Part shown: piece by piece, positions 1 through 35,494 of the stretch | How positions within the stretch are numbered: the stretch's first letter is position 1 | How the letters are laid out: the number at the start of each line of letters is the position of its first letter | Source of the DNA: a virus | Taxonomy: Duplodnaviria; Heunggongvirae; Uroviricota; Caudoviricetes | DNA: 35,494 bases | Direction: 5' to 3' (one strand) | IMG/VR virus record: IMGVR_UViG_2724679140_000015 | Made by a program: the position numbers and the translations under genes | The notes under the pieces: generated by a model | The model's database searches: none | Told to the model about the DNA's origin: nothing | What the model saw: the letters and a program-made list of their open reading frames with translations, nothing else

Positions 1-270
1 TTAATGAGCGTCGATAAATACAATCTTCAGGATAAACATCAGCGCAACGATGATTACGCACGGGCTAAGGTCACGCAGACGCCCGGTACCAATCTTCATC
101 ACGCAGTAGGAGATAAAGCCCAGCGCAATACCTTCGGTAATCGAAAAGCTGAACGGCATCATCACGGCGGTAATAAACGCCGGAACAGATTCAGTAAGAT
201 CCTGCCAGTTCACGCGAGCAAGACTTGAGGTCATCAACACGCCAACGTAGATCAACGCGCCAGCTGCAGC
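1..270 (-). pseudogene. 3' fragment of a host membrane transporter gene (resembles the C-terminus of NCS2/AzgA-type purine permeases), apparently truncated by prophage insertion
   Basis: Minus-strand ORF ending with a stop at 1-3; hydrophobic transmembrane-like sequence; the frame only stays open to ~327 by read-through into phage terminal sequence. Family assignment is from memory of permease C-termini. Confidence 0.4.
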
Positions 271-279
271 TGATGCGGC

Positions 280-312
280 GCGAGATAAATAACACAAAAA
301 AGCGAGATAAAT
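280..312. repeat. Two 11-bp direct repeats GCGAGATAAAT (280-290, 302-312), 22 bp start-to-start; candidate transposase binding sites at the prophage terminus
   Basis: Exact repeat read directly from sequence; the spacing matches the ~22-bp periodicity of Mu end-binding sites. Confidence 0.5.
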
Positions 313-466
313 GGAACAAGCTTTACGTTACGGATATTGAAAAAGAATTGCAATTTTACACAATAGCTTCAAACCTTAACCCTGGCCTCATCACTTGTAA
401 ATATCCATGTTATTCTTTTGTATCAACTAACCTGTAACAGAAATGCATATATTCAGACATACACCA

Positions 467-506
467 GCCTGTACTCATGGATTTTACCGCCATCATGAGT
501 ACAGGC
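467..506. repeat. Perfect 13-bp inverted repeat (GCCTGTACTCATG / CATGAGTACAGGC) with a 14-nt loop, between the last tail gene and the phage end
   Basis: Read directly from sequence; no clear U-tract, so terminator function is uncertain. Confidence 0.4.
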
Positions 507-521
507 CGTAATTGTAGATAA

Positions 522-1142
522 CTATTCAGGTTTCTGAGGGAATTCGATGTCCTGGTTTATTTCTGGATTAACGTCACTAAGTCTTATTGTGTAGATCTCC
601 CACGCTTTAAGCAGTTCTTTTTCTTCATCTGATGCAAGTTCCAGACGAACTTTTCGCTCAAGCTGAGCGATGCGTGTTTCCGCTTCTTCTGATAACACTG
701 CTTTGTGTTTTCTGACAGCATCAATCCTGGCTTTTCTGGCTGCTTCTTTGTCCTCCACCCAGCGATGGCCATCCCATCTGTCAAATTCGCTTGTGGGTTT
801 GTGCATTGTTAATATTTCGGGCAACGGACCAATAAAATTAATGGTTACGGACTCTCTGGTTTGTGTATTAAAGGCTTCCATCCCACGATAATCGTCGACA
901 ATTTCCCAGGCTGTTCCATCTTCCGTGCGTCGAACCGCCTGACTGGCTTTTACTGGTAACTGAGGTTCATCCAGATATGCACCTTCTGACAGGGACACAT
1001 CGAACATGACATATTCCATGGTGGACCCCATGTATTCGCGTGTTACAGGATTAGCAAGGTAGCATTTAACCCATCCGGCCACGCTGGCCAGACCGTTATC
1101 ACCAATTTTTCCTTCCTGAATATTGACGTTATATTTTTGCAT
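522..1142 (-). CDS. tail fibre assembly protein (Mu U / P2 G-like chaperone)
   Basis: 206-aa ORF directly downstream of the tail fibre gene; C-terminal region fits the tail fibre assembly chaperone pattern. Confidence 0.55.
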   Translation of the reverse strand: MQKYNVNIQEGKIGDNGLASVAGWVKCYLANPVTREYMGSTMEYVMFDVSLSEGAYLDEPQLPVKASQAVRRTEDGTAWEIVDDYRGMEAFNTQTRESVTINFIGPLPEILTMHKPTSEFDRWDGHRWVEDKEAARKARIDAVRKHKAVLSEEAETRIAQLERKVRLELASDEEKELLKAWEIYTIRLSDVNPEINQDIEFPQKPE

Positions 1143-2134
1143 TATTTAGCCCTCACGATATATAAAAAAGCGATATTTCGCGGACGCGTTTCATTTGCAC
1201 CTTCATCATTTCCTACAGTGCGAATCGTTACCGAAAAACCACTGCCTACTGGATATTCATAATCCATAACTGGGGTATTGCCGAATTGCTGACTGAGGAT
1301 GCGTCTTCCTGTATCCACACCACGACCATTATCCCAGCCACGAATAAATTCACCGCGCAAATCCGGCAGGACACCACCTGGATAGGCAGAAGCCAGCCCG
1401 GGGTAGGTGGACGGGTTAAATCGTTGTCCGTTACAGATTAAGTAACCCGATGGCGGTGTGGCTAATGGCCAGGGAAGTGGTGCTCCCACAGGATATATGT
1501 CCAGACCGTCCAGAAGCGAAGTTAAATCAGATTTTAATGCCAGTTCCCCATCCTTATCCGGGAAGCTGTAATAAGTCCATTTTCCCCTGCGTTTCAGTCC
1601 AATGTTATTTTTTAGTCCCGGTTCGAGCCTGAGACCGTTTACATCATTTAATGTGTAGATACTGAAAATATCCCTGACTTCAATACTTCCCTGAAAGCGC
1701 TGAATTGTACTTTTCGTCAGGTATGCAACACTTCCTGAATCCGGATACCTGGTATCTGATTCGGCTTTTGTATAGCAGTCAACGGGCTGGTTATTATCTA
1801 ATTTTGACTGCAGATCAGCGATTGCCCCTTTTACAAATTTTGTCGTGGCCAGCTTATTGCTGTTATCCGCTTTATCCGCAGTTGGTGCAGTCGGGGTGCC
1901 GCTAAACGCCGGAGATTCTTTGTGGGCATACTGGGTATGTGGATCAGATGCTTTTTGATGGTCCTCCAGTCCCTTATCCTGACGTTCAGCTTTCTTTTTT
2001 AAATATGCTGTTCTGTTTGCCAGTTGTTCAGCCTGTCGGTTTGCAATCCCCCCTGGACCACCCAAAACTGGATCAGAAACTTCAAGCTGGTAAATGCCGT
2101 CTTCCCAGACAGCAGATTCATTTAGTTTCGCCAT
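1142..2134 (-). CDS. tail fibre protein
   Basis: 330-aa ORF in tail fibre position after the baseplate genes; start overlaps upstream gene stop. Confidence 0.5.
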   Translation of the reverse strand: MAKLNESAVWEDGIYQLEVSDPVLGGPGGIANRQAEQLANRTAYLKKKAERQDKGLEDHQKASDPHTQYAHKESPAFSGTPTAPTADKADNSNKLATTKFVKGAIADLQSKLDNNQPVDCYTKAESDTRYPDSGSVAYLTKSTIQRFQGSIEVRDIFSIYTLNDVNGLRLEPGLKNNIGLKRRGKWTYYSFPDKDGELALKSDLTSLLDGLDIYPVGAPLPWPLATPPSGYLICNGQRFNPSTYPGLASAYPGGVLPDLRGEFIRGWDNGRGVDTGRRILSQQFGNTPVMDYEYPVGSGFSVTIRTVGNDEGANETRPRNIAFLYIVRAK

Positions 2135-2715
2135 TACTGATGACTCCCATAATTATAATTACTGTCATAACAGGCTTCTGCGTTATAACGAACGGGTACA
2201 GACTGATAATCAAGGCTAATAAGATGGCATCGCGCGGGGGCAAAAAATGAAAGTACACGGCGTAATAATGTTGCCTGGTCATTAGTTATTGGCCTCTGTA
2301 ATATTACTCTGTATATAGCCCAGGAACTTTCGTCACCATAAAGGCAATACCCATTGAACTGTCTTTGGCCGTTATAATGTAATCCCCCCAGGCCTTCGAT
2401 TATGTCTACCTCCCCAAAACCGAAACGCCGAATAATCTCTCTGACTGACCACGGCGTTCCTTTGTAGCGGTGCAGCTCGATAGCAGATTTGATAAGCATG
2501 CGACGAACATCGTCCGATTCAGCAAGCTCCCAGCCATCACCGAACAGTGAGAACTGCTCGCCCAACCATGGCAGCGCGGAACTGTCGACGATATCGACGA
2601 GACAGACCATCAGTACGCTCAGGTCAATGTTATCCAGCCGCCCGGCCAGTCTTCCCAGTGTTCTGAGACTGATATCACCCTCAAGCGGTGGCGGGAGTTG
2701 TAACGGCTCAGTCAT
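2134..2715 (-). CDS. baseplate/tail protein (Mu gp48 / P2 gpI-like)
   Basis: 193-aa ORF; synteny after J-like baseplate gene. Confidence 0.45.
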   Translation of the reverse strand: MTEPLQLPPPLEGDISLRTLGRLAGRLDNIDLSVLMVCLVDIVDSSALPWLGEQFSLFGDGWELAESDDVRRMLIKSAIELHRYKGTPWSVREIIRRFGFGEVDIIEGLGGLHYNGQRQFNGYCLYGDESSWAIYRVILQRPITNDQATLLRRVLSFFAPARCHLISLDYQSVPVRYNAEACYDSNYNYGSHQ

Positions 2716-3811
2716 CGGACACTCCGGTCATGTTAAGAGTGATCGCCGTACAGTTTGCCCATTCGTTTTCTGCCAGCACCCGTAGTGTCGGTGTCACCAG
2801 TTCAACCTGGTACACCCCGGAAACGGACAGCACACTGATAATCTGGCTGGGAACAATATCGCGCCCCAGCGTGGCAGTACGAGAAGCCACCCAGTTCTGT
2901 ATGGCACTGTTAGCGTTATCCTTTACCGAGTTGGCATCCTGATCACGATAGATCGTAATCCTGGCTTCAATAGTGTAATCCACTTGAACAGGTGTTTTCG
3001 CCCGCACGGTATCAGTGAGCGGCCTGACTTTTTCGTCAGAACAGAAACTCTCTACCAGAGTGAGGATACTGCTGTCTGGCAGACCAGTACTGAGCAGCGG
3101 ATACAGCTCGACAGTGCCAGGAACCGGGGATAGCACGGCGACGTCGACAATGCTGGGATGCGCGCCCATAGCATGAAAACGGTATGCACCACGGCTTCCG
3201 GCATTGGTGAAGGACTCCGGGGCCAGCCTGATACGCTCCCGGAGTCGGTCATTGTCTTCCTGCTCTGAACCACCAGAACTGGCCGTCAGATTGGTCACCA
3301 GCAGGTCAACATTATCAATCTCATCAAGCAACTGACTGACCTGCGCAGGTTGCCAGCCGTTGCCAGAGGTACCCGGCTCGGTACAGGTGGCCGGGGCATT
3401 GACCAGTTGCAATCCGGCCTTCAGCACCACATCTGTATTGGTGGCAAAAATAACACTGTCGGAAGCGCTGACACGGGTGCCTGCCGGGATCAGCACATCA
3501 ATGGCCAGTGCCTCATCCAAGGAAAACTGAAGTGTGGTGGTGGCAGGCTGCGCGGCAAGGCGGTACACACCAACCAGTTCACCGAGGTAGTCAATCATCG
3601 GCTCGCGGGAAAAGGCGACCAGATTCAGCTTCGCCGCTTCCTGTACCGCCACCCTGACCAGGGTTTCACGATAGGCCCACAGGTCGATCAACAGACGTTC
3701 TGCCTGCGCCGGATACAGCTTTTTTCCGGTATCTGCCTCATATTTCGCAATCATTTCTGCCGTGATTTTATCGGCATCGCGTTCAATAAAATCGGGTTCT
3801 GTCAGCGCCAT
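2708..3811 (-). CDS. baseplate J-like protein (Mu gp47-like)
   Basis: 367-aa ORF; position and size within the baseplate cluster. Confidence 0.55.
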   Translation of the reverse strand: MALTEPDFIERDADKITAEMIAKYEADTGKKLYPAQAERLLIDLWAYRETLVRVAVQEAAKLNLVAFSREPMIDYLGELVGVYRLAAQPATTTLQFSLDEALAIDVLIPAGTRVSASDSVIFATNTDVVLKAGLQLVNAPATCTEPGTSGNGWQPAQVSQLLDEIDNVDLLVTNLTASSGGSEQEDNDRLRERIRLAPESFTNAGSRGAYRFHAMGAHPSIVDVAVLSPVPGTVELYPLLSTGLPDSSILTLVESFCSDEKVRPLTDTVRAKTPVQVDYTIEARITIYRDQDANSVKDNANSAIQNWVASRTATLGRDIVPSQIISVLSVSGVYQVELVTPTLRVLAENEWANCTAITLNMTGVSDD

Positions 3812-4149
3812 AGCAGTTCCTGAGTACGGGGTTGTCCGTCTGAGCCTTTCCAGCTCACCCGGAGCGTAAGATGTTCGCCGTCGACGGCGGGTTTAACCGA
3901 CATAAGCTGGCAGCGGGGTTCCCAGCGCCTGATGGCATCGACGGATTCGCGAACCACATGCGGAATGGCCCGGTCGACAGGCCAGTCGATATAAAGGTGC
4001 AGATTGCTGCCGAACTCCGGGCGATGCGGGTCGCTGCCGCGGGGAGTCCGCAGGATGATCTGGATGGACTGCCGGATATCATCCAGCCCCCGGACGATTT
4101 CGCCGGGAGCCTGCAGAGCTGGTTGCCAGAATACTGAGGTCGTTTTCAT
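3802..4149 (-). CDS. baseplate protein, gpW/gp25-like
   Basis: 115-aa ORF between V-like and J-like genes. Confidence 0.5.
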   Translation of the reverse strand: MKTTSVFWQPALQAPGEIVRGLDDIRQSIQIILRTPRGSDPHRPEFGSNLHLYIDWPVDRAIPHVVRESVDAIRRWEPRCQLMSVKPAVDGEHLTLRVSWKGSDGQPRTQELLWR

Positions 4150-4204
4150 AGGAGCAGTATTGCCCCCGGAAGGGAACGCCGATATTAAAGGCGTTTAAGA
4201 AACT

Positions 4205-4717
4205 TCAGTGCGAGTGATGATTAGAGTTCTGGCCATCTGACAACATACTGCCTGTCGAGTGGGCATTGCCGTTAATTTCAAGGTTGCCATTTACAGTGGT
4301 GGTGTCAGCGGTCAGAACAATAGTTTTCCCTTTCAGGCTGATATCCACTGCAACCTCGATCACCACATGCTCAATACCGCCTTTGACTGTCAGCGTATGG
4401 GTCGCGCGGTTATAACTGAACTCCGCGCCATCAGCGTATTTCGTGCCCCGGACGTTTTTATCACTGAACGGTGGTTTATCGACGTCTGAGTACACCGCGC
4501 CCAGTATAACACCATCCTCGCCGTTAGCATCGAGCAACACCTCAACTTGTTCCCCCACGTCAGGGAGCCAGTAATCCTTATTATCCTGGGTATTGTGCTG
4601 CAGCACGTTAAGCCAGTTTGTGCGCAGGTTATCGCATTCAGGCAGACGCACGCGGGCCTGAACCCTGTCTGCATCAACGGCACTGACCGTACCGACCTGA
4701 CGGGTGACACCAGTCAT
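4205..4717 (-). CDS. baseplate spike/assembly protein V-like
   Basis: 170-aa ORF; synteny in baseplate cluster. Confidence 0.5.
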   Translation of the reverse strand: MTGVTRQVGTVSAVDADRVQARVRLPECDNLRTNWLNVLQHNTQDNKDYWLPDVGEQVEVLLDANGEDGVILGAVYSDVDKPPFSDKNVRGTKYADGAEFSYNRATHTLTVKGGIEHVVIEVAVDISLKGKTIVLTADTTTVNGNLEINGNAHSTGSMLSDGQNSNHHSH

Positions 4718-5868
4718 TTTTTCTTCTCCTTAATCACCGTCGATGTACTGCCATCCGGGTGATAAACCGTGAGTTTCTGAGTTTTTTGTTTTTTCCCTCT
4801 TGTGACTGGCCCCCGTGCCACTTCCAGCTCTGTGGTGTAGCCGCTGTTACGCTCAAACGCATGGCGGGCAGTAATTATCAGCCATGGACCGGATAACTGT
4901 CCAAAGCCCACCAGTTCAATTTTGTTGCCTGCTGTCAGTTGAGGCGTTCCCGTCAGCGTCAGGGAGCCGTTCTGCTGGTATTCGTTATATCTGGCCAGTG
5001 CTGAATCCGCTTTAATCCGGGCACTGTCCGGGTCGCTGACACGGCTGTTAACTTTAAGTGAGTCAGCGCTGGTAACCTTACCACCTTTGAGCTTTTTGTC
5101 GCTTTCACGGGTACCACCATCAGCTTCGTAGACGATCAGTTTTTTACTGCTGCTTTTCTGGTGTTTTACCTTTGCAGATTTATAGACCCGGTTGATGGTG
5201 TCACGCAGGGAAAAGCGGGCCACATCCTGCGGTTTTAACTGCCTGACCGGCTCCTGACTGCGCAGTGTGGCCAGATGAGAAAAAATCAGCTGGTCACTGA
5301 CAACTTTCACTGCATAACCATACTCGCTGGCCAGCCGGCGCAGAAAACCCACGTCGGTTTCAGCATACTGGGTCACCCGGTCGATTTTGATGGACTCAAT
5401 GCTGCCCACCAGTTTCAGCCGGTGCTTTCTGGCAATCCGCCCCGCAACAGCCGCCAGCGTGGTGTTCTCAAAACCACGGCTGGATTTAGTCCGCAGAGCA
5501 CTGTTAACCGAGGTGGCCACCCCACGGATAGCGACAACGGACGCGGGCGAACTCACTTCGATCTCGTCTATTGAAAATGTACCGCAGGACAGCAGTTTCT
5601 CGCCCTGATAGCCCATTTTCAGCGTCAGAGTATCACCCTTACCCGGATACCACTTATCCAGCCAGCGACCATCGGTATCGTCCAGCTCCACCTCGATGGT
5701 ATCGGACTCATTTTTGATGTTATCGCTCCAGGTCACACGGGTAACATAAGGCGCGATATCTGAGGTGATGTTTTTCTGCAGATACCACAGAGTGAATACC
5801 GGTGTCAGCACATCACTGACGCCGGTTAACGCTGATGCGCCTTGCGAAGTGCTCTTTATCTCAGCCAT
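4714..5868 (-). CDS. tail protein, P2 gpD / Mu P-like
   Basis: 384-aa ORF after the X-like gene. Confidence 0.55.
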   Translation of the reverse strand: MAEIKSTSQGASALTGVSDVLTPVFTLWYLQKNITSDIAPYVTRVTWSDNIKNESDTIEVELDDTDGRWLDKWYPGKGDTLTLKMGYQGEKLLSCGTFSIDEIEVSSPASVVAIRGVATSVNSALRTKSSRGFENTTLAAVAGRIARKHRLKLVGSIESIKIDRVTQYAETDVGFLRRLASEYGYAVKVVSDQLIFSHLATLRSQEPVRQLKPQDVARFSLRDTINRVYKSAKVKHQKSSSKKLIVYEADGGTRESDKKLKGGKVTSADSLKVNSRVSDPDSARIKADSALARYNEYQQNGSLTLTGTPQLTAGNKIELVGFGQLSGPWLIITARHAFERNSGYTTELEVARGPVTRGKKQKTQKLTVYHPDGSTSTVIKEKKK

Positions 5869-6071
5869 GGGGCAATATCCTCTTCTGTACGGGCATCTTC
5901 AGCCTCAATAACCGGGATCAGTAACAACAACCCGGAGGGCAGCACTGGCGTAATGGCCACGTGCGGATTGGCGGCAATAATCCGGGGATAGCCCAACGGG
6001 TCACCGTAGTACTGCCATGCCAGCGAATCCCAGCGCTCTCCGTCACAGGTAATATGTTCAAGAAACATCAC
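5856..6071 (-). CDS. tail protein X-like (LysM-like small tail protein)
   Basis: 71-aa ORF with a GxRWD...YYG...II.ANP pattern typical of P2 gpX-like proteins. Confidence 0.5.
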   Translation of the reverse strand: MMFLEHITCDGERWDSLAWQYYGDPLGYPRIIAANPHVAITPVLPSGLLLLIPVIEAEDARTEEDIAPWLR

Positions 6072-6952
6072 ACACTCCTCGTCAGTATTCTGGCGGCCAT
6101 TGCACTTAATCCCGGAGACATGCGGTTGAATGCGGTGCCGGCAGCGTTAAGCTGCCCGGAAACGGTATCCAGAGCACCTGCAATATTTCTTTTGTCCACA
6201 CCACTCAGCGCCGACTGCGCCTGCTGTACACACATGACTGCTTCGCTGGCTGTTCTGGCCAGACTGATGGCATCGGGCATGGATTCAGAGAGAGCATTAA
6301 ATGCCGGAATACTTTTCCCCAGAGATCCGGATATATTACCCAGTCCGCTCATCAGTCCCGGCACACGGGTCAGCGCGACAACGGGGTTACCTTTCATTTT
6401 CTGCGCCACCCGAACGGCACTGATGGTAGTCTGGAGTACAGACTGCGCCTGTTTCGCATAGTTGACACCGTTACGGACGAACTGAGCCACCCCGGAAGGC
6501 GATGGAACAGCACCAGATACGGCCCCGGCTCCGGGAACCTGCCTGCGTATTGCCGGCGGTTGCAGAGGATTTTTGGGGTCACCGGTGTATTCCCGGAGAG
6601 ACACGGTGGCACTGACAGCCAGCACGTTACCGGTGCTGTCTGTCTGCTCGCTGGTTGCGGTCACATCGGTAATCACGAACCAGCCGCGATAGTCACCGTT
6701 GCCGAAAACCAGCGCCAGTGCCTGATGGGCCTTCATGGCTGTTCGCAGTCTCGCCAGCTCCACGTCGGGCACACAATAATGCTGATGGAAGATCAGACTT
6801 ATCTGGATTTCGTCCAGCCTGTCGCCGACGAACTGCAGGCCGGGTTTACCCTCGATGCGGGCATGCTCCGCATAATCGACGCCGAACGTGGCCTCGAAGC
6901 CGTCCCAGTAGGTAATCAGTTCAAACTCAATATCACCCAGTACGGCAAACAT
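6068..6952 (-). CDS. DNA circularization protein N-like (tail protein)
   Basis: 294-aa ORF immediately downstream of the tape measure gene, as in Mu. Confidence 0.45.
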   Translation of the reverse strand: MFAVLGDIEFELITYWDGFEATFGVDYAEHARIEGKPGLQFVGDRLDEIQISLIFHQHYCVPDVELARLRTAMKAHQALALVFGNGDYRGWFVITDVTATSEQTDSTGNVLAVSATVSLREYTGDPKNPLQPPAIRRQVPGAGAVSGAVPSPSGVAQFVRNGVNYAKQAQSVLQTTISAVRVAQKMKGNPVVALTRVPGLMSGLGNISGSLGKSIPAFNALSESMPDAISLARTASEAVMCVQQAQSALSGVDKRNIAGALDTVSGQLNAAGTAFNRMSPGLSAMAARILTRSV

Positions 6953-9417
6953 CAGCTGTACTCCTTACGTTGTTTCTGAATCAGCAGACGCTCCAGCATT
7001 TTTTCCAGCTCATGCAGGCTCATATTCAGGGCACCAGTCAGCCCGGCAGGCGCTGCGGTTTCCTTACCATTGAGGAAAAACTGAGGATTAAAGCTGATCT
7101 GGATACTGCCAGACGTTCCACCGCCAGTGGCAGTTGCTCCACGGCCTGAATATCCGGCAGTCATAATTTCCGGCGACGGGATACGGGGAACATCCGGTGT
7201 CATTTCAGCGGCCAGACGCTGCCCGGCCAGAGCTGCAAGCGGAGTGGTTCGTTGCAGGCCAATGGCGGCCCCCTGTGCGATATTGTCACCAAATCCCATA
7301 AATACTCGACTCGGTGAATGGATGCCCAGCTTTTCGCTGAACCAGCCACTGATGCTGTCACTCATTTCGGTTATGCTGGTTTTGAGCGACTCCCATTTGT
7401 TTCTGATGCCATTTATCAGCCCGTCGATAAGATGACCACCGAAGTCGGTGAACTTCGTCGGCAAATCAACGCCGAGATATTTCAGCGCAGCTGCAAAGGC
7501 TTTATAAAGCAGCCCCGCAGGAGACCAGTTAACCAGCAGTTTACCAATTCCCACTATACCGCCGTTAAAGGCTTCTTTAATGTCAGCCCAGCGCTGTTTA
7601 AACCAGCTACTGACTGCGCCCCAGTTACGGTAGATAAGGTAAGCTGCTGCCGCAACGGCGGTGATAGCGAGACCGATGGGATTCATCAGCAGCGCCCGGC
7701 CAATCCAGAGAACGGCACGCCCGGCGATCATAATGCCGCGAACCAGCCCCCCTGAGAGCACACTACCCAGTGTTCTGGCTCCTCTGGCGACGGCACCAAA
7801 ACCTGTCACCAGCCAGCGGAGCTTACCGCCTTCCCCCAGTGCAAGCGTCAGACGAAGCCAGTTGGCCCGAAGCAAAACAGCATTTTTCCAGACGCTTACA
7901 AAGGGGGAAATAAGGAGATTCAGCCCAAGCTTGAGACCGATAGTGGCCATCCTGAAAGCGAGTAATGCGCCCACAACCTTTATGGTGCTGCTGACGAGCT
8001 GCGGATTTGCCGCTATCCATTTGCCAACGCTGTCCATTAAAGGAATAAATGTTTCACCCAACTGGAGCAAAGCCGGACGCAAGGATTGCCCGATGCTGAT
8101 AGCAGAATCATTAAAGCCGATCTGCATTCTGCGCCAGCGACCTTCAAGCGTATCATTCTGCTTTGCAGCATCCTTATCCAGGGTAGACATTGCAGCCGGA
8201 GCATTCATTTCCTGCTTACTGGAAAGGTATTTATCCCAGCCCTGTCGCATTGACAGTAAATGGTTGACAGTCTGAATATCGGTAAAGACCTCAGCCAGAC
8301 CAAATGACTCCATGAGTTTCTGCTGACCTTCCTGATCGCCTCTTGCTCCTGCGACTTTCCATTGCTGCAAAAACGCTTTGCCTTTACTGTCGATAAAACG
8401 GTTGGCAATCATCAGTGAAGCTTCGTACTGCGAAAAACCCTGAGCGACGTAATTCTGCATTGACCCCTGGTAATCTACCCCGGCTTTAGCATATTTCTGG
8501 ATGGTATCTCCGCGGCCCATCGCTGCCAGCCAGTTGGACATATTGGTGACCGCTTCCTCTGCAGAGCCACTACCTTTACCGACCTCCAGACTGGCAACAA
8601 TCTGGGTAATTGCATCTTTTCCATAAATGCCACGAGCAGCGAAGGCTTTAGCCATACCGGGTAATGCTTTTGCCATATCCTTCAGCTCAAATGACCCAAG
8701 TTTGGCTCCTGTTGCCGCAATACCAAACGCCTGTTCCAGTTCTTTCGCATCGGTGATTCTGAGCGCATCGCTGAAGGCATAAGTCATTTTGGCAAGGTCG
8801 GTCATATCGGCTTTGGTTGCTGTAGCGGTCTTTCCAAGCATCTCTGCAAACGTTGCTGCCCGTTCAGGGGCCATACCATCAGCAACTAATTGTCCGACTC
8901 CCCCTAACAGAGACTCCTGCAGTTGGTTAACCTTCAGTGCGGCCTGTCTGATAGCCAAGCCAATTGCACGTTCCTGTTTTGCATCCAGGTCTCCTGTGAC
9001 ACTGATATCCCGCAACTGTGATTCAAACGAGGCATATTGTTTAACCGAGGCTATGACCGGTGCGCCCAGCGTTCTGCCAATAGCATAGGTTTCTGCACCC
9101 TGACCATAGAGCGCCATGCGGTTAGCCTTCAACGCATCATCGGTGGCTGATACTGCTGACAGACGGCGCTGCTGACGTTCAATTTGCTCCATGGTGCGGC
9201 TTACCCGCAGCAACTCGCTGTTGAGACGCTGCATCCGGGAAGAACCCAACTGACCATAACGTTCTGTTGCCCGGGTTAAGGCATTCTGACGTTCCTGCAG
9301 ACGGCGGGAGGTATCACCAAGGGAATCAAGGGCGCGTCGGGTGCCACTGACGGCTGAGCGGAAGCTGCTCCCGACAATGCCGCCAATAATGACGCCGACT
9401 GAAAATTCACTGGCCAC
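6952..9417 (-). CDS. tail tape measure protein
   Basis: 821-aa ORF with long alpha-helical region and C-terminal hydrophobic/Gly-rich segments; follows chaperone ORFs. Confidence 0.7.
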   Translation of the reverse strand: MASEFSVGVIIGGIVGSSFRSAVSGTRRALDSLGDTSRRLQERQNALTRATERYGQLGSSRMQRLNSELLRVSRTMEQIERQQRRLSAVSATDDALKANRMALYGQGAETYAIGRTLGAPVIASVKQYASFESQLRDISVTGDLDAKQERAIGLAIRQAALKVNQLQESLLGGVGQLVADGMAPERAATFAEMLGKTATATKADMTDLAKMTYAFSDALRITDAKELEQAFGIAATGAKLGSFELKDMAKALPGMAKAFAARGIYGKDAITQIVASLEVGKGSGSAEEAVTNMSNWLAAMGRGDTIQKYAKAGVDYQGSMQNYVAQGFSQYEASLMIANRFIDSKGKAFLQQWKVAGARGDQEGQQKLMESFGLAEVFTDIQTVNHLLSMRQGWDKYLSSKQEMNAPAAMSTLDKDAAKQNDTLEGRWRRMQIGFNDSAISIGQSLRPALLQLGETFIPLMDSVGKWIAANPQLVSSTIKVVGALLAFRMATIGLKLGLNLLISPFVSVWKNAVLLRANWLRLTLALGEGGKLRWLVTGFGAVARGARTLGSVLSGGLVRGIMIAGRAVLWIGRALLMNPIGLAITAVAAAAYLIYRNWGAVSSWFKQRWADIKEAFNGGIVGIGKLLVNWSPAGLLYKAFAAALKYLGVDLPTKFTDFGGHLIDGLINGIRNKWESLKTSITEMSDSISGWFSEKLGIHSPSRVFMGFGDNIAQGAAIGLQRTTPLAALAGQRLAAEMTPDVPRIPSPEIMTAGYSGRGATATGGGTSGSIQISFNPQFFLNGKETAAPAGLTGALNMSLHELEKMLERLLIQKQRKEYS

Positions 9418-9510
9418 GGTGGCTATCCTCTGAAAGCAAAAAAAACGGAAGGGAAGTATCTGAAACCCATGTAGAACAGCCGCGACTGACGGCTGTTAAG
9501 TGATACGTTG

Positions 9511-9768
9511 TTACTGATTGTCGCCGAACTCGCTTTTGATTTGCTCTTCAGCCTGCTCCAGCCACATCTCCAGATCGTCAGTATCGAGGGCATCAATCTC
9601 CCCCGGCTGAAACCTGAACCACCTTGCCAGCAGCCCCTGCGCCTGCGTCAGCGTTTTTGTCGCTCTTGTCCAGCCCAGTGATTTTCTGAAATCGTTTCTG
9701 CAGCTCCATATAGTCGGCAAGATCCATGTTATCGAGGTCCTCCGGGAGGATACCAGTGCTACGGGCAA
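9511..9768 (-). CDS. candidate frameshift extension of tail assembly chaperone (GT-like product)
   Basis: 85-aa ORF overlapping the 3' part of 9593-9928 in the +1 frame, ending just before the tape measure start; classical position for a programmed frameshift. Confidence 0.35.
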   Translation of the reverse strand: MPVALVSSRRTSITWILPTIWSCRNDFRKSLGWTRATKTLTQAQGLLARWFRFQPGEIDALDTDDLEMWLEQAEEQIKSEFGDNQ

Positions 9769-9928
9769 TCAGCGGTTCGTCCCAGTCTGCCGGGTCTTTG
9801 TTGATTTTGCGCACCTGCTTCAGGTCTTTTACCGTCAGGCGTTTCAGTTCAATCTGCTCAATTCTGGTGCCGGCAGCAGTGGTGAAAGGATAAGACAGCG
9901 TAAAAGTATCTGGCTGGGTCTGTGACAT
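9593..9928 (-). CDS. tail assembly chaperone (G-like, upstream frame)
   Basis: 111-aa ORF between tube and tape measure genes; overlapped by a second ORF in another frame. Confidence 0.5.
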   Translation of the reverse strand: MSQTQPDTFTLSYPFTTAAGTRIEQIELKRLTVKDLKQVRKINKDPADWDEPLIARSTGILPEDLDNMDLADYMELQKRFQKITGLDKSDKNADAGAGAAGKVVQVSAGGD

Positions 9929-10026
9929 GATCGTGCTCCTGTGTAAGTTCAGGGCAGTATGTCTGGCGGTGGACGTGACGGATATTAAAGGAGATTAAGA
10001 AGAAAGGGGCCGGAGCCCCTGTGATA

Positions 10027-10308
10027 TCAGCAAGTGCGAAACCCCTTGCAGTTACGCAGGAAAGCGATGAGAAGCGCCTTTCCCTCAGATTTGTCGATGC
10101 CGGAGAACCAGTGATCGGGTGGCTCCCATGCTTCAATCAAATCCGCCAGTTTGCGGGCCTTTGAACGCGAGCAGTCAATCGGGTCATTGGTTTTACGGGT
10201 ATTAAAAAGGGTTTCCACCCCCGGAATATCAAGGAGGGTAAACCACGTACCATTTGACATGCCCAGTGCCGCACATCGTCCTCCTTTATCCGTCAGTTCA
10301 ACACTCAC
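10027..10308 (-). CDS. hypothetical tail-associated protein
   Basis: 93-aa ORF between tube gene and chaperone; no recognised motif. Confidence 0.3.
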   Translation of the reverse strand: MSVELTDKGGRCAALGMSNGTWFTLLDIPGVETLFNTRKTNDPIDCSRSKARKLADLIEAWEPPDHWFSGIDKSEGKALLIAFLRNCKGFRTC

Positions 10309-10310
10309 CG

Positions 10311-10832
10311 TCAGCCTCCGATATTGATGCGGTAGTCGGTCAGTTGATCAACGCCACCGACGCGGAAGATGTTGGCCAGGTAGTCCAGCATCAGCAGCTC
10401 TTCACCATCCAGTACCTGTCTGATATACGTGCAGGTGAAGCTGCTGGAGAACTCGGCGTTCTCGTGCTGTTTGAACGTCCCCAGCGGGTTCTTCTTGAAC
10501 ATAATTGTCAGGAAGGTGACCAGCGGGATTTCGTCAATCAGCCCCTGCGAGCTGTAGCGCTGGACGCTGGAGCGACACTGCAGCGCCAGCGACCTGTACG
10601 GGTTCGCGGCAGACAGCATCGCATCGCGGTAAAAGCTGTTCCATTTGATTTCGCCTTCCAGTTTGTCAAAACCAGCCGGGAGTTCCACCTTACCCACCAT
10701 CCCCAGTGCCTTGTGTTCCTGCATAATCATGGAGACATCGGGGAGTTTAACCTCCTCAGCCCGTCCCAGCAGGTTAGTACCATCCAGATAGATGTTGGCA
10801 TTCGTGATTCGGTTTATCTCAATCTTTGACAT
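10311..10832 (-). CDS. tail tube protein (Mu M-like)
   Basis: 173-aa ORF directly after the sheath gene. Confidence 0.6.
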   Translation of the reverse strand: MSKIEINRITNANIYLDGTNLLGRAEEVKLPDVSMIMQEHKALGMVGKVELPAGFDKLEGEIKWNSFYRDAMLSAANPYRSLALQCRSSVQRYSSQGLIDEIPLVTFLTIMFKKNPLGTFKQHENAEFSSSFTCTYIRQVLDGEELLMLDYLANIFRVGGVDQLTDYRINIGG

Positions 10833-12259
10833 CAGTTGCCCCCTTTCAGGGTTAACAGGTATTCCGAGGTGATCTCAGTCTCAAACGTCAGTCGTTCCAG
10901 CGGCGGTGGTGGCGTGTATTTGTAGCTCAGCAGCAGGTGACCGGCGGCCAGTTCCGTCTCCGGATTGCGGGCCGGATCAAACCAGCAGTTGAAGCCCAGC
11001 AGGGCACCATCACTAATCATCTTTCGACCGTAGGCGTTGACCGACTCCGTCAGTGCATCAATCAGCGCCTGAGTAATCGGCATGTCGATGTACTGCTGAC
11101 TGAAGTAACGAATGGACTCGTTGATCACATCACCGGTGCGACGAACGTTCTCAAAGTTGCGCATATGGGTGACCGTTGGCCATGCTGCCATCCGGTTCCC
11201 CCACAGACGAAGGCCGCTGCCGTAACTGCTGAATACCGTGGTGATCCCCTGTTCGTTAAGCAGGTTCACCTCGCTCTGCGGATCGTCAATCATTGCCGAC
11301 AGCTGGCGCTCCACGCCGGTGATCCCCAGAATTTCCTGATTGGAGGATGACCACCAGTACCCTTTATCCAGGTCGACTTTGGCACGCAGGCCCGCAGCAC
11401 GCTGGCTCAGTGGCTCCAGACGCTCCGTGTTCGTCACCGGGTCATATACCTTCACATGCGGGTAGCACAGGCGGACACGGTCAGAGCTGGTATTAAAGTT
11501 AATGTTGCCTTCCGGGCCACGTCCCGCCAGAGCCTGCGCAAAAGTGGTACCAACCGGCGCATCAATATAGGTTACTGCTCCCAGTTTCTCAGCCATGGCG
11601 ATAAGCTCAACCGAGACGCTGTTCTGGGTGCAGAATACCGGAGCAATCAGGATTTTGGCGAAGTAGCCAAACAGGTTAAAACTGTCGTTAAGCAGCTTCA
11701 TGCCGGTACGGTTGCCTGCAGCGTTAACGGTACCGATGATATCAGCCGGGGTGACTTTGGTCGGATCAGCATAGTTATAGCTGGCCTTCACCGTTGCATC
11801 TGCAGCAATGCTTTTACCCAGGTTAGTAATCACCCCGGTCTGTGCATCAAGCGAGTAGTCCTGACCTTCAACATAAGGCTGACCGTCGCTGTCCGGTTTC
11901 AGTACCAGCTGCGCGACCACCGGATTAGCCAGCCGGGCTCTGCCTGTCGCCTTGTCGAACGACACATTCTCACTGACCACAGCGGTTTTATGCACAGACG
12001 GATCGAGGACGTTAATGACCAGAACGGTGCCTGCACCATGGTCATAAATCGCATCCAGCGCCTGCGGAATGGTAAAGCCGGTGAACTGGCTGCCAAATGC
12101 CGCCGCGTCTTTCTCAGACAGGCACTGTACCAGCGTATTGACGTCCCCCATTGGTGCGGTACCAATCAGGCCAATAACGGCAGATTTCACCGTTTTAACC
12201 GGGCGGGCACCGTTTTCCACTTCAATGGTTTCGACGCCATGCAGATAGTTAGCTGCCAT
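10832..12259 (-). CDS. contractile tail sheath protein (Mu L-like)
   Basis: 475-aa ORF; size and synteny typical of myovirus sheath. Confidence 0.7.
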   Translation of the reverse strand: MAANYLHGVETIEVENGARPVKTVKSAVIGLIGTAPMGDVNTLVQCLSEKDAAAFGSQFTGFTIPQALDAIYDHGAGTVLVINVLDPSVHKTAVVSENVSFDKATGRARLANPVVAQLVLKPDSDGQPYVEGQDYSLDAQTGVITNLGKSIAADATVKASYNYADPTKVTPADIIGTVNAAGNRTGMKLLNDSFNLFGYFAKILIAPVFCTQNSVSVELIAMAEKLGAVTYIDAPVGTTFAQALAGRGPEGNINFNTSSDRVRLCYPHVKVYDPVTNTERLEPLSQRAAGLRAKVDLDKGYWWSSSNQEILGITGVERQLSAMIDDPQSEVNLLNEQGITTVFSSYGSGLRLWGNRMAAWPTVTHMRNFENVRRTGDVINESIRYFSQQYIDMPITQALIDALTESVNAYGRKMISDGALLGFNCWFDPARNPETELAAGHLLLSYKYTPPPPLERLTFETEITSEYLLTLKGGN

Positions 12260-12503
12260 GGGAGTCCTCCGTTTTCACTTCGCTGTCACTGCTGCTTCTG
12301 CGCTTTGGTGACTGCACAGCCGGTGTGCCGGCGGGTTTTGTCTCTTCAGATACCGGCGTCAGATGCTTCAGCGCCACCAGTACCTTCACGTAGTCATGCT
12401 CCTCCGGCAGGGAAACAGTTTTCCCCGGCCAGAGCAGGACTTCGGTTCCGTCCGACAGCGTGACGCCGCTGGCCGGGCCGGAATAGCGGTATGCTTTCAT
12501 CAC
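12249..12503 (-). CDS. hypothetical protein (Mu gp38-like position)
   Basis: 84-aa ORF between head-completion genes and sheath. Confidence 0.35.
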   Translation of the reverse strand: MMKAYRYSGPASGVTLSDGTEVLLWPGKTVSLPEEHDYVKVLVALKHLTPVSEETKPAGTPAVQSPKRRSSSDSEVKTEDSHGS

Positions 12504-12964
12504 TCGCTTTCCTCATAGTTCACTTCGGTTAACAGCGGGCCGGACGGTAAATCGCTGTCTTCGATAAAGACGCTTTCAGTCGCGAAGTCGAGGGCGTATT
12601 GCCACAGCCCCCTGACTTCACCGATAAACACCTCGCGGGTCAGCCAGATACGGCGGCGGCACCCGGGCGGGGTGTAGCCACCGAGAATGCGGCGGACAGC
12701 ATCCAGGACATTAATCGCCCCTTTTTTACCGTTGAGCTGGCGGAAGACCACCGTGACGCAGAGCTGGATAGTCTGAGGCTGGATCACCGCACCGGTATCA
12801 TCCGGCCTGTCAAAGCGCGAACCGGCATAGCTCAGCAGCAACGCGCCGACAGAATGATTGAGGCGATATTCGGACGGCTTTTCCGGGAAGTACTCAACCT
12901 GCAGCTGAGGCAGCTTCTCGCGCAACCGGGCCAGCACCGCATCAAGGACGGGCAGAACGTTCAT
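12500..12964 (-). CDS. head-tail connector/completion protein (Mu gp37-like)
   Basis: 154-aa ORF; synteny. Confidence 0.4.
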   Translation of the reverse strand: MNVLPVLDAVLARLREKLPQLQVEYFPEKPSEYRLNHSVGALLLSYAGSRFDRPDDTGAVIQPQTIQLCVTVVFRQLNGKKGAINVLDAVRRILGGYTPPGCRRRIWLTREVFIGEVRGLWQYALDFATESVFIEDSDLPSGPLLTEVNYEESE

Positions 12965-13410
12965 CAGTATTTCTCCAGTAAGCCGTCACGACCGCCGAAA
13001 GTGGCCGGACGGCTGCGTACACGAAACTCGCCAGGCTCAGGCACATCTTTCTGAGTGGACGGCAGCCCCAGCGTGAGCCTGTTATCACGTAACTCCCTGA
13101 GTTGCCGCAGCGCTTCTTTGTGGTCATCCTTCACCGTATCCGGGAGGTCACCTTCCGGGCGGCGGGCGTAGAGCCGGTAACGGACCAGCGTGATGGCAAT
13201 GTCCCGCAGAACAGTCGGTATCTCTGCCAGTGGCAGGATATAGCGTCCGCGCAGATGGGCATCAATCAGCTCGTCGGCATAGCGGATACAGCTGTCCACC
13301 ACACGGGTATTCACTGTTGCAGGCGAGTCGAAGTCCATCTCTTCACTGGTGAGCTCGATCAGCGTTCGTTCCGGCACCTGCGCAAGCAAATCCTCCAGGG
13401 TGCAGTACAT
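12964..13410 (-). CDS. Mu gp36-like head completion protein (DUF1320-like)
   Basis: Likely start at internal ATG (MYCTLEDLL...), which avoids overlap with the upstream gene; the ORF-track start at 13572 is probably an over-extension. Confidence 0.45.
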   Translation of the reverse strand: MYCTLEDLLAQVPERTLIELTSEEMDFDSPATVNTRVVDSCIRYADELIDAHLRGRYILPLAEIPTVLRDIAITLVRYRLYARRPEGDLPDTVKDDHKEALRQLRELRDNRLTLGLPSTQKDVPEPGEFRVRSRPATFGGRDGLLEKY

Positions 13411-13411
13411 G

Positions 13412-13750
13412 TCACACCCCGCGCAGGATACGAATGACGTCGCCTTCACCCCCGGCTTCATCAAGTGCAATACCACAGGATTTACCGTCGCCGGACTGCG
13501 GCACGGCTCTGGCCTGAGCATCTGACTGAACAGCCACACCACGGCTGACAGCGGCCCCGGCCTCGACAGCAATAATGCCCAGAACGCTCACCGGCGTGCT
13601 GTCGCCGGTAACAGCATCCACTTCGGCAACCCCGAGCGCTGCGGCACCGGCTTTACAGGGGGTATTATCTGCCCCGACAAAACGCTGCTGTGCCAGTGCG
13701 GCCCCTGCCGTTACGGTTGTGATCAGAATGACCTGCTGAGTGGTTCCCAT
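13412..13750 (-). CDS. hypothetical head protein
   Basis: 112-aa Ala/Gly/Val-rich ORF immediately downstream of the major capsid gene. Confidence 0.35.
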   Translation of the reverse strand: MGTTQQVILITTVTAGAALAQQRFVGADNTPCKAGAAALGVAEVDAVTGDSTPVSVLGIIAVEAGAAVSRGVAVQSDAQARAVPQSGDGKSCGIALDEAGGEGDVIRILRGV

Positions 13751-13759
13751 AACGCCTCC

Positions 13760-14713
13760 TTATTTACTGATACCGGTAATGAGATACCCGGCATCGCCAC
13801 CAACCACGGCGACTTTGTAGATATCGGTATAACGGCAGTACTTCACCTTGCCGCCGGCTCCGTCGTACTTGTCGGCAACAGGCATCCCCTTACGGCGCAG
13901 GGTGTAGCCGAAGGACGGCTCGTTCTCGTCCGCGCTGTCCGCCCCCGGCTGCGGCTTGCCGACGTAGTGCAGCATCAGATTGTCTCCCCAGATATCCGTC
14001 GGCACGCTGTCCTTATCCATTGCCGCTTTCATGGACGGCAGGGAGACAGGAGCACCGATGACGATCTCTTCGATCTGAAAGAGGTCCTGCAGGATCTCCG
14101 TGGTGATGCGCTTGCGTTCGTTGGCTCCGATGGCTGCCTGAATTGCCGGGTGGAACTTCAGCAGCGCCATCACGCCGGCCCCCATGGTCATCAGGTTAGG
14201 ACGCAGCCCCGTGGCCGTACGGACCGCTTCCATACCGGCTTCAATCACCCCGATGGGGTCCCCCTTACCACCGGCCCAGCGGTCGCCGGCTGTCAGTTTT
14301 TTAACGTGCCCGGTACGGTAGACCTTTTCATCCTGAGCCAGACGGGCGGCGATAAGTTCACGGCGCAGATTCACGCCATTCGTGGCGCGACGGATGGCCT
14401 TGCTCTCCTCGTTAAACATGGACTCCGCCTGTTCGCGATAGTCCACTGGCGCAGCCAGATCGTGCTCACCCAGCACCAGATCAAGCGTGCCGGTTTTCTC
14501 ACGGACCAGAACATTGCTGTCCGCCCCGACGGCACGCTCGGTGTCATATTCCACAAAGGCGGTTTTCCCGAAGGTCGGCACACGCACGCCTTCCTTGTCC
14601 GTCAGCACGACGGGGAAAATACGTTCGCCAATGAATGCGGCATTTTTATAGCCTCGGGCGATACTGGTCAGTACCGGATCAACGACACGTTTACCTTTTA
14701 AGTAATCAGACAT
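13760..14713 (-). CDS. major capsid protein (Mu T-like)
   Basis: 317-aa ORF following protease/scaffold gene; Mu-type head module synteny. Confidence 0.65.
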   Translation of the reverse strand: MSDYLKGKRVVDPVLTSIARGYKNAAFIGERIFPVVLTDKEGVRVPTFGKTAFVEYDTERAVGADSNVLVREKTGTLDLVLGEHDLAAPVDYREQAESMFNEESKAIRRATNGVNLRRELIAARLAQDEKVYRTGHVKKLTAGDRWAGGKGDPIGVIEAGMEAVRTATGLRPNLMTMGAGVMALLKFHPAIQAAIGANERKRITTEILQDLFQIEEIVIGAPVSLPSMKAAMDKDSVPTDIWGDNLMLHYVGKPQPGADSADENEPSFGYTLRRKGMPVADKYDGAGGKVKYCRYTDIYKVAVVGGDAGYLITGISK

Positions 14714-14727
14714 GCTCTCTCCTTAAA

Positions 14728-15843
14728 TTACAGGCAGCGTGCGACAGCAGCCTCATAGCTGATGCCTTCTTTTTTGGACAGGGCCACTGCTTTCTGATGC
14801 AGGGCCAGACGCTCAGGATCGGCTTCTGCAAACTCCGCCACATCCACCTTCACCGCGTCGCCGACACGATCCTTTGTGGCCTGTTCGGCGAAGTTCATCA
14901 CCGGCTCCCCGTCGGAGAGCAATGAACGGAAGGCGGTGGCCAGCGGTGTGCGGCTTTCCCCCTCAGCAAACTCCACCGGCTTGTCGCCACCGGCGACGGC
15001 ATCCAGCAGGGCAACCACCACGGAGGAGGCGCGGGGAGCCAGACGACCCTCTGCGACCAGTTTTTCTGCAAAGGCCACATTGTCCTTATGCAGTTGATCC
15101 TGTCTGACCTGTGCATCACGCGCATCGCGATCAGCAGCCTGCTGCTTCAGGCGGCGGTTCTCCTCCTGAAGGGCTTCAATCTCTTCTTTTGTCATCGATG
15201 ATTCCTCGTTACTTTTGGAAGACAGCACCTGGCCTGTCTCACTGAATTGCGCACCTGCTGCATCCTGCGACGGTGTGTCGCGGTACGCCTCTTCGCGCAG
15301 ACTGTTGAGCTGCCATTCCGGCAGGACTTTTTCTGCCTCGTCCAGACTGAAGCGGGCGATCAGAAAATCGCGCAGCTTTCCCCACAGGGAGGCATTCGTG
15401 ATGGCCTGCCAGTCGGCGAACTCCACCACACCTTCTTCCTGCTCACTGAAGGACACCTGTTTCAGCCCTTTGACGGAAGGTGGCTGTGCCCCGAGAAAGC
15501 CCACATGGCGAAGGTAGAGCACGCCGGGCTTCGGATTGGACGGTGAATCCGGGAGGTAGAAAGAGGCGGATACCTTTTTGAATCGCCCGTCGGTGACCAT
15601 CTCAGCAAACTGCGGGTCCAGCTGGGCAGGCTCTGCCATCAGATCGGCGCCGCTGAGCGACAGGGCTTTCACCCAGCCCCACGCCGGGTCTTCCGTTCTG
15701 GGATGACCAATCACGAGTGGAGCTTCATGGACGGACGGGTCATAGGCTTTCACGCAGGCGGCAAGATCGTCTGGCGTGAACGGCAGTTTTTTGCCGTGCA
15801 TATCGGTATGAGTACCGGCTTTAAAAATGTGAATGGCTGGCAT
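14728..15843 (-). CDS. head maturation protease/scaffold protein (Mu I-like)
   Basis: 371-aa ORF with acidic coiled-coil C-terminal half, preceding the capsid gene. Confidence 0.6.
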   Translation of the reverse strand: MPAIHIFKAGTHTDMHGKKLPFTPDDLAACVKAYDPSVHEAPLVIGHPRTEDPAWGWVKALSLSGADLMAEPAQLDPQFAEMVTDGRFKKVSASFYLPDSPSNPKPGVLYLRHVGFLGAQPPSVKGLKQVSFSEQEEGVVEFADWQAITNASLWGKLRDFLIARFSLDEAEKVLPEWQLNSLREEAYRDTPSQDAAGAQFSETGQVLSSKSNEESSMTKEEIEALQEENRRLKQQAADRDARDAQVRQDQLHKDNVAFAEKLVAEGRLAPRASSVVVALLDAVAGGDKPVEFAEGESRTPLATAFRSLLSDGEPVMNFAEQATKDRVGDAVKVDVAEFAEADPERLALHQKAVALSKKEGISYEAAVARCL

Positions 15844-16057
15844 TTTGCTGTCCCGCGTTATGTTGTCGGAGACAGTTTGTGAGAAATGCAGGCCCGGCGA
15901 TTTTAATCTGCTTTAGAAAACATCAGGAGTGAAGGACAGGGAAAGCAATGCGGTGAACCGGAGGCGGTTATAAAACAGAGGCTGTAAAGCCTTTATAAAG
16001 GTAATACAGCCCCTCATTCGCTGGCAATGATAAATCACCCGCCTGAAGAGAGAAACC

Positions 16058-16516
16058 TCAGCGACGGGCCGCTGATTCAAGATGGCGGACAATGGTATCG
16101 AGGATGGGGATTACCACTTCAGGCTGTAGTTCTCCATCCCCCGTCACCGGCAGGAACGGGCGGGCCGGAAGTTCAACAGACTCATTACGCCCCGTTTTAC
16201 CCCCGAACTGGTGAATGGCACCGTAAACAACGTTGGTCCCCACAACAGCCTGCCGGTCGTCATGGTCGGTTGATACTGACCCCATCAGACGCCCGGTATC
16301 CTGCAGTGTCTGTCCGTCACGTTCTTCTGCTGCCAGCGAGGGTATCCACCCCGGACGCCCCTCATCAAGAAAGTTAAACTGTGTTTCCGCCAGCAAGGTT
16401 CCGGCGATTTTGCGCATCGCGGGCTCCAGGTCTGTGGCAGCAAGATCCAGCGCACGGAGGCTCCGGCGCAGGGATTTATCGTTAATGGTGATACTGACCA
16501 GGTTATCGGAAGCCAT
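16058..16516 (-). CDS. virion morphogenesis protein (Mu G-like)
   Basis: 152-aa ORF with GAIHQFGG-type motif, downstream of F-like gene. Confidence 0.55.
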   Translation of the reverse strand: MASDNLVSITINDKSLRRSLRALDLAATDLEPAMRKIAGTLLAETQFNFLDEGRPGWIPSLAAEERDGQTLQDTGRLMGSVSTDHDDRQAVVGTNVVYGAIHQFGGKTGRNESVELPARPFLPVTGDGELQPEVVIPILDTIVRHLESAARR

Positions 16517-16518
16517 TG

Positions 16519-17340
16519 TTATCCTCTCAGTTCCTGTTGTGCCAGTGGCTGAAGCGTACCCTGATAGCGGGCCAGGTCGGGACGGTATGCTGCCCCCGGT
16601 GCATAAGACCAGCCGACGTCGGTGGTCACCTTCGTGGTGCCGGTATTAAAGGTGGCCACGTTCCGCATTTCGCCGGTTTTCTCTGAGACCAGTTTCAGTT
16701 CCTGGCCCATGGCAGAGCCGGAGCTGATAACCTTCAGTCCACGGGCACGGACATCCGCCGCACTCAGGGCAATCACACTACAGCGGCAACGCCAGCCGTT
16801 CGGCGGGTAAAATGCCTGCCAGAACGGGTCATCCCAGCTCAGCACCAGACCATGCAGCGCCAGATGGCTCCTGCGGGTATGGCTGTCGTTGATGCCGGTA
16901 TACATCCAGTACGGCCTGTCGTCGACGTTTTCCATCTGTTCCGCCCAACGACCGGCGCTGTAGAGTACGGACATATTGGTGCGAAAGATGGTGTCGAGCC
17001 GCCACGTGCTGCCCTGCTGAATGGTGACCGGCTCACCCGTTACCGGGTCAGTCGTGTCACGTGGTCCCCACCATCCCTTACGCTTCAGCACCGGCTCCAG
17101 CTCCTGCCGGAACCAGCGATCGGTTTTTCCTTCATCGACAGCCTGCTGCAGTGCCCCACGAATATCTTCCAGGATATCCAGGCGGGTCACTTTAGCGACG
17201 GTAAAGGCGCGGGCATGGGCTTCCTGCCACATTTCTTCCCAGTCCCAGGTAATCTGATACCCTTTGGACTTCAGGTAACTGACTGCCCGCTTCGGGGGAA
17301 GCGTCATGCAGTACGCCAGTTCAGCCGTTGTCATGCTCAT
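16519..17340 (-). CDS. head morphogenesis protein (Mu F-like)
   Basis: ORF after portal; start probably at the internal Met (MSMTTAEL) rather than 17367. Confidence 0.6.
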   Translation of the reverse strand: MSMTTAELAYCMTLPPKRAVSYLKSKGYQITWDWEEMWQEAHARAFTVAKVTRLDILEDIRGALQQAVDEGKTDRWFRQELEPVLKRKGWWGPRDTTDPVTGEPVTIQQGSTWRLDTIFRTNMSVLYSAGRWAEQMENVDDRPYWMYTGINDSHTRRSHLALHGLVLSWDDPFWQAFYPPNGWRCRCSVIALSAADVRARGLKVISSGSAMGQELKLVSEKTGEMRNVATFNTGTTKVTTDVGWSYAPGAAYRPDLARYQGTLQPLAQQELRG

Positions 17341-18817
17341 GCAGACGCCCCCAGATATTTGCCACAAAGAGAATGCGGGCCAGCCGTTCCTGCAGATCGT
17401 CCGTGTTCATCTGAGGGTAGAGCTCCGCCAGTTCGCCCAGCAGCTCAGACGGGTTAACCCCGTTTTCGACCCGCTTGAACAGAGCTGCCAGGACGGATTC
17501 CAGCGTGCCAGTTAACACGCCTCCGTTCATCAGAATGTCCAGCGCGTCGTCAAGCTGCTGCTGAGCCTGAATATCGGCATCAATCGCCTCGGCAAATGAC
17601 AGCGGAAGCATGTTCTTCTCGCGTTCTGACGGTGGTGTCTCGTCAATATCGCCGTCCTGCAGCTGGTACTCCCGTTTGAAGTATTGCGAGGTGAAGACCA
17701 CACCAGCGCGGCTGAGTTTCTCGTCGCGGGTTGCCTGGATATCGTCGACCGTTCCCTGTTCCCACATCTTCCAGACGGGGCTGGCCACATCGCCAAAGTT
17801 CATCGATACCGCCATCCTGATGGCCTGATTCACCGCACTTTCCACGATATCTGCATCCGCATCGCGGATATCATCGGTGACCTCCAGTCCGGCCTGCGCG
17901 GAGGCGCGGTTACTGTTGGCCTCGGTGGTCTGGTTCTGCCCCAGCAGGGCGATGGAGATTTCACTGCGGGCAAGCGTGATCAGGTTCTGATAAATATCGC
18001 TGCTGTCGGCCTTGCCTGCGGCCTCCTTAATTTCAATGGATGAATCGTCAGGGATAGCGGCCACCGCGTCTTCCACCATTGCCTCCATGGAGTCCAGCAG
18101 CAGGTCAATCTCGCCCTGTGCGGTACCACGCGGATGCTTGCCGATAACCCACGGAGAGCCGTATTTCTCGGCAAAACGTACCCAGAACTTCATGCCGCCT
18201 TTTTTGAATGTCACGGGCCAGAAACACATCGACAGATCAGGGAAGCCATATGGGTTATCGTAGGTCGCATCCTGACGCGGTACCACGAACTTGTTCAGCG
18301 GTACCGGCTCACCTTCCAGCCCGGCGTCTTTAGCACGAAAGCGCAACAGGTTGTCGTTGTCGAACTGGAACCACTCAGGGGGTTTACCCACGATATCGGC
18401 AATGGCCCAGGATTTAACAGAGCGTCCCCACATGATCTCACAAGGTTGATACCCGTAGAGAACGGCGTCGGTCATCTCGCCGATGATGCGGGACAGATCC
18501 AGATCGTCAAGCATATCCCGGATGAAACTGAATACCCGCGCCGGGGCATGACCTCGTTCAAGGCCGCGCTCCAGTGATTTGACCGCCGCTTTACGCCTGC
18601 GGATGCAGCCGCCGACCAGCGGGTCGGTACGCAGCTCGCGATAGATACGTATATCCCGGCCCTGAGATTTCAGAATGGGGTCAGGGTTAGGCAGGTACAT
18701 CCCCAGCCCGAAAAAGTCGATGGAGCGGCTGCGCGAGGCAATCTGCGCGGTCAGTGATTTCTGAGACTCAGAAAAAGCAACAAATTCATCGGGTGAAACC
18801 CAGATACCCCTCGCCAT
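17321..18817 (-). CDS. portal protein (Mu gp29-like)
   Basis: 498-aa ORF directly after the large terminase. Confidence 0.7.
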   Translation of the reverse strand: MARGIWVSPDEFVAFSESQKSLTAQIASRSRSIDFFGLGMYLPNPDPILKSQGRDIRIYRELRTDPLVGGCIRRRKAAVKSLERGLERGHAPARVFSFIRDMLDDLDLSRIIGEMTDAVLYGYQPCEIMWGRSVKSWAIADIVGKPPEWFQFDNDNLLRFRAKDAGLEGEPVPLNKFVVPRQDATYDNPYGFPDLSMCFWPVTFKKGGMKFWVRFAEKYGSPWVIGKHPRGTAQGEIDLLLDSMEAMVEDAVAAIPDDSSIEIKEAAGKADSSDIYQNLITLARSEISIALLGQNQTTEANSNRASAQAGLEVTDDIRDADADIVESAVNQAIRMAVSMNFGDVASPVWKMWEQGTVDDIQATRDEKLSRAGVVFTSQYFKREYQLQDGDIDETPPSEREKNMLPLSFAEAIDADIQAQQQLDDALDILMNGGVLTGTLESVLAALFKRVENGVNPSELLGELAELYPQMNTDDLQERLARILFVANIWGRLHEHDNG

Positions 18818-20340
18818 CAGAATCCCTCCAGTATACGGGCCGCCTGACGACGTCGTCGTGAGCTTGCTTTCACCGGCCCTTTGTTAATTTCACGGCTGGC
18901 GAAATACGCCAGCGCCAGTGCGATGGCTGAATCCCCGTGGCGTTTACCACCATCAGCCTTTGCTTTTGAGCGTTGCTCCGGCACGCGGGGGACACCGTTC
19001 ACCACCTGAACGGCCCGCAGGTCATCCAGTGTGTCTTCATCTTTTGGTAAGTCCACCAGGTTACCGTCTTCCAGTGCAGCTTTGACCGGAGGCATATGTT
19101 CCCGGTACCAGCCTTCGGTTGGCATCACCTGCTGAACCCGGCTGGAGCCGTAGCGCTGCATGGCGTATTCAGCCAGATAGGCACCATTACCACGGGCATC
19201 AAACGCTGCACCCAGCAGACCGGGCAGTCCATCCATCAGATACCAGGTGATTTGCTCCTGCTGTCTGAACGGCACGTTACGCAGCTCCAGTACAAATGGC
19301 ACGCGTCGTACCAGGTTCTTCTCCTGCAGCAGGGGATAGTCCACCGACAAATCACCGCTGCGGCCAAAGTCGCGCCCCAGGAAAGAGCGGGCATCAGTGG
19401 GGAGTGCCTCCAGCAATGGTTTCAGATGCTCATCAAGCCAGTCCTGCGTCTCGCGGAAGCGAACCTCATCAGACAGCAGTTCATAACCTTCCTGACAGGT
19501 CAGACGCAATACCGGCGTATCAGCGGACATGCGGGACTCTATCAGGGCACGGGACAGCCAGGCACCGCCACCGTTGGCCGGAATACAGTCAAGCTCTTCG
19601 GATGCGCCGGCACCGTAGAATTTGTACACCGATGCCATCCAGGCCTGCTCGGATGCCTCCGACCATTCCTTCCCGGTGCGCAGACAGACGCGCCGGAACA
19701 GCCCCTCAGATACGGCTTCCCGGAAAGTGATGCGATGTACGCTGCCTCCCTGACGTCCGGTACGGATATCCCCGATAAGCGTATTGAACGGATTGTCGTC
19801 ACCGTTATGGGTGGAGATAACGCGTACCTTTCCCCCCCAGATAAGCATCGCCAGCGCCGCTTTCAGCAGTTCGTCCAGTTGCTCATGGAACGCCGCTTCG
19901 TCGATAACAATAATACCCTGACGGCCACGCAGGTTAGACGGGCGGCTGGAGAGCGCAACAATACGAAAGCCGGAGTCAGGAAATTTGATGGTGTAAGTCT
20001 TGATGTGTTTGTCGTCGTCGTCCTCTTCCCAGAATCCTTCTTCAATTTCACTGGCCGCATAGTTGAATGCCCGTGCCCACATCGCACACGCCTGAATGTA
20101 TTCGACGGTCATGTCCTGGTTATAGGCGATGTAATACACATTCATCCCGCCTGCTGGCGCAGAAGAGGCGGCGGTCAGTACGTTATCGGATGCCTCAGCC
20201 CATGTAATACCGGTACGACGGCTCTTTTCCATCACCTTAAGCGGAGAGGCATCTGCCACCCAGCGTTGCTGATAAGGCAGCAGCACCGGTGGGGCTGCAC
20301 ACGCTGTTGTGTCCGGGATATGCGAAGGGATGTTCATCAT
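18817..20340 (-). CDS. terminase large subunit (Mu gp28-like)
   Basis: 507-aa ORF; position between small terminase-like gene and portal. Confidence 0.7.
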   Translation of the reverse strand: MMNIPSHIPDTTACAAPPVLLPYQQRWVADASPLKVMEKSRRTGITWAEASDNVLTAASSAPAGGMNVYYIAYNQDMTVEYIQACAMWARAFNYAASEIEEGFWEEDDDDKHIKTYTIKFPDSGFRIVALSSRPSNLRGRQGIIVIDEAAFHEQLDELLKAALAMLIWGGKVRVISTHNGDDNPFNTLIGDIRTGRQGGSVHRITFREAVSEGLFRRVCLRTGKEWSEASEQAWMASVYKFYGAGASEELDCIPANGGGAWLSRALIESRMSADTPVLRLTCQEGYELLSDEVRFRETQDWLDEHLKPLLEALPTDARSFLGRDFGRSGDLSVDYPLLQEKNLVRRVPFVLELRNVPFRQQEQITWYLMDGLPGLLGAAFDARGNGAYLAEYAMQRYGSSRVQQVMPTEGWYREHMPPVKAALEDGNLVDLPKDEDTLDDLRAVQVVNGVPRVPEQRSKAKADGGKRHGDSAIALALAYFASREINKGPVKASSRRRRQAARILEGF

Positions 20341-20885
20341 GATGCCACTCCCAGAATTTCCCGTCGCAGTGCCTGTACAGCATCCGCAGACAGCCCGCCC
20401 TTACGGGCAATTTTCTCGGCAGCGGCGGCAGCACGTTCAACCCTCTCCCTGACTTCTGCCTGATAGCGCTTGAGGGTGACCGAGGCGCGGGTCAGTGTGG
20501 CGATATTTTTTGAAGCCGTTGCCAGCAGTTTTGCCCGGGCGAAGGGATCGTCATTTTCCCGCGACTCCTGCAGGCGCATCAGGATGTCCGTCATTTCGGT
20601 CTGGACGAGGGTTATCAGCCCGGCTGAACGGTCATCAGGATCGTCTCCGGCCTCCCGAGCAAGCAGACGTGCCGCCTCGGTTGCTGCCCGCACACGGGCC
20701 AGTTGCTGCTCCATTTTGTAGCCAAACCGCTGCAGGGAAGAGCGGGTGATGCTGTAACCCCTTTCCTTCAGCAGGCTTTCAAGCTCTGCATAGCCGGTGA
20801 AATTATTCTCCGTCAGTGCCCGCTCAATCCAGCGACGGACCTCCTTCGGCAGAGAATCAATGCTGCTGCGACGTCCCATAATCAC
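20337..20885 (-). CDS. small terminase-like DNA-binding protein (Mu gp27-like)
   Basis: 182-aa ORF overlapping the start of the large terminase gene. Confidence 0.5.
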   Translation of the reverse strand: MIMGRRSSIDSLPKEVRRWIERALTENNFTGYAELESLLKERGYSITRSSLQRFGYKMEQQLARVRAATEAARLLAREAGDDPDDRSAGLITLVQTEMTDILMRLQESRENDDPFARAKLLATASKNIATLTRASVTLKRYQAEVRERVERAAAAAEKIARKGGLSADAVQALRREILGVAS

Positions 20886-21193
20886 TCACTCCAGTATTTT
20901 TCCGGGCGGGCAATACCGGGGCTGCATTCCACGGTGTATTCCACAATATCCACCCCAAGGCGGCTCAGATCGGCAAACCAGTCACCGGACGGTCTCCTCT
21001 CCAGTTCCACCATTTTGCGATCTGCCAGGTAATCAAGCTCACGGCGCAGCTCCAGTTGCGTGGTGTCCGGGTAGATGGCGCGGGACACTTCCAGCAGCAA
21101 CGTCTCGCTGGCGGTGTAAGGGCGGGTTTTGTTCAGGGCAACCAGCAGACTCCAGCGCAGGGATTCGCGGCGTACCCGGGTAATATCGACCAT
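20882..21193 (-). CDS. hypothetical protein
   Basis: 103-aa ORF translationally coupled to neighbours. Confidence 0.35.
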   Translation of the reverse strand: MVDITRVRRESLRWSLLVALNKTRPYTASETLLLEVSRAIYPDTTQLELRRELDYLADRKMVELERRPSGDWFADLSRLGVDIVEYTVECSPGIARPEKYWSE

Positions 21194-21519
21194 TATTGAC
21201 CTCCGGTATTGCGGTACTGCTGTACCACTTCCAGTTTGTTGTAAAGCGCGTCCAGTTTGGCCTCGATAACTGTCTGGCCACGGATATAATCCTCGCGACG
21301 GACATAATTCAGCGGTAAATCCGCCTTAAATCGCATAAATTCTTTTTCCAGCTCGCCCCAGTTGGAGGCGGACTGCTGCAGTGACTGCTCAAGAGAGGCG
21401 AATCGTGCAGTCTGGCGTTCTTCCGCTTTACTGAACAGCCATTTGGCGAGCCCTCCCACAAACCCCATGAAGGTGAGCAGAAAACTCACCACCGTCCAGA
21501 ATTCAACCTGCAGTGTCAT
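21193..21519 (-). CDS. hypothetical membrane protein
   Basis: 108-aa ORF with N-terminal hydrophobic segment. Confidence 0.35.
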   Translation of the reverse strand: MTLQVEFWTVVSFLLTFMGFVGGLAKWLFSKAEERQTARFASLEQSLQQSASNWGELEKEFMRFKADLPLNYVRREDYIRGQTVIEAKLDALYNKLEVVQQYRNTGGQ

Positions 21520-22166
21520 TTCTGTAATCCTTCCCGTTCATTCAGCAGCGCGTTTATCTGGTTCCGCCAGCGACGACATTGCCCTGCGTTGTCGATGATA
21601 TTGGCGAGGACGTCACGCTGGGAGACACCCGAATTGCGTAACCGGGCGTCAGCGGTTTCAGGTTGCCCGGTCGCTGCGCCAGTGCCGGTGCCAGCGGCGG
21701 CAGTTGCGTCTGAATGACCGGTGTCGACGGATGCGTTGTCATATCCGAGTGCGGCGTTGTACTGGCGCACGAAACCGCGAGTAAACACGCACTCAATGGG
21801 ATGGCTCTTACCTTTTTCATCAATCCAGCGCTGTGTGACATCGTTAATTTGCCCCTGTAGTTGTTTGTTCCGGCTCTCCAGTTGAGCAATCTGCTCAAGG
21901 TAACTGGCTTCAGCCTGCTGCCCGGCGGCCACCTGCTCCTGATACCGTTTTGCCCATGCTCGCAACGCAGCGTTCTCAAGCATTGCCTGCTCCGTTTTGT
22001 ACGCGTCAAATGCTGACTGCAACTGACTGAGCGCGGTATCACCGTCACGCTTTGCAGAGTCATGACCACTTCTGTATCCCATGGCATACAGGCCGATCAG
22101 AAAGGCATTGATAAGAATGGCCAGAAGAATGCCGCGCCATGGCAGTTTTTTAACCAGATGCCACAC
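21516..22166 (-). CDS. candidate i-spanin (Rz-like)
   Basis: N-terminal transmembrane segment followed by coiled-coil-like region, immediately downstream of the endolysin; GTG start at 22166 preceded by GGAGG (ORF track extends to 22268). Confidence 0.4.
   Translation of the reverse strand: MWHLVKKLPWRGILLAILINAFLIGLYAMGYRSGHDSAKRDGDTALSQLQSAFDAYKTEQAMLENAALRAWAKRYQEQVAAGQQAEASYLEQIAQLESRNKQLQGQINDVTQRWIDEKGKSHPIECVFTRGFVRQYNAALGYDNASVDTGHSDATAAAGTGTGAATGQPETADARLRNSGVSQRDVLANIIDNAGQCRRWRNQINALLNEREGLQK
21554..21820 (-). CDS. candidate o-spanin (Rz1-like lipoprotein) embedded in the +1 frame of the i-spanin gene
   Basis: Internal Met followed by signal peptide ending in a lipobox-like LAVSC, then Pro-rich sequence; wholly inside 21516-22166. 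Confidence 0.4.
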   Translation of the reverse strand: MKKVRAIPLSACLLAVSCASTTPHSDMTTHPSTPVIQTQLPPLAPALAQRPGNLKPLTPGYAIRVSPSVTSSPISSTTQGNVVAGGTR

Positions 22167-22890
22167 AACTGCTGCCTCCCCATGTGAGATATCGCGGTGC
22201 CAGCTCACGCAGAATGCGTTGCGGATAATGACGGTTCTCCCGCCAGCTGGCCGCATTGCGTCCGGCATTCACCGTGGCGACATGACCAAACCAGCGGGTG
22301 CTGTCCAGACCTTTCTGTGATGCAAGCCGCCTGTCCCGTTGTACCCAGCCCAGACCACCGTTATAGCCCGACAGTGTCATGGCCATACGCTCGCAGTCGT
22401 TGGCGGCGCTGACGCGCTGCCACAGCCAGCGGTCATAGCTGACCAGCGCCCGGATAGCCCATGCAGGATTAAACGGCTCACGACTGCTCAGCATCGGTAT
22501 CAACTGGCTTATCCAGTCGGCAGTGGCAGGCATGAACTGCGCCAGTCCTTGAGCGCCAGCCGGTGAGACCGCATCAGGTCGCCAGCCGCTTTCCTGATGC
22601 AGTTGCGCGGCAAAGTCGGCCACCGGCGCAGACAGTCCCCATTCAAGCCGGGCATTACGGATCACATCATCGCGATACTGCAGCGCAGCCTGCGGAGGTT
22701 GTGCTGCGCATGCCTGGCTGAAAAAGCCGCCACACCAGAGCAATATTGCGACAAAGAATACCCATGCCATATGAACCAGAAAGGTCCCGGCGCGGACTGA
22801 CAGGCGTTCGGTTCTGATGAAGACCCGAAAGGCTTCGAAAGCCAGTTTCAGGGACATGCATACAATCCAGGTGATCTGCGGCCAGTTCAT
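22150..22890 (-). CDS. endolysin, lytic transglycosylase (SLT domain), possibly signal-anchored
   Basis: GLAQFMPATA motif typical of SLT domains; N-terminal hydrophobic stretch; alternative start at 22770. Confidence 0.65.
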   Translation of the reverse strand: MNWPQITWIVCMSLKLAFEAFRVFIRTERLSVRAGTFLVHMAWVFFVAILLWCGGFFSQACAAQPPQAALQYRDDVIRNARLEWGLSAPVADFAAQLHQESGWRPDAVSPAGAQGLAQFMPATADWISQLIPMLSSREPFNPAWAIRALVSYDRWLWQRVSAANDCERMAMTLSGYNGGLGWVQRDRRLASQKGLDSTRWFGHVATVNAGRNAASWRENRHYPQRILRELAPRYLTWGGSSCVASG

Positions 22891-22892
22891 GA

Positions 22893-23243
22893 TTAAAGCC
22901 CCATCGCAACAGCCAGGCAGACCGCTGCAACAATCAGTGCACGGCGGATTAACGCAGCAGAAAACACCAGGTGAAGGCCGGTCTGTACCGGGAAACGCCC
23001 TTCAGCCATCAGCCTGTCGTCATGTTTCAGGTACTGACCGGGACGGGCTTTGGGGAAGAGCGAACGGTCAAGCCAGTAACCCAGCACTGCTGCCAGCGTG
23101 ATGAGTGCCAGCTTGTAGATCACAACAGGCAGTTGCTGTGGTGAGACCAGAGCGATGGTGCCCAGCAACAGCACTGAGGTCAGCAGCCAGCCGCTGAGGC
23201 GAGGTTTTTTAACAGGGGGAATGAATGTTTTCAGGTTTTTCAT
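22893..23243 (-). CDS. putative holin (small membrane protein)
   Basis: Two to three predicted transmembrane segments; AAGGAG 6 nt upstream of ATG at 23243; immediately upstream of endolysin. Confidence 0.45.
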   Translation of the reverse strand: MKNLKTFIPPVKKPRLSGWLLTSVLLLGTIALVSPQQLPVVIYKLALITLAAVLGYWLDRSLFPKARPGQYLKHDDRLMAEGRFPVQTGLHLVFSAALIRRALIVAAVCLAVAMGL

Positions 23244-23373
23244 GTGTGTCTCCTTATCTGGTGGAGACAGCATCACAAATACAGGGCGCGAAGGATTTTA
23301 AAGCGCGTTAAGAGAGCCGGGGATACGGGATGTGCAGGATAAACGATGAATTATTCACAGAGGAGAATACGAT

Positions 23374-24117
23374 ATGACGCAGACACTGAATCCGGTCATC
23401 ACTGTCACCGTGTCCGGTCCTGTGGGCAGCGGTAAAAGTTACATATTGGCGCGGATAGAGGAAGTGGTGAAACAGGAATTCGGAAACAGCGTCATTGTCG
23501 ACGCCGCAGACGTGGACGGTGAGCGCCGTATGAGTGGGGGTGATCTGAGCACATGGCAGAAACCACGGGCAGGCACACTTATCCGACTGGAGGAATACAC
23601 AGAAAAAACTCCGATGTCATACAGCGAGGGATGCATTCTCCGGACGAATGCACTGCTGGATGTTATATGCCCCACAGGCCAGTACCCATGGACACTGCCC
23701 GATGCACTGCATGCCACTATTGCGGCACTGATGGCAGTTTACGATCAGGAGCTGCTCATGAAGGAGCTACGTAAACTCACTGGTCAGCCAACAGAATGTT
23801 TTTCGGCCCCGAAGTACGGGAAGCAGGAACACATCCCGGTGAACACAATCCCCGTTAACCAGCCTCCCCGGTTCTTCGACGAATACATTCTGACACCGGA
23901 AAATAAAGCTGAGCATGAAGTGATCAAAGAGGCGTTGTTCCGGGAAATCAGGAAGATTGCTGAAATGCAACTGGAGGGCGGGCTGGACAGAGTGATGGCG
24001 AGAGGAGAATGGGAATCGCTGTTTGAAAGAACTTCCCCGGAATTACTTCCCCTCGCACTGGCTATCGGGATTATGCAGACAGCGGATAAACCTCACTTAC
24101 GTTCATTAAACACGTAA
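23374..24117 (+). CDS. small P-loop NTPase/kinase-like protein, function unknown
   Basis: Walker A-like GPVGSGKSY near N-terminus; GAGGAG RBS 8 nt upstream of ATG. Confidence 0.5.
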   Translation: MTQTLNPVITVTVSGPVGSGKSYILARIEEVVKQEFGNSVIVDAADVDGERRMSGGDLSTWQKPRAGTLIRLEEYTEKTPMSYSEGCILRTNALLDVICPTGQYPWTLPDALHATIAALMAVYDQELLMKELRKLTGQPTECFSAPKYGKQEHIPVNTIPVNQPPRFFDEYILTPENKAEHEVIKEALFREIRKIAEMQLEGGLDRVMARGEWESLFERTSPELLPLALAIGIMQTADKPHLRSLNT

Positions 24118-24497
24118 CTCATAATCCGGGATACGCGTTCAGCGATGACTGCATTTTCACCGGTTTTTACTGCATCCAGAAGTGACTCTTTAAATGGTGC
24201 GGGCCGGGGCTGCAGAAGGGTCGGCGTGGCATTGAGCAGACGGAGCGTTTTTTCCGTGAGGACGACATCAGCCGCTCCCACAGCCAGCAACTGAGAGTAA
24301 CGAATATAGCTGTTATCCCGAAGCCATATCAGCGTATCAATAAAATACCGGCACTTTTTCTGGTCGTGATCAACCTGGTCCGGGATATCGAAAAAACCAG
24401 AATAAATCAAAACCTGAGGTGCCGGATGCGTGTTCAGTAATCGGCAGAATATTTTGCCGGTGAGTGCATAAAAATCATCATTTAAGGAGTGCATCAT
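24093..24497 (-). CDS. hypothetical protein, paralog 1 of a duplicated ~130-aa family
   Basis: Shares several conserved blocks with 24963-25343 (e.g. IFxRL, DTxxWLxxxxY, LNATP). Confidence 0.45.
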   Translation of the reverse strand: MMHSLNDDFYALTGKIFCRLLNTHPAPQVLIYSGFFDIPDQVDHDQKKCRYFIDTLIWLRDNSYIRYSQLLAVGAADVVLTEKTLRLLNATPTLLQPRPAPFKESLLDAVKTGENAVIAERVSRIMSYVFNERK

Positions 24498-24711
24498 GAA
24501 TCCCCGATTAACGTTAACAGAACATCAGCGCCGTGCTGAAGCAGTGAACAATGTTCTGGAAGATATTATCCGGTTACATCGCGGAGAACTGAGTGTCTGT
24601 CGTGCCACAGTTCATTTTCAGGAAATACAAAAGCAGTTTGATACTTCTGTTTTTGCAGAAGGTATTACTTATGCCCTGGACCAGATAAGGTCAGAAAATC
24701 GCCCCGGATAA
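24496..24711 (+). CDS. hypothetical 71-aa protein
   Basis: Strong AAGGAG RBS 6 nt upstream of ATG; start overlaps the divergent start of paralog 1. Confidence 0.35.
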   Translation: MNPRLTLTEHQRRAEAVNNVLEDIIRLHRGELSVCRATVHFQEIQKQFDTSVFAEGITYALDQIRSENRPG

Positions 24712-24902
24712 TCCCTAAACCACATTAACAGAAATCACTTCATCCCTGCCGCATCATGAAAGAACGACCAGCCCGGTGCTTCGGACCCACCGGGCTGGCC
24801 ATCGTCCCACAGAAGTGGCTGTGAGCCGACCGAGGTTCAGTCAGTCTCGCGAGACCAGACTAGCCTGCCATATTTTTAATAATTGTAAAATGTTTACAGA
24901 TT

Positions 24903-24956
24903 ATGAAAACGCAGACATTACCCATCGTTCCATGGATTGGTGGCAAACGCTGCCTT
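24903..24956 (+). pseudogene. truncated remnant of a Dam-like methyltransferase N-terminus
   Basis: MKTQTLPIVPWIGGKRCL matches the N-terminus of the intact gene at 25538 (MKEQSLPIVPWIGGKRRL); frame diverges and stops at 25004; upstream ~85 bp also duplicated. Confidence 0.45.
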
Positions 24957-24962
24957 GCGATA

Positions 24963-25343
24963 TTACATAAGACCACGAGACATATATTGCAGACCTATTC
25001 CTAGAGTCTGGCTAACCAGTGATCGCAACGCTTCTTTCCCTTCAATTTTTATAGAGTCAGATATTCTGGCCCCCAACGGTTTTTCCAGACTTCCAGGCGT
25101 AGCGTTTAATACCTCAAGACCTTTAGCCGTTAGCACTGCGTTGTGGATCCCCCCAGAACTACGCGCCCCGATTAAATAGCCACTGTTTTTAAGCCAGTCT
25201 ACGGTATCAAGAAAAAAAGTAAGTTCATTCTGTCTAACGATATCAACTGCCTTTATATCAATTTTGACGGGGAAAGATTCGTAGAGTCTCCCAAATATCT
25301 CACCAACTATTTCATTAAACCGCTCAATATTTTTTGGGGCCAT
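24963..25343 (-). CDS. hypothetical protein, paralog 2 of the duplicated ~130-aa family
   Basis: Likely start at internal ATG (MAPKNIERF...) at 25343; ORF-track start at 25427 probably over-extended. Confidence 0.45.
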   Translation of the reverse strand: MAPKNIERFNEIVGEIFGRLYESFPVKIDIKAVDIVRQNELTFFLDTVDWLKNSGYLIGARSSGGIHNAVLTAKGLEVLNATPGSLEKPLGARISDSIKIEGKEALRSLVSQTLGIGLQYMSRGLM

Positions 25344-25537
25344 GGTATTAGTAACTCCCTTTAATTGTCGCCCATGAAATATGCAAATAACATGAAAAGA
25401 GCGACTCACCTTGTGCAGCGAACACAAGGCGAGTCATCAACTTACAGGTATGAGCTGTGAGTCAACCGAGGCTCTTCCGTTCTCGAGAACAAGGGAAGCC
25501 TATCGCATTTTCATCTAATGAAAAAGGCTTACAGATA

Positions 25538-26302
25538 ATGAAAGAACAATCTTTACCCATCGTCCCCTGGATTGGGGGAAAACGTCGTCTGGCCAAACAC
25601 ATTCTGCCCCAGTTCCCACTCCATACCTGCTATGTGGAGCCATTCTGCGGCGCAGCAGCACTTTATTTTCTCAAGACTCCCAGCAAGATCGAAGTCATTA
25701 ACGATATCAACGGTGAACTGGTAAATCTGTATCGGGTAGTAAAGCATCATCTGGAAGAATTTGTCCGCCAATTCAAATGGGCGCTGGTTAGCCGGCAGAT
25801 CTACAAATGGCAGCAGATCACCCCGGAAGAAACACTGACGGATATCCAGCGTGCGGCACGGTTCTACTACCTCCAGAAGCAGGCGTTTGGGGGCAAGGTG
25901 GCAGAGCACAGCTTCGGCACCTCCACCACCTCCCCGCCACGCTTCAACCTGCTCCGGATTGAAGAAGAACTGTCAGCGGCACACCTGCGGCTTTCCAGAA
26001 CGGTGATAGAACACATGGACTGGCACCAGTGCATTAAGCGTTATGACCGTCCGCACACGCTGTTCTACTGTGATCCGCCCTATCTGGGGACGGAAGGCTA
26101 TGGTGTGGATTTTCCTGAAGAGAACTACACACTACTCGCAGAACTGGCACGGTGCATCAGAGGAAAGATGATTATCTCGGTGAATGACATTCCGCAGATG
26201 CGTCGGGTGTTCACTGAACTGAACATACAGACGGTGAATATCAACTACAGTCTGGCGGGGAAACCCACGCCGCGCCGTGAACTGGTAATCTGCAACTTCT
26301 GA
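25538..26302 (+). CDS. orphan Dam-like N6-adenine DNA methyltransferase
   Basis: N-terminal PWIGGKR and FCGAAA (AdoMet-binding-like) and catalytic DPPY motif; start at ATG 25538 preferred over GTG 25457. Confidence 0.7.
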   Translation: MKEQSLPIVPWIGGKRRLAKHILPQFPLHTCYVEPFCGAAALYFLKTPSKIEVINDINGELVNLYRVVKHHLEEFVRQFKWALVSRQIYKWQQITPEETLTDIQRAARFYYLQKQAFGGKVAEHSFGTSTTSPPRFNLLRIEEELSAAHLRLSRTVIEHMDWHQCIKRYDRPHTLFYCDPPYLGTEGYGVDFPEENYTLLAELARCIRGKMIISVNDIPQMRRVFTELNIQTVNINYSLAGKPTPRRELVICNF

Positions 26303-26308
26303 AACAAA

Positions 26309-26333
26309 ACCGGAAAGCACAATGCTTTCCGGT
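26309..26333 (-). terminator. hairpin (11-bp stem) followed by T-rich tract on the minus strand; likely terminator downstream of the repressor gene
   Basis: CCGGAAAGCA-CAA-TGCTTTCCGG read directly; minus strand continues TTTTGTTTC. Confidence 0.4.
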
Positions 26334-26418
26334 AAACCAAACAACTTCCACTATGTCACTGGCGATGTTTTCTGAAAGCATCCAGATCAACCACGCGCCC
26401 TTTGTGTCCAGGTCAAAA

Positions 26419-26757
26419 TCAGCCTGCGAGTTTGCTTGGTTTGGGTTGAATGAAGACTTTGCCGACCTCAAGAATTGCCCTCCGTTGTTCGGGGCTCATT
26501 TCGTCGAATGCATCCATTAACTCTTTCTTTTCTTGTGACACATAAGGTGCAACAACAGGCTGACTCCGCACCCCAGTAACTACATACAAAATATCTACAC
26601 CGATTTCTGATAGTGCAGATAACTGCACTGCAGTAGGAGAAGTGCGATCTTTTTCCCAATCAATGAAAGTTCTCTTTGCCACACCTATAGCATCAGCCAA
26701 CCCTTGCTGTGTAAGAGATAGACGCTCTCTTTCTTCTTTAATACGTAACCCGATCAT
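26419..26757 (-). CDS. phage repressor, XRE-family helix-turn-helix
   Basis: HTH-like LSLTQQGLADAIGVAKRTFIDWE; divergent from the ner-like gene; start at ATG 26757 preferred because the ORF-track start (26910) overlaps ner by 50 bp. Confidence 0.5.
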   Translation of the reverse strand: MIGLRIKEERERLSLTQQGLADAIGVAKRTFIDWEKDRTSPTAVQLSALSEIGVDILYVVTGVRSQPVVAPYVSQEKKELMDAFDEMSPEQRRAILEVGKVFIQPKPSKLAG

Positions 26758-26781
26758 GTGAGTTTTTCTGCACTCTTTAAG

Positions 26782-26810
26782 TTGACTGGTGAGATAATCT
26801 GCACCATAAT
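26782..26810 (+). promoter_or_regulatory. candidate early promoter (TTGACT-17 bp-CATAAT) with repeated ATAATCT motifs (operator candidates)
   Basis: Sigma70-like hexamers read directly, ~45 bp upstream of the ner-like start. Confidence 0.35.
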
Positions 26811-26857
26811 CTATCACACATAAGGCAAACATCATTGCATCAACAAAGGAGACAACG

Positions 26858-27046
26858 ATGACTGCAGAACAAGTCAAAGCTCTCTTCCGCCAGCGCGGGA
26901 TCACCTTCACCCGCTGGGCAGAAGAAAACGGCTACAACCGCAATGAGGTATACCGCGTTCTCAATGGGCAGACCAAAGCCCGTTACGGTAAATCCCATGA
27001 AATCGCCGTGAAGTTGGGGCTGAAATCAACAGCTCAGGCAGCCTGA
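26858..27046 (+). CDS. ner: Ner-like DNA-binding protein
   Basis: 62-aa ORF with Ner/Nlp-like pattern; AAAGGAG RBS 5 nt upstream; first gene of the rightward early block. Confidence 0.55.
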   Translation: MTAEQVKALFRQRGITFTRWAEENGYNRNEVYRVLNGQTKARYGKSHEIAVKLGLKSTAQAA

Positions 27047-27098
27047 AGATTTTGAGTCTTTGTAAAAGGTTATCACATATCGCAAAAGAGGTATGCAG

Positions 27099-27407
27099 AT
27101 GAGTAAGACGAATGTTTCAAGCTCCGGCAGTCGCATCCTCCGGGTACTCAAAGCGCTGCGCGGTCATGCCCTGAACGGTATTTCCAACGGTGAACTGGCG
27201 GCAGCACTGCACGAGTCACCGGCAAACATCAACCGGGCACTCAACACCCTCATTGAAGAAGGGTTGGCCCTGAAACTGGAAAACGGGCGTTTCGCGCCGG
27301 GCATCCAGTTACTGCAGATCGCTATGGCCCACAGTAACGAGATGGCACGTGCACAGGATCGCATTAACGAAATCAACCAACGTGTCATTTCAGGTAGTCG
27401 TTTGTAA
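27099..27407 (+). CDS. putative winged-helix DNA-binding protein
   Basis: RILRVLKAL...ISNGELAAAL...INRALNTLIEEGL resembles a MarR/IclR-type wHTH; RBS AAAGAGG 7 nt upstream of ATG 27099. Confidence 0.4.
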   Translation: MSKTNVSSSGSRILRVLKALRGHALNGISNGELAAALHESPANINRALNTLIEEGLALKLENGRFAPGIQLLQIAMAHSNEMARAQDRINEINQRVISGSRL

Positions 27408-27417
27408 GGAGTAATAA

Positions 27418-28329
27418 ATGGGACGCACCAAATCACCGATTAACACTGAACTGAACGCCGAGGTACCGCTGTCGGATGATCTCAATGTCAGTCTGAACGC
27501 CATGACACAGCATCGCATGGAGATCATGCAGCAGTTTGGCGATGGTCAGCCCTATGAGCGTGATCGCATAGTTCATGAGGCTCGGTTTTATATGGCACAG
27601 AGCGCTGAGGCCATGCTGGAAGCAGGTAAACGACTTATTATTCTCAAAGAAAATGAACCACACGGGGACTTTGTTGGAATTGTAGAAGAACAACTTGGTC
27701 TGCATGTGCGCGCAGCACAACGAATGATGAAAGCATCTTTGAAATACCTTTCACCAAAACTAGAGCCAAAAGCGACAACGTTGTCGCTTTTAGGTAAGGC
27801 AAAATTATTTGAACTTGTTGCTGAAGATGACGACGACCTTGCTGAACTGGCCGACGGCGGCACAGTCGCAGGACTGACGCTTGACGATGTTGATCGCATG
27901 TCAGTACGTGAATTGCGTCAGGCCCTGCGCGAAGCGCGCGAAACCAACGCAGCACAACAGCGCGTACTCGCCGACAAAAATGAAAAAATAGACTCACTCT
28001 CCACCAGACTGGAGAAGAAATCCCGTATTCAGCCGCCTGAGCCTGATGAGGAGGTTAAGAAGCTGCGGGCGGAAGTAACAGCATTAGCGGTTGAGGCGGA
28101 ATCTGCTATCGCCGTTCGACTGTCCAGCGCTTTTGAGACACTGTGCGCATATTGTGCTGAAAACATGATTGATACCCCCAGAGATTTCATGGCAGGCCTG
28201 GTCTGTCAACTGGAAAGCACAGCGCGTAGCCTGCGCTCCACATTTGACCTGCCGGACGAGCCAACAGGCAATGCAGCGCCTTCATGGCTGACTGAGCCGA
28301 CGCCACAGATTAACGGGCTGGAGGCATAA
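27418..28329 (+). CDS. hypothetical early protein
   Basis: 303-aa ORF with TAAGGAG RBS; sits between ner and the transposase gene. Confidence 0.4.
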   Translation: MGRTKSPINTELNAEVPLSDDLNVSLNAMTQHRMEIMQQFGDGQPYERDRIVHEARFYMAQSAEAMLEAGKRLIILKENEPHGDFVGIVEEQLGLHVRAAQRMMKASLKYLSPKLEPKATTLSLLGKAKLFELVAEDDDDLAELADGGTVAGLTLDDVDRMSVRELRQALREARETNAAQQRVLADKNEKIDSLSTRLEKKSRIQPPEPDEEVKKLRAEVTALAVEAESAIAVRLSSAFETLCAYCAENMIDTPRDFMAGLVCQLESTARSLRSTFDLPDEPTGNAAPSWLTEPTPQINGLEA

Positions 28330-28332
28330 CCA

Positions 28333-30102
28333 ATGAATGCTGCCCTGACTGAACGACTGGTTTATGTCGCCCGCGCGGCACGTGACGCGGGGCATGGTAA
28401 ACGCGGTGCAATATACGACGCTGCCTGTGCTGAACTTGGCATGTCCCGCGCCACTCTGCTGCGCAGGCTGAAGGAGGTCTCTGTGACTGATAAACGCAAA
28501 AAACGCGCCGATGCCGGGCGCAGCGCCCTGACCCGCGACGAAGCCGCGCTGATATCTGCCACACTGCGTGAGGCCACCCGCAAGAACGGTAAGCGTCTTT
28601 ATTCCATCGCGGATGCAGTGGAAACCCTGCGGGCTAACGGCTTTATCTCCGCAGGCAGAACAGATGAAACCACCGGTGAGTTTTTCCCGTTGTCCGAAGA
28701 TGCCATCAGTCGTGCCCTGCGTAACTATGGCCTGCACCCGGAACAACTGGATGCCCCTGCACCGCATACCGAAGTGGCCAGTCTGCACCCCAATCATGTC
28801 TGGCAGATTGACGCCTCACTATGCACGCTTTACTACCTGAGCAATGGACATAAAGGGCTGCAGGTGATGGACAGCGCGAAATTCTACAAGAACAAGCCCG
28901 CTAACCTTGCCCGTATCGCCAGTGACCGCGTGTGGAGTTACGAGATTACCGACCATGCCAGCGGCTGGATTTACGTTGAGTATGTGACGGGTGCGGAATC
29001 CGGTGAGAACCTGTGTTCTGTGCTTATCAACGCCATGCAGGAGCGCGGTGGCGCAGACGTGCTGCACGGCGTGCCGAAAATACTCTATCTCGACCCCGGT
29101 TCGGCGAACACCGCGGGTATGACGAAAAACATGTGCCGCTCACTGGGCATCGACCTGATAGCGCACAGGCCGCATAACGCCCGCGCCACCGGACAGGTGG
29201 AAAAGGCGCGTGACATTATCGAACGCAAGCTGGAGCCGGGTCTGAAGTTCCGGCCGGTTCACAGTCTGGAAGAACTCAACGCGCTGGCCGCGAAATGGCG
29301 CAGCCACTTTAACGCCACGGCTGTTCACAGCCGCCACGGTAAAACCCGCACGGATATCTGGCTGAAGATTACTGCTGAGCAGCTGAAAAAAGCGCCTTCC
29401 GTTGAGGTATGTCGTGAACTGGCTGTGGCGGCACCAGAACTCCGCAAAGTCACGCCAAAACTTCGTGTCTCGTTCCGGGGCACTGAATTTGACGTATCAA
29501 CGGTACCGGGCGTACTGGTCGGTGAAAAACTGATGATTACCCGTAACCCGTGGCGCAGCGATGTGGCACAGGTGGTTCTGACCGGTGAGGACGGCCACGA
29601 GACGTTCTTCCTGGTCGAAGAGGTCAGAAAGAACGAGTTTGGCTTTGCTGAAGGCGCGGCGGTATTTGGCGAAAGTTACAAAGCCCTGCCGGAAACCCCG
29701 GCGCAGATGGCGGCAAAAGAAACCGAAGCGCTGGTCACCGGTACAGACAACGCCGCAGATGCAGCTGCCGCACGCAAGGCGAAGGCACTGCCGTTCGGCG
29801 GACGACTTGACCCGTATAAACATATTGATGACGCCACACTTCCGGCCTATATGCCGAAGCGTGGTCAGGCCTCTGACGTACGCGGGCCGCGCACTGAACA
29901 ACGTCCCATGACTCATGTGGAGGCCGCGAAAGCCCTGCGCGATAAGTTCAGCGCCAACGGCCTTACCTGGACGCCGGAACATTACCGCCAGTTAACGGCA
30001 CAGTACCCGGACGGCGTACCGGAAGCCGCACTGGATGAAGTCATGGCCACGCTGACCACGCCGGTCCGCAGCAGTGTTATCAGCATTGTTAACGGCAACT
30101 GA
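28333..30102 (+). CDS. DDE transposase A (retroviral integrase-fold)
   Basis: 589-aa ORF with N-terminal HTH-like region and catalytic-core-like WQIDAS...ITDHASG motifs; followed by the ATPase gene. Confidence 0.75.
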   Translation: MNAALTERLVYVARAARDAGHGKRGAIYDAACAELGMSRATLLRRLKEVSVTDKRKKRADAGRSALTRDEAALISATLREATRKNGKRLYSIADAVETLRANGFISAGRTDETTGEFFPLSEDAISRALRNYGLHPEQLDAPAPHTEVASLHPNHVWQIDASLCTLYYLSNGHKGLQVMDSAKFYKNKPANLARIASDRVWSYEITDHASGWIYVEYVTGAESGENLCSVLINAMQERGGADVLHGVPKILYLDPGSANTAGMTKNMCRSLGIDLIAHRPHNARATGQVEKARDIIERKLEPGLKFRPVHSLEELNALAAKWRSHFNATAVHSRHGKTRTDIWLKITAEQLKKAPSVEVCRELAVAAPELRKVTPKLRVSFRGTEFDVSTVPGVLVGEKLMITRNPWRSDVAQVVLTGEDGHETFFLVEEVRKNEFGFAEGAAVFGESYKALPETPAQMAAKETEALVTGTDNAADAAAARKAKALPFGGRLDPYKHIDDATLPAYMPKRGQASDVRGPRTEQRPMTHVEAAKALRDKFSANGLTWTPEHYRQLTAQYPDGVPEAALDEVMATLTTPVRSSVISIVNGN

Positions 30103-30112
30103 GGAGGAAAAC

Positions 30113-31279
30113 ATGCTGGTACTGAAGCAGCAACTGAAAGAGGCCCGTATCCCACAGGCGGTGGTGGCGAGAGCTGTCGATGTTTCTGAGGCCACGCTGG
30201 CCCAGATTGTGAATCATAACGCGTGGCCCCGCACCCGCCCCGGAGAAGTGCGCCGGCGTCTTGCGTCCTGGCTGGAAAGTCAGGGGATTGATACAACGAA
30301 GAGTTTTGATGCTGTACAGGGCGCGGCCACGCCCCGTACAGCGGGTACCACAGATAAAACGAGCCTCAGTGAGGAAGAGAATATGTTACTCAAAAAACAG
30401 GTGTTATTTCCAGCAACCAAAAAAGCGTTTGGTCTTTTCCGTGACCCGTTCGCCGACGAAGCCATGCAGGGTTCTGATGATGTGTTCACCACCCCGGACA
30501 TCCGCTATGTGCGTGAAGCGCTGTACCAGACAGCCCGTCATGGTGGGTTTATGGCCGTCATCGGTGAGTCCGGTGCGGGCAAATCCACGCTGCGCCGCGA
30601 CCTGACTGAACGAATCAACCGCGAGAATGCGCCGGTAATTGTTATCGAGCCATACGTCATCGCTATGGAAGACAACGATGTGAAAGGGAAAACTCTGAAG
30701 GCAGCAGCGATTGCCGAAGCCATTATCAGTACCATTGCACCACTGGAAAGCATCAGACGCAGTCAGGACGCCCGCTTTCGCCAGTTGCATCGCGTCCTGA
30801 AAGACAGCAGCCAGGCGGGGTTCAGCCACGTTCTGGTGATTGAGGAGGCCCACAGCCTGCCCATTCCGACACTGAAACACCTCAAACGCTTTTTTGAGCT
30901 GGAGTCCGGTTTCAAAAAACTGCTGTCCATCGTGCTGATTGGCCAGCCGGAACTGGCGACAAAACTGTCTGAACGCAATATGGAAGTCCGTGAAGTCGTT
31001 CAGCGCTGTGAGGTGGTCGAACTTCTGCCTCTGGACAATCACCTTGAAGAGTTTCTGACGTTCAAACTGCAACGGGCCGGTAAACAACTGACGGACATTA
31101 TGGACGCCAGCGCAGTGGATGCCATACGTGCCCGCCTGAGCAATCCGGGAAGTCATCGTAAAAACAGGGTCAGCCTGCTGTATCCGCTGGCCGTCAGTAA
31201 CCTGGTAATAGCCGCCATGAATCTGGCTGCTGAAATCGGGGTTCCACAGGTCAACGCTGACGTTGTCAAAGGGGTTTAA
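30113..31279 (+). CDS. transposition ATPase B (AAA+, MuB/TniB-like)
   Basis: Walker A GESGAGKST; N-terminal HTH-like segment; GAGGAGG RBS 5 nt upstream of ATG 30113. Confidence 0.7.
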   Translation: MLVLKQQLKEARIPQAVVARAVDVSEATLAQIVNHNAWPRTRPGEVRRRLASWLESQGIDTTKSFDAVQGAATPRTAGTTDKTSLSEEENMLLKKQVLFPATKKAFGLFRDPFADEAMQGSDDVFTTPDIRYVREALYQTARHGGFMAVIGESGAGKSTLRRDLTERINRENAPVIVIEPYVIAMEDNDVKGKTLKAAAIAEAIISTIAPLESIRRSQDARFRQLHRVLKDSSQAGFSHVLVIEEAHSLPIPTLKHLKRFFELESGFKKLLSIVLIGQPELATKLSERNMEVREVVQRCEVVELLPLDNHLEEFLTFKLQRAGKQLTDIMDASAVDAIRARLSNPGSHRKNRVSLLYPLAVSNLVIAAMNLAAEIGVPQVNADVVKGV

Positions 31280-31281
31280 TA

Positions 31282-31551
31282 ATGAAATCCACCACAGGTA
31301 TCAACCAGCAAATCAGCAAAGTGCTGTCAGCCATTATGGCGCTTAAGGCGACGAACACGGATGTACAAAGCATCACCATCAGGGGTAACAAACCTGTCAT
31401 TCGCGTTTCCAGGAGTGCGCATTGCATGCGCATGCTTGAGCAGGGGAAAGCCAGTTATCTGTATACCGGTCATGACCACAGGGGACATTTCCGTCAGGGC
31501 GTTTTCGAACTGCACGGCTGTCGCGTCGTGTGGCCGGAATCTCTGTGGTAA
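31282..31551 (+). CDS. hypothetical early protein
   Basis: 89-aa ORF starting 2 nt after the B stop. Confidence 0.35.
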   Translation: MKSTTGINQQISKVLSAIMALKATNTDVQSITIRGNKPVIRVSRSAHCMRMLEQGKASYLYTGHDHRGHFRQGVFELHGCRVVWPESLW

Positions 31552-31578
31552 TCAGCACAACAGGAGGAGTCATAAAAT

Positions 31579-32109
31579 ATGGCAAAAAGTACAAAAGGGG
31601 CAAAACGTATCAAGGCCGCAGCAGCACTCTGGGTGCCGGGGACACGTGAAGAGGTCATTGAGGGAATCAGACTGCTCGGTGACGCACAACGTGAACTGGT
31701 CAGGGCTGAAACAGAAATGAATGACGCCATTGGCGATATCACCGCTCGTTATGCCCCGCTCACCGAGAGCCTGAAAAAACGCATGGCCGAACTGCAGTCC
31801 GGTATCCAGACATGGTGTGAGGCGCACCGTGACGAACTGACCGGCAACGGGAAGGTGAAGTTCGCTAACCTCACCACTGGCGAGGTGCAGTGGCGAAACC
31901 GTCCACCGTCAGTCAGCATTCGCGGGGCGGATAATGTTATTGAACTACTGAGACGTCTGGGGCTTGAGCGCTTTATTCGTGTAAAAGAGGAAATAAATAA
32001 AGACGCTATCCTGAATGAAAAAGAGGCTGTGAAAAATATTCCCGGTATTACCATAAAAAGCGATATTGAGGATTTTTCAATAATTCCTTTTGAACAGGAT
32101 GTGCAGTAA
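31579..32109 (+). CDS. gam: host-nuclease inhibitor Gam (Ku-like DNA end-binding protein)
   Basis: Near-colinear similarity to Mu Gam as I recall it (MAK...KRIKAAAA, ETEMNDAI, RPPSVSIRG, IEDFSIIPFEQ). Confidence 0.8.
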   Translation: MAKSTKGAKRIKAAAALWVPGTREEVIEGIRLLGDAQRELVRAETEMNDAIGDITARYAPLTESLKKRMAELQSGIQTWCEAHRDELTGNGKVKFANLTTGEVQWRNRPPSVSIRGADNVIELLRRLGLERFIRVKEEINKDAILNEKEAVKNIPGITIKSDIEDFSIIPFEQDVQ

Positions 32110-32206
32110 ACACACCACGTTAATTATTTAATAAAAACATTTTCTTTTTTATTCCGGCGTCAGCGCCGTGGGCTTCTGCACGCCGGAAACAGAGGAGAAT
32201 TAAATC

Positions 32207-32401
32207 ATGATATTTAAATGTATTCAGTGCGAGAGGGATATAACAGCCCTGCGTTTTCACAGCGCCATCGCCGTGATGTCCGGTAAGTACCACGTACCTG
32301 CAGTACGTGTCACCCTGGTCTGTCCGTACTGCAGCCAGCATTTTTCGGCGGACGTGCCCGTCATGGAATTCTCCCGCCCTGACAGGGAGGACGCGCAATG
32401 A
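32207..32401 (+). CDS. small zinc-ribbon-like protein
   Basis: CxxC ... CPYC pairs in 64 aa; AGAGGAG RBS. Confidence 0.35.
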   Translation: MIFKCIQCERDITALRFHSAIAVMSGKYHVPAVRVTLVCPYCSQHFSADVPVMEFSRPDREDAQ

Positions 32402-32670
32402 TTACCCCACAGGAAGCACGACAGCGCACCCGACTCCTTGTTGAACACTATGTCAACGAGTGTGAATGCCGCGACCTCACTGATGTGAAGCACGTCCTGA
32501 CGGCGCTAATCAGCATGGCCGCTCAGGCCATTGTGGCGACCAACGGAAAGGAGGCTGCCCTGCAGGTACTGGTGAACACACTCACCCATACGGCACAGCA
32601 CGAAGTGCCGTACCGGATGGAAACCACTGCAGAAGGCAACCTGAACATCACCGTCGATCGGAAGCACTGA
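32398..32670 (+). CDS. hypothetical protein
   Basis: 90-aa ORF translationally coupled to neighbours. Confidence 0.3.
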   Translation: MITPQEARQRTRLLVEHYVNECECRDLTDVKHVLTALISMAAQAIVATNGKEAALQVLVNTLTHTAQHEVPYRMETTAEGNLNITVDRKH

Positions 32671-32679
32671 GGGCGCGGC

Positions 32680-32982
32680 ATGACACGTAACACCATACGC
32701 ACACGCACCGCCCTCTATCGTCTGGCCCTGCAGCGTTTCGGGCCGGATGCACAGTCACTGAAACTGACAGAAGAGGCCGCTGAACTGGCAGCCTGTGCTG
32801 CCCGCAACCTGAACGGACAGGGCAGCGAAAGTGACCTCGCGGCAGAACTGGCAGACGTGGAAATCATGACAGAGCAGTTGCGCCTTCAGGGGATGGACCG
32901 ACTGATTGACTTCCACAAACAGAAAAAACTGGAACGCCTTGCCGCACGGCTGGGCGTCACATACACCGGAGAAATCATATGA
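32680..32982 (+). CDS. possible MazG-like nucleotide pyrophosphohydrolase
   Basis: EEAAELA ... ELADVEIM pattern resembles the EExxE...DxxD signature of small all-alpha NTP pyrophosphatases; weak. Confidence 0.35.
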   Translation: MTRNTIRTRTALYRLALQRFGPDAQSLKLTEEAAELAACAARNLNGQGSESDLAAELADVEIMTEQLRLQGMDRLIDFHKQKKLERLAARLGVTYTGEII

Positions 32983-33362
32983 ACTGCACTGAACAGACGC
33001 CACAACTGACGCCTGAAGATGTTGCACAGCGTATTCGGGTACTGGAAGACGAAAACGAATACCTGCGCAAGAGATTTGAAGAGGTGGACCTGTACTTCGG
33101 GCGCAATCTGGTTGTCATGAAAGCTGCAGTGATTGAGTGGCGGGCCACCGGTGATGCCAGGAACGGCATGGCGTGGATTTACAACACCCTGTGTGGGCCG
33201 GGCGAACTGCCGCCGCAAGAGGAGAAAGAGGCACAGGAATACTTCAACAGGGAAACTGAAGTTATCGACAGAAAACTGGCTGCCCTGTACCACTGGTTCA
33301 GGAAATACCACAGGACACACGCCGCACCTGACCAGACCACCACAGGAGGTACCGGTGACTGA
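32979..33362 (+). CDS. hypothetical protein
   Basis: 127-aa ORF, coiled-coil-like N-terminus. Confidence 0.3.
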   Translation: MNCTEQTPQLTPEDVAQRIRVLEDENEYLRKRFEEVDLYFGRNLVVMKAAVIEWRATGDARNGMAWIYNTLCGPGELPPQEEKEAQEYFNRETEVIDRKLAALYHWFRKYHRTHAAPDQTTTGGTGD

Positions 33363-33570
33363 CACCATTATGGAAATTGTGGTATGGGCTTTCCTGCTTA
33401 CTGGTATAGCCGTGTGCATCTGCGCCGGATTCGCCCTGGTTGCCCTGCTGACCCACGTGGTGACGCAGTGGTTGTGGGTAAAGCTTAAAGCAGCATACAG
33501 CCTGAAAGAGCTGTCCGACGCTGTTCGGGCATGGGAACAGCAAAAAAATACCGGAGATACTGAACAATGA
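33355..33570 (+). CDS. small membrane protein
   Basis: Single hydrophobic helix; GTG start 5 nt after AGGAGG; ORF-track start at 33133 is probably over-extended. Confidence 0.3.
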   Translation: MTDTIMEIVVWAFLLTGIAVCICAGFALVALLTHVVTQWLWVKLKAAYSLKELSDAVRAWEQQKNTGDTEQ

Positions 33571-34250
33571 CAGACCAGGATAAGCACATTGAGAAACTGA
33601 AAAAGTTGCTGGCGCTGGCAGCATCCGGCAACCCGCATGAGGCTGCTCTGGCACTGCGCCGCGCCCGTAAACTGATGGATGTTCACGGCATCACACATTC
33701 CGACATCGCCATGAGTGATATTGATGAAACCATCAGTCACTACTGGCCGACAGGCAGCCTCCGTCCGCCGCGCTACATGCTGGGCCTGATGAACATCATC
33801 CGCGAGGCATTTGGTGTTAACTCCATCATTCACCCCGGCACATATCCGGGTGTGGGGTTCTACGGCAACCGGGAACGGGCCGCACTGGCTGCGTACACCT
33901 GGGAAGTGCTGGCCCGTCAGCTGAAAAAGGCGCGTCAGCAGTATATCAGTACACAGAACAAAAGAATAAAAACCGCCACCCGCACCAGCCGTGGAGACCA
34001 GTTTGCTGAAGGCTGGGTGCTGGCCGTTATCAGTGAAATACAGTCCTTCGCCCTGACCGATGACGAACGTGAACTGATGCAGCAGTGGCTGGAACATAAA
34101 TACCCGCAGACGCAAACCACCAGGGCGCGTAAACCGGGAAGAAGTCGCAATGGCGACACCTCGCGCTATGCGGGGTTTCGAGAAGGGCAGAACGTCAGAC
34201 TGCACCGACCGGTCAGTGGGCGGGAACAGCAGAAACTGGAGGCCAGATGA
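33567..34250 (+). CDS. DUF2786-like phage protein
   Basis: N-terminal IEKLKKLLALAASGNPHEAALALRRARKLM matches the hallmark of that family as I recall it. Confidence 0.45.
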   Translation: MTDQDKHIEKLKKLLALAASGNPHEAALALRRARKLMDVHGITHSDIAMSDIDETISHYWPTGSLRPPRYMLGLMNIIREAFGVNSIIHPGTYPGVGFYGNRERAALAAYTWEVLARQLKKARQQYISTQNKRIKTATRTSRGDQFAEGWVLAVISEIQSFALTDDERELMQQWLEHKYPQTQTTRARKPGRSRNGDTSRYAGFREGQNVRLHRPVSGREQQKLEAR

Positions 34251-34477
34251 TGACGTTATCAGGTAACAGCCGGAAATTAAAAGCCTGCCGAATATCTGCC
34301 AGATACCTTTTTGCCCGCGCCTTTTTTAAGAACGTCAGGCCGGGGATCACAATTGGTGTTATTGCCGGACGCGAACAGGTTGAAAAATATATGTCAGGTG
34401 CATGGTGGAATAACGACCCAGTCATTGCTGCCCGTAATATTCATATCAGTTGGGGGGATATTCAGAATGACGGCTGA
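34247..34477 (+). CDS. hypothetical protein
   Basis: 76-aa ORF, translationally coupled. Confidence 0.3.
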   Translation: MMTLSGNSRKLKACRISARYLFARAFFKNVRPGITIGVIAGREQVEKYMSGAWWNNDPVIAARNIHISWGDIQNDG

Positions 34478-34682
34478 ATCTGTTGTATGTGCCCTGTTCT
34501 GGTATTGTTTTGTCGGTTGGTGTACTGCTGAACTGCAGCGCCGTTCAGGGTTTTATTCACGTTACAGTGGTGCCGGCTACTGGATTAGCTGGTCGGTGAT
34601 GTTCCTGTGCTGGCCTGTGGCGCTTCCTTTATATGTCGATTATATCGGTGGCGCAGGTAAAAGGAGCAACGATGATGACTAA
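34467..34682 (+). CDS. small membrane protein
   Basis: Two hydrophobic, Trp/Cys-rich segments; start at internal ATG 34467. Confidence 0.3.
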   Translation: MTAESVVCALFWYCFVGWCTAELQRRSGFYSRYSGAGYWISWSVMFLCWPVALPLYVDYIGGAGKRSNDDD

Positions 34683-35124
34683 ACAACGTCTTATCCAGCT
34701 CATTCATATTGCCCGTAATGAACTGGGTATGGATGAAGACACCTACCGCCAGATGTTAGAGGGGCTGACCGGTAAAGCCTCAACCAAAGGAATGGATACC
34801 ACACAACTAAACTGCGTGCTGGAATCCATGAAAAGGAAAGGCTTTCGCGTTAAGCCTGCCGGAAAAGCCAGCTCCGGTTTACAGCTGGATAACCATCCGC
34901 AGTCCAGGAAAATCCGTGCGCTATGGCTTGAAATGGCTGCTGCCGGCATTGTTCGTGACCGTTCAGAAAATGCATTAGCGCGGTGGATCAAGCGGGAAAC
35001 GGGCATCAGCGCCCTGCGCTGGCTCAGTACTGAACAGGCAAGCAGTGTTATTGAGAAACTGAAGAAGTGGCAGCGCAGAGCTGCGGGAGTAAAACATGAG
35101 CGACCTGAATCAGTTTCGAAGTAA
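34672..35124 (+). CDS. GemA-like protein (Mu gp16-like)
   Basis: Located immediately upstream of the Mor-like gene as in Mu; AAGGAG RBS 5 nt upstream of ATG 34672. Confidence 0.5.
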   Translation: MMTKQRLIQLIHIARNELGMDEDTYRQMLEGLTGKASTKGMDTTQLNCVLESMKRKGFRVKPAGKASSGLQLDNHPQSRKIRALWLEMAAAGIVRDRSENALARWIKRETGISALRWLSTEQASSVIEKLKKWQRRAAGVKHERPESVSK

Positions 35125-35494
35125 AGGGCCGGAACTCCTGGTGGAACTGGCACAGCATACCTCTGAGACCGTTCGCGAGATTATTGATATTGAGCCCGCA
35201 ATTGCCGACCAGATTGGTCAGGCCGTCGCGAACCGAATGATGCAGGTCTGGGGCGGGCAAAACGTTTATTTCCCGATGGGCATGGTATGGAAGGTCAGTC
35301 AGCGCGACCGGGAAATCTTCAGGGAGTTTAACGGACGCAACCACCACGAACTGGCCCGCAAGTTTGGTGTTTCGCTTCAGTGGGTCTACAGCGTGGTTAA
35401 GCGGGTCAGAAAAGAAGAACTGGATCGGATGCAGGGCAGGTTGTTTGATGAAGATCTGCCAGAGGAGACGAAAGACGTTAACAAATCCAGATAA
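35096..35494 (+). CDS. mor: Mor-like middle-operon transcription activator (Mor/C family)
   Basis: 132-aa ORF with C-terminal HTH-like region (GRNHHELARKFGVSLQWVYSVVKRVR); position after gemA-like gene. Confidence 0.55.
   Translation: MSDLNQFRSKGPELLVELAQHTSETVREIIDIEPAIADQIGQAVANRMMQVWGGQNVYFPMGMVWKVSQRDREIFREFNGRNHHELARKFGVSLQWVYSVVKRVRKEELDRMQGRLFDEDLPEETKDVNKSR

Follow-up and report, generated by a model that had tools for sequence, protein, structure and literature searches.

Position 271 of the 35,494-nt stretch of DNA analyzed here (the window) is, with high confidence, the right, tail-fiber-proximal end of a ~36.3-kb Bcepmuvirus-type transposable prophage that entered codon ~356 of Escherichia coli adeP by DDE transposition. 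The evidence for this assignment comes from the exact junction with the host gene, from the recovery of the opposite prophage end and a 6-bp target duplication, from the transposition genes carried by the element, and from paired repeats that recur at the termini of related prophages.

Junction with adeP and the opposite prophage end

By megablast, positions 1–270 of the window matched the 3′ end of E. coli adeP (adenine permease), on the minus strand, with 100% identity in thousands of E. coli chromosomes, and the minus-strand ORF spanning 1–297 translates into the C-terminus of a membrane protein. When we aligned this segment to the intact adeP gene annotated in NZ_CP033401, the match broke off precisely at base 270/271, past which intact adeP reads GTAGCCTGGCACC... 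whereas the window reads TGATGCGG.... The host segment (1–270, minus strand) holds the last 89 codons and the stop codon of adeP, and the prophage severs this 3′ fragment from the 5′ part of the gene. A preliminary description of this DNA had placed a prophage terminus at ~271 within a host permease gene, with a terminal sequence, TGATGCGGCGCGAGATAAAT, beginning at 271; both proposals hold, and the alignment of positions 1–270 to an intact permease that it recommended fixed the junction at 270/271. The identical adeP/prophage junction was present in at least eight further independent assemblies (at least nine including the window), indicating that it is real and inherited rather than an assembly artifact. 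The insertion would have inactivated adeP and, given the identical junction in at least nine assemblies, would have been passed on vertically. An exact look-up of the fiber-assembly protein returned only contigs with this same adeP junction.

The other prophage end lies 1,108 bp past the window and was recovered from a metagenome contig, ERZ777306 NODE-424, by searching metagenome contigs with a gapped pattern that combined the Mor-side end with the expected adeP sequence. At its junction this contig reads ...TGTCTGATCA / TGCAGC / GTAGCCTGGCACC, so that adeP resumes, and its prophage tip, ...ATTTATCTCATGTCTGATCA, directly precedes TGCAGC. This contig supplies the matching inverted terminus that had been proposed as a check on the reading. 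The phage part of the contig was identical to the last 885 nt of the window at 885/885 positions. The two junctions stem from different assemblies, the window and ERZ777306, which we infer to represent the same lineage from the shared adeP position and the 885 identical phage nucleotides; in the lineage of the window, the sequence ~1.2 kb past 35494 would read ...CATTTATCTCATGTCTGATCA, followed by TGCAGCGTAGCCTGGCACC (adeP). Because TGCAGC flanks both prophage ends, with the left copy at 265–270 and the second copy beyond the other end, outside the window, the target duplication is 6 bp. The candidate put forward earlier, GCAGC at 266–270, was correct in locating a host duplication there but was one base short. 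The resulting prophage length (35,224 + 1,108 = 36,332 bp) agrees with that of a stand-alone 36,344-bp contig (Logan SRR12801209_156) that starts 2 nt outside the 271 terminus. As this contig holds the whole prophage by itself, the prophage ends may be branch points in that sample, possibly caused by multiple insertion sites or by a mixture of occupied and empty sites. The contig is also the one hint seen here that the element may transpose replicatively and package variable host DNA at its virion ends.

An exact-protein look-up with Mor identified eight E. coli relatives, each at a different chromosomal site, and in all eight the prophage terminates 1,108 bp beyond Mor in ...CGTTATTTATCTCACGGATCCCCCTTCATTTATCTCATGTCTGATCA (tip ...ATTTATCTCATGTCTGATCA), after which comes unrelated host DNA. 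The presence of relatives at many unrelated loci bears out the earlier suggestion that such elements insert into random genes. In the 1.1 kb missing from the window, the relatives carry just two ORFs, of 210 aa and 53 aa. Both junctions could be read for three relatives in complete genomes, and these showed 6-bp duplications of CGGGTA, GCTAGT, and ACTTTA. Among the matches listed in scans of IMG/VR (see below), six of the seven contigs with both ends were likewise flanked by 6-bp duplications (ATTTAC, TACCGG, GGCTGC, ACTAAA, AAGACA, and GCCAGT). Thus, the duplication was 6 bp in all ten resolved independent family insertions, comprising that of the window and nine others. Mu leaves a 5-bp duplication, unlike the prophage in the window, and 6 bp is the footprint of B3/Tn552-family transposases (PMC8705779).

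Two of these IMG/VR contigs deserve separate description. The one pair of seven, among the matches listed, that has no flanking duplication belongs to the 41.2-kb IMGVR_UViG_3300020048_000249 (L156/L161), which has two family-type ends. In IMGVR_UViG_2698536570_000003 (L124/L103; 17158–24850), a pair of family ends bounds just 7,693 bp and has the AAGACA duplication on its flanks, and this element is probably an internally deleted derivative of a BcepMu-type prophage.

Transposition genes and family membership

The late operon occupies the minus strand from 522 to 23276 and encodes fiber-assembly, fiber, P2-like baseplate, tail, and sheath, and Mu-like head genes; its last gene (522–1142, minus strand) encodes a tail-fiber assembly chaperone (Pfam Caudo_TAP; PHROG 105). 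The early operon lies on the plus strand from 27093 to 35494 and encodes an HTH regulator, a DUF3102 protein, an rve transposase, an AAA_22 ATPase, Gam, GemA, and Mor. The window runs out at the Mor stop codon, and Mor adjoins the far prophage end. Between the two operons is a divergent region (23374–27050), presumably the immunity region, which contains genes for a Dam-type D12 methyltransferase (25457–26302) and an HTH_3 repressor-like protein (26419–26910, minus strand); relatives carry two alternative repressor alleles in this region, of 152/112 aa and 135 aa.

The enzyme that we infer to act on the terminus is a 589-aa DDE (rve) transposase (28333–30102, plus strand; Pfam rve only; PHROG 310). 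It was 69% identical over its full length to BcepMu gp09 (581 aa, E = 0), which is annotated as 'Tn552/IS1604 rve transposase' in AY539836. The adjacent AAA+ ATPase (30074–31279, plus strand; AAA_22; PHROG 296 'DNA transposition protein'), a predicted transposition partner and putative functional analog of MuB, resembles AAA_22/ExeA proteins by Pfam and was 60% identical to BcepMu gp08 over 405 aligned positions (E = 2e-167); its ORF is drawn here from a GTG start, and the gene call in relatives is 388 aa. BLASTP detected no similarity between the transposase and MuA (best E = 0.48) or between the ATPase and MuB (E = 2.6). Pfam searches of the transposase found rve and neither of the MuA domains (Mu HTH end-binding and Mu-transpos_C). 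A profile built from 11 family transposases and run against PDB sequences recovered retroviral integrase cores and IS21, with no MuA, and sequence and profile searches of the PDB with the transposase returned generic DDE cores, with no specific structural template.

The ORF map and Pfam content of the window are collinear with the AY539836 annotation of BcepMu, read backwards. This BcepMu-like gene order and the transposase and ATPase homologies, taken with the lack of MuA and MuB similarity, identify the element as BcepMu-type rather than Mu-type, and since BcepMu numbering puts the fiber side at the right, 271 marks the right end of the prophage. The closest known systems are BcepMu (Bcepmuvirus, AY539836) and its SalMu/PhotoMu/ChromoMu-type prophage relatives, with Escherichia phage PhiKM (PQ738613) and Klebsiella phage KP12 (OM835952) as the nearest records. 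PhiKM, the nearest of all and classified as Bcepmuvirus, shared 93% nucleotide identity with the window over 84% of 24.7 kb. The PhiKM record is a permuted 'partial genome' in which Mor-side and fiber-side regions join internally (locus ~13.9–14.5 kb), and a short ORF beside this join carries the annotation Fe2+ ABC transporter permease; because the deposit is permuted, the termini of the record are not the phage ends.

Like BcepMu, the prophage in the window has a block of Mor, GemA, and transposase genes pointing outward at one end, a Mu-like head, and P2-like tail and fiber genes at the other end. It differs from BcepMu in its host, E. coli, and in lacking the acyltransferase gene (gp53) at its fiber-side end. 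TG...CA ends and an Rve core are typical of BcepMu relatives (PMC2628397). As these systems are described, the element also resembles Tn552-type transposases and that of Pseudomonas phage B3 in its rve core, TG...CA ends, and 6-bp duplication (PMC8705779 for the duplication). Mu (Muvirus, AF083977; attR with MuA sites R1–R2) shares with the window's prophage TG...CA termini, near-random target sites, and homologs of Mor, GemA, and Gam. B3 is a siphovirus and differs in genome organization. In Mu, the early region, with the repressor and transposase genes, lies at the left end and shares its direction of transcription with the late genes; in the prophage studied here, by contrast, the early region has the opposite orientation and Mor lies by the far end.

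Architecture of the prophage ends

Read inward from 271, the terminus consists of TGATGCGGCGC-GAGATAAAT-13 nt-GAGATAAAT. The terminal 11-mer TGATGCGGCGC (271–281, plus strand), which contains the 5′-TG, is of a 'GC-type' specific to the fiber-side end in this family. The 9-bp repeat GAGATAAAT follows in two plus-strand copies, an outer copy at 282–290 (nt 12–20 from the tip) and an inner copy at 304–312, 22 bp from the outer one, which are putative transposase-binding sites 1 and 2. The preliminary description had recognized them as two GCGAGATAAAT repeats, and these are indeed found at 280–290 and 302–312, 22 bp from start to start; its expectation that they serve as end-binding sites agrees with their coincidence with the conserved paired end sites of the family. 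In the 35.5-kb window, GMGATAAAT occurs only twice, both times at the terminus, compared to 0.31 occurrences expected, and 5 of 100 shuffles reached two.

The Mor-side end, read inward, is TGATCAGACAT-GAGATAAAT-14 nt-GAGATAAAT and is inverted relative to the end at 271. Both ends of the prophage are composed of TGAT, 7 nt, and two GAGATAAAT sites, inverted to each other, and the termini are 5′-TG...CA-3′. BcepMu has the same architecture, with TGAAGAGAGGT-GAGATATTT-14-GCGATATTT at its Mor-side terminus and TGAAGCGCGGC-GCGATATTT-14-GCGATAAAT at its fiber-side terminus. The pattern common to these ends is TGAW, 7 nt, and two direct G(A/C)GATAWWT repeats 22–23 bp apart (a 13–14-nt spacer). Two scans of IMG/VR with TGA[AT]-N7-GMGATAWWT-N12-15-GMGATAWWT gave at least 242 matches, and the position of the outer repeat (nt 12–20) is kept in the other end of the prophage, in the E. 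coli relatives, in BcepMu, and in these at least 242 IMG/VR ends. Among the 242 matches listed, 105 lay within 400 nt of the start of their locus and pointed inward, compared to 8 that pointed outward. Of the 185 unique ends among the matches listed, 121 have a 14-nt spacer, and 52 share the 13-nt spacer of the window end. Although the 22-bp spacing at 271 differs from the 23 bp of BcepMu and the E. coli relatives, it occurred in 38 of 105 unique GC-type ends among the matches listed (23 bp in the other 67) and is therefore a common variant. We also looked for a third transposase site, by analogy with Mu L3/R3, and found that the motif, allowing up to one mismatch, was not enriched beyond the two sites within 250 nt in 181 unique ends.

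Sorting the ends into fiber-side and Mor-side classes by their neighboring genes revealed a strict asymmetry. Among the IMG/VR matches listed, fiber-side ends started with TGAWGCGSSGY in 34 of 34 cases (20 unique), and Mor-side ends carried a purine-rich block, TGATTAGACAT for example, in 41 of 41 (26 unique). Positions 5–11 differed by side in all 46 unique classified ends (L028–L267, among the matches listed), with GCGSSGC on one side and, for example, TAGACAT on the other, and the 9-bp repeats were common to both. We found no mention of this terminal asymmetry in a limited body of open-access literature that did not include Summer et al., 2004 and Toussaint and Van Gijsegem, 2018.

The 271 end had originally been compared to the right end of Mu. 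Mu attR (AF083977), read inward, is TGAAGCGGCGCACGAAAAAC..., and the Mu right-end sequence given in the preliminary description matches it. In ungapped comparison, the window end was identical to Mu attR at 10 of 11 terminal positions and 29 of 50 positions overall; the terminal 11-mers, TGAAGCGGCGC in Mu and TGATGCGGCGC in the window, are one base apart, and the family consensus is TGAWGCGSSGC. As in Mu attR, the first of two direct sites begins at nt 12 and the second lies 22 bp farther in (Mu R2 is ACGATAAAT, compared to GAGATAAAT in the window). We scored Mu attR on a position matrix from the 38 unique, 22-bp-spaced GC-type ends among the matches listed, against a background of 93,372 43-mers. 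Mu attR scored 17.8 bits, the best non-self score of the 93,372 43-mers, and ranked 60th of 93,372 when only the matrix columns not fixed by the search pattern were counted; Mu attL gave no score on this fiber-side-end matrix, and the Mu left end bears no resemblance to the fiber-side end of the family. At the level of nucleotide sequence, the likeness of the family's right end to Mu attR exceeds chance and is confined to the fiber-side end. This likeness is absent from the proteins, from the duplication length, and from the conserved CGAAAR core of MuA sites. Each end of Mu has three MuA sites, with the consensus core CGAAAR. The prophage in the window, unlike Mu, has two sites per end, and CGAAAR is not the conserved part of the sites in its family. 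Thus, the comparison with the Mu right end was apt in that the likeness goes beyond chance and the feature is topologically a right end, but the element belongs to the BcepMu family and not to Mu.

A non-coding stretch (313–521), of which ~313–355 is weakly similar to relatives and the remainder is unique, separates the end sites from the last late gene; the stop codon of the fiber-assembly gene is 251 bp from the prophage tip. A blastn search with 271–560 found no match among complete E. coli genomes (5,426) or phage records (50,697); the terminal sites by themselves are too short to be picked up by BLAST in databases this large. Only the first 45–85 nt of the window's end match other family ends, and the segment beyond ~355 (to 520) had no match in the ~240 family loci that we fetched either. 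Beside their fiber-side end, the E. coli relatives have a gene for a Gin-like recombinase together with an invertible fiber cassette; both are absent from the prophage in the window, which has 250 bp of non-coding DNA instead. In minus-strand RNA, a perfect 13-bp inverted repeat forms a hairpin at 467–506, 16 nt downstream of the fiber-assembly stop codon, with a folding energy of −31.6 kcal/mol in an 86-nt context (z = −5.4). The hairpin lacks a U-tract and may either terminate the late operon or stabilize the RNA. Rfam identified no family in 200–620, and a promoter and terminator consensus scan of 1–700 gave nothing above the shuffle expectation.

Proposed mechanism, alternative readings, and implications

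The position and conservation of the 9-bp repeats suggest that they are transposase-binding sites. In the mechanism that we propose from these sequence features, the rve transposase would bind both repeats at each end; the repeats are two helical turns apart, which places both on one face of the DNA. The transposase would then pair (synapse) the ends and nick 3′ of the terminal CA, and the 3′-OH ends would join target phosphates staggered by 6 bp. The neighboring AAA+ ATPase would deliver target DNA, as MuB and TniB do, and gap repair or replication would yield the 6-bp duplication.

Might the end at 271 instead be a true Mu-family attR, the right end of a Muvirus prophage with MuA and MuB? 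The 11-mer one base away from that of Mu, the 29/50 ungapped identity, the rank of Mu attR as the best non-self match of 93,372 43-mers to the fiber-side-end matrix, the homologs of Mor, GemA, and Gam, and the seemingly random insertion are all as such a prophage would have them. We nonetheless regard this reading as extremely improbable, as the transposase lacks MuA domains and showed no resemblance to MuA by BLASTP (E = 0.48), nor did the ATPase to MuB, the duplication is 6 bp rather than 5 bp in all ten insertions that could be resolved, the early operon is inverted, the tail is P2-like, and the end sites number two rather than three and have a different core motif. The transposase comparison and the 6-bp duplication refute Mu-family identity. 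It is equally hard to sustain that 271 is an attL/attR junction of a site-specific prophage that uses adeP as the attachment site of a tyrosine or serine integrase. Every contig with this fiber-assembly allele does have the same adeP junction, but no integrase lies near either end, and the serine recombinase of the relatives is a Gin-type invertase beside an invertible fiber cassette; this recombinase is absent here. Moreover, near-identical relatives occupy at least eight unrelated loci, and the flanking 6-mer differs at every site, identifying it as a target duplication and not as an att core.

Somewhat more weight, at a level we would still call unlikely, can be given to the possibility that the prophage has decayed into an immobile remnant, with relic repeats at its ends, and that the missing gin and invertible cassette and the unique 250 bp reflect erosion. 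The segment at 355–520 had no match anywhere searched, the gin cassette found in relatives is missing, and a single insertion site has been seen for this variant. Set against these observations, the two ends are intact, their repeats are perfect, and the 6-bp duplication is clean. Full-length ORFs encode the transposase, the ATPase, and all the late-gene products that we inspected. In one sample, the prophage assembled by itself, in a contig of 36,344 bp whose end lies 2 nt outside the terminus. Because gin is missing from BcepMu as well, absence of this gene does not signify decay.

The prophage bounded at 271 adds a new member to a family of transposable prophages that is well known and very widespread, and because this kind of element is already familiar, the finding is right in outline but ordinary. 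Its value lies chiefly in annotation, as it provides an exact BcepMu-type boundary, corrects the family from Mu, and sets the duplication length at 6 bp. BcepMu-type prophages are very common in enterobacteria, and prophage finders often truncate them; the pattern TGAW-N7-GMGATAWWT-N13/14-GMGATAWWT together with a 6-bp duplication is a practical rule for delimiting such elements. For the host, the insertion has left this E. coli lineage with adeP as a pseudogene. As a tentative and rather doubtful proposal, the fiber-side termini of the BcepMu family and of Mu (TGAWGCGSSGC and two sites ~22 bp apart), whose transposases are not recognizably related in sequence, may share ancestry or a functional constraint, and the strict asymmetry may encode a functional difference between the ends, such as the order of synapsis or of cleavage, or the side of packaging. 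The conserved left/right terminal asymmetry and the likeness of the family's right end to Mu attR are small leads for understanding transpososome assembly.

Follow-up and report, generated by a model that had tools for sequence, protein, structure and literature searches.

The 35,494-nt stretch of phage DNA that we analysed (the window) raises the question of whether two gene blocks that point away from each other belong to one phage or to two elements joined head to head. The initial annotation placed the structural and lysis genes on the minus strand, the early genes on the plus strand and a repressor with cargo genes between them, and our colinear tblastn map together with RefSeq annotation bears this out. 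Every real gene from 522 to 23243 (tail, head and lysis) lies on the minus strand, a call that is based on colinear tblastn matches of BcepMu gp21-gp52 and on how RefSeq annotates a prophage that is 95-98% identical. Every real gene from 26858 to 35494, from a BcepMu-gp16-family gene through mor, lies on the plus strand. The arms thus read outward, the early operon toward one terminus and the late genes toward the other, and between them are a P-loop-like hypothetical protein, two paralogous hypothetical proteins, a Dam-type methylase and a helix-turn-helix (HTH) repressor. The sign of the GC skew flips at the same place as the strand switch. The late block had been delimited as 522-23276 and its extent holds, but 23276 belongs to the longest holin open reading frame (ORF), and the likely start is at 23243, with an AAGGAG ribosome-binding site. 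Almost certainly, the window spans all but the right end of a single BcepMu-like transposable E. coli prophage, for which the divergent layout is native.

The first 270 nt (1-270, minus strand) are host DNA, the 3' part of the adenine permease gene adeP, which the prophage interrupts; the rebuilt empty site matches intact adeP. The left, tail-fibre-side terminus (271-330, plus strand) starts with TGAT exactly at base 271 and begins TGATGCGGCGCGAGATAAAT. It carries two GAGATAAAT repeats (282-290 and 304-312), which are putative transposase binding sites; the motif is confined to this terminus within the window (chance expectation 0.1). The left copy of the target-site duplication, TGCAGC, occupies 265-270. 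The window covers the element from 271 to the mor stop codon at 35494, and because it ends at that codon, the right 1,108 bp of the element fall outside it. We therefore took the right terminus from a near-identical contig (1 mismatch in 11,928 nt) that runs beyond the window end. There, the plus-strand arm ends in CATGTCTGATCA, followed by the right copy of TGCAGC and the remainder of adeP. The reverse-complemented right terminus mirrors the left end, so that the element, 36,332 bp (36.3 kb) in total, has TGAT...ATCA ends with paired GAGATAAAT repeats, an arrangement that recurs at both BcepMu termini; TG...CA ends that bear repeated motifs for transposase binding are a trait of BcepMu-like transposable phages. 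The second terminus that had been expected beyond 35494 is thus present, but the duplication is 6 bp long and not 5 bp.

In silico excision of the 36,332-bp insert yields an intact adeP that is 100% identical over 300 nt to many E. coli genomes, a confirmation that applies to the adeP insertion. The same ends, again with 6-bp duplications, are found in four relatives, whose insertion sites lie in yfiB, yjjI, a yegU-like gene and otsA, giving 6 bp in five of five insertions (TGCAGC, CGGCGC, ACGCAC, GGTAAA and GCTGGA). Transposases of the B3/Tn552 family have been described as leaving a 6-bp repeat as their footprint (PMC8705779). Together, the insertions disrupt five different host genes, and host genes are inactivated because this type of phage inserts into varied genes.

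Two mobile elements or prophage fragments joined head to head, or an assembly chimera that links the blocks near 23.3-26.4 kb, would account for the strand switch itself and for the drop in G+C to 0.47 at 24-27 kb. We give this reading practically no chance. A single matched pair of termini and one 6-bp duplication bracket both arms, excision restores adeP exactly, the terminal repeat motif was not found in the central region of the window, and only one transposase gene is present in the window. The joint is also seen in assemblies made independently (one NCBI contig of 85.9 kb and two contigs from Logan), in 492 of 5,426 complete E. coli genomes (~9%), in two phage records (PhiKM and KP12) and, at the protein level, in BcepMu. 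The termini with their duplication, the adeP empty site and this recurrence exclude two elements, a rearrangement and a chimeric joint, and they support the alternative that had been proposed alongside them, a single BcepMu-type element with a divergent layout.

The late arm of this element consists of four units, all on the minus strand. The first (16058-23243) encodes a holin, an SLT endolysin, Rz/Rz1-like spanins, two small proteins, TerS, TerL, portal and Mu F-like and G-like proteins, as judged from matches to BcepMu gp21-gp31 and to Mu TerL, portal, F and G. The second (10027-15843; BcepMu gp32-gp40) encodes the protease/scaffold, major capsid protein, head-tail connectors, tail sheath, tail tube and a small ORF. 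P2-like tail genes make up the third (4205-9928; BcepMu gp41-gp48), namely those for the tail assembly chaperone, tape measure, gpU, gpX, gpD and gpV. The fourth (522-4149; tblastn matches to BcepMu gp49-gp52 and Mu U) encodes gpW, gpJ, gpI, the tail fibre (1142-2134) and the tail-fibre assembly protein (522-1142).

Each of the four late intergenic gaps holds one match to the pattern yTAA-N6-TTAAwAkc (at 23310, 15915, 9997 and 4197), and these are the only four matches in the window, all on the minus strand (shuffled sequence gives 0.28). We consider them candidate late-promoter boxes. In the divergent intergenic region (23244-23373, minus strand) the box is CTTAACGCGCTTTAAAATC, which starts at 23310 and precedes the holin start codon by 67 nt; no sigma-70-like promoter was found upstream of the holin gene in this region. 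The gap between the G-like and protease genes (15844-16057, minus strand) contains a strong hairpin at ~15955-16015 and then the box at 15915, and has two sequence blocks conserved with BcepMu. In the next gap (9929-10026, minus strand), a terminator-like hairpin (10005-10020) is followed by the box at 9997; terminator-like hairpins thus precede two of the boxes. The box CTTAAACGCCTTTAATATC of the last gap (4150-4204, minus strand) starts at 4197, and the same box is found upstream of BcepMu gp49. Homologous gaps of BcepMu, PhiKM, KP12 and the E. coli C51 prophage contain a conserved copy of the candidate box; BcepMu has its four late gaps at the same places and the same box in three of them, with no clean box in the gap upstream of gp41.

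The central accessory region (23374-26302) is of mixed strands and lower G+C. It encodes a hypothetical 247-aa protein of phrog_3787 (23374-24117, plus), two paralogous hypothetical proteins of phrog_2266 (24093-24497 and 24963-25343, both minus), a 71-aa ORF (24496-24711, plus) and a Dam-type N6-adenine methylase (25538-26302, plus). Next to it is an HTH_3 repressor that is homologous to BcepMu gp17 (26419-26835, minus), for which 26757, 26835 and 26910 are all conceivable starts. Upstream of the first early gene, a consensus match to a sigma-70-like promoter (TTGACT-17-CATAAT; 26782-26810, plus) represents a candidate early promoter.

The early operon, entirely on the plus strand, starts with three genes (26858-28329) for a BcepMu-gp16-family DNA-binding protein (26858-27046; TIGR04111, 97 bits against a cut-off of 34), a winged-HTH regulator (27099-27407) and a gp10-like DUF3102 protein (27418-28329). 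An rve/Tn552-type DDE transposase (28333-30102; Pfam rve, 68.5% amino-acid identity to BcepMu gp09) adjoins an AAA/ExeA-type target ATPase (30113-31279; Pfam AAA_22, 59.5% amino-acid identity to BcepMu gp08), and this pair stands in place of MuA and MuB. The remaining early genes (31282-35124) include Gam (31579-32109), a DUF2786 protein (33567-34250), GemA (34675-35124) and small hypothetical proteins. The last gene in the window encodes its sole Mor/C-family transcription activator (35096-35494; Pfam Mor, E=1e-43; 56% identity to BcepMu gp01), and the Mu Mor and Mu C queries both match only this gene. A late activator gene had been anticipated beyond 35494, and a second set of late genes downstream of mor on the plus strand had been named as the result that would speak against a single element. 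Neither is there: from mor to the right terminus in the near-identical contig we found no further activator or late gene, only a 210-aa and a 53-aa ORF.

Among known phages, we compared the window with Burkholderia phage BcepMu (NC_005882; Summer et al. 2004), of which phiE255 is a close relative. Of the 50 BcepMu proteins, 37 map colinearly on the window with their strands all flipped consistently across the joint (tblastn; mean identity 50.7%), all 37 conserved genes are full-length, and all 14 blastn HSPs are in a single orientation. In the published description of BcepMu, its genes form two clusters that oppose each other; lysogeny control sits where they meet, and the lysis cassette comes next (PMC2771037). 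In the BcepMu annotation, genes 1-16 are on one strand and genes 17-52 on the other. Correspondingly, the window has gp16 and gp17 homologs at the interface, then the lysis cassette, head genes and P2-like tail genes. In both phages, the early operon (gp16-family, winged HTH, gp10-like, Tn552-type transposase, AAA ATPase and onward to GemA and Mor) diverges from the repressor side, the repressor, lysis cassette, Mu-like head genes and P2-like tail genes follow the same order, and the termini are of the same design, TGA(A/T) and then two (G)CGAGATAWWT repeats ~22 bp apart. They differ in the block between repressor and holin (Dam methylase, two phrog_2266 proteins and one phrog_3787 protein here, gp18-gp20 in BcepMu), in the middle of the early operon (Gam and DUF2786 here, HU, DUF3164 and pyrophosphatase in BcepMu), in the cargo at the end, where this phage lacks the acyltransferase and has the hydrophobic 210-aa protein beyond mor instead, and in the host (E. 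coli versus Burkholderia). Nucleotide similarity to BcepMu is ~18.5% (blastn), and megablast gave no match to BcepMu. The ICTV genus rule is 70% nucleotide identity; this is therefore the same kind of phage as BcepMu, but outside the genus Bcepmuvirus sensu stricto.

Mu (NC_000929) is likewise a temperate myovirus that transposes, and its genome is about as long. Its Gam, GemA, Mor/C, TerL, portal, F and G have homologs here, its late genes are trans-activated from several promoters, and the G-I intergenic gap is a conserved operon boundary. In contrast to the element described here, Mu is colinear, with every gene except the repressor on the same strand, as the initial annotation had said. 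In Mu, mor and C are two genes, the tail module is of another kind and mom is present. Mu makes 5-bp duplications, compared with 6 bp here. With no match to the Mu A and Mu B queries in the window, a single Mor/C gene, a divergent gene order and 6-bp duplications, the element falls outside Muvirus. Formally, its layout is that of Mu with the whole immunity-plus-early segment inverted, and therefore the repressor/operator region is internal to the genome. This formal relation, and the colinearity of Mu with its homologous gam, gemA, mor and head genes, would fit an inversion of the early segment in this strain of an originally colinear Mu-like phage. Such an event is very improbable, however, as the transposase is of the Tn552 type and not MuA, and the orientation is fixed throughout the group, namely in BcepMu, KP12, PhiKM, the B3-like phage JBD18 and five E. 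coli prophages, each at a locus of its own; an inversion, if there was one, would be an old event that marks the lineage. JBD18, one of the B3-like Pseudomonas siphoviruses (Beetrevirus), shares a 57% identical transposase, the divergent arrangement and a mor gene at the far end of an outward-reading early operon, whereas its tail module is that of a siphovirus and the late-promoter box is absent from it. The back-to-back layout, which had been taken as unusual, is already described and normal for BcepMu-like transposable phages: PMC2771037 gives it as their organisation, and B3-like Pseudomonas phages have it too.

Escherichia phage PhiKM (PQ738613), Klebsiella phage KP12 (clone KP12_2, OM835952) and prophages of E. 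coli, for example the one in strain C51, are essentially the same phage as the one described here, with 86-98% nucleotide identity over most of the window and the same joint, genes, ends and 6-bp duplications. They differ in the tail-fibre tip and assembly genes (271 to ~2390 in the window) and in the number of small accessory genes, and PhiKM lacks the cargo beyond mor. GenBank files PhiKM under Bcepmuvirus nonetheless. In the PhiKM record, a fragment of a host gene adjoins a terminus, a hint that replicative transposition may occur and that packaged virion DNA may carry random host sequence at both ends. In the relatives, a DNA invertase and alternative fibre genes are often present near the left end. 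This copy lacks them, so that it may be asked whether the layout is native but the copy a defective, immobile remnant in which the regulatory scheme no longer operates. We consider this unlikely: BcepMu itself is without a tail-fibre inversion system (PMC2771037), each of the 37 genes conserved with BcepMu has its full length and its colinear position, the two ends of the element and the target duplication are undamaged, and PhiKM (93-94% identical) and KP12 (86-87% identical) were deposited as phage records.

For the intact-looking prophage, a regulatory scheme can be proposed in which gene content is established by homology and the mode of action of the genes is inferred; the late boxes and the early promoter are read from the sequence. 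The HTH repressor (26419-26835, minus) would keep the divergent early promoter near 26782-26810 shut. Upon induction, the plus-strand early operon would be expressed, beginning with the gp16-family and winged-HTH regulators, followed by the Tn552-type transposase, AAA ATPase, Gam and GemA and ending with Mor. Transposase action at the GAGATAAAT-type repeats within the termini (TGAT...ATCA) would produce the 6-bp target duplications. The single Mor/C-family activator, made last, would diffuse and turn on four activator-dependent late promoters marked by the boxes, from which four units would be transcribed (lysis/terminase/portal, head/sheath/tube, tail and baseplate/fibre). As the late genes would be activated in trans and not by read-through, the relative orientation of the arms would carry no regulatory cost. 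The Mu C site, TTAT-N6-ATAA, has the same half-site geometry as the box. We tentatively suggest, as one possibility, that in BcepMu-like myoviruses the two-step Mor-then-C cascade of Mu has collapsed into one Mor/C protein that directly recognises yTAA-N6-TTAAwAkc at four late promoters on the opposite arm, and that the conserved hairpin of the G-I gap is perhaps also a central organising site like the strong gyrase site of Mu, and not a terminator alone. We found no description of these boxes in the accessible literature, to which the original BcepMu paper does not belong.

The layout itself is of little discovery value: it is textbook for BcepMu-like and B3-like phages, and phage records and E. 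coli prophages almost identical to this one have been made public. For annotation, a single BcepMu-type prophage that looks intact can confidently be assigned to the window; it lies in adeP, its ends are exact and its target duplication measures 6 bp. Phages of this type are common in E. coli (~9% of complete genomes). The four conserved candidate late boxes and the single Mor/C protein offer a simple, testable model for how late-gene timing may be achieved in a phage with outward-reading arms.

The layout proposed in the initial annotation, with late genes on the minus strand and early genes on the plus strand, was borne out by the annotation of a close relative, by similarity to the proteins of Burkholderia phage BcepMu (NC_005882), by family profiles, and by GC skew. 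A mechanical list of open reading frames was uninformative by itself, and the real genes were fixed by three independent lines. In the RefSeq annotation of the prophage of Escherichia coli C51, which is 95-98% identical, the genes from tail-fibre assembly to holin are all on one strand and those from a small DNA-binding protein to Mor are all on the opposite strand. A tblastn search with all 50 BcepMu proteins located 37 of them along the window in strictly conserved order: gp52 to gp21, from tail fibre to holin, at 1829-23222 (minus), the repressor gp17 at 26470-26754 (minus), and gp16, gp12, gp10, gp09 (transposase), gp08, gp02 (GemA), and gp01 (Mor) at 26861-35446 (plus). Pfam, PHROGs, and NCBIfam concordantly detected an rve transposase, an AAA_22 ATPase, an HTH_3 repressor, and a D12 adenine methylase, as well as Mor (E=1e-43), and the BcepMu_gp16 family was matched with 97 bits (cut-off 34). 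GC skew is negative through ~23 kb and positive past ~27 kb. The positions first read from the sequence were accurate: the element begins at base 271, and the first early gene has its ATG at 26858. The window ends at the mor stop codon.

Contigs running past the window were found through the exact DUF2786 protein. One NCBI contig of 85.9 kb and two Logan contigs match the last 11,928, 8,348, and 2,836 bases of the window with 1, 1, and 0 mismatches, respectively, and all extend further. The element closes with ...GTTATTTATCTCACGGATCCCCCTTCATTTATCTCATGTCTGATCA, 1,108 bp past the window. This is the second terminus with inverted end repeats that had been anticipated beyond 35494; its reverse complement starts TGATCAGACATGAGATAAAT...CGTGAGATAAAT and mirrors the left terminus, which starts TGATGCGGCGCGAGATAAAT...GCGAGATAAAT with equal repeat spacing. 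The host bases TGCAGC are present both before the left end (265-270) and after the right end (13037-13042 in L005, the near-identical contig), and when the flanks are joined with a single TGCAGC, the resulting 300 nt match the intact adeP of many E. coli genomes at 100% identity. TGCAGC on both sides and the restored adeP thus show that a single 36,332-bp element inserted into adeP with a 6-bp target duplication. The ends were located by eye and by regular expression; a whole-prophage inverted-repeat search did not pick them out, because the repeats are short and imperfect.

Two arms pointing away from each other could also reflect a chimera or two elements joined head to head. An internal end marking two elements was sought across the window with the terminal repeat motif GAGATAAAT, whose only copies are at 282-312 (0.1 expected by chance), so there is no cryptic terminus in the 23-27 kb region. 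The 1.1 kb between mor and the right terminus contains neither a second Mor/C gene, although the initial annotation had suggested looking for a late activator past 35494, nor a second set of late genes, and the single-element reading stands. The joint itself is native. In the BcepMu record, the bottom strand carries genes 1-16, with Mor outermost, and the top strand carries the repressor gp17, the lysis cassette, the head genes, and the P2-like tail genes. All 14 blastn HSPs obtained by comparing BcepMu with the window share a single orientation. The joint is also present in Escherichia phage PhiKM (PQ738613; 93-94% identity; filed under Bcepmuvirus) and in the colinear Klebsiella phage KP12 clone (OM835952). 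Among 5,426 complete E. coli genomes, 492 contain the joint, as judged by coverage of at least 80% of window 22000-35494; for window 1-25000, the same coverage threshold is reached by 278. An exact copy of the window was found in none of the complete E. coli genomes of the collection, the best match being 97.7% identical. A chimera or head-to-head fusion is refuted, and the window belongs to one BcepMu-type element with the divergent layout that had been preferred at the outset.

Some of the records compared have peculiarities of their own. PhiKM was deposited in circularly permuted form, with a fragment of a host gene (20180-20760) separating the tail fibre from the mor-side terminus, and the KP12 clone is filed under Vequintavirinae though it is a BcepMu-like element; these look like annotation or assembly oddities. 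Unexpectedly, Campylobacter phage records MG065686 and MG065691 carry a 270-nt stretch with 93% identity to the adeP fragment of the window (1-270), which may represent contamination or transfer.

Four related prophages, each in a different host gene, share these termini and likewise have 6-bp duplications: C51 in yfiB (CGGCGC), AR_0081 in yjjI (ACGCAC), VG38-53E1 in a yegU-like gene (GGTAAA), and M-17 in otsA (GCTGGA). With adeP, five different genes were hit and all five insertions show 6 bp, instead of the 5-bp duplication initially expected. A 6-bp repeat is the footprint of B3/Tn552-family transposases (PMC8705779), and the transposase type fits the duplication observed here.

The element has all testable defining features of BcepMu-like phages, namely the transposase type, the two-cluster layout, a Mu-like head with a P2-like tail, TG...CA ends with paired repeats, and the 6-bp duplication. 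Nucleotide similarity to BcepMu is ~18.5%, which falls outside the strict genus criterion, and mean protein identity is 50.7% (37 proteins). Judged from these sequence comparisons, the element is the same kind of phage as BcepMu but not of the same genus. The B3-like Pseudomonas siphovirus JBD18 shares the divergent plan, and its transposase is 57% identical. Mu, in contrast, is colinear, with the single-strand gene order after the repressor that the initial annotation described, and has only Gam, GemA, Mor/C, TerL, portal, F, G, and part of U in common with the window. Assignment to Muvirus does not apply: MuA and MuB are absent from the window, gene order differs, the target duplication in Mu is 5 bp rather than 6 bp, and one Mor/C gene is present here versus two in Mu.

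Between the arms, the repressor gene points away from the first early gene, with a sigma-70-like candidate promoter (TTGACT-17-CATAAT) at 26782-26810. The repressor start (26419-26910) is ambiguous among three candidates: ATG 26757, which matches the N-terminus of BcepMu gp17 and leaves a 100-bp operator region; ATG 26835, chosen by gene callers; and GTG 26910, which gives the longest ORF and would overlap the first early gene. The accessory block (23374-26302) has lower G+C (~0.47) and encodes a 247-aa protein (phrog_3787) that matches a P-loop only faintly, two paralogous proteins of unknown function (phrog_2266, one or two copies in relatives), a 71-aa ORF, and a Dam-type methylase. Beyond mor (L005 11929-13036), the only ORFs encode a 210-aa protein (plus) whose N-terminal half is hydrophobic and a 53-aa product (minus), neither with a family match. 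In PhiKM, mor is only ~150 nt from the terminus, so this cargo is variable. The methylase was the sole match of the accessory and cargo proteins to PADLOC and NCBIfam, and no defence system can thus be claimed. At the other end of the element, the tail-fibre tip and assembly genes (271-2390) are unrelated to their PhiKM and KP12 counterparts. A DNA invertase and alternative fibre genes are found beside the left end in KP12, AR_0081, VG38-53E1, and M-17; the window copy lacks them, and C51 retains only a pseudogene.

Only four intergenic gaps in the late arm exceed 30 bp, and their positions match those of gaps in BcepMu. Each of these gaps in the window contains a single yTAA-N6-TTAAwAkc on the late strand; the copies, at 4197, 9997, 15915, and 23310 (minus), precede the start codons of the gpW, tail chaperone, protease, and holin genes, respectively, by 48-72 nt. 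The four matches to this pattern compare with 0.28 in shuffles, and the 8-mer TTAAWATC has five matches, all on the minus strand (1.0 expected). The box is also present at homologous sites in PhiKM, KP12, and C51, and in BcepMu upstream of gp21, gp32, and gp49 (11486, 18813, and 30775); it was absent from JBD18. No sigma-70-like promoter was detected upstream of the holin gene, and terminator-like hairpins are directly upstream of two boxes. Upstream of Mu com/mom, TTAT-N6-ATAA, the Mu C binding site, has the same geometry as the two TTAA half-sites 6 bp apart. We regard the four boxes as candidate late promoters dependent on Mor.

The G-like and protease genes are separated by a gap (15844..16057) that also has a strong hairpin (~15955-16015, minus; -23.5 kcal/mol, z = -3.8) followed by a U-run, which shares the block TTTATAAAGGCTTTAC with BcepMu (18730-18790) despite ~50% protein identity. 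Mu has its strong gyrase site at the matching position. The palindrome does not align with the Mu sequence and folds like a terminator, so a gyrase-site role is listed only as a possibility; the hairpin looks like a terminator.

Gene content rests on homology, from which we infer how the genes act. Mu Mor and Mu C both match only 35096-35494, so a single Mor/C-family gene closes the early operon. This lone activator, the last early product, would turn on the four late units of the opposite arm in trans, and under such activation the relative orientation of the arms would be free to differ from that of Mu. The architecture is published and common, and the finding is therefore already known. Modestly new, and incidental, are the four conserved late boxes with the single-activator cascade they may serve, the conserved hairpin at the position of the Mu gyrase site, and the frequency of these prophages in E. 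coli and the way they insert.

Follow-up and report, generated by a model that had tools for sequence, protein, structure and literature searches.

The window, that is, the whole stretch of 35,494 nucleotides that was analysed, carries a BcepMu-type (Mu-like) transposable prophage inserted in the adeP gene of E. coli. The late genes are on the minus strand, run from about 24.5 kb to position 522 and encode a P2-type tail, with genes for baseplate J and I, the fibre and its assembly protein. On the plus strand, an early region that occupies 27.1 kb to the window end encodes, among others, an rve-domain transposase (28333-30102), an AAA ATPase, an HTH repressor and Mor. The window stops ~1.1 kb short of the complete phage, whose total length is about 36.3 kb, and the missing portion holds a 210-aa ORF, a 53-aa ORF and the left end. 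Past the last late gene, and before the right terminus of the phage, there is a perfect inverted repeat, and the features that surround it are listed in Table 1.

Table 1. [quoted passage not shown]
Feature	Position	Strand	Remarks
Host adeP (adenine permease), 3′ part	1-270	-	100% identical to E. coli; the phage interrupts it at 270/271
Conserved terminal block, right end	271-362		TGAT, two GAGATAAAT boxes (280-297 and 302-319), then AAAAAGAATTGCAA
Orphan spacer holding the hairpin	363-521		159 bp, 38% GC, AT-rich; limited to one phage sub-lineage
Weak second hairpin, immediately 3′ of the first	443-464	-	GUGUAUGU-CUGAAU-AUAUGCAU, about -5 kcal/mol, then UUCUGUU
Extended stem, minus-strand RNA only	465-508	-	17 pairs, 9-nt loop, -26.3 kcal/mol
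Hairpin	467-506	-	Perfect 13-bp arms, 14-nt spacer; read as an RNA stem-loop of the late transcript
Tail-fibre assembly gene, last late gene	522-1142	-	206 aa; Caudo_TAP_N and Caudo_TAP domains

The arms of the repeat, GCCTGTACTCATG (467-479) and CATGAGTACAGGC (494-506), are exact complements, with seven G-C pairs among the 13. The first-pass annotation had described such a repeat between the final tail gene and the phage end, and both its structure and its placement are confirmed here. The 16 bp that had been given from the assembly-gene stop is essentially right, as 15 nt are measured to the stop codon (522-524); the ~160 bp given for its distance from the terminus needs correcting, since the terminus is 271 and the outer edge of the hairpin lies 196 bp from it. 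This is the sole perfect close inverted repeat of at least 13 bp in the 35.5-kb window. When the whole window was shuffled with dinucleotide composition preserved (n = 300), any perfect 13-bp repeat with a 3-40 nt loop turned up in 2.7% of shuffles, with a mean of 0.033 per shuffle. In addition, a 50-nt segment containing the hairpin folds with z-scores of -6.1 as minus-strand RNA, -5.9 as plus-strand RNA and -6.8 as DNA, and none of 200 shuffles of this segment matched the native fold. Thus, given its rarity in shuffles and its folding z-scores, the repeat is real and unlikely to be a product of chance.

The phage sequence begins at 271 with TGATGCGGCGCGAGATAAAT and contains two 18-nt direct repeats (beginning GCGAGATAAAT) at 280 and 302, that is, with 22 bp spacing. 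Copies from the same sub-lineage are found at no fewer than six host sites, and all of them match the window through CGCCGCATCA and diverge right after it. Because independent copies diverge at that very base, the right terminus can be placed exactly at 271. The insertion sites include adeP, the tail genes of another prophage, positions beside DUF805 genes and beside ppdB-recC, and two others; the hairpin accompanies the phage at each of at least six independent ones. The left end, about 1.1 kb past the window, reads GTTATTTATCTCACGG...CATTTATCTCATGTCTGATCA, and the host sequence beyond it differs from locus to locus; it is visible in the loci L050-L055 (about 4400-4505). TGAT and a pair of GAGATAAAT boxes with 22-bp spacing are therefore present at both ends, in inverted orientation relative to each other. 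The right-end block also contains, at 341-357, a run of five A followed by a 12-nt palindrome, GAATTGCAATTC, about 70-85 bp from the terminus, and GAAAAGAATT, a similar motif that keeps this genomic orientation, lies at ~95 bp from the left terminus (L051, about 4405-4420). These two motifs could be a host-factor or accessory site.

This organization is the one described for BcepMu and KS10, in which a P2-like tail module occupies the right end, the TnpA-binding sites are direct repeats and a G segment is missing (PMC2628397). The phage in the window shares with them the P2-like tail module by the right end, the two GAGATAAAT boxes spaced by 22 bp and mirrored at the left end, and the use of many host sites. 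Members of this phage family occur in 643 of 5,426 complete E. coli genomes, and the exact Mor sequence (window positions 35096-35494) occurs in 12,387 blocks of an assembly collection, with host flanks that differ in each sampled locus. In view of these differing flanks and of the number of Mor blocks, the family is extremely widespread and actively transposing in E. coli.

The right ends of the relatives differ greatly from one another inboard of the terminus. When the right ends of five family members are aligned, conservation is limited to the outermost ~90 bp, from 271 to ~362; this terminal block is common to all family members, and its boxes are mirrored at the left end. In most relatives (for instance, KP12, O68:H12 97.3 and M114), a serine invertase gene and an invertible alternative fibre/assembly cassette lie inboard of the block, and in C51 an invertase remnant is found there. 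In another relative (L024), the assembly gene comes last, with only ~70 bp from its stop to the conserved block and no significant structure in between (z = -0.4). The interval between assembly gene and terminus is in fact hypervariable (L001, 1-1200; L002, 184-4200; L003, 356-4700; L015, 6762-7000; L024, 3122-3290), and it can be regarded as a hot spot of cassette exchange that contains, depending on the member, a multi-cassette invertible fibre segment with its serine invertase, a remnant (pseudogene) of the invertase, a short spacer of ~70 bp or an orphan spacer.

The hairpin belongs to the variable part of this interval. It lies outside the ~90-bp conserved block and is missing from the left end as well as from relatives whose early region, transposase and repressor genes included, is 97-98% identical. 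A comparison with related prophage ends had been proposed in the first-pass annotation, which named a lack of conservation in relatives, together with transcripts that read through, as counting against its reading; the comparison reveals no conservation outside one near-clonal sub-lineage. As there are family members without the hairpin, among them the one in which the assembly gene is also last, the hairpin is dispensable for this type of phage. For the same reasons, a role as a transposase, enhancer or end-architecture site was considered and rejected. The hairpin is unlike the end repeats of transposable phages: it matches no consensus of Mu-type end sites, is not an end repeat, lacks an equivalent at the left end and is not a conserved trait of the family. 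It is outside the transposition and recombination machinery of the phage. Nor do the better-known right ends offer a parallel. In Mu, the mom gene is followed by R1-R3, and between the last gene and the end there is only a 12-nt imperfect repeat located inside the end repeats. In BcepMu, a reverse-strand acyltransferase gene lies between the last gene and the right end, with nothing comparable to the hairpin. A literature search on Mu late transcription and right ends returned nothing specific on terminators in that position.

The assembly gene gives some indication of how the spacer may have been acquired. Over 557-1150, the gene is 97.5% identical to its counterpart in a P2-like prophage that occurs in some E. 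coli genomes, and homology drops at 557. The last 36 nt of the gene differ, and its final nine codons (DIEFPQKPE) represent a Proteus-type C-terminus; Proteus assembly proteins, at 65-68% identity, are also the nearest homologues outside the gene's own cluster. In the Proteus prophages that carry these genes, the sheath gene comes directly after an intergenic region of P2 type, and no similar hairpin is found. The similarity to the P2-like prophage extends over the C-terminal part of the fibre gene as well (557-2134, 95-97.5% identical; L004, L017, L037-L043). Several contigs (among L012, L036, L044 and L045) join Mu-like upstream to P2-like downstream genes, or the reverse; they could be assembly chimeras or real recombinants.

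The spacer itself, at 38% GC against 55% in the phage backbone, was searched for widely. Distant blastn searches with 363-521 and 271-560 found no homologue of the spacer in 5,426 complete E. coli genomes, even at E <= 10, and similar searches found none in 50,697 phage records or in a plasmid collection. Exact-pattern scans of viral contigs with the hairpin and two flanking 20-22-mers did not find it either. In 185,579 species-representative genomes and in JGI metagenome contigs, the hairpin pattern returned only unrelated palindromes, one of them a high-GC actinobacterial palindrome at a contig end. Four intrinsic terminators from Ruminococcaceae/Oscillospiraceae MAGs (L025-L028), of the form AAACTGTACTCATGC(A/G)G...C(T/C)GCATGAGTACAGTTTTTT, share an 11-nt arm core with the hairpin stem; this likeness is taken as coincidence because their flanks and loops are unrelated. 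A host palindrome of the REP/BIME type, which would require many dispersed copies, was rejected, as there is no match in the 5,426 E. coli genomes. No donor of the cassette was found in the E. coli, phage, plasmid, viral-contig, species-genome or metagenome searches. Since P2-like homology ends at 557 and the gene has a Proteus-type ending, the most plausible source of the spacer is either the downstream flank of a fibre/assembly cassette acquired from elsewhere or junction DNA formed when such a cassette replaced the invertase module. The spacer sits where relatives have their invertible cassette and invertase and, consequently, the hairpin most likely arrived with the imported cassette as its downstream flank.

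Several features of the hairpin point to the late transcript. It is co-oriented with the late genes, lies just past the assembly-gene stop, and no later gene precedes the terminus, as expected at the end of a transcription unit. On the minus strand, the stem is extended by a C-G and a G.U pair at its base and by two A-U pairs within the loop, whereas the plus-strand RNA forms 13 pairs with -22.0 kcal/mol; the minus-strand fold is thus the stronger of the two. Among independent copies, there is a lone substitution in the stem (L034, window position 497, C>U on the late strand). This change keeps a G.U pair on the late strand but would produce an A.C mismatch in the plus-strand RNA, and a DNA cruciform would likewise contain a mismatch. 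It constitutes weak evidence because it is a single event with a prior of ~50% for any transition. All 17 copies of the full spacer that were compared are at least 99.4% identical, and this G.U-preserving change is the only stem change among them. No diverged homologue that could show compensatory changes was found in the genome, phage, plasmid, viral-contig and metagenome searches, and an Rfam search at permissive E-values gave no relevant family.

The sequence 3′ of the stem is less typical of a terminator. It reads UGGUGUAUGU, which falls short of a U-rich tract (for example, at least 5 U in 8), and a terminator consensus scan did not call the hairpin. The decay-weighted U score of the tail is -2.75, at about the 10th percentile of random 15-mers, as compared with -4.42 (26309-26333) and -3.22 (15977-16014) for canonical terminators of the same phage. 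On the plus strand, the score after the hairpin is -1.98 and there is no U-tail. The loop, of 9-14 nt, is also longer than the 3-8 nt that are usual in intrinsic terminators. In Rho-dependent termination, RNA that is rich in G rather than C is unfavourable for the loading of Rho at its utilisation sites. Downstream of the hairpin, the late-sense RNA is G-rich, not C-rich.

Compared with known elements, the hairpin is closest to intrinsic terminators and to the stem-loops that stabilise 3′ ends, with which it shares a stable stem-loop, co-oriented with the gene and a few nucleotides past its stop. It differs from intrinsic terminators in lacking a U-tract, in its longer loop and in its unusually long perfect stem (13-17 bp). 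A parallel is provided by the P2-like prophage whose assembly gene is 95-97% identical (L017/L004), which has at the same relative position a classic terminator, CTGTCGGAAT...ATTCCGACAG followed by TTTCTTTTT. The first-pass annotation had suggested, among other options, a late-operon terminator without a strong U-tract. This is the best supported of its options: the placement, the stability on the late strand, the G.U pair in L034 and the P2-like parallel agree with it, while the U-tract test speaks against it.

Co-orientation with the late genes, the stronger late-strand fold, the L034 pair and the P2-like parallel favour an RNA element, and the hairpin is accordingly read, with a probability of roughly 50%, as a weak terminator, a pause site or a protective 3′-end stem-loop of the late operon. 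Under this reading, a polymerase leaving the assembly gene would transcribe the two arms 15 nt past the stop, and the RNA would fold into the 17-pair hairpin. As the stem lacks a U-tract behind it, it would probably work as an intrinsic terminator of low efficiency or as a site of pausing, and the stem-loop would probably also block 3′-to-5′ exonucleases, thus setting and stabilising the end of the late mRNA. Termination or stabilisation activity is deduced here from structure and position. Through pausing or termination and the barrier at the mRNA end, the hairpin would limit read-through into the transposase-binding right end, 105 bp downstream. Taken further, the hairpin might be a selected insulator that halts or slows late-operon polymerase ahead of the transposase-binding boxes in sub-lineages that have lost the invertible cassette and invertase, so that their assembly gene adjoins the right end, which seems decidedly improbable. 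If true, it would represent a U-tract-independent roadblock specific to transposable phages that protects the assembly of the right-end transpososome in replicative transposition, and a modest addition to the biology of Mu-type phages.

The main competitor to a transcript-end element is that the hairpin is a functionless passenger in DNA of foreign or junction origin that remained after a swap of the fibre cassette and the loss of the invertase module. It could be the decayed terminator of a donor, now without its U-tract, or an inverted duplication created by template switching during repair, and it would persist only because the sub-lineage is young. This is quite possible, if somewhat less probable. 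It would account for the confinement to a near-clonal group of copies (4 substitutions in 251 bp), the orphan nature and atypical GC content of the spacer, and the missing U-tract, and it fits a hypervariable interval in which L024, C51 and the invertase-bearing members manage without a hairpin. Nevertheless, a perfect 13-bp repeat precisely at the end of the operon is improbable by chance, its placement and strand asymmetry suit a transcript-end element, and even a decayed donor terminator would still fold and could still act.

The other explanations fare worse. The repeat could work as double-stranded DNA, either as a site for a dimeric phage or host protein or as a cruciform, with a role in the regulation or architecture of the right end. 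The perfect dyad symmetry of the arms, the stability of the DNA hairpin (-13.5 kcal/mol, z = -6.8) and the location in non-coding DNA about 200 bp from the transposon end are consistent with such a role, but it is improbable: the phage contains no second copy, its three near-matches (up to two mismatches) are all in coding regions and compare with 0.9 expected, and neither the left end nor relatives whose early region is 97-98% identical contain the repeat. Moreover, the centres of the half-sites are 27 bp apart, that is, ~2.5 helical turns, a spacing ill suited to a simple dimer, and the L034 substitution breaks the symmetry of the DNA. The protein-binding site that the first-pass annotation had entertained consequently finds no support. 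It is very improbable that the region encodes a small product. A 28-codon ORF (496-410, minus strand) starts inside the hairpin, a 22-codon ORF (443-511) lies on the plus strand, and a sigma-70-like match (9/12) at 337-364 on the plus strand could drive an sRNA ending at the hairpin. However, neither ORF has a ribosome-binding site and one start codon is buried in the stem; promoter-like matches are as frequent as in shuffles (3 versus 3.0 expected), the plus-strand U-tail that an sRNA would need is missing (-1.98), and there are neither Rfam matches nor homologues.

Least probable of all is a remnant of a recombination site, which had also been raised in the first-pass annotation, whether an invertase crossover site of a lost invertible fibre segment or the target of another recombinase. 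It is conceivable in that relatives have an invertible cassette and a serine invertase in exactly this interval, and the hairpin resembles the Gin/Cin/Hin sites (gix, cix and hix) in being inverted-repeat DNA associated with fibre and assembly genes at Mu-like right ends. These crossover sites are about 26 bp long, with the core AAACC-NN-GGTTT, which the hairpin arms do not match. In the relatives, the crossovers are Gin/Cin-type TTCCCCTAAACCAAGGTTTTTGACAAA in KP12 and 220-240-bp repeats of the fibre gene in M114, neither of which is like GCCTGTACTCATG, and they are located within the fibre gene and beside the invertase gene, not past the assembly gene. By contrast with the kilobase-scale segments between true crossover sites, the arms here are 14 nt apart. 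There is no invertase ORF, a tblastn search of 271-560 for decayed invertase, alternative fibre or assembly-gene sequence returned only noise, and the homology with the P2-like cassette breaks at 557 and not at the hairpin. An invertase crossover remnant was therefore rejected.

The hairpin is of a common kind, and its setting is newly characterised. Most likely an unremarkable structure at a transcript end in one sub-lineage, it is of little importance by itself; what is useful is the context, with the terminus fixed at 271 and the transposase-binding boxes defined at both ends.

Other hairpins and palindromes are present in the window. Canonical U-tract terminators are found on the minus strand after the HTH repressor gene (26309-26333) and in the head region (15977-16014). 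Near the late/early boundary, a 16-pair hairpin of -37 kcal/mol (24763-24803) lies between two minus-strand ORFs. Finally, a perfect 24-nt palindrome, AAAAGCGACAACGTTGTCGCTTTT (12+12, no spacer), is located at 27768-27791 inside a DUF3102-domain ORF (27418-28329) that lies just upstream of the transposase gene.

Follow-up and report, generated by a model that had tools for sequence, protein, structure and literature searches.

[quoted passage not shown]

Background

Characterised frameshifts in phage tail assembly chaperone genes are nearly all of the -1 type and are a textbook case of programmed recoding. Frameshifting in these genes is well known, and tailed phages use -1, -2 or +1 shifts for the chaperone pair, the +1 cases being mentioned in the literature (PMC5009743). 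In lambda, gpG and gpGT share an N-terminus, the fusion is the minority product and tail assembly requires both proteins (PMC5009743). This siphovirus shifts -1 at G_GGA_AAG. In P2, the chaperone gpE and its extension E' are encoded between the genes for the tail tube (FII) and the tape measure (T), and the shift is -1 at the heptamer T_TTT_TTG. The transposable myophage Mu carries the pair gp41/Mu_56, whose extension lies in the +1/-2 frame and is reached through a verified -2 frameshift on CGG GGG CGA. For BcepMu, the GenBank record (AY539836) proposes a -1 slip from gp42 to gp43 as the G/T pair, and the paper on KS10, a related transposable phage, describes a frameshift site that was sought and not found (PMC2628397).

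The window described here is the whole stretch of 35,494 nucleotides that was analysed (IMG/VR record IMGVR_UViG_2724679140_000015). It contains a locus that almost certainly encodes a phage tail-assembly chaperone and a frameshift-extended form of this protein.

Methods

Homologous loci (160) were collected from IMG/VR, GTDB species representatives and phage or genome records, and the GTDB species representatives were scanned by a profile search of their genome contigs with a three-sequence alignment. The hosts among the 160 loci include Escherichia, Klebsiella, Salmonella, Pectobacterium, Brenneria, Lonsdalea, Pantoea and Mixta, as well as Burkholderia, Pseudomonas, Ralstonia, Pandoraea, Undibacterium and Verminephrobacter. 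For comparison between loci, codons were numbered from Glu63 of the chaperone ORF, which was set as codon 0. Coding constraint is expressed as N/(N+S), the non-synonymous share of pairwise codon differences. The enteric set comprised 49 unique ungapped enterobacterial sequences with 77-100% identity.

Results and discussion

Genome organization

The window holds a BcepMu-like (Bcepmuvirus) transposable prophage with a P2-type tail. A Pfam search identified an rve-type transposase and an AAA+ protein elsewhere in the window, the nearest phage records, such as PhiKM, are classed in Bcepmuvirus, and 640 of 5426 complete E. coli genomes carry the region at 80-99% identity. All of the tail genes discussed here are on the minus strand. 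The tail sheath gene (12259-10832; PF04984 and PF17482) is followed by a tail tube gene of the P2 FII type (10832-10311), which matches Pfam PF04985 with an E-value of 4e-53. The next ORF (10308-10027) encodes 93 aa, has no assigned function and gave no match in a PADLOC search. It intervenes between the tube gene and ORF1 (9928-9593), which encodes a gpE-like short tail assembly chaperone of 111 aa. The tape measure gene (9417-6952, 821 aa) was identified by Pfam PF10145, phrog_28 and phrog_5690, and is followed directly by a gene for a P2 gpU-like protein (6952-6068). ORF1 is thus placed between the tail tube and tape measure genes, as is found for the Phage_TAC_7 class. Based on this gene order, the transposase and the Bcepmuvirus relatives, the window is assigned to a BcepMu-like transposable prophage with a gpE-type chaperone.

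The short chaperone

The ORF1 product matches Pfam PF10109 (Phage_TAC_7, described as 'E, or 41 or 14') over residues 8-82 with 80 bits against a cut-off of 25 (E=1.4e-22), and it also matches phrog_166, annotated as 'tail protein'. Its orthologues from BcepMu, Pseudomonas and Pasteurella likewise pass the PF10109 cut-off. A sequence search for a solved structure of a relative found none. The initial annotation had placed a tail assembly chaperone upstream of the tape measure gene, and both the PF10109 match and the order of sheath, tube, chaperone and tape measure genes bear this out. The tape measure protein is the presumed client of the ORF1 chaperone.

The conserved Phage_TAC_7 domain covers only residues 1 to approximately 84 of ORF1, and the tail past Phe80 is of variable length and evolves near-neutrally. 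The frame-0 stop is correspondingly unfixed among relatives, ranging from codon +28 (L062 and L063) through +41/+42, +44, +46, +47 and +49 to +52/+53. The commonest position is +41 or +42 (49 loci), and the window belongs to the +49 type. The earlier stops arise by mutations that are silent in +1, as with TTC AGG to TTT AGA in the KP12 type and, in L062, ACC to ACT.

The overlapping +1 frame

The two overlapping ORFs that drew attention to this locus are both present on the minus strand. The second frame is open from 9768 to 9511 (86 codons), below a stop at 9771-9769. Its register begins 160 nt downstream of the ORF1 start, and as 160 mod 3 = 1 it lies in +1 (equivalent to -2) relative to ORF1, which agrees with the less common relation recognised in the initial annotation. 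Homology and selection together suggest that only the part at 9511-9687 is translated after a shift, as a gpE'-like segment of 58 aa plus stop with the sequence RKSLGWTRATKTLTQAQGLLARWFRFQPGEIDALDTDDLEMWLEQAEEQIKSEFGDNQ. The upstream part of the open frame (9688-9768) is relaxed in +1, with N/(N+S)=0.89, is closed by stops in relatives and is probably not translated in this frame. In 25 loci of the Ralstonia and Pseudomonas clades, stops shut the +1 frame as far as codon +13, and in 10 loci as far as +7.

Residues 35-85 of the open +1 frame match phrog_8286, a family of small unannotated proteins, with an E-value of 4.8e-32. Visual inspection showed that the +1 frames of the window and BcepMu gp42 share a motif with E' of the P2 -1 frame, consisting of a hydrophobic stretch followed by Q-P-[GS]-E-I..L..D...W. 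An hhalign comparison of 18 diverse +1 segments with an alignment of P2-type E' sequences gave a probability of 97.6% (E=3e-12). Against Pfam PF06528 (Phage_P2_GpE), the +1 segment aligned to positions 4-36 of the 37 in the profile with 17.4 bits, which is below the cut-off of 23, and an NCBIfam search with the E' segment found no match. The alignment of the 18 diverse +1 segments contains seven invariant residues: W6, L20, P28, E30, L34, W42 and I50. The +1 frame is predicted from these comparisons to encode a divergent gpE' homologue. E' is found in the +1 frame at 157 of 157 scorable related loci, and a further locus, L116, exhibits the same pattern. Given this conservation and the purifying selection on the +1 frame described below, the overlap did not arise by chance.

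In the window, E' is followed by 93 nt of non-coding sequence. An ORF in the third frame (9596-9423, 57 aa) was ruled out as a gene, with N/(N+S) values of 0.93-0.96, which are those of non-coding sequence.

The candidate shift site

The position of a shift can be bounded from both sides. Upstream, stops in the 25 loci given above block the +1 frame as far as codon +13; downstream, there is an invariant +1 Trp at codon +20 to +23, and the frame-0 stop at +28 in L062 and L063 arises through a change that is synonymous in +1. Taken together, the +1 stops, the invariant Trp and the frame-0 stops place a common shift site within codons +14 to about +21/+22. In the window this interval reads CAG AAA CGA TTT CAG AAA ATC ACT. 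The A-run (codons +27 to +29) and the G-run (codons +46 to +47) are both downstream of it.

The sole universal element in the interval is the invariant Phe80, encoded by TTT and followed by C in 160 of 160 loci. The lone 'TTC' call at this residue, in L142, results from a 1-nt upstream deletion that shifted the frame, and the DNA still reads CGATTTCAA; L142 is a natural fusion-only allele. The frame-0 codon after Phe80 specifies Gln, His, Leu or Arg, yet its first base is always C, and the +1 residue after Phe varies as well (Arg, Ser, Lys, Trp, Gly or Ala). Since the neighbouring residue varies in both frames, the C after TTT is conserved at the nucleotide level. As a control, Phe15 in the same ORF is TTC in 98 loci and TTT in 10 (n=108). 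Among the 40 loci whose GC content is 58% or more, approximately 77% of background Phe codons are TTC and 23% TTT, and Phe80 is TTT in all 40.

As judged from the sequences, no codon in the interval other than UUU has a tRNA able to re-pair in +1; this tRNA would move from UUU to UUC, to which its GAA anticodon is cognate, and re-pairing in -2 is impossible at UUU_C in every clade. The site thus has an in-frame UUU followed by a pyrimidine, and coding constraint changes at this site in five clades. Sites of the form UUU_Ynn are especially prone to +1 slippage in bacteria without a stop codon (PMC5009743). The Pseudomonas clade reads GUG_UUU_CGG, and the Burkholderia clade reads UCC_UUU_CGC; the minimal cassette of influenza A PA-X is UCC_UUU_CGU (PMC5009743).

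Change of selection at Phe80

Purifying selection changes from frame 0 to the +1 frame at the Phe80 codon. Within the enteric set, N/(N+S) in the ORF1 body up to codon +13 is 0.31 in frame 0 and 0.89 in +1. The values are 0.77 and 0.51 respectively for codons +19 to +28, and 0.88 and 0.27 for codons +29 to +48. The codons in between (CAG AAA CGA TTT CAG, codons +14 to +18, 9686-9700 on the minus strand) exhibit zero synonymous variation among the 49 sequences, and total diversity per codon in this pentacodon is 0.024 as against 0.375 in the ORF1 body. The pentacodon may provide sequence context for the shift. Beyond Enterobacterales, only its TTT C is shared. The switch of selection is repeated in the Burkholderia, Ralstonia/Pandoraea, Pseudomonas and Pectobacterium/Brenneria/Lonsdalea clades, and TTT is unvarying in all five clades although the neighbouring codons change.

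Part of the TTT conservation could reflect constraint in two frames at once if the shift took place 1-3 codons upstream, where a re-pairing site is absent.

Predicted mechanism

The favoured reading, to which a probability of roughly three in four is given, is that the ribosome slips +1 at the conserved UUU_C at Phe80 and makes a gpE+E'-like fusion as a minority product. The predicted site occupies 9688-9691 on the minus strand, with the TTT of Phe80 at 9691-9689 and the skipped C at 9688. Ordinary translation of ORF1 would yield the abundant short gpE-like chaperone. In a minority of ribosomes, with the UUU in the P site, peptidyl-tRNA-Phe (anticodon GAA) would re-pair with the overlapping UUC, C9688 would be skipped and decoding would resume at AGA AAA UCA and continue to the stop at 9513-9511. 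An incoming Phe-tRNA that read UUC out of frame would give an identical product. The predicted fusion is 138 aa long and consists of ORF1 residues 1-80 joined to the segment encoded at 9687-9511, with the junction ...ELQKRF/RKSLGWTRAT... between the two parts. On the model of lambda G/GT and P2 E/E+E', the N-terminal domain common to both products would cover the tape measure protein and the scarce E' extension would bring in the tube protein, its presumed partner, so setting the stoichiometry of tail assembly. We infer both the type of event, ribosomal +1 slippage, and the roles of the two products.

Transcriptional slippage was considered and rejected, as the site itself has only three T residues, and the A-run and the G-run, which are the longer homopolymers, are both rejected below.

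Alternative readings

The comparative data bound the interval and leave the junction residue itself unseen, and in the enterics the flanking CAG AAA CGA ... CAG is as invariant as the TTT. Recoding into +1 within codons +14 to +22 could therefore also proceed by another event, such as a -2 shift, a short hop or slippage on a neighbouring codon specific to a clade. This is improbable, however, because re-pairing in +1 or -2 is open to no other codon of the interval, whatever the clade, and TTT C alone is universal there.

A somewhat weaker case can be made for the +1 ORF as a separate small gene with a start of its own, expressed through internal initiation or coupling and making no fusion. The members of phrog_8286 are annotated as standalone proteins of approximately 54 aa, BcepMu gp42 and phiE255 gp16 are annotated as separate genes, and codon +31 is an ATG in many enteric relatives. 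The position of a +1 start codon is not conserved, however, and the window has ACG where these relatives have ATG. Moreover, 50 of the 112 unique loci contain no ATG, GTG or TTG in +1 upstream of the invariant Trp, and 10 loci lack any +1 start before the hydrophobic core. The homologous P2 product is a proven fusion, and an independent gene is accordingly a decidedly poor explanation.

Both slip regions proposed in the initial annotation are present in the window as quoted, GACAAAAACGC at 9661-9651 and GGGGGAGATTGA at 9604-9593, on the minus strand. Its broader proposal, a programmed frameshift within the chaperone gene, holds in so far as recoding is a better reading than a separate gene; neither of the two regions withstood comparison with the relatives.

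The second region combines the G-run with the ORF1 stop (GCC GGG GGA GAU UGA), where slippage of -2, as in Mu, or of +1 would give ...VSAGG-EIDAL.... Here five Gs let tRNA-Gly re-pair, the run adjoins a stop codon, the verified Mu shift is likewise on a G-run, and a few database proteins are fused exactly at this point (P0003-5, P0007-9). This reading is nevertheless very unlikely. Frame 0 ends seven codons before the G-run in 48 loci (the type that reads GEVV and then stops), and the Salmonella, Pseudomonas and Burkholderia clades lack the run, as does Ralstonia at that position. A fusion made here would be without the conserved LLARWFRF core and the invariant E' Trp, and the G-run itself encodes Pro-Gly-Glu of the E' motif. 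Within the subtype of the window (19 sequences whose ORF1 continues across the G-run), frame 0 shows S=0 and N=206 over codons +42 to +48, against S=206 and N=0 in +1; the stretch that would have to be read in frame 0 is thus constrained only in +1. The database proteins fused at the G-run belong to a set with junctions scattered at homopolymers, are unannotated and are typical of indel errors.

Slippage of tRNA-Lys by +1 on the A-run (GAC AAA AAC, 9661-9653), which would give ...SDK-TLTQAQG..., is just as doubtful. AAA_A permits perfect re-pairing, and one database protein (P0001) is fused at this run. The run is replaced in PhiKM-type relatives, however (AGCAACCAGGGCGC; AGCAACCAGGGC), and is absent in other clades. 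In addition, the invariant +1 Trp is upstream of it, and L062 and L063 have their frame-0 stop at an A-run codon.

That no recoding takes place, the +1 ORF being a relic or conserved at the nucleic-acid level, is barely credible: no annotation pipeline reports the product, but the +1 substitutions are protein-like with a synonymous excess in five clades, and the product has invariant residues and is homologous to the essential E' of P2.

One further candidate, GGG_G at codon +35 (GCA GGG GCU), was rejected because relatives of the L001 type have GGG CCT here and the invariant Trp is upstream. A database search with the predicted fusion did return proteins of 138 aa that cover its full length. 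Their junctions are scattered over the A-run, the G-run and elsewhere, most occur in a single assembly only, and none carries an annotation of slippage. As these fusions look like homopolymer indels, they were not accepted as evidence of slippage.

Stimulators and efficiency

A search for a stimulator common to all clades found none. The zero-frame A-site codons CAG, CUG, CGC and CGG are not rare in their hosts. An upstream element resembling a Shine-Dalgarno sequence is strong in Pseudomonas (GAGGUG directly 5' of UUU) and Ralstonia, modest in the enterics and absent in the Burkholderia clade, and predicted downstream RNA structure is not significant (z=-1.08). The invariance of the flanking codons in the enterics suggests that context matters for the shift.

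In the late genes of this phage, C is the least frequent base after an in-frame TTT (12 of 97), which is consistent with a general avoidance of the tetranucleotide. In-frame TTT_C nonetheless stands at 11 other places in the late genes besides Phe80. A bare TTT_C cannot be very efficient given these 11 other occurrences, and the efficiency of the shift could be only about 1%.

Annotation and significance

The fusion is absent from every record examined, namely the RefSeq/PGAP E. coli prophages, BcepMu, phiE255, PhiKM and KP12. PGAP annotates only a short 'phage tail assembly protein', and the records of PhiKM, KP12, phiE255 and newer Burkholderia phages contain no joined CDS. No record or paper describing a +1 shift at UUU_C in this group was found in the open-access literature, and an earlier description is possible. 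The practical value of the finding is in annotation: predictors that search near the zero-frame stop would miss this site, because it is approximately 30 codons upstream of the stop.

The evidence leans towards the wider proposal that the lineage made up of Bcepmuvirus and its relatives, in beta- and gammaproteobacteria, produces an essential chaperone fusion by a +1 shift on a bare UUU_C with no universal stimulator. If this is true, these phages use the same minimal cassette as influenza PA-X, and three recoding solutions (-1, +1 and -2) have evolved at one domain boundary. Slippage of +1 at UUU_Y reportedly depends on tRNA-Phe and its A37 modification, in work from 1997 by Schwartz and Curran. 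Through this dependence, the E:E+E' ratio could track host physiology. If confirmed, the loci would form a large, naturally replicated set of the simplest +1 sites (UUU_C), useful for asking how a weak +1 site comes to be 'programmed' and by what routes shifts of -1, +1 and -2 interconvert within one family.

Comparison with known systems

The same tetranucleotide and the same movement of tRNA-Phe from UUU to UUC are described for bacterial UUU_Ynn sites (argI and the proposed YopN-TyeA site) and for PA-X (PMC5009743). These examples represent a translational error, a type III secretion regulator and an animal virus, and none of them is a tail chaperone; the YopN site is unconfirmed by mutagenesis (PMC3789692). 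No sequence similarity to the lambda pair was found, and functions are transferred from lambda by analogy only.

The extension of Mu is in the same relative frame as that of the window. Mu gp41 belongs to a family of its own (PF23746) and scores 24.7 bits against PF10109, for which the cut-off is 25. Unlike in Mu, the G-run of the BcepMu-like group is unconserved and clashes with the pattern of selection, and the locus accordingly does not have the G-run site of a Mu-type -2 shift.

BcepMu itself carries the orthologous locus: its chaperone of the PF10109 family is gp41, and the E' frame, in +1 relative to gp41, is gp42. The gp43 of the G/T pair proposed in its record has no counterpart in the window, and that pair leaves out gp41, the actual homologue of the chaperone. 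Comparative data instead suggest that gp41 pairs with gp42 through a +1 shift at UCC_UUU_CGC, and the reference annotation of BcepMu probably pairs the wrong frames. The initial annotation had regarded the layout in the window as the conserved arrangement of a chaperone pair, to be compared with homologues. The same +1 layout at all 157 scorable loci agrees with this, the slip being placed some 30 codons further upstream than it had proposed.

The closest likeness is to P2. The N-terminal part of P2 gpE is of the same family as ORF1 (PF10109), P2 E' is homologous to the extension in the window by the hhalign comparison above, and the pair is likewise located between tube and tape measure genes. 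P2 shifts where the chaperone domain ends on its C-terminal side, within approximately four aligned residues of the point predicted in the window, both points are on a Phe codon, and the fusions are of similar length (142 aa in P2 and 138 aa in the window). Shifts of -1 are also found in more distant members of the same Pfam family besides P2, namely Pasteurella phage AFS-2018a, Vibrio Valp1 and a Volucribacter prophage (G_GGA_AAG heptamer). P2 reaches E' by -1 at its heptamer, whereas E' in the window is in +1, with no heptamer and a predicted UUU_C. The locus of the window would work like P2 E/E+E', outside its -1 class.

Chaperone genes in the BcepMu reference

In the BcepMu record (AY539836, 24602-25363), gp42 and gp43 are annotated as a pair resembling lambda G/T, joined through ribosomal slippage. 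By homology, the predicted chaperone of BcepMu is gp41, and its predicted E' extension is gp42, which lies in +1 relative to gp41; the gp41/gp42 junction reads UCC_UUU_CGC. The window lacks a counterpart of gp43.

Genes and elements flanking the chaperone

An ORF of 93 aa (10027-10308, minus strand) lies between the tail tube and chaperone genes. At its 3' side is a GC hairpin (10020-10005, minus strand) that resembles a terminator and ends in a T-rich tail. The gene product matches phrog_1239, a family of unknown function; its Pfam match to DUF7739 scored 24.6 bits, below the threshold of 27, and a PADLOC search provided no match. Because the ORF is absent from both BcepMu and the Salmonella relative, it looks like a moron-type gene inserted into the tail operon.

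On the other side, a 93-nt spacer (9510-9418, minus strand) extends from the E' stop codon to the GTG start of the tape measure gene. It contains an 8-bp inverted repeat with the arms AACAGCCG and CGGCTGTT and, farther to the 3' side, a T8 run directly 5' of the Shine-Dalgarno sequence AGAGGA; this element could have a role in RNA stability or attenuation. A third-frame ORF of 57 aa (9423-9596, minus strand) overlapping the E' segment and the spacer was rejected as a gene, since the non-synonymous share of its pairwise codon differences, N/(N+S), is 0.93-0.96, a non-coding substitution pattern.

Fused frames in relatives and databases

Several of the public protein clusters matched by the predicted 138-aa fusion (P0001-P0010) are frame fusions of the chaperone gene pair. 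Their junctions are located at A5 and G5 homopolymers, which suggests sequencing or assembly indels, and these two runs are exactly those that the initial annotation had proposed as slip sites. At the DNA level, single-base deletions join the two frames in two loci. The deletion in Apirhabdus apintestini (CP138906) is six codons upstream of Phe80, the inferred shift codon, and is predicted to give a constitutive E+E'-like protein with loss of the short form, while that in IMG/VR UViG 2734481909_000003 lies just 5' of the G-run. Both loci represent either decaying prophages or assembly errors.

Relatives in other hosts

A BcepMu-like tail locus of the enterobacterial type, with 83% protein identity, was found in the actinobacterial assembly of 'Arthrobacter sp. 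GMC3' (NZ_PJIO01000028). It is carried by a short, low-coverage contig of 8.2 kb and is probably a contaminant. Two Pasteurellaceae members, from Volucribacter psittacicida and Pasteurella phage AFS-2018a, encode the same chaperone family with the second frame at -1, and neither record carries a frameshift annotation. Directly 5' of the stop codon, these family members feature the heptamer G_GGA_AAG, which is lambda-like.

Follow-up and report, generated by a model that had tools for sequence, protein, structure and literature searches.

A deeply conserved palindromic element lies upstream of a predicted Mor-type late promoter in BcepMu-like prophages

Results

Genes and features around the G-I gap

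The DNA that we analyzed, a stretch of 35,494 nt referred to here as the window, corresponds to a nearly complete BcepMu-type, Mu-like prophage of Escherichia coli. Its identity to phage PhiKM is 98.8%, and 637 of 5,426 complete E. coli genomes, among them ABU 83972, contain the region. Bases 1-297 look like host DNA, as judged from the protein that they encode, and the left prophage end lies at about 280-520. The early genes run on the plus strand from 27093 and end with an activator gene of the Mor/C family, whose product is presumed to activate all four of the late promoters described below. The late genes occupy the minus strand, where a gene resembling Mu G and a protease/scaffold gene resembling Mu I are separated by a non-coding gap (Table 1). 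The gap had been described in the original prediction as non-coding DNA upstream of a protease/scaffold gene, and it is indeed bounded by the stop codon of the G-like gene and the ATG of the I-like gene. The I-like ORF has no match in Pfam; its BcepMu counterpart, gp32, is annotated as 'Mu I equivalent'. Two short reading frames in this region, a 59-aa ORF at 15913-16092 and a 41-aa CDS annotated in phage KP12, were dismissed, as neither is conserved.

Table 1. Coordinates of genes and sequence features in the window
Feature	Position	Strand	Description
Late genes, in order	holin 22893-23276	-	holin, SLT lysin, gp27, large terminase, portal, F, G, I-like, capsid and tail genes
Mu G-like virion morphogenesis gene	16058-16516	-	Pfam Phage_tail_S, E 1e-22; closes the upstream late operon
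Non-coding gap	15844-16057		214 bp, from the G-like stop (minus strand) to the I-like ATG (minus strand)
Conserved block GGCGGGTGATTTATC	16029-16043	-	begins 14 nt after the G stop codon
RNA hairpin, if transcribed	15977-16014	-	10-bp outer stem (one G-U), 3x3 internal loop, 4-bp inner stem
32-bp near-palindrome	15980-16011		plus strand GGCTGTAAAGCCTTTATAAAGGTAATACAGCC; sense (minus) strand GGCTGTATTACCTTTATAAAGGCTTTACAGCC
Outer left half-site, degenerate	16001-16011	-	GGCTGTATTAC; ideal symmetric form GGCTGTAAAGC
Perfect 12-bp palindrome	15990-16001		CCTTTATAAAGG; inner part of the 32-bp near-palindrome
Outer right half-site CTTTACA	15983-15989	-	11-bp direct repeat of the inner CTTTATA; kept in Enterobacterales and BcepMu
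T-rich tail GTTTTATAA	15968-15976	-	directly after the hairpin; together they resemble an intrinsic terminator
P_I activator box (predicted)	15916-15903	-	dyad CTAA-AGCAGA-TTAA (CTAAAGCAGATTAA), inside conserved block TTTTCTAAAGCAGATTAAAATC, 15899-15920
Predicted P_I -10 hexamer CAAACT	15874-15879	-	same hexamer in the Mu P_I region
5'-leader hairpin of the I mRNA (predicted)	15848-15875	-	start-site region CTGTC pairs with ribosome-binding region GACAG; -10.7 kcal/mol
I-like protease/scaffold gene	14728-15843	-	48.5% identity to BcepMu gp32; first gene downstream of P_I
Mor/C-family activator gene	35096-35494	+	Pfam Mor, E 1e-43; only family member in the window

A near-palindrome of 32 bp had been noted in the gap at 15980-16012. 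The palindrome is real, with its end one base earlier, at 16011. Its perfect 12-bp inner palindrome and the 7-bp inverted arms are present as described; the arms read GGCTGTA/TACAGCC, and a 3-nt mismatch separates arm and 12-mer on each side. Altogether 13 of 16 pairs about the center (15995.5) are complementary. In first-order Markov simulations, 0.18 centers of such quality arise per window, and at least one is found in 17% of the simulations. The window itself contains two other palindrome centers with 14 of 16 pairs each, after bases 27779 and 30326, both of them intragenic, and 12 perfect 12-bp palindromes are observed where 9.1 are expected. Given the simulated frequency and the better centers elsewhere in the window, the palindrome alone is not beyond chance, and the reality of the element rests on its conservation among relatives. 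A search of the window for the palindrome, its halves or arms, and the core sequence CTTTATAAAG revealed no further copies at regulatory positions; the only other CTTTATAAAG is located inside the tape-measure gene.

We considered several known types of site. The repeats GCGAGATAAAT found near the left end of the prophage do not resemble the element, and a transposase end-type site was rejected. By eye, the element does not fit the consensus of IHF, Fis, LexA, TyrR or CRP sites. A sigma-70 promoter scan of the gap gave no match, and when TTTACA is taken as a -35 element, no conserved -10 element can be seen by eye at a distance of 16-18 bp in any lineage.

Conservation of the element in related phages

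We compared the gap with its counterparts in related phages and prophages. In relatives with 88% overall identity (Klebsiella phage KP12, phage Phi06_2974 B, prophages of Pantoea, Mixta and Trabulsiella, and others), the palindrome and the preceding 45 bp are 100% identical, whereas the following 50 bp are scrambled. At 74% identity of the I protein, an unrelated 11-bp GC hairpin takes the place of the left outer arm, and CCTTTATAAAGG-TTTACAGCC is retained. At 51-66% identity (Pectobacterium, Brenneria, Dickeya, Serratia, and Pantoea symbionts), the gap can no longer be aligned except for (G/C)CTTTATAAAG(G/C), and the same sequence persists in an otherwise unalignable gap at 37-51% identity (many Pseudomonas, Limnobaculum). 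The core persists in Erwinia as well, again within unalignable intergenic DNA. From Escherichia to Pseudomonas and Burkholderia, the same gap thus contains the core CTTTATAAAG flanked by GTAAAG and/or CTTTAC. The original prediction had made its case depend on conservation in related phages, and this conservation turns out to be very deep, an outcome that clearly favors a function.

The flanks of the core differ between lineages. Enteric lineages carry CTTTACAG on the 3' side, and Pseudomonas lineages have either GTAAA(N)G on the 5' side or a direct copy of CTTTACAG located 11 bp upstream. GTAAAG is retained at the position of the outer left half-site in the Pseudomonas and Burkholderia copies. 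The most symmetric copy is found in the type phage, Burkholderia phage BcepMu, where CCCGTAAAG-TTTTATAAAGG-CTTTACGGG lies in the gap between gp31 and gp32; the copies in phages Komp_PAO1_1 and B3 read CGTAAAGCTTTATAAAGCTACG and CGTTTATAAACA, respectively. An invariant core, TTTATAAAG, is common to 17 aligned lineages. The shorter sequence TTTATAAA is present in the 270 nt that precede the I gene at 41 of 80 species-representative loci, compared with 0.6 expected from its background in the same loci (14 occurrences in 520 kb elsewhere, or 0.0073 expected per gap).

The two arms are unevenly retained: in enteric lineages it is chiefly the right half-site that persists, in Pseudomonas lineages the left one. 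On either side of the core, the bases change symmetrically between CC..GG (7 lineages) and GC..GC (6 lineages). Otherwise the inner helix is invariant in the 17 lineages, and only 53% of cells show pairing in the outer 10-bp helix. Judging from these alignments, losing one arm while keeping its partner and the core is the behavior of independent half-sites in a symmetric DNA site, and is unlike the evolution of an RNA stem. As the long hairpin has been retained in only about half of the lineages, selection acts on the sequence and its dyad symmetry rather than on a single hairpin. These comparisons indicate that the palindrome is a copy of a deeply conserved element, which is probably regulatory, as the original prediction had proposed. 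We found no description of the element in the literature, including a full-text search with CTTTATAAAG, in a search whose coverage did not extend to the papers on BcepMu, B3 and the Mu-like strong gyrase site.

Predicted Mor-type late promoters of the phage

We compared the region upstream of the holin gene with the G-I gap, and then with about 60 distinct holin upstream regions from relatives. A common two-part motif emerges, T-TAA-(N6, G+C-rich)-TTAAAA(T/G)C, with an nAnnCT hexamer 23 bp further on. This hexamer is GATGCT at the holin gene and CAAACT at the I gene, and its spacing from the motif is identical in both promoters. The center of the dyad is located 30.5 bp before the -10 hexamer and hence at about -42.5 to -43.5 from the predicted start, which for P_I would be near 15867. 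The published geometry of Mor and C sites is a 16-bp imperfect dyad centered at -43.5 (PMC2582627, PMC4287176).

A 62-nt matrix trained solely on the holin and I promoters of relatives identifies four sites on the minus strand of the window, at 23317-23256 (66 bits), 15922-15861 (45 bits), 4204-4143 (24 bits) and 10004-9943 (19 bits), with the next best site scoring -9. The sites at 4204-4143 and 10004-9943 were absent from the training set, and each immediately precedes a tail or baseplate gene. A matrix of the box only returns the same four sites with 20-28 bits (25.1 bits for the P_I box), and the TTAA-N6-TTAA box with its nAnnCT -10 element recurs at exactly four late promoters. Since both matrices find the same four sites, the phage appears to contain four Mor-type late promoters, as does Mu. 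The activator-dependent, Mu-type late promoter that had been anticipated in the gap can thus be assigned, as a prediction, to the Mor/C-type box and CAAACT hexamer listed in Table 1. Pairings analogous to that in the predicted leader of the I mRNA can be seen by eye in relatives, as CTGTCCC/GGGACAG in enteric phages and as CTGTGCGC/GCGCACAG in Pseudomonas phages.

The palindrome is separate from this promoter. Its center lies 86 bp upstream of the P_I box, 116 bp upstream of CAAACT and about 129 bp upstream of the predicted start. It had been suggested that the motif be sought in other late intergenic regions of the phage; motif searches of the window show it to be absent from the other three late promoters. 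Presence at only one of four late promoters suggests that the element is dispensable for Mor activation as such, and by the same comparisons the palindrome is not the main binding site of the late activator.

Helical phasing of the element with the promoter

We measured the distance between the centers of the element and of the Mor box in 14 lineages in which the intervening DNA is at most 60% identical, and obtained values of 66, 67, 76, 77, 77, 86, 86, 88, 88, 107, 110, 128, 132 and 195 bp. The values form classes that are about 10.5 bp apart. At a period of 10.75 bp, these distances have a mean resultant length of 0.78 (P = 0.00025 versus uniform spacing, five periods tried), and hand-picked sets of lineages yield P = 0.0004 and 0.0035. 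The distance is 88 bp in all four Pseudomonas lineages whose intervening DNA is visibly different (sequences read by eye). Spacings that are out of phase (82, 83, 84 and 92 bp) occur in some close relatives, and phasing is thus a tendency rather than a rule, or these copies are decaying. That the spacing favors one helical face points to an interaction at the DNA level between something at the element and the Mor-RNA polymerase complex.

We infer from its conservation and phasing that the element is a sequence-specific upstream DNA site coupled to P_I, to which a protein may bind and which in some lineages could have an additional role as a terminator. We give this reading an even chance of being correct. 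The idealized element, GTAAAG-n-CTTTATAAAG-n-CTTTAC, with CTTTAYA heptamers 10-11 bp apart, is dyad-symmetric, old and single-copy. In BcepMu-type transposable phages it has been retained in the G-I gap, close to the genome center, upstream of a predicted Mor-dependent late promoter for the operon of protease/scaffold, capsid and tail genes. It most likely functions as duplex DNA, in the form of a recognition site for a conserved protein. As element and Mor box share one helical face, the bound protein may act together with the promoter complex, either through DNA looping or through bending. In this lineage, in BcepMu and in a few others, the transcript of the element would also form a hairpin (about -18 to -20 kcal/mol) with a T-rich tail after it, and this hairpin may plausibly end or stabilize the upstream holin-to-G late transcript, as does the annotated terminator at this place in Mu.

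Comparison with the strong gyrase site of Mu

In the G-I gap of Mu, the cut of the strong gyrase site is followed by a 46-bp hairpin terminator and by P_I. A gyrase site is located between gpG and gpI in both Mu and FluMu (PMC2628397), and the right arm of the Mu site must carry phased bending signals (PMC10052514, PMC6379681). Ranked second among our explanations is that the element, possibly together with the conserved block GGCGGGTGATTTATC, represents the BcepMu-group counterpart of this site. Host gyrase would then bind and wrap this A/T-G/C-phased DNA near the prophage center, supercoil it processively and help the prophage ends to pair for replicative transposition. The location of the element agrees with this idea, as it is single-copy, shares its gap with P_I and is situated near the prophage center (at 48.6% of the length in ABU 83972, about 43% in the window and 51% in BcepMu, compared with 48.7% for the Mu site), although conserved gene order alone would yield a central position.

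The element also reads like the published gyrase-consensus arm CCTTTAAGG. A template of A/T phase derived from the gyrase consensus scores z = 3.38 for the gap, compared with 3.65 for the Mu site, which it locates to within 5 bp, but the test is of low power and does not decide the matter, with a P value per 151 bp of 0.13 for the gap and of only 0.08 for the true Mu site. In the surroundings of the element, A/T periodicity at 10.75 bp ranks in the top 0.08% of window positions (top 0.18% for the Mu right arm). Direct matching against the published 133-bp consensus of gyrase, whether base by base or by G+C/A+T class, failed to recover the Mu strong gyrase site as a positive control and was discarded. 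The block at 16043-16029 shows a weak likeness to the Mu cleavage core GCGG(C/G)TGATTTTAT (read in the opposite orientation, 12 of 13 bases agree when one gap is allowed), which by our own estimate is about what chance would give against the GenBank Mu sequence, and which we take as a lead only. The D3112-like phage Ab30 has its published insertion-free central segment right after the G homolog, and the palindrome found there is a different one. Degenerate bending arms do not predict an invariant 9-10-mer from Escherichia to Burkholderia, and a gyrase site does not predict phasing with a promoter. The sequence tests are compatible with a gyrase site but weak, and we regard such a site as unlikely.

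A terminator-like hairpin in some lineages

The palindrome had alternatively been proposed to be a hairpin, and in this lineage a terminator-like fold is possible. The predicted RNA hairpin has a folding energy of -19.6 to -20.7 kcal/mol (z -2.6), which 3 of 200 shuffled sequences equal, and of -18.4 kcal/mol in a scan for hairpins with T-rich tails, which also recovers the annotated Mu terminator (TransTermHP) at the equivalent position. Stem-loop and tail, GUUUUAUAA, are located 46-92 nt after the G stop codon, and a simple terminator scan flags only a sub-hairpin. The base of the stem varies and yet remains paired by eye, with G-U, G-C and A-U pairs in the window, G-C and G-C in the KP12 type, and a bulge followed by GGCG/CGCC in L291. 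The copies in BcepMu (-15.0 kcal/mol), Serratia, the Pantoea type and Limnobaculum likewise combine a hairpin with a T-rich tail.

These features would be expected if the element were only an intrinsic terminator, or an RNA 3'-end hairpin, for the holin-to-G late transcript ahead of P_I. We consider this less likely again than a gyrase site. Pairing has not been maintained through sequence drift, as one arm is often gone and the outer helix pairs in about half of the cells, while the core does not change. The hairpin with its T-rich tail is missing in about half of the lineages, the tail being lost in KP12-type relatives despite 88% overall identity, and many lineages have a separate GC-rich hairpin between the G stop codon and the element. 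Neither the invariant loop and core nor the phasing with the Mor box would be accounted for. Covariance models from Rfam 15 gave no match with E up to 1 on either strand of 15700-16300. With the tailed hairpin absent from about half of the lineages, we regard the terminator-like fold as real but specific to certain lineages, and as a second property of the element.

The element as a possible Mor-binding site

The original prediction had proposed a binding site for the late activator. The motif shared by the late promoters is instead TTAA-N6-TTAA, which in this gap lies 86 bp downstream, and the palindrome scores only 4.3 bits on the box-only matrix, where true boxes reach 20-28 bits. Copies of the element score 0.2-11.7 bits, and TTTATAAA with random flanks has a 95th percentile of 6.8 bits. 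A proper Mor box at the palindrome was rejected, as its score is no better than that of TTTATAAA in random surroundings.

A variant close to the original idea is that the element serves as an auxiliary, low-affinity Mor site, from which a second Mor dimer would loop over 66-130 bp to the promoter dimer and boost P_I. Such a site could explain the phasing with the Mor box. In the set examined, the element is seen only in phages that have the TTAA-N6-TTAAAA box, with distant relatives differing at both positions, and the half-sites are similar (GTAAAG in the element, CTAAAG/GTAAAG in the box; 12 of 18 positions are identical by eye in BcepMu). Its score with the box-only matrix exceeds the 99.9th percentile for the window, and Mor/C-family proteins have been reported to form tetramers (preprint 10.1101/2025.05.02.651988). 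We nevertheless find an auxiliary Mor site improbable, given scores at the level of random flanks, a half-site spacing unlike that of the box, and the lack of such a site at the other three late promoters.

That the palindrome is itself the primary Mor/C-type site of P_I is close to refuted: it is a dyad in the gap equivalent to that of Mu P_I, and TATAAC, the only -10-like hexamer nearby, lies 23.5 bp downstream of its center, but this would place the center at -35.5 rather than at -43.5 (PMC2582627), TATAAC is not conserved in relatives with 88% identity, the motif is missing from the other late promoters, and a separate conserved box and -10 element with canonical spacing are found downstream.

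Discussion

We compared the regulatory features of this phage with known systems. The arrangement resembles that of the Mor/C-dependent promoters of Mu (Pm, Plys, PI, PP and Pmom). The single Mor-family gene of the window ends the early operon, the four predicted late promoters have no -35 element and a weak -10 element, and one of them is located in the G-I gap. Each dyad in the window contains a G+C-rich 6-bp spacer and is centered about 43 bp upstream of the predicted start. In Mu, however, there are two genes of the Mor/C family, Mor and C, compared with one in the window phage. The palindrome differs from the activator dyads in lying about 86 bp further upstream, in its A/T-rich center, in its half-sites and in being about twice as long, and it accompanies one of the four promoters.

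At the Mu Pmom promoter, OxyR sites upstream of the C box represent a promoter-specific upstream operator. There, too, a site upstream of the Mor/C box occurs at only one late promoter, with repeated half-sites about one helical turn apart. The sequence of the element and the promoter that it accompanies are different, and the element contains no GATC sites.

The strong gyrase site of Mu with its right arm likewise occupies the G-I gap of a transposable prophage, near-centrally and in single copy. In both cases a long imperfect palindrome with an A/T-rich center is followed by T-rich sequence and then by P_I, and A/T patches are phased at 10-11 bp. The two share no significant sequence homology, and our element differs in having a core that is invariant across distant hosts and in being phased with the promoter. 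With intrinsic terminators and REP-like 3' hairpins, the element has in common that it is an imperfect palindrome directly behind the final gene of an operon, with a predicted stable stem and U-rich tail in this phage. It is set apart from them by its A/T-rich center and by the fact that across the family the unpaired core is kept and the pairing is not.

Our preferred reading of the element as an upstream DNA site coupled to P_I can be extended, tentatively and with less confidence than the reading itself, to a role in the whole group. BcepMu-type phages of beta- and gammaproteobacteria may share a single-copy, near-central cis-element of about 30 bp, with CTTTAYA heptamers around an invariant TTTATAAA, that lies on one helical face with the Mor-dependent late promoter of the head/tail operon and at which a conserved protein of the host or the phage would dock. 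Such a protein might exert remote control over this late promoter, or it might couple late transcription to prophage topology, the role played by the strong gyrase site in Mu.

The late regulation of this common prophage family (637 of 5,426 E. coli genomes) was previously unstudied. Our analysis maps four predicted Mor-type late promoters with their boxes and -10 elements, and in addition one conserved central element. A search with the Mu gyrase site found no such site in phage KS10 (PMC2628397). If the element were to bind gyrase, it would provide a gyrase site for the BcepMu group, where the search with the Mu site had failed, and a second, sequence-unrelated example with which to ask what makes gyrase sites strong. 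If it is instead a remote, helically phased control site, it would add a new layer to the model of Mor/C activation. Because the element is short, invariant and easy to mutate, the question is directly testable.

Predicted late promoters and mRNA leaders

A matrix scan of the window predicted four late promoters of the type presumed to be activated by Mor, the product of its only Mor/C-family activator gene. All four combine a TTAA-N6-TTAA box with an nAnnCT -10 element, and two of them lie outside the training set of the matrix that detected them. Phage Mu likewise has four late promoters. The product of the I-like gene (14728-15843, minus strand), which the original prediction had called protease/scaffold, has no Pfam match and shares 48.5% identity with BcepMu gp32, annotated as the equivalent of Mu I with a nested scaffold gene.

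Predicted late promoters and 5' leader hairpins in the window
Feature	Position	Strand	Description
Late promoter, holin gene	23256-23317	minus	upstream of gene; Mor-type box and -10
Late promoter, I-like gene	15861-15922	minus	upstream of gene; Mor-type box and -10
Late promoter, tail-assembly/tape-measure block	9943-10004	minus	upstream of block; Mor-type box and -10
Late promoter, baseplate gene	4143-4204	minus	upstream of gene; Mor-type box and -10
Leader hairpin, holin mRNA	23245-23272	minus	~-10 kcal/mol
Leader hairpin, I mRNA	15848-15875	minus	~-10 kcal/mol

In the leader hairpins of the holin and I mRNAs, the ribosome-binding region, which reads GGAGACA or GGGACAG, is paired to the region of the predicted start site (CTGTCTCC). 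Judging by sequence, this pairing appears to be maintained in Pseudomonas relatives with different sequences (CTGTGCGC/GCGCACAG). The hairpin may play a role in translation control or in stabilisation of the 5' end.

Palindromes and the probable left prophage end

Further palindromes are found within coding regions of the window. A second perfect CTTTATAAAG (GCTTTATAAAGC) is located inside the tape-measure gene (7499-7510), and two near-palindromes with 14 of 16 pairs each lie in the DUF3102 gene (27764-27795, AGCCAAAAGCGACAAC|GTTGTCGCTTTTAGGT) and in the MuB-like ATPase gene (30311-30342, GCTGTACAGGGCGCGG|CCACGCCCCGTACAGC). Both near-palindromes are slightly better than the element in the G-I gap.

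Direct repeats of GCGAGATAAAT, spaced 22 bp apart (280-312), adjoin the apparent end of a host membrane-protein gene (1-297) and probably represent the left prophage end with its transposase-binding sites. The window terminates at the Mor stop codon, and in E. coli ABU 83972 the prophage extends ~1.1 kb past Mor.

Comparison with Mu, Ab30 and distant relatives

Mu (locus L060) has two such predicted terminator hairpins, one inside the annotated middle promoter (180-201) and one across the beginning of the lys late promoter as annotated (1384-1407). Operon junctions in Mu thus seem, as a rule, to place a terminator immediately before an activator-dependent promoter, and the G-I gap of the window, with its terminator-like hairpin, has the same order.

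In phage Ab30 (LN610590), a central segment reportedly devoid of transposon insertions was proposed as the gyrase site of the phage. This segment (L346 737-800) lies directly 3' of the G homologue and contains the palindrome GGCACAWTGTGCC in two copies, whose GGCAC...GTGCC arms also build the post-G hairpin of the relatives from Pectobacterium and Brenneria (L155, L156).

The TTTATAAA element is absent from the more distant relatives examined (Gallionella, Oxalobacteraceae, Methylophilus and others; L044, L177, L214, L218, L176, L182). Where it would be, ~150-220 nt before the start of I, these loci contain TTTAACGG repeated in tandem at a spacing of 11 bp (TTTTTAACGGGGGTTTAACGG), and close to the promoter they carry a CGGAA-N5-TTCCG dyad followed by CTTAAC. 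As read from these sequences, the putative regulatory motifs of the distant relatives differ, but their arrangement is identical to that of the BcepMu-type gap.

Follow-up and report, generated by a model that had tools for sequence, protein, structure and literature searches.

How can a single 651-nt stretch of a prophage lysis cassette encode both subunits of a spanin, with the gene for one lying wholly inside the gene for the other? The question arises on the minus strand of a 35,494-nt caudoviricete sequence (IMG/VR record IMGVR_UViG_2724679140_000015), the whole of which we refer to as the window. Here the initial annotation had described a candidate i-spanin gene with an 88-aa ORF in its +1 frame, and we find the same coordinates and the same frame (Table 1). 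We conclude that the locus is very probably a spanin module, belonging to the lysis cassette of an enterobacterial prophage that resembles BcepMu (Mu-type, transposable), and that two proteins are read from its 651 nt.

The minus strand of the window carries a BcepMu-type lysis cassette that runs from holin to SLT endolysin to the 216-aa i-spanin with its embedded ORF; beyond it come a gp25-like membrane protein, a gp26-like protein, TerS and TerL. The genes with Holin_2-3 and SLT domains lie directly upstream of the spanin pair and on the same strand, a lysis-cassette location. In relatives the holin is labelled ‘putative holin’, and its RefSeq homologues are 351 nt long, which would place the start at about 23243 here. 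The endolysin has an N-terminal hydrophobic segment and occupies the cassette position of BcepMu gp22. Its stop and the i-spanin start overlap by 17 nt, and the ATG of the next gene overlaps the i-spanin stop (ATGA at 21516–21519).

That next gene (21193–21519) encodes a 108-aa protein with a single transmembrane domain (TMD) and, by its translation, no Cys. BLASTP of this protein and of the 103-aa downstream protein against Mu gp25 (releasin) and Mu gp26 gave no alignment. The 108-aa protein is 50% identical to its equivalent, gp25, in BcepMu, whereas the spanins of prophage and BcepMu have drifted to 30% identity. It is conceivable, if rather unlikely, that it is a further component of the lysis module, either a releasin-like protein (outside DUF2730) acting on the membrane-tethered SLT endolysin or a regulator of the spanin complex.

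Table 1. Features of the lysis cassette and the embedded spanin pair, with positions in the window.
Feature	Position	Strand	Basis or remark
Holin, first cassette gene	22893..23276	(-)	Longest ORF, 127 aa; Pfam Holin_2-3 1.5e-41; phrog_1528 holin 1.8e-54
Endolysin, lytic transglycosylase (SLT domain)	22150..22890	(-)	Pfam SLT 1.2e-14, residues 97-193; phrog_669 endolysin 4.1e-69
Shine-Dalgarno-like GGGAGG	22175..22180	(-)	8-nt spacer to i-spanin GTG; read from sequence
Candidate i-spanin (Rz equivalent), 216 aa, GTG start	21516..22166	(-)	phrog_1403 ‘Rz-like spanin’ 8.5e-90
Predicted i-spanin N-terminal transmembrane segment, residues ~10-30, PWRGILLAILINAFLIGLYAM	22077..22139	(-)	K6 and K7 on N-terminal side
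Upstream candidate o-spanin initiation region	21839..21856	(-)	AGGGG 21852-21856, 10-nt spacer, ATG 21839-21841
Candidate o-spanin (Rz1 equivalent), 88-aa precursor, +1 frame, inside i-spanin	21554..21820	(-)	Translation, conservation, hhalign to BcepMu gp24
Lipobox A-V-S-C, o-spanin residues 15-18	21767..21778	(-)	Cys18 is the predicted lipidated first mature residue; +2 is Ala
Pro-rich conserved core of mature o-spanin, residues 40-62, LPPLAPALAQRPGNLKPLTPGYA	21635..21703	(-)	Opposite i-spanin Ala/Gly/Thr-rich linker
i-spanin C-terminal helix region, residues ~176-215, LRNSGVSQRDVLANIIDNAGQCRRWRNQINALLNEREG	21519..21641	(-)	Invariant Cys197 inside; invariant columns in alignment A1

The outer frame is predicted to encode an inner-membrane protein with a single N-terminal TMD: its sole cluster of 19-residue Kyte–Doolittle windows above 1.6 peaks at 2.16 over residues 12–30. 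Homologues have the same 651-nt extent in RefSeq and GenBank annotation, and some in RefSeq are named ‘lysis system spanin subunit’. The AF2 model gave a helix at residues 10–118, a low-confidence non-helical linker at 141–170 and helices at 169–179 and 183–215; as its confidence was low (mean pLDDT 58.5, pTM 0.29), its secondary structure alone was used. The linker, rich in Ala, Gly and Thr, lies opposite the Pro-rich core of the embedded protein. Cys126 and Cys197 are invariant in the i-spanin alignment (A1), and no Cys precedes residue 126. Pfam (E <= 0.1) and NCBIfam (0.01) scans of both proteins returned no relevant family, lambda-type Rz and Rz1 included. The features of a unimolecular spanin (T1 gp11 type) were likewise not seen, the lipoprotein having no C-terminal hydrophobic segment and the TMD protein no Cys in its first 125 residues.

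The embedded ORF occupies nt 346–612 of the 651-nt i-spanin gene (0.53–0.94 of its length) and stops 38 nt before the i-spanin stop. A second in-frame ATG at 21841 is conserved and would give a 95-aa precursor with an unchanged mature protein; it is invariant in 58/58 unique genes, and 99 of the 102 loci that keep the ORF have an ATG at this position. Only weak Shine–Dalgarno motifs precede the embedded gene, either AGGGG with a spacing of 10 nt or TGGA with one of 3 nt. The precursor begins with a lipoprotein signal, MKKVRAIPLSACLLAVS followed by the Cys, and continues into a Pro/Ser/Thr-rich mature part of 71 aa (11 Pro, or 15%; 44% Pro+Ser+Thr). The initial annotation had read a signal peptide, a lipobox-like LAVSC and a Pro-rich mature region here, and the signal MKKVRAIPLSACLLAVSC passes a PROSITE PS51257-type rule of our own coding: there is a K/R within the first seven residues, the ten residues before the Cys are uncharged, the lipobox is A-V-S-C and the Cys is at position 18. 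The +2 residue is not Asp.

Across the 66 unique o-spanin sequences, the lipobox varies among AVSC, VASC, LVSC, AASC, VVSC, LASC and LSAC, with A, S, V or G at +2 and never D; residues C18, S17, L13, L14 and C12 are invariant in alignment A2. The PROSITE rule allows the Ala at −3 of the window’s lipobox, which the strict consensus [LVI][ASTVI][GAS]C (PMC6139136) does not; other members carry the canonical VASC or LVSC. The upstream Cys12, in ‘LSAC’, fits the strict consensus, although the h-region would then be only six residues long. In 59/66 sequences the mature protein has no further Cys.

Is this putative lipoprotein the partner of the i-spanin? It could instead be a genuine lipoprotein of another kind, acting for example in superinfection exclusion, receptor blocking or lysis timing, with the outer membrane disrupted by other means. 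The embedded protein matched nothing in Pfam, PHROGs or NCBIfam (BcepMu gp24 itself has no PHROGs match), its mature 71 aa exceed the 40 aa of mature lambda Rz1 (PMC6139136) and it lacks a periplasmic Cys. We nevertheless judge such a role very unlikely. The ORF sits within an Rz-like i-spanin gene, right after the endolysin, and its product shares homology with the protein annotated as Rz1 in BcepMu (see below). Its placement and its Pro-rich, unstructured composition match what is usual for embedded o-spanins: in about 70% of such pairs the o-spanin runs from 0.4–0.5 L to 0.9–1 L, where L is the length of the i-spanin gene (Kongari et al. 2018, PMC6139136). The cassette offers no other lipoprotein candidate, the 108-aa protein having no Cys and the i-spanin having its first Cys at residue 126, and in the established model an i-spanin without an o-spanin partner is non-functional. 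The pair also has the periplasmic Cys found in 507/528 two-component spanins, which carry at least one (PMC6139136); here they are C126 and C197 of the i-spanin.

The o-spanin reading presupposes that the +1 frame is translated, and the frame could instead be a non-coding by-product, left open by the Ala/Gly/Thr/Gln-rich composition of the i-spanin and carrying a lipobox by chance. In 20,000 synonymous-codon resamplings of the i-spanin gene, a +1 ATG ORF of at least 88 codons arose in 32%, so the openness of this frame alone is no test of significance. A loose lipobox rule matched 14 distinct ORFs in the six frames of the window, 13 besides the embedded one, and we therefore rejected the lipobox pattern as sufficient evidence; the embedded ORF has the most hydrophobic h-region of these (Kyte–Doolittle 2.07). 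These results, and the weak Shine–Dalgarno motifs, speak for a by-product. A lipoprotein-like ORF, however, appeared in only 1% of the 20,000 resamplings, and in 0/28 alternative frames of 14 other window genes.

The initial annotation had named two findings that would overturn its proposal, loss of the embedded frame in related phages and lack of a predicted lipoprotein signal; neither was seen, and it is conservation across relatives that provides the decisive evidence that the ORF is beyond chance. Protein searches with the o-spanin (5.8 billion clusters and 1.84 billion representatives) found no correctly called copy: the 6 and 11 hits comprised 13 distinct proteins, of which all 12 inspected were frameshift or assembly chimeras, and the remaining one was a 1068-aa protein with no matched stretch given. 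As such hits are uninformative on conservation, DNA loci were used instead. They came from Escherichia, Klebsiella, Pantoea, Erwinia, Serratia, Brenneria, Pectobacterium, Salmonella, Citrobacter and Burkholderia. A +1-frame lipobox ORF was kept in 102/105 related loci, with i-spanin identities from 94% down to 30% and 66 distinct o-spanin sequences, and never occurred in the +2 frame. The three loci without it are decayed prophages in which the i-spanin is also truncated or carries a nonsense codon. In the decayed Mixta copy, GTG has become GTA at i-spanin Val133, which turns o-spanin Cys18 into Tyr and leaves the i-spanin residue as it was. Not one stop interrupts the embedded frame in 58/58 unique genes. 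A seemingly ‘overlapped’ member (L009/L090) was considered as a transition between architectures and rejected; in this insect symbiont the i-spanin is cut short by a nonsense mutation at W200.

Purifying selection acts on both reading frames, with the labour divided along the overlap. Synonymous diversity in the i-spanin drops from 0.280 outside the overlap to 0.105 within it (Mann–Whitney p = 2.3e-10), and third-position diversity falls likewise from 0.325 to 0.107 (p = 2.4e-12). At i-spanin codons 151–170, variation shifts to the wobble position of the o-frame, with diversity of 0.24–0.30 at position 1 against 0.04–0.05 at position 3. Over o-spanin residues 34–66, amino-acid identity is higher in the o-frame (0.86–0.92) than in the i-frame (0.67–0.79); in the C-terminal helix region of the i-spanin the order is reversed (i-frame 0.82–0.94, o-frame 0.59–0.86). 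The overlap is a clean ‘time-share’, in which the o-spanin core lies opposite the disordered i-spanin linker and the i-spanin C-terminal helix lies opposite the variable o-spanin tail. It could be from this natural pattern that the functional segments of the two subunits are mapped.

A non-coding by-product is hard to reconcile with these data: synonymous sites are suppressed about three-fold exactly in the overlap, wobble moves to the +1 frame, one stretch is better conserved in the o-frame than in the i-frame, and the ORF persists in 66 distinct sequences down to 30% i-spanin identity without ever appearing in +2. We consider it scarcely credible. Equally implausible is a constraint on the nucleic acid itself, through a structure in the mRNA or through coupled translation of the downstream gene. 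The i-spanin stop and the next start do overlap, and the suppression does reach slightly upstream of the embedded ATG at 21820 (i-spanin codons 101–115, with the drop beginning at 101–110), but the conserved ATG at 21841 with its AGGGG accounts for that reach, and a structural RNA would not produce codon-periodic wobble on the +1 frame, keep that frame free of stops in every unique gene or preserve a signal peptide and lipobox across 30–94% identity.

Together, these results lead us, with high confidence, to assign the locus as an embedded two-component spanin of Rz/Rz1 type, a function that we infer from sequence features, homology and synteny. The initial annotation’s embedded spanin pair following the endolysin is in this way upheld, both by the phrog_1403 match and by homology and synteny to BcepMu gp23/gp24. 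Predictions that go with it are that the o-spanin is lipidated and localised as described below, that the two subunits form a complex, that the i-spanin dimerises through disulfides and that the membranes fuse. The i-spanin would be anchored in the inner membrane by its TM helix and extend into the periplasm as two helices, one long and one C-terminal, joined by a flexible Ala/Gly/Thr linker. The 88-aa (or 95-aa) prolipoprotein would be exported by Sec, lipidated at Cys18 and cut by signal peptidase II. As the +2 residue is Ala, not Asp, the resulting o-spanin of 71 aa, rich in Pro, Ser and Thr and largely without structure, would then be expected to be sorted by Lol to the outer membrane, in its inner leaflet. 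By analogy with lambda Rz–Rz1, the C-terminal parts of the two subunits may bind across the periplasm in a complex restrained by the peptidoglycan meshwork; after the holin and SLT endolysin have acted, the complex would collapse and fuse the inner and outer membranes, removing the last barrier to virion release.

Since lambda, the embedded Rz/Rz1 spanin has been a textbook arrangement. That in the window is real but ordinary for phage lysis, and its family is already catalogued; the one novelty is the missing annotation of the o-spanin gene in this lineage. The cassette is present in 637/5,426 complete E. coli genomes (~12%), and the o-spanin gene was absent from 4/4 annotated records examined (two phage GenBank records and two RefSeq E. 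coli genomes), while the i-spanin carries the wrong label, ‘lipoprotein’ in some cases and ‘hypothetical protein’ in others. The practical value of the finding is in annotation, and biologically it adds little. The 66-sequence alignment and the frame-by-frame constraint map could, in addition, steer mutagenesis of the segments through which spanins interact.

Among known systems, lambda offers the model for the architecture. There too Rz1, a Pro-rich outer-membrane lipoprotein, is encoded in the +1 frame inside Rz, and Rz combines a TMD at its N terminus with a periplasmic domain that is helical. The window pair shares the embedding and the Pro-rich character, the TMD and the outer-membrane lipoprotein are predicted for it, and helices make up much of the low-confidence AF2 model of its i-spanin. 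The window proteins are longer, the i-spanin having 216 aa against the 153 aa of lambda Rz, and the mature o-spanin also exceeding its counterpart. In both phages the spanin genes close the lysis cassette, and periplasmic Cys are available for homotypic disulfides (PMC6139136). All of these lie in the i-spanin of the window pair, whereas lambda Rz1 has C29. The two systems have no detectable sequence relationship, with no Pfam match at E <= 0.1 for either window protein; judged from its sequence, the window pair would work like lambda Rz/Rz1 and yet stands outside those sequence families.

Mu gp23/gp23.1 (Mu_55) resembles the window pair in belonging to a transposable phage and in gene context: its spanins follow the endolysin and precede a small membrane protein, gp26, TerS and TerL. 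The Mu pair is overlapped and not embedded, however, with an o-spanin that runs past the i-spanin stop; the Mu i-spanin, at 128 aa, is far shorter, Mu has a SAR muramidase as its endolysin in place of an SLT enzyme, and no sequence similarity was seen between the gp25 and gp26 equivalents of Mu and the window.

The closest parallel is BcepMu, in which gp23 is annotated as Rz and gp24 as ‘Rz1, out of frame, embedded proline-rich protein’; we know of no experimental evidence for either. A tblastn search of a phage collection with the window i-spanin (E <= 1e-3) did not retrieve BcepMu, so the link needed direct pairwise and profile comparison. The i-spanin aligned with gp23 by hhalign at 98.2% probability (E 5.4e-14, 164 columns) and by BLASTP at 30% identity (E 2e-9), and both match phrog_1403 (5.5e-55 for gp23). 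The o-spanin aligned with gp24 at 97.1% probability (E 6.6e-11), with the lipobox Cys and an RP..PL.PGYA motif in register, and by BLASTP at 39% identity over 62 aa (E 1e-5), a similarity that is not fully independent of that in the i-frame, as the two share their DNA.

The two systems differ in host (Enterobacterales for the window lineage, Burkholderia for BcepMu) and in their Cys residues: in BcepMu the o-spanin has the lipobox LSAC and one more periplasmic Cys, where that of the window has AVSC and no extra Cys, and the second invariant Cys of the window i-spanin, C197, is absent at that site in BcepMu. BcepMu and phiE255 are listed as one embedded two-component spanin family (Kongari et al. 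2018, PMC6139136); at ~30–39% identity the window pair might, by our own estimate, form a separate cluster in that survey. The motifs CVFT.GFVR and SGV.Q.D.LA in the i-spanins and RP....PL.PGYA in the o-spanins are common to both phages, and the Pro-rich core of the window o-spanin is matched in BcepMu gp24 by RRPAPMTPLIPGYA. The gene order of BcepMu gp21–gp28 (GenBank AY539836) is identical to that of the window module, and in both the o-spanin lies in the +1 frame at nearly the same place, 0.53–0.94 L in the window and 0.51–0.94 L in BcepMu (Kongari et al. 2018, PMC6139136).

The initial annotation read this locus as an embedded Rz/Rz1-like spanin pair, and its coordinates for the Rz-equivalent gene (hereafter i-spanin) and the embedded Rz1-equivalent ORF (o-spanin) are exact. 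The i-spanin gene starts at a GTG (22166), 8 nt 3′ of GGGAGG, and its homologues in RefSeq and GenBank are annotated with the identical 651-nt extent. The embedded ORF, which translates as MKKVRAIPLSACLLAVSCASTTPHSDMTTHPSTPVIQTQLPPLAPALAQRPGNLKPLTPGYAIRVSPSVTSSPISSTTQGNVVAGGTR, starts 346 nt into i-spanin, placing it in the +1 frame, and stops 38 nt ahead of the i-spanin stop, so that it is fully embedded, at 0.53–0.94 of the i-spanin gene length (L). Its N-terminus passes a PROSITE PS51257-type rule, as expected for the lipoprotein signal first proposed, with a positively charged n-region (K2, K3, R5), an uncharged h-region (AIPLSACLLAVS) and an A-V-S-C lipobox whose Cys is residue 18; after cleavage the protein would have 71 aa (11 Pro, 44% Pro+Ser+Thr) and is indeed Pro-rich. 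A second invariant cysteine, C12 in ‘LSAC’, matches the strict lipobox consensus. As lipidation at C12 would leave a 6-residue h-region, C18 is predicted to be the likelier site.

Lysis-to-terminase genes and neighbouring ORFs of the window.
Feature	Coordinates	Strand	Evidence or position
247-aa ORF	23374–24117	+	divergent, directly upstream of lysis cassette
Holin	22893–23276	−	Pfam Holin_2-3, 1.5e-41; phrog_1528
Lytic transglycosylase endolysin	22150–22890	−	SLT domain, 1.2e-14; phrog_669
i-spanin, 216 aa	21516–22166	−	phrog_1403 ‘Rz-like spanin’, 8.5e-90
o-spanin, 88 aa	21554–21820	−	embedded in i-spanin
108-aa single-TMD protein	21193–21519	−	next after i-spanin
103-aa protein, then small terminase		−	after 108-aa gene
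Large terminase	18817–20340	−	after small terminase
455-aa ORF	19096–20463	+	antisense to large terminase gene

Two conserved ATGs, both in frame, could start o-spanin. That at 21841 yields a 95-aa precursor and has the better Shine–Dalgarno-like motif (AGGGG, 10 nt upstream; 21839–21856, −), while that at 21820 yields the 88-aa precursor and has only TGGA 3 nt upstream (21818–21827, −). Both are present in 91 of 102 loci, the upstream ATG alone in 8 and the downstream alone in 3. Because those 8 loci have only the upstream ATG, the start originally chosen, 21820, may not be the one used. Suppression of synonymous variation in i-spanin sets in by codons 101–110, which fits an initiation region there. 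The mature o-spanin is identical whichever ATG starts translation.

An open embedded ORF does not by itself exceed chance. When i-spanin was resampled 20,000 times with synonymous codons drawn according to codon usage in the window, 32% of resamplings contained a +1 ORF that began with ATG and reached 88 codons or more, and only 1% a lipoprotein-like +1 ORF. No lipoprotein-like ORF was found in 28 alternative frames of 14 other window genes. A loose lipobox rule matched 14 distinct ORFs across the six frames of the window, among which o-spanin has the most hydrophobic h-region. The comparative test is therefore decisive.

We compared 105 loci: 21 from species-representative genomes, 80 from viral contigs with an i-spanin alignment, those of the phages PhiKM, KP12 and BcepMu, and that of the window; i-spanin identity to the window ranged from 94% down to 30%. 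The embedded frame is conserved in these relatives: 102 of the 105 loci keep, at the same place in the +1 frame, a start codon followed by an n-region with K/R, an h-region free of charge and the lipobox Cys, and none has a comparable ORF in the +2 frame. Among 66 distinct o-spanin sequences, the lipoboxes were AVSC (46), VASC (7), LVSC (6), AASC (4), VVSC (1), LASC (1) and LSAC (1). After the Cys comes A, S, V or G in every sequence and Asp in none, from which sorting of o-spanin to the outer membrane by the Lol pathway is expected. A family-wide alignment of 12 sequences has C12, L13, L14, S17, C18, T21, T22, P34, P41, P42, L47, R50, L57, P59 and Y61 invariant.

All three loci without the embedded ORF are decayed prophages. 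In the Mixta mediterraneensis copy (two records, L012 and L092), unrelated DNA replaces the 3′ end of both genes and the o-spanin lipobox Cys has become Tyr; in the Ca. Symbiopectobacterium copy (L024), i-spanin has a nonsense codon at a conserved Cys and the h-region of o-spanin has gained a Glu. The architecture in Candidatus Erwinia dacicola (L009/L090) is only apparently ‘overlapped’, owing to a nonsense mutation at i-spanin W200; its o-frame is intact. Ca. Symbiopectobacterium and Ca. Erwinia dacicola are both symbionts.

Selection on the two frames was assessed by aligning, codon by codon, 58 unique i-spanin genes (at least 69% identity), none of which has a stop codon in the embedded frame. 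Synonymous diversity fell from 0.280 in codons 2–115 to 0.105 in the overlap (codons 116–204; Mann–Whitney p = 2.3e-10), and third-position nucleotide diversity from 0.325 outside to 0.107 within it (p = 2.4e-12). Across codons 151–170, variability is highest at i-spanin position 1 (0.24–0.30), where the embedded frame has its wobble, and position 3, which is embedded codon position 2, is nearly fixed (0.04–0.05); this inverted wobble is a signature of purifying selection on the +1 frame. The overlap shows a division of labour along its length. Both frames are nearly invariant over the signal peptide and lipobox (0.92–0.99). Over o-spanin residues 34–66 (PVIQTQLPPLAPALAQRPGNLKPLTPGYAIRVS), amino-acid identity is 0.86–0.92 in the o-frame versus 0.67–0.79 in the i-frame, which there encodes an Ala/Gly/Thr-rich linker; opposite residues 67–88, conservation is higher in the C-terminal helix of i-spanin than in the o-frame (0.82–0.94 versus 0.59–0.86). 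From this constraint map, we would expect the functional core of o-spanin at residues 40–62 and that of the i-spanin C-terminus at residues 176–215.

In public records, i-spanin is a ‘putative lipoprotein’ in PhiKM (locus L001, 632–1282) and KP12 (L002, 2915–3568), and RefSeq E. coli genomes call it ‘lysis system spanin subunit’, ‘lipoprotein’ or ‘hypothetical protein’; the copy at locus L106 (667–1317), where the embedded gene likewise lacks annotation, is among those labelled ‘putative lipoprotein’ or ‘lipoprotein’. That label does not suit i-spanin, as the window copy has no Cys before residue 126; residues 1–125 of 15 aligned relatives likewise have none. The embedded gene is unannotated in all four records inspected (PhiKM, KP12 and two RefSeq E. 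coli genomes). Across 5.8 billion protein clusters, word-index searching gave 6 o-spanin matches; exhaustive HMMER searching of 1.84 billion representatives gave 11. Of the 13 distinct proteins (P0001–P0006 and P0127–P0133), the 12 inspected were all chimeras, presumably frameshift or assembly errors, fusing the o-frame to the i-spanin N-terminus, small terminase or other sequence; neither search turned up a correctly called o-spanin of this family.

The lysis-to-terminase genes (23276 down to 18817) are all encoded on the minus strand. At the DNA level, the window shares 97% identity with Escherichia phage PhiKM, placed in Bcepmuvirus by GenBank, and 88–89% with the phages KP12 (Klebsiella) and Phi06_2974 B (Escherichia), and the cassette occurs in 637 of 5,426 complete E. 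coli genomes. Several neighbours merit comment. The SLT endolysin has a hydrophobic stretch (FLVHMAWVFFVAILLWCGGFFSQACAAQ, residues ~37–63) N-terminal to its catalytic domain, serving either as a signal peptide that is cleaved (A-C-A|A) or as a signal-anchor/SAR domain, a distinction that decides whether the holin is a pinholin-type trigger; as ~36 aa precede this stretch, the endolysin start codon is uncertain. The ATG of the 108-aa gene overlaps the i-spanin stop (ATGA). Its product has one N-terminal TMD and no Cys; its phrog_462 label, ‘lipoprotein’, cannot be literal. It is 50% identical to BcepMu gp25, the spanins being much less conserved (30%). Phage Mu gp25 ‘releasin’ occupies the equivalent cassette position (PMC9239132); BLASTP shows no similarity between Mu gp25 and the 108-aa protein, which has no Pfam match either and may be an additional lysis-cassette component. 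The divergent 247-aa ORF is a ‘hypothetical protein’ in PhiKM, and KP12 carries other genes there; the early region and the lysis genes may be separated here by a variable or moron-like slot. The 455-aa antisense ORF is probably a compositional artefact of the opposite coding strand.

Our proposed mechanism follows the established spanin model, with topology at prediction level. A single N-terminal TMD (residues ~10–30) would anchor i-spanin in the inner membrane, from which a long helix is predicted to project into the periplasm; the AF2 model has helices at 10–118 and 183–215 and a low-confidence linker at 141–170 (mean pLDDT only 58.5). i-Spanin homodimers are probably disulfide-linked via C126 and/or C197. 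o-Spanin would be lipidated at Cys18 and moved to the outer-membrane inner leaflet, and the C-terminal parts of both subunits would bind, forming a complex that spans the periplasm. Once the holin triggers and the SLT endolysin clears the peptidoglycan meshwork, these complexes would be able to collapse, fusing the inner membrane with the outer.

The closest annotated counterpart is in Burkholderia phage BcepMu, whose GenBank record lists gp21 holin, gp22 lytic transglycosylase, gp23 Rz, gp24 ‘Rz1, out of frame, embedded proline-rich protein’, gp25 inner membrane protein, gp26, gp27 (TerS) and gp28 (TerL), a gene order identical to that of the window. i-Spanin and gp23 (30% identity, E 2e-9; profile probability 98.2%, E 5.4e-14) both fall in phrog_1403. 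o-Spanin matches gp24 (39% identity, E 1e-5; profile probability 97.1%, E 6.6e-11), and in the profile alignment the lipobox Cys and an RP....PL.PGYA motif are in register. As both frames are read from one stretch of DNA, these homologies are not independent of each other, yet the o-frame match peaks precisely where the i-frame alignment is poor and broken by gaps. These similarities indicate a distant homologue of the BcepMu Rz/Rz1 pair. Conservation, frame-specific constraint and this homology together uphold the original reading of the embedded pair, which is real but an ordinary example of an established kind. The pair is useful for annotation and as a clean case of dual-frame constraint; it brings no new biology.

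In a published survey (Kongari et al. 2018, PMC6139136), BcepMu and phiE255 form an embedded two-component spanin family, with the BcepMu o-spanin at 0.51–0.94 L in the +1 frame; ~70% of embedded o-spanins extend from 0.4–0.5 L to 0.9–1 L, and at least one periplasmic Cys occurs in 507 of 528 two-component systems. The placement of the window o-spanin fits the first of these patterns and the invariant C126 and C197 of i-spanin fit the second; beyond its lipobox Cys, mature o-spanin contains none. The lambda-type Pfam families and the NCBIfam models gave no match to either protein. Given the lack of lambda-type Pfam matches, we assign the pair by sequence to the BcepMu family and not to that of lambda, though its predicted working is lambda Rz/Rz1-like. 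The phage Mu spanins differ again, forming an overlapped and far shorter pair, whereas that of the window is embedded.

Follow-up and report, generated by a model that had tools for sequence, protein, structure and literature searches.

Lysis systems of related phages

Among the closest described relatives of the locus considered here is the lysis cassette of BcepMu, which consists of a holin (gp21), an SLT transglycosylase (gp22), the Rz/Rz1 pair (gp23/gp24, with Rz1 embedded) and an inner-membrane protein (gp25). BcepMu gp22 is a protein of 203 aa with a short N-terminus that resembles a signal peptide (MRVLIAFVVALLGAAAPVAA/Q, the slash marking the predicted cut here and below) and has no two-helix module. 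Mu possesses a SAR endolysin (gp22), the spanins gp23/23.1 and the releasin gp25, but no holin, and its endolysin, a muramidase, has one SAR helix rich in Gly and Ala.

Two further arrangements are found in phages of Pseudomonas. The endolysin of B3 (ORF25) consists of a fused membrane module of the family phrog_5479 (8.2e-9), an A-x-A sequence (SAKA/D) and an SLT domain, and an extra 70-aa gene lies between the endolysin and Rz genes of this phage. The deposited start of B3 ORF25 lies 21 codons upstream of the likely ATG. In the D3112-like phages, exemplified by gp21-gp26 of Fc02, the phrog_5479 module also comes directly after the holin gene, but as a separate gene of 52 aa, and the endolysin carries a signal of its own at the N-terminus (MKRLLTLGLLGLLSACQPAFA/TD), which published work reads as a SAR domain. 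In the releasin slot these phages encode a genuine member of DUF2730, related to Mu gp25 (E 1.6e-6). Chamblee et al. 2022 (PMC9239132) described this D3112-like 'type II' system as the pairing of a transglycosylase SAR endolysin with a DUF2730 protein.

Export by host secretion is also known from Gram-positive bacteria, where the endolysins of the lactococcal P335 group and Lys44 have a predicted cleavage site between the membrane segment and the enzyme. The P335 endolysin has a transmembrane helix and a signal peptidase I site, and removal of the helix is needed for activity (PMC9371310); Lys44 of phage fOg44 is a precedent for a signal-peptide endolysin, as cited in PMC2628397. These enzymes have a single helix and catalytic domains unrelated to the one described below, and in neither case is there a two-helix module with a counterpart encoded as a gene of its own.

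The lysis operon of an E. coli prophage

The window, a stretch of viral DNA of 35,494 nucleotides (IMG/VR record IMGVR_UViG_2724679140_000015), contains between positions 23243 and 21193 of the minus strand the lysis operon of a BcepMu-like, Mu-type transposable prophage of E. coli. The order of genes is putative holin, endolysin, i-spanin with embedded o-spanin, and a small membrane protein, with the following features:

22893..23243, minus strand: putative holin, 116 aa (PF13272 Holin_2-3; phrog_1528)
22150..22890, minus strand: endolysin precursor, 246 aa, comprising a membrane module, an A-x-A linker and an SLT domain (PF01464; phrog_669)
22720..22890, minus strand: predicted two-helix membrane module, residues 1-57 (M-N-W-P-Q-I ... 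L-L-W-C-G-G-F-F), a diverged member of phrog_5479
22768..22770, minus strand: internal ATG (Met41), without a Shine-Dalgarno sequence, in one lineage
22702..22719, minus strand: A-x-A motif S-Q-A-C-A-A, residues 58-63, with a predicted signal peptidase I cut at A62/A63, ahead of Q-P-P
22312..22602, minus strand: SLT catalytic domain, residues 97-193 (Pfam coordinates)
22591-22593, minus strand: predicted catalytic Glu100 codon (GAA on the coding strand, ttc on the plus strand)
21516..22166, minus strand: i-spanin (Rz-like), 216 aa (phrog_1403; GTG start, GGAGG ribosome-binding site)
21554..21820, minus strand: o-spanin (Rz1-like), 88 aa, ATG at 21820, embedded out of frame in the i-spanin gene
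21193..21519, minus strand: 108-aa membrane protein (phrog_462, 5e-36), in the slot of Mu releasin gp25

An earlier note on this DNA had placed a holin-like gene and an endolysin gene within 22150-23243, and both ORFs (23243..22893 and 22890..22150) lie on the minus strand at exactly the positions given. Its further claim of a complete lysis cassette is upheld by Pfam and PHROG matches for the holin, the endolysin and the i-spanin and by the homology of the o-spanin to BcepMu Rz1. With a putative holin, an SLT-type endolysin and both spanins, the minus-strand cassette thus appears complete, and the strong family matches of the predicted genes rule out chance ORFs.

The cassette itself is of a routine and known kind, the BcepMu-type lysis operon. 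It is syntenic gene for gene with gp21-gp27 of BcepMu and ORF24-30 of B3, and the synteny with BcepMu continues through the small and large terminase genes. Identities to the BcepMu proteins are 52% for the holin, 61% for the SLT domain of gp22, 28% for Rz (gp23), 36% for Rz1 (gp24), 50% for gp25 and 56% for gp26. The same holin and Rz families occur in B3, the ORF29 product of which is 58% identical to that of the gene following the 108-aa protein gene, and the same holin, SLT and Rz families occur in the D3112-like phages (41% identity to Fc02 gp21 and 60% to Fc02 gp23). The layout is also that of the transposable phage Mu: gp26/gp27-like genes and the terminase follow closely on the lysis genes, export of the endolysin depends (here by prediction) on a hydrophobic segment at its own N-terminus, and a small N-terminally anchored membrane protein is encoded downstream of the spanins. 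Unlike Mu, the window encodes an SLT enzyme and has a Holin_2-3 gene. The cassette is present in 637 of 5426 complete E. coli genomes (approximately 1 in 8), and Escherichia phage PhiKM carries the same cassette at 97% identity; a literature search found no paper on lysis by PhiKM.

The putative holin gene is the first of the leftward late operon and is preceded by a strong AGGAG ribosome-binding site 8 nt before its ATG; a promoter scan of the 130-bp region upstream found no sigma-70-like promoter. The product matches PF13272 (Holin_2-3) with an E value of 1.1e-41 (141.8 bits, cut-off 27) and phrog_1528, annotated 'holin', with 1.3e-54. It is small, its hydropathy profile has two to three hydrophobic segments (at approximately residues 17-35, 39-58 and 89-116), and its gene adjoins that of the endolysin. 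Holin activity, a lethal inner-membrane permeabilisation by which lysis is timed and which energy poisons can trigger, is putative for PF13272 proteins, as the Pfam name itself says, and a literature search found no experimental report on the function of this family.

The endolysin: enzyme, N-terminal module and start codon

The earlier assignment of the endolysin to the lytic transglycosylase type is confirmed by a match to the SLT profile PF01464 above cut-off (E 1.2e-14, 54.4 bits against 21.3, residues 97-193) and by the alignment of E100-S101 with E478-S479, the catalytic E-S motif of Slt70 (1sly/1qsa, E 1.1e-8). The protein matches phrog_669 'endolysin' with 4.1e-69, and its family profile matches Slt70, MltF and other solved transglycosylases. 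E100, G115, Q118 and Y176-N177-G178-G179 are invariant across 30 homologues. With an SLT profile and the E-S, G-L-x-Q and Y-N-x-G motifs all present, the enzyme is predicted to be a family-1 lytic transglycosylase with an intact catalytic Glu; such enzymes cut glycan strands non-hydrolytically and leave 1,6-anhydro-MurNAc. It is 51% identical to B3 ORF25 (over residues 1-242) and has 40-odd residues more than BcepMu gp22. An AlphaFold2 model built from a 30-sequence alignment had a mean pLDDT of 57.7 and was therefore too poor for fold searches; it lends weak support to the N-terminal helices only.

The hydrophobic N-terminus that had been noted earlier is borne out as two hydrophobic segments at approximately residues 3-25 and 36-57, modelled by AlphaFold2 as helices 3-25 and 30-53 (pLDDT 67-79 in an overall poor model). 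Profile comparison indicates that together they form a two-helix hydrophobic module homologous to free-standing small phage proteins of the family phrog_5479. Residues 1-58 match positions 1-53 of this family with an E value of 6.8e-4, a weak match that reflects a diverged variant, and typical relatives of the window endolysin reach 4.4e-15 and 3e-15. The match spans all 53 positions, from the M-x-x-P-Q-I start to the G-G-F-F end. A profile search with the N-terminus retrieved 1742 representative proteins, most of them free-standing, 52-60 aa in length and ending in GGFF, and M1, P4, Q5, L16, G54, G55 and F56 are invariant and common to the fused and free forms. The basic residues R22, R26, R29 and R33 lie ahead of helix 2, unlike in B3, where the loop of the module has few basic residues. 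In the window variant K15, E19 and R22 lie within helix 1, which may not be membrane-spanning. Neither Pfam, NCBIfam nor the source annotations hold a name for the free-standing proteins, and a literature search found no paper on the N-terminal module or on the 52-aa gene of D3112-type phages. The reading of this endolysin N-terminus as a conserved module that is fused in this enterobacterial group and in B3 and separate in the D3112-like phages is new.

Two alternative starts had been proposed for the endolysin, at 22890 and 22770. An ATG is present at each position, but the comparative evidence indicates that translation starts at ATG 22890. This codon lies 2 nt past the holin stop, a junction that is the same in KP12, in a second E. 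coli lineage, in B3 and in Fc02, and it opens a motif, M-x-W-P-Q-I, that is invariant or nearly so across genera and is kept intact in the window as M-N-W-P-Q-I-T-W. There is no Shine-Dalgarno sequence before ATG 22770, and Met41 is confined to the window-type E. coli lineage, most homologues lacking it. The ratio pN/pS is 0.20 for codons 1-40 and 0.19 for the catalytic part (on small counts, 8.5 synonymous and 5.5 nonsynonymous changes), which suggests that both parts are under the same purifying selection. The proposed second start is thus not borne out, and ATG 22770 is probably not functional.

According to a contrary reading, the module has decayed in this E. coli lineage, and translation from ATG 22770 yields a BcepMu-like enzyme with a plain signal peptide, which replaces the long form or is made in addition to it. 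Residues 8-40 are indeed the diverged and less hydrophobic part of a module whose match to phrog_5479 is just 6.8e-4, and Met41 is present in the window-type lineage. BcepMu gp22 has such a short form, and in the commonest E. coli variant (P0001) the short form would be a canonical signal peptide, with M-A-R, a 14-residue hydrophobic core and SQARA/A. The short form of the window, however, would begin M-A-W, with no basic residue, and together with the missing Shine-Dalgarno sequence, the selection on codons 1-40 and the retained junction and N-terminal motif this makes the contrary reading very improbable. Annotators should accordingly take the start of the long ORF as the correct one. A frameshift relative to the common KP12-type sequence was considered for residues 8-47 and rejected, as both alternative frames are interrupted by stops and lack similarity; the DNA of this region is simply divergent from the KP12 type between conserved flanks.

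A probable role for the module beyond export

The occurrence of fused and separate forms bears on what the module does. In 48 records of D3112-like Pseudomonas phages it is a separate 52-aa gene located between holin and endolysin, with a stop that overlaps the endolysin start; Fc02 gp22 is such a free form and matches phrog_5479 with 2.4e-31. The fused B3 ORF25 has a catalytic part 89% identical to that of Fc02 gp23, and the occurrence of both a fused and a split state alongside almost the same catalytic domain is what is usually seen with proteins that are linked in function. Because the separate gene persists where the endolysin has its own signal, and because family-specific invariant residues are kept in the fusion, the module probably has a lysis-related role beyond export. 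More tentatively, the phrog_5479 protein could be a lysis factor that has been overlooked in Mu-like phages, such as an antiholin, a partner of the holin or a membrane 'keeper' of the exported endolysin, and would be released in this prophage from the endolysin fusion by signal peptidase. A precursor of this kind, cut by the host signal peptidase, would supply regulator and enzyme in a fixed 1:1 dose. If true, endolysin control of this type would be new, and a family of more than 1700 clusters of very small phage membrane proteins, with many members outside lysis cassettes, would gain its first link to a function.

It is likewise conceivable, though doubtful, that the module is a borrowed membrane anchor or export signal with no lysis function of its own and that the separate gene of the D3112-like phages is a passenger with no connection to it. 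In this endolysin family one export device readily takes the place of another, the alternatives including a plain signal peptide, a lipobox, an unrelated hairpin (P0088-type) and an amphipathic helix with one transmembrane helix (KS10), and BcepMu lacks the module altogether. Free-standing members on viral metagenome contigs are located in replication modules: the neighbours of 15 sampled genes were replication and recombination genes, none of them lysis genes, so a lysis role is not established for the whole of phrog_5479 and the link of the module to lysis rests on the Mu-like phages only. A tblastn search of phages with one metagenomic free-standing member returned only four partial matches, from Xanthomonas, in a non-lysis region. 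A generic anchor, however, would not need P4, Q5, L16, G54, G55 and F56, all of which are kept in the fusion, and a passenger gene leaves unexplained the placement of the free form exactly between holin and endolysin in all 48 Pseudomonas records, where the endolysin has its own signal, as well as the alternation of fused and split states between B3 and Fc02. Since fusion and fission usually mark proteins that work together, this family of approximately 55-aa membrane proteins, which has no Pfam entry, can be tested as a lysis component both in the E. coli prophage and in D3112 and B3 in P. aeruginosa.

Predicted export and release of the endolysin

The earlier note suggested that the hydrophobic N-terminus could be either a SAR anchor or a cleavable signal. 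The endolysin does appear to have a membrane-targeting N-terminus of its own, and for this reason should not need holin holes to reach the periplasm; this N-terminus is, however, no plain signal peptide and differs from a typical SAR domain, and consists of the phrog_5479-type module followed by a conserved A-x-A. In the alignment of homologues A63 never varies, and A60 and A62 hardly do. The -3/-1 rule is kept in BcepMu (PVAA/Q, likewise ahead of the mature enzyme), KS10 (SAHA/Q), Fc02 (PAFA/T), B3 (SAKA/D) and Brenneria (GSNA/A), such that small residues at -3 and -1 with a variable -2 recur across at least five unrelated N-terminal types. Set against a cleavable Sec signal, the window protein agrees in the basic loop before helix 2 and in SQACA/A, with A at -3 and -1, and departs in its hydrophobic core, which at 20-23 residues is longer than usual, and in the extra helix ahead of it. 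From the conserved A-x-A we infer cleavage by signal peptidase I after A62.

The most likely mechanism is one of holin-independent export, cleavage at the A-x-A and lysis timed by the holin. The module would insert as a hairpin with both ends periplasmic and the basic loop cytoplasmic, and helix 2 would serve as an internal export signal, by which the SLT domain would reach the periplasm via the host Sec/YidC without holin holes. Signal peptidase I would then cut after A62 so that a membrane peptide of 62 residues and a soluble enzyme of approximately 184 residues arise in equal amounts, lysis would be timed by the collapse of the membrane potential by the holin, as with other pre-exported endolysins, and the spanins would then disrupt the outer membrane. 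A BcepMu-like late lysis operon with an exported and cleaved module-endolysin fusion is the best explanation of the locus as a whole and is favoured with modest confidence. Several points stand against the cleavage step. The hydrophobic stretch before the A-x-A is longer than the core of a typical cleaved signal, a property that can block cleavage; Chamblee et al. (PMC9239132) placed the D3112-type transglycosylases, the nearest relatives to have been studied, among the SAR endolysins and not among the cleaved ones; the crude hydrophobicity sum of helix 2 in typical family members (+0.8 to +3.5) is within the known SAR range; and the model gives no account of what keeps a soluble enzyme harmless before triggering.

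Part of the weighing turns on the 108-aa protein in the gp25 slot. It has an N-terminal transmembrane helix (residues 5-25) and a helical cytoplasmic part, is encoded by the second gene after the endolysin, and is homologous to B3 ORF28 (41% identity, 5e-30). Releasins are described as proteins of transposable phages of approximately 100 aa, with an N-terminal transmembrane helix oriented N-out/C-in, encoded at most five genes downstream of the endolysin (PMC9239132), and the size, architecture and position of the 108-aa protein agree with this description. From its position and architecture it may belong to the lysis system. It belongs to phrog_462, in contrast to the true DUF2730 protein of the D3112-like phages, and its identification as a DUF2730 releasin was rejected: none of 20 family members matched PF10805/DUF2730 at E<=1, BLASTP found no match to Mu gp25, with no detectable sequence relationship between the two, and hhalign gave 0.8% with the single sequence and 14% with the Mu gp25 family profile. 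Two relatives carry the UniRef name 'DUF2730', and a very distant link to that family may exist.

Alternatively the hairpin could remain uncleaved, with the endolysin tethered and inactive in the inner membrane until it is freed in SAR-like fashion, either by a pinholin-like depolarising holin or by a releasin-like action of the gp25-slot protein that lets weakly hydrophobic helices exit the bilayer. The long hydrophobic stretch that argues against cleavage favours this alternative, as do the small N-terminally anchored protein in the releasin slot, the classification of D3112-type homologues with a 60% identical catalytic domain as SAR endolysins paired with a releasin-family protein (PMC9239132), and the crude sums for helices 1 and 2 of typical members (+0.8 to +5.7), which overlap those of known SAR domains (+0.5 to +7.5). 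A SAR domain, however, is a single weakly hydrophobic helix rich in Gly, Ala, Ser and Thr, which signal peptidase leaves uncut and which exits the membrane on depolarisation, and the window has two hydrophobic helices that would have to exit the membrane together. The composition is also unlike that of known SAR domains: helix 2 is rich in Trp, Phe and Leu, and its Gly/Ala/Ser/Thr fraction is 0.21 as compared with 0.53-0.63 in Mu gp22, P1 Lyz and phage 21 R. Helix 2 of the window is as hydrophobic as the anchor of the i-spanin (-0.23 and -0.35, respectively), the gp25-slot protein shows no DUF2730 relationship in the searches above, and tethering leaves unaccounted for the strict conservation of the A-x-A across unrelated N-terminal types. 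Tethering is therefore regarded as the less probable course, and export followed by cleavage is preferred. The question bears on an open point from work on Mu lysis, namely how the exported endolysins of transposable phages are restrained and released. In expressing this endolysin for antibacterial use, residues 1-62 should be removed.

The embedded spanins

The spanins of the earlier note are substantiated for both components. The i-spanin matches phrog_1403 (Rz-like spanin) with 9.2e-90, has an N-terminal transmembrane helix at residues 8-32 by hydropathy, and is 34% identical to B3 ORF27. Its gene and the end of the endolysin gene share 17 nt, and the GTG start at 22166 is the same as that called by RefSeq. 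The o-spanin has no annotation in RefSeq relatives. It begins MKKVRAIPLSACLLAVSC-ASTTP..., is proline-rich, and carries a lipoprotein signal, MKKVRAIPLSACLLAVS-C18, with a lipobox that on direct reading fits PROSITE PS51257; its homology to BcepMu Rz1 has an E value of 7e-12. An anchored i-spanin with an out-of-frame lipoprotein o-spanin inside its gene makes this a two-component embedded pair, an i-/o-spanin architecture as described in PMC6139136.

Lysis operon and prophage

On the minus strand of the window, positions 23243-21193 form a single tightly packed operon. The earlier note had described a complete lysis cassette here, and this description holds: open reading frames occupy exactly the coordinates it gave, and family matches point to a putative holin, an SLT endolysin and an i-spanin with an embedded o-spanin gene.

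Genes of the lysis operon
23243..22893, minus: holin (putative 2/3 transmembrane domain), 116 aa; Pfam PF13272, E 1.1e-41; phrog_1528 "holin"
22890..22150, minus: endolysin, SLT lytic transglycosylase, 246 aa; PF01464 at residues 97-193; phrog_669 "endolysin"
22166..21516, minus: i-spanin, Rz-like; phrog_1403, 9.2e-90
21820..21554, minus: o-spanin, proline-rich lipoprotein gene, embedded out of frame in the i-spanin gene
21519..21193, minus: releasin-slot protein, 108 aa, N-terminal transmembrane helix
Next after the 108-aa protein gene: gp26-like gene, then Mu gp27-type small terminase

The cassette is of a known kind and very common. The lysis region is found in 637 of 5426 complete E. coli genomes and is 97% identical to that of Escherichia phage PhiKM and 88-89% to that of Klebsiella phage KP12. 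Its order is shared gene for gene with BcepMu (gp21 holin, gp22 "soluble lytic murein transglycosylase", gp23 Rz, gp24 embedded Rz1, gp25 inner-membrane protein, gp26 and gp27 TerS) at identities of 28% to 61%, and ORF24-30 of Pseudomonas phage B3 are also syntenic. Elsewhere the window encodes an rve-type transposase, a MuB-like ATPase, a repressor and a Dam methylase, and the element is therefore a transposable Mu-type prophage. In the inspected RefSeq/GenBank relatives, KP12 and the E. coli relative UPEC129, the o-spanin gene (21554-21820, minus) is unannotated and the enclosing i-spanin is labelled "lipoprotein".

Its sequence profile marks the endolysin as an ordinary family-1 transglycosylase. 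Built from 30 homologues, the profile matches E. coli Slt70 (E 1.1e-8) and aligns the invariant E100-S101 with the catalytic E478-S479. These homologues also share invariant G-L-A-Q and Y-N-G-G motifs.

A two-helix module at the endolysin N-terminus

The new part lies ahead of the catalytic domain. Judged from its homologues, the endolysin N-terminus is a conserved two-helix module that can also be encoded as a gene of its own, and it carries a cleavage-type site that is likewise conserved; a literature search found no description of it. This finding opens a large family of tiny phage membrane proteins to experiment. In most homologues helix 1 comprises W-P-Q-I-T-W and about 15 hydrophobic residues, a short basic loop (e.g. 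K-H-G-E-P-R-T-G-K-H) leads into helix 2, which ends in a strikingly conserved W-L-L-W-C-G-G-F-F, and the region closes with S-Q-A-x-A↓A-Q/E-P-P (arrow, candidate cut site).

When the profile of this 62-residue region was compared with 1.84 billion representative proteins, 1742 matched at E<=1e-3 (130 at E<=1e-10). Among the matches listed, nearly all are free-standing proteins of 52-60 aa that align to profile positions 1-54 and end in ...GGFF; the remainder are duplicated, tandem forms (108-121 aa) and a few SLT fusions that are more distant. No Pfam or NCBIfam family covers the free-standing proteins, which also lack names in their sources; they belong to phrog_5479 (53 positions, "unknown function") at E 1e-13 to 1e-28. 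Endolysin pre-regions match the same family at about 1e-15 in typical relatives and at 6.8e-4, over the full profile, in the window's more diverged variant. Residues M1, P4, Q5, L16, G54, G55 and F56 are invariant across fused and free forms.

Among proteins P0267-P0270 and P0322, tandem duplications of the module (four helices, 108-121 aa) are a hint that it may work as a dimer; one of these proteins, 277 aa in length, carries an additional transmembrane helix and a long coiled coil as fusion partners. In the window, the middle of the module (22745-22860, minus; endolysin codons about 11-48) has been exchanged or has diverged strongly from the KP12-type sequence, and its flanks, ATGAACTGGCCGCAGATCACC and CTGCTCTGGTGTGGCGGCTT, are nearly identical to that type. 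A frameshift as the origin of this divergence was ruled out. In E. coli this window-type form, which has an internal Met41 and a helix 1 that contains charged residues, is more frequent than any other (1104 sequences in its cluster).

Split and fused states of the module

The D3112-like Pseudomonas phage Fc02 carries the module as a gene of its own. Its gp21 is a holin of the window's family (41% identity, phrog_1528), gp22, 52 aa long (MGAPQIIWIVLAAVVLVTSYACDGLTNVISFKQRVFDVIAMTALVWWGGFFG), matches phrog_5479 at 2.4e-31, and gp23 is the SLT endolysin, whose start codon overlaps the gp22 stop and which has its own N-terminal signal, MKRLLTLGLLGLLSACQPAFA↓TD. The 52-aa gene adjoins the endolysin in 48 Pseudomonas phage records (92-100% identity), where a few depositors labelled it "holin" or "phage lysis protein". 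In B3 the module is fused to the enzyme (MGIPQTILIV...LLLAGGFFSSAKA↓DEIP...), the catalytic part of which is 89% identical to Fc02 gp23. The window endolysin thus represents the fused state of a gene pair that is split in close relatives. Fusion and fission of genes usually mark proteins acting in one process, and in these phages the module, split or fused, is by its gene context a component of the lysis cassette.

Lysis cassettes are not the only setting of the family: 15 free-standing members sampled from viral metagenome contigs have Sak4-like, SSB, helicase and replication-initiator genes as neighbours, and no lysis genes. In several viral contigs (loci L043, L052 and L055) a single-module gene lies between a Sak4-like ATPase gene and an SSB-like gene.

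Translation start of the endolysin

ATG codons are present at both 22890 and 22770 (Met41), which the earlier note had offered as alternative starts. The evidence favours translation from 22890 and speaks against a dual start. This ATG lies 2 nt past the holin stop codon (TAA-TC-ATG), a junction repeated in KP12, a second E. coli lineage, B3 and Fc02. The N-terminal M-x-W-P-Q-I that it would encode is kept in homologues from Escherichia, Salmonella, Pantoea, Serratia, Pectobacterium, Dickeya, Morganella and Arsenophonus, with W3 and Q5 invariant and P4 nearly so. Against an 86%-identical E. coli relative, pN/pS is 0.20 for codons 1-40, 0.21 for codons 41-62 and 0.19 for the catalytic part; although the counts are small, this similarity is as expected of a translated segment. 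Met41 is restricted to the window-type E. coli lineage, and no Shine-Dalgarno sequence precedes ATG 22770. Nothing positively supports internal initiation at Met41 as the source of a minor extra product, although the short form in the commonest E. coli variant would begin M-A-R and resemble a canonical signal peptide.

As deposited, the B3 endolysin gene ORF25 (NC_006548, locus positions 2438-3232) begins at a codon other than ATG and overlaps the holin gene; the true start is likely the ATG 21 codons downstream, at locus position 2501, 2 nt past the holin stop, which gives the conserved M-G-I-P-Q.

Predicted export of the endolysin

The N-terminal export device is freely swapped within the endolysin family. 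The window carries the phrog_5479 hairpin, BcepMu and Brenneria endolysins a plain signal-peptide-like segment, KS10 an amphipathic helix plus one transmembrane helix, and one metagenomic variant, possibly also Fc02, a lipobox. The lipobox is clear (LLSGC) in the variant P0103. A Salmonella prophage group (P0088/P0119/P0120/P0030) has a different, unrelated two-helix hairpin, MTMIFYIISCVLVAAAIIASLYGAIRKACAEGAFFLVLIFLFFASMFG...SHA↓AEPP, with no phrog_5479 match. In all these types the sequence immediately ahead of the mature domain fits what signal peptidase I requires, with small amino acids at -3 and -1 and a variable -2: PVAA↓Q, SAHA↓Q, PAFA↓T, SAKA↓D, GSNA↓A and QACA↓A.

The earlier note had proposed either a SAR anchor or a cleavable signal. 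That the enzyme has its own export signal stands, export itself being predicted. A SAR domain would accord with the literature classing of D3112-type relatives as SAR endolysins (PMC9239132), and typical relatives have crude insertion-energy sums for helix 2 that overlap those of known SAR domains; the hydrophobic stretch ahead of the candidate site is also long (20-23 residues), which counts against cleavage. Composition, however, counts against a SAR domain: the Gly/Ala/Ser/Thr fraction of helix 2 is 0.21 versus 0.53-0.63 in SAR domains, and in the window this helix equals the i-spanin anchor in hydrophobicity. Conservation at -3/-1 is the best available evidence that signal peptidase I may cut the enzyme free. 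A related arrangement exists in lactococcal P335 endolysins, which have a transmembrane helix and a signal peptidase site and require removal of the helix for activity (PMC9371310).

With cleavage by signal peptidase I, the most probable course of lysis is as follows. All the proteins would arise by late transcription out of the 130 bp ahead of the holin gene; no sigma-70-like promoter was found in this region (23244-23373), which is consistent with an activator-dependent late promoter. The endolysin precursor would insert as a hairpin with its basic loop (R22, R26, R29 and R33 in the window) in the cytoplasm, placing the SLT domain in the periplasm without holin holes, and signal peptidase I would cut after A62. 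The holin would time lysis by collapsing the membrane potential, and the spanins would finish it. Such a collapse unleashes already exported secreted endolysins, e.g. Lys44.

Releasin slot and accessory region

The 108-aa protein has the position and architecture of Mu gp25, yet by the DUF2730 membership test it does not belong to that family. The slot that separates the spanins from the gp26-like gene holds a phrog_462 protein in the window (21193-21519), in BcepMu (gp25) and in B3 (ORF28, locus positions 4043-4432); in Fc02 (locus positions 3862-4182) and Mu it holds a true DUF2730/Mu gp25-like protein, phrog_736. Both kinds are about 100-130 aa with an N-terminal transmembrane helix, and two apparently unrelated families thus fill the slot. 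The PHROG label of phrog_462, "lipoprotein", is unfitting, as the window sequence has no Cys.

Across the 130-bp gap from the holin lies a divergent gene for a 247-aa P-loop protein (23374-24117; phrog_3787, unknown function). In UPEC129 a different, shorter "ABC transporter ATPase" gene takes its position; the cargo beside the lysis operon thus varies among otherwise 97%-identical prophages. The start region of the Dam methylase gene (25457-26302) has a 97-nt copy (24862-24958 versus 25497-25593; 72% identical) 635 nt upstream that encodes only a 33-aa remnant. Each Dam copy is preceded by a minus-strand open reading frame (24093-24497 and 24963-25427); the two match no family and are paralogous to each other (27% identity, E 4e-12). 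GC content falls to 44-48% in this stretch, compared with 56-58% for the lysis genes, and the stretch resembles an accessory (moron) region that has been duplicated in part.

Follow-up and report, generated by a model that had tools for sequence, protein, structure and literature searches.

Several described systems come close to parts of the locus reported here. In phages P2 and 186 the C/Cox and CI/Apl genes, respectively, are divergent and have face-to-face promoters, and in the 'excludons' of Listeria the divergent transcripts overlap at their 5' ends, with expression of one interfering with the other. Among adenine methyltransferases, E. coli Dam reads GATC with hairpin residues L122, R124 and N126, as seen in EcoDam-DNA structures. 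The gpA-cos-gpQ locus of P2-like phages was shown by Rousset et al. to be an antiviral hotspot (PMC9122126), and of eight randomly chosen P4 satellites whose defence locus carried unknown genes, six gave phage protection (PMC13586616).

The DNA analysed, a stretch of 35,494 nt referred to as the window, is a 100% match to the chromosome of E. coli IGC_RcoliRes_1.1 and shares 92% DNA identity with phage PhiKM, which is a Bcepmuvirus according to GenBank. It encodes an rve transposase, a MuB-like AAA protein, GemA, Mor, a Mu portal, an SLT endolysin and a holin with two or three transmembrane segments; its late and early arms lie on opposite strands and the gene order is that of BcepMu. The window is a BcepMu-like (Bcepmuvirus) transposable prophage of E. 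coli. Its regulators include, besides the repressor, a Ner-like protein and the Mor activator. In the initial annotation a ~3 kb block with six features was placed between the lysis and immunity genes and thought to be richer in AT. The flanking genes, a PF13272 holin and an HTH_3 repressor, agree with that placement; all six features exist, with some gene starts corrected, and GC is 0.45-0.51 in 24001-26500 compared with 0.55-0.60 in the structural genes. RefSeq annotation of this slot comprises five genes only. The features are collected in Table 1. No nuclease-like ORF was found beside the methylase in 23277-26418 using the ORF list, Pfam and PADLOC, and the locus thus lacks the adjacent endonuclease of a restriction-modification system with controller protein.

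Table 1. Coordinates of the slot features and of the two bordering genes in the window.
Feature	Position	Strand	Description
Holin	22893-23276		PF13272; left border of the slot
P-loop protein	23374-24117	+	247 aa; Walker A GPVGSGKS; good SD GAGGAG
Mini P-loop N-domain	23374..23604	+	~75 aa; ends ...TLIRLEE
Middle module of the 247-aa protein	23605..23839	+	ends at recurrent mosaic breakpoint 23839/23840, codon ~155
C-terminal helical module	23840..24117	+	residues ~175-247; in-frame fusion to the P-loop protein; left part of the A cassette
Winged-helix protein A	24093-24497	-	134 aa; phrog_2266
CATG palindrome	24495..24498	.	ATG of A (-) and ATG of the 71-aa gene (+) share 2 nt
71-aa helical partner	24496-24711	+	phrog_4490 (PHROG E 5e-51)
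dam 5' remnant	24862..24958	+	97 bp; 41 nt leader and 19 codons; ATG at 24903
Winged-helix protein B	24963-25343	-	126 aa; phrog_2266 (PHROG E 2e-35)
Hairpin	25402..25436	-	14-15 bp, GC-rich, then U-run; upstream of gene B (terminator-like scan)
Orphan D12-class N6-adenine DNA methyltransferase	25538..26302	+	254 aa; PF02086
Hairpin	26309..26333		between the convergent dam and repressor genes
HTH_3 repressor	26419-26910		right border of the slot

Only the first ~75 aa of the 247-aa protein are P-loop-like, with the Walker A motif at residues 15-22 and a terminal hhhLEE that may be a Walker B. Both G20 and K21 are found in each of 32 family members; the motif of one relative reads GAESSGKN. No Pfam or NCBIfam family reached threshold for this protein, the sub-threshold matches in these collections and in the PDB not extending beyond strand 1, the P-loop and helix 1; PADLOC returned P-loop noise only (E > 0.002), and the AF2 model had a pLDDT of 36. 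An exhaustive profile search collected 69 representative proteins that share mainly the N-domain, which occurs alone (~80 aa) or joined to unrelated C-terminal parts. In other BcepMu-like prophages the N-domain protein is found in the same place, divergent from the holin and upstream of Dam. The 158-aa versions in Salmonella (L025) and E. coli (L022) end at the breakpoint that closes the middle module, with 80% identity over residues 1-157. Serratia has the C-terminal module as an ORF of its own, 89 aa long (48% identity), and in two other relatives (L031 and L033) it is fused; in the window the last 25 nt of the P-loop gene overlap the 3' end of gene A in convergent orientation.

For the methylase the ATG at 25538 (RefSeq, 254 aa) was taken as the start rather than the GTG at 25457. 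The PF02086 match, with a score of 96.4 bits where the cut-off is 22, aligns profile positions 1-248 of 253 with residues 38-261 of the long ORF. Motif IV is present as CDPPYLG (DPPY), and motif I reads FCGAA, with A instead of the final G; its counterpart in E. coli Dam is FVGAG. The enzyme is 94% identical to the PhiKM methylase and 65% to gp27 of phiE125, matches generic MTase_II models in PADLOC, and has a dN/dS of 0.08, denoting strong purifying selection. It had been called 'Dam-like', which is correct at the level of the family (D12, PF02086), but GATC specificity is not supported: the score falls below the curated TIGR00571 'dam' cut-off (112.6 vs 114.85 bits) and far below that of the EcoDam equivalog NF008152 (64.8 vs 441 bits), and the EcoDam hairpin NGLxRxN...FNVPxGRY is not kept, the aligned segment being FGGKVAEHSFGTSTTSPPRF with K, A and H at the positions of L122, R124 and N126. 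The enzyme most likely modifies phage (and host) DNA, the purpose being restriction protection or epigenetic effects. The hairpin that follows the gene is probably a terminator serving both dam and the repressor gene.

Gene B was started at the ATG (MAPKN, as in RefSeq) and not at the TTG of a 154-aa ORF. A and B had been noticed as two paralogous ~130-aa proteins of the minus strand; they share 27% identity (E 2e-12) and membership in phrog_2266. A confident AF2 fold was obtained for the winged-helix protein, and the helix-turn-helix and beta-hairpin wing of this model, together with its structural matches to winged-helix domains, identify A and B as predicted winged-helix proteins, extended by one more helix at the N-terminus and a helical hairpin at the C-terminus. 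Helix 3 carries acidic residues (DTLIW in A, DTVDW in B), so that DNA binding is not assured. Neither protein matches Pfam, and no model of PADLOC 2023 (PADLOC-DB 2.0) matches A, B or the 71-aa protein, the neighbouring slot genes likewise being without a model match; the early impression that the small proteins lie outside recognised families agrees with the profile searches, which gave no characterised family. The divergent frame opposite B closes after 11 codons, leaving B without a divergent partner. In Salmonella the copy of B sits between the 158-aa P-loop protein and Dam. The hairpin upstream of B had an RNA fold z-score of -3.2; it is identical in Salmonella and in L029 and therefore carries no covariation information. 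The small proteins diverge fast relative to Dam.

The start of the 71-aa gene is preceded at 6 nt by AAGGAG, which, with 35% protein identity in Serratia, upholds the earlier description of a 71-aa ORF with a strong ribosome-binding site. The family has the motif D-x-h-x-RA-x-x-W/F-x-E ... LAxAL, and in a joint alignment this motif is common to the 71-aa protein and the C-terminal module of the P-loop protein, which hhalign shows to be homologous (probability 81%, E 1.2e-5). Not only do the start codons of A and the 71-aa gene overlap, but the Shine-Dalgarno sequence of each lies within the first codons of the other. Homologues of the 71-aa protein are encoded head-to-head with a winged-helix gene in Serratia, L031, L033 and Pseudomonas. 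The -2 start overlap recurs in L031, in L029 if the first of two ATGs of A is used, and in the P2-like phages Midge and ST147-VIM1phi7.1. It is scarcely credible that these small ORFs lack a function, either as remnants in decay or as chance ORFs. Comparison of the window with the common E. coli allele could be read in this way, A having eight nonsynonymous and no synonymous changes and orf71 a dN/dS of 0.76, in a recombination junkyard that contains a genuine pseudogene fragment, the dam remnant. However, the frames, the protein motif and the overlapping arrangement of the starts persist from E. coli to Pseudomonas, over identities of 15-35%, A compared with Serratia has a dN/dS of 0.21, the AF2 fold is confident and the Shine-Dalgarno sequences are strong. 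The winged-helix gene and its small partner are an undescribed gene pair, found again as an inserted cassette in prophages of different kinds.

A scan of species-representative genomes found the same geometry in 15 of 24 further loci, all but one of the loci labelled Pseudomonas. The partner belongs to the module family in 14 of the 15 and is a short (8-codon) open frame in the remaining one; HMMs built from enterobacterial sequences only matched the divergent ORF at the 14 Pseudomonas loci with values of 1e-6 to 1e-12. The neighbours of these loci are TerL on one side and a lambda-type portal on the other, or tail tube/sheath genes, or a holin; the partner reads in the direction of the phage operon, to which the winged-helix gene is antisense. 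The pair also occurs in lambda-like and P2-like prophages with no adjoining methylase, the P2-like location being the gpA-cos-gpQ locus (P2 old/tin), beside an RT gene (Midge, ST147-VIM1phi7.1). The P2-like partner (phrog_2454) has no detectable homology to the 71-aa family. About nine of the 24 scan loci, and the B-type genes, have no partner, so that the winged-helix protein can act alone and an 'antidote' function of the partner cannot be general.

Within BcepMu-like prophages the slot is variable. At least eight different gene contents were counted between holin and repressor across relatives, which confirms the variable hotspot for which a comparison of related prophages had been proposed. 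In L019-L021 the N-domain protein and Dam are present but no winged-helix gene separates them, and the small neighbouring genes, when compared, did not match the winged-helix family; the enterobacterial prophage L031 has the winged-helix triad without Dam; Salmonella L025 has B and Dam without A or the 71-aa gene; L016 has a winged-helix gene without Dam; L022 and BcepMu itself have neither. Serratia and L033 have the same order as the common four-gene version (P-loop, A, 71 aa, Dam).

Collinearity of the window with this common variant (L024, PhiKM), at 95.5%, ends exactly at 24958, and BLAST breakpoints fall at 23839, 24701, 24958 and ~25433. The fragment that the initial annotation took for a truncated dam remnant is a direct repeat of 25497-25593, the dam 5' UTR and first 19 codons, at 72% identity, and it belongs to the common E. 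coli dam allele. Compared with that allele dS is 0.46 in dam, 0.01 in the holin gene, 0 in A and 0.04 in orf71. Among 5426 complete E. coli genomes ~456 have the version without B and ~7 that of the window. The breakpoints, the remnant and the contrast in dS bear out the suggestion that the duplication arose by cassette shuffling. The A cassette, 23840-24701, is a winged-helix gene between two opposite-strand copies of a small helical module, the C-terminus of the P-loop protein and the 71-aa ORF; the B cassette is a winged-helix paralogue that has no partner and came in together with a different dam allele, leaving the 97-bp remnant. B and the foreign allele entered by a crossover in the dam 5' end.

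The initial annotation also combined all six parts in one methylase-centred epigenetic, anti-restriction or exclusion system. The four-gene version is unchanged in the ~456 complete genomes, and its order is repeated in Serratia and L033. The ~456 copies are, however, ~92.5% identical copies of one prophage lineage, so that their agreement reflects inheritance and not independent co-occurrence, and the parts separate freely in relatives (L019-L021, L031, L025, L016, L022, BcepMu). The comparative data largely refute such a single system, which we regard as very unlikely; the slot is instead a recombination hotspot of separately inherited units.

Regulation of the adjacent methylase gene by the winged-helix proteins, as controller-like or divergent regulators with the 71-aa protein as co-regulator, would account for the position of a winged-helix gene beside dam in E. 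coli, Salmonella, S. marcescens, Brenneria and L033, and for the divergent B and dam genes, which share a control region of 194 bp with a large inverted repeat. Nevertheless this is decidedly improbable: 14 Pseudomonas loci, L031 and the P2-like hotspot have the same family and partner geometry with no methylase nearby, L016 has the winged-helix gene without one, the two genes are convergent in Brenneria, and Dam in L019-L021 is present with no winged-helix gene between it and the N-domain protein.

The anatomy, the homologies, the mosaic history, the conserved geometry and the surroundings in each genome are observed; from them we infer an expression logic, an antagonism between proteins and a biological role. 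Unit 1, the slot backbone, consists of the modular mini-P-loop protein and, on the same strand, the orphan D12 methylase, to which the A and B cassettes are added. The A/71-aa pair has no intergenic DNA, so each mRNA has to start inside the other gene, and the 5' ends, including both ribosome-binding sites, are then complementary; A and the 71-aa gene would not be well expressed simultaneously. In lysogeny, with the surrounding operon silent, the winged-helix protein may be made from its own promoter. During lytic growth the operon would be read through, the partner modules being made and transcription crossing the winged-helix gene in the antisense direction; neutralisation of the winged-helix protein is probably a further action of the partner. 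Promoter-like matches in the slot region were not above chance. The winged-helix genes of the window are co-directional with the late genes, unlike those of Pseudomonas, and an 'antisense to operon' arrangement therefore needs a single P-loop-71aa-dam plus-strand transcript, which is unproven. The explanation as a whole, a three-unit slot with an either/or lysogeny/lysis cassette, we hold in even balance.

The cassette is found in late operons as well as in the P2 antiviral hotspot, the behaviour of a mobile moron, and this points to a lysogen-expressed exclusion/defence or regulatory factor as the likeliest role, with the partner serving as the antidote for the resident phage's own lytic cycle; a defence or exclusion role of the small proteins is possible. 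A toxin-antitoxin or abortive-infection module, in which one product is toxic and the other protein or an antisense 5' RNA restrains it, seems unlikely, even though a mobile two-gene cassette of small proteins in prophage hotspots beside known defence genes would suit it, as would the complementary 5' ends, which resemble type I antisense control, and the divergence of the small proteins, fast compared with that of Dam. Type II pairs are almost always co-transcribed, whereas these genes are divergent; Pfam, NCBIfam and PADLOC gave no toxin or antitoxin match, nuclease, kinase and membrane domains are lacking, and many family members, B included, have no partner.

The pair could also be a mini developmental switch like C/Cox of P2 or CI/Apl of 186, tuning the phage's own lysis-lysogeny decision or late transcription and not directed at other phages. 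Its 5'-overlapping divergent starts would be an extreme form of face-to-face promoters, one component has a winged-helix fold, and several BcepMu-like prophages have the winged-helix gene as the last one after the repressor, directly before the holin. We consider this improbable, as a repressor, a Ner-like protein and the Mor activator are already at the prophage's disposal, and the cassette is missing from many close and presumably viable relatives and sits at unrelated positions (terminase/portal gap, P2 accessory hotspot). A dispensable moron matches these observations better than core regulation would. The exclusion/defence reading might be extended to a new, widespread class of prophage cassette in which CATG-shared starts hard-wire an either/or choice, the lysogen protein excluding or aborting phages or silencing a target and lytic read-through making the partner that switches it off. 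This extension is tentative and on the doubtful side; if true, it would be a defence system with built-in self-immunity based on transcription geometry.

Compared with known systems, the slot corresponds to that of BcepMu gp18-gp20, between repressor (gp17) and holin (gp21), but the genes are unrelated (in hhalign gp19 did not match the winged-helix family) and BcepMu has no methylase there. The methylase shares Pfam family and motifs with Pseudomonas phage B3 ORF48, Burkholderia phiE125 gp27 and Vibrio VP882 Dam, which are likewise orphan D12 enzymes of temperate phages without a restriction partner; the B3 and VP882 genes have ~70% DNA identity to that of the window. It differs from E. coli Dam and DpnM in that the GATC-reading hairpin is replaced. 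Like Mu com-mom and Hin1523/Hia5/Nma1821, the non-specific adenine methylases of FluMu-type prophages (PMC3299994), it is an accessory DNA modification gene of a Mu-like transposable phage, with restriction protection the probable purpose, but it lies between lysis and immunity genes, not in the mom position, and Com is absent. Membership in the Hia5/Hin1523 group is unlikely because the 1000 closest relatives of Hia5 are reported not to include B3 ORF48 (PMC3299994), to which the gene of the window has ~71% DNA identity.

The winged-helix fold is shared with Pfam DUF2513/YjcQ-type proteins; some database records call homologues 'DUF2513 domain-containing', and YjcQ (2hgc) was among the weak Foldseek matches. 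Only 3 of 31 phrog_2266 members touch PF10711, however, the best with an E of 0.035, far below threshold, and the extra N-terminal helix and C-terminal helical hairpin belong to the phrog_2266 family. The pair resembles the P2 and 186 switches and the Listeria excludons in having divergent genes with 5'-overlapping transcripts and a predicted interference between them, the overlap in the window being deduced from gene geometry; it differs in the absence of an intergenic region, two bases being shared by the start codons, and in proteins unrelated in sequence. As for the P2 old/tin hotspot cassettes, the slot of the window is BcepMu-like and not P2-like and the pair matches no PADLOC 2023 model, but a phrog_2266 gene with a start-overlapping divergent partner is found in exactly that P2 locus, and the window copy also occupies a variable slot.

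The query region matched the E. coli IGC_RcoliRes_1.1 chromosome at 100% identity and Escherichia phage PhiKM (a Bcepmuvirus according to GenBank) at 92%, and the gene organization of the window was that of BcepMu. The initial annotation had placed an accessory block in a Mu-type phage, with the lysis cassette on one side and the immunity region on the other; this proved correct, the block being bordered by a holin and a repressor. The block was AT-richer as described (GC 0.45–0.51 versus 0.55–0.60 in the structural genes), and every listed feature was found, some with corrected starts. Searching 22800–27200 against Rfam returned no structured RNA. GATC was depleted across the window (1–35494), a second-order Markov estimate giving 166 expected sites where 92 were observed; at 1.5 per kb the early arm was poorest.

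Features of the accessory block and its surroundings.
Feature	Coordinates	Strand	Remarks
Late genes		minus	Run up to SLT endolysin, then holin
Holin	22893-23276	minus	2/3-TM
P-loop protein gene	23374-24117	plus	247 aa; GPVGSGKS; good ribosome-binding site
Mini P-loop domain	23374-23604	plus	N-terminal part of P-loop protein
A cassette	23840-24701		862 bp
A, winged-helix gene	24093-24497	minus	134 aa; phrog_2266
Shared start, CATG	24495-24498
71-aa gene, helical partner of A	24496-24711	plus	phrog_4490; AAGGAG 6 nt upstream of ATG
dam remnant	24862-24958		97-nt copy
B, winged-helix gene	24963-25343	minus	126 aa; phrog_2266
Hairpin upstream of B	25402-25436	minus	14–15 bp, GC-rich, U-run; between dam start and B start
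dam leader plus 19 codons	25497-25593
Dam-like methylase gene	ATG at 25538	plus	254 aa
Hairpin between convergent dam and repressor	26309-26333		Preceding A-run, following T-run on opposite strand, like a bidirectional terminator
Repressor	26419-26910	minus	HTH_3; far side of block
Ner-like, IclR-type HTH and DUF3102 proteins, rve transposase, MuB-like AAA protein, GemA			Beyond block
Mor-family activator	35096-35494		Beyond block

The slot between holin and repressor had been suspected of being a variable hotspot, and its gene content did differ widely among related prophages. BcepMu carries gp18–gp20 and no methylase; KP12 and E. coli AVS0747 carry a DUF2441 protein, Dam and one more small gene; E. 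coli FDAARGOS_1077 carries a 158-aa P-loop protein and two unknown genes without Dam; Serratia marcescens carries an 89-aa protein, an A homologue, a 73-aa protein and Dam; and Salmonella carries a 158-aa P-loop protein, B and Dam. Metagenomic relatives have a protein with the mini P-loop N-domain, then Dam directly. The winged-helix gene of Brenneria and S. quinivorans comes last behind the repressor, and Dam is present or absent there. Such a variable slot is in itself an ordinary feature of temperate phages.

Sharp breakpoints were located in the window by pairwise BLAST at 23839/23840, 24701/24702, 24958/24959 and approximately 25433. Up to 24958 the window tracked the common E. coli/PhiKM type (95.5% identity), and from 24702 on it tracked the Salmonella type (89%). 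Relative to the common allele, synonymous divergence was 0.46 in dam versus 0.01 in the holin gene, 0 in A and 0.04 in the 71-aa gene. On the basis of these breakpoints and divergences, B and the present dam allele were imported via a crossover in the 5' end of dam. The reported dam remnant is a copy 72% identical to the dam leader and first 19 codons, and marks the crossover junction. Of 5426 complete E. coli genomes, about 456 had the version without B and about seven that of the window. The cassette shuffling initially suggested is thus borne out; the idea of one co-inherited system is not, and a single methylase-centred system comprising all parts is contradicted, as the parts assort freely among relatives. 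The repressor was allelic among close relatives (the common E. coli variant L024, the Salmonella locus L025 and the comparison locus L029), with lengths of 112, 118, 138 and 152/163 aa; because these alleles differ and similarity breaks off between 26533 and 26805, inside the gene, the immunity type has been swapped together with the adjoining cassettes.

The two minus-strand proteins were confirmed as paralogues (27% identity, E 2e-12), B starting at its ATG, as in RefSeq, and not at the upstream TTG; the 71-aa ORF with its strong ribosome-binding site was likewise upheld. In the window A is flanked on both sides by plus-strand coding segments, one being the final ~70 residues of the P-loop gene, which overlaps the 3' end of A by 25 nt, and the other the 71-aa gene, whose ATG shares two bases with that of A. 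The two flanking segments are paralogous (hhalign probability 81%, E 1.2e-5), with the common motif D-x-V-x-RA-x-x-W-E...LAxAL; in Serratia the first stands on its own as an 89-aa gene. This plus/minus/plus triad, with identical overlaps, was found in two more prophages, one of them without Dam. Salmonella is missing exactly the segment containing A, which was therefore defined as the cassette. Compared with the common E. coli variant (L024 2302–2706), A showed eight nonsynonymous and no synonymous changes, an excess that may hint at diversifying selection and is too small to test. Upstream of B lies a hairpin of high stability (z −3.2). Salmonella and L029 carry it unchanged, and covariation was uninformative because the available copies are nearly identical. 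The hairpin may attenuate transcription, insulate against antisense transcription or act as a binding site.

When one genome per species was scanned, 24 additional winged-helix loci came to light, among them loci from an Enterobacterales bacterium, an Aeromonas and several metagenome-assembled genomes. In 15 of the 24 a C precedes the winged-helix ATG, creating a divergent ATG with a 2-base overlap (14 of these 15 are labelled Pseudomonas). The divergent frame is open for 76–83 codons in 14 of the 15, and matched partner HMMs built from enterobacterial sequences only (1e-6 to 1e-12). At the overlap loci the GGAG ribosome-binding site of each gene falls within codons 3–5 of the other. Insertion sites of the pair lie between terminase and a portal of lambda type, or beside tail tube/sheath genes or a holin; the partner runs in the direction of the phage operon, with the winged-helix gene antisense to it. 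The P2-like phages Midge and ST147-VIM1phi7.1 have a phrog_2266 gene with a divergent 63–64-aa partner, again with a 2-nt start overlap, in the gpA-cos-gpQ locus, with a reverse transcriptase gene adjoining in one; homology of this partner (phrog_2454) to the 71-aa family was undetectable. In Klebsiella phage ST147-VIM1phi7.1 (3793–5792) the pair directly adjoins the reverse transcriptase and an XRE regulator in a P2-type accessory hotspot. The start-overlap arrangement is kept across distant hosts, from E. coli to Pseudomonas, and in BcepMu-like, lambda-like and P2-like prophages. That the ORFs are non-functional is excluded, frames, motif, fold and geometry all being conserved, and a dedicated dam regulator is contradicted by the many winged-helix loci without a methylase. 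The winged-helix gene lies directly before the holin in some relatives and was considered as a late activator; this was rejected, a Mor-family activator being present in the window and gp01 in BcepMu.

The partner was absent from about nine of the 24 scan loci and from B-type genes. A winged-helix homologue without partner in Pseudomonas tohonis (L004, 4801–9013) is located between 328-aa and 767-aa proteins (no Pfam or PADLOC match to either) and followed by a Bro-N gene; the region may be another uncharacterised island. A conserved larger partner was sought in the ~320-aa neighbours and rejected, the P. tohonis, Brenneria and S. quinivorans proteins not being homologous across all three; these neighbours had no PADLOC match, and those scanned against Pfam had none there either. 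BcepMu gp19, KP12_281 and the small genes beside Dam in two loci carrying the N-domain protein (L019 and L021) were tried as remote winged-helix relatives without a match. The BFVD fold search gave weak, uncharacterised matches only.

With zero intergenic DNA, overlapping starts and ribosome-binding sites inside the opposite gene, each mRNA must begin within the other gene, and the 5' ends must be complementary over both translation-initiation regions. In the likeliest reading, the winged-helix gene and its partner would be expressed in alternation, the winged-helix protein as a product of the lysogen state. Lytic read-through of the surrounding operon would produce the partner, which would oppose the winged-helix protein, and the role of the pair may be exclusion/defence or regulation, sparing the resident phage's own cycle. 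In the window the operon argument depends on a putative plus-strand transcript that starts at the P-loop gene and reaches dam, and the partner-less family members are a weak point of the antagonism. Counts from promoter scans of the window, L024 and the comparison loci L037 and L044 did not exceed shuffled expectation, and transcription starts could not be placed. Because helix 3 is acidic in both A and B, DNA binding is uncertain. A toxin-antitoxin or abortive-infection module is a possible reading, although the divergent layout and absence of a toxin-like domain speak against the classical types. The pair might also be a developmental switch of the P2/186 kind that serves the resident phage's own decision, but this fits poorly, since insertion sites are varied and the cassette is dispensable and mobile.

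The 247-aa Walker A protein was confirmed. An exhaustive profile search gave 69 representative proteins, most having only the first ~75 residues in common: a GxxGxGKS loop, a helix, two more strands and a final hhhLEE. This domain forms a family of its own (window 23374–23604 and proteins P0074–P0139), whose members have it alone (~80 aa) or with unrelated helical modules behind it. PDB and Pfam sequence matches spanned the strand-P-loop-helix element only, designed minimal P-loop proteins (9jix, 6c2u) being among the better PDB matches. Because other BcepMu-like prophages keep the N-domain protein in the same position, divergent from the holin and directly upstream of Dam on the same strand, the N-domain protein followed by Dam constitutes the slot's positional backbone among these phages. 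The domain, with its shuffled C-terminal modules, represents an uncharacterised family possibly relevant to minimal nucleotide-binding folds.

The intact methylase described initially was supported by a PF02086 match and DPPY; GATC specificity was not supported. The protein scored just under the curated "dam" cut-off and far under the EcoDam equivalog, and in the alignment FGGKVAEHSFGTSTTSPPRF takes the place of the GATC-reading hairpin of E. coli Dam/DpnM (NGLxRxN...FNVPxGRY). It was therefore labelled an orphan adenine methylase, by sequence of the D12 class, with no GATC assignment; such an enzyme is an ordinary temperate-phage feature. ORF, PADLOC and RefSeq annotation checks of the block revealed no restriction gene adjoining it. 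Identity was 94% to the PhiKM methylase, 82% to the Serratia copy and 65% to phiE125 gp27, and a dN/dS of 0.08 indicated strong purifying selection. The gene shares about 71% DNA identity with B3 ORF48, and membership in the Hia5/Hin1523 non-specific group was considered unlikely since B3 ORF48 lies outside the 1000 nearest relatives of Hia5 (PMC3299994). Judging from the known functions of such phage enzymes, the methylase probably serves phage DNA protection or epigenetic effects.

The initial judgement that the small proteins belong to no recognised family was sustained: neither a PADLOC 2023 model nor, at threshold, a curated Pfam or NCBIfam family matched the cassette; the PHROG families of the cassette proteins are all of "unknown function". 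Open-access text yielded nothing on the cassette, nor on DUF2513 function, on start codons that overlap divergently in prophages or on the RefSeq protein accessions. The noteworthy part is the gene pair, with its CATG-overlapping divergent starts and reciprocal ribosome-binding sites, rather than the methylase or the slot. If the pair acts as a defence or exclusion switch, it would be a new system and bring in a new principle of regulation; if a regulator only, it would still be a compact natural case of antisense-coupled divergent genes. The cassette is present in ~8% of complete E. coli genomes, chiefly human isolates, and the pair occupies sites that phages use for their exclusion and defence genes, among them the gpA-cos-gpQ old/tin antiviral hotspot of P2, which has been validated experimentally (Rousset et al., PMC9122126). 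The cassette was rated as belonging with the hotspot/moron cassettes of temperate phages, with a start-overlap architecture that is unusual and conserved.
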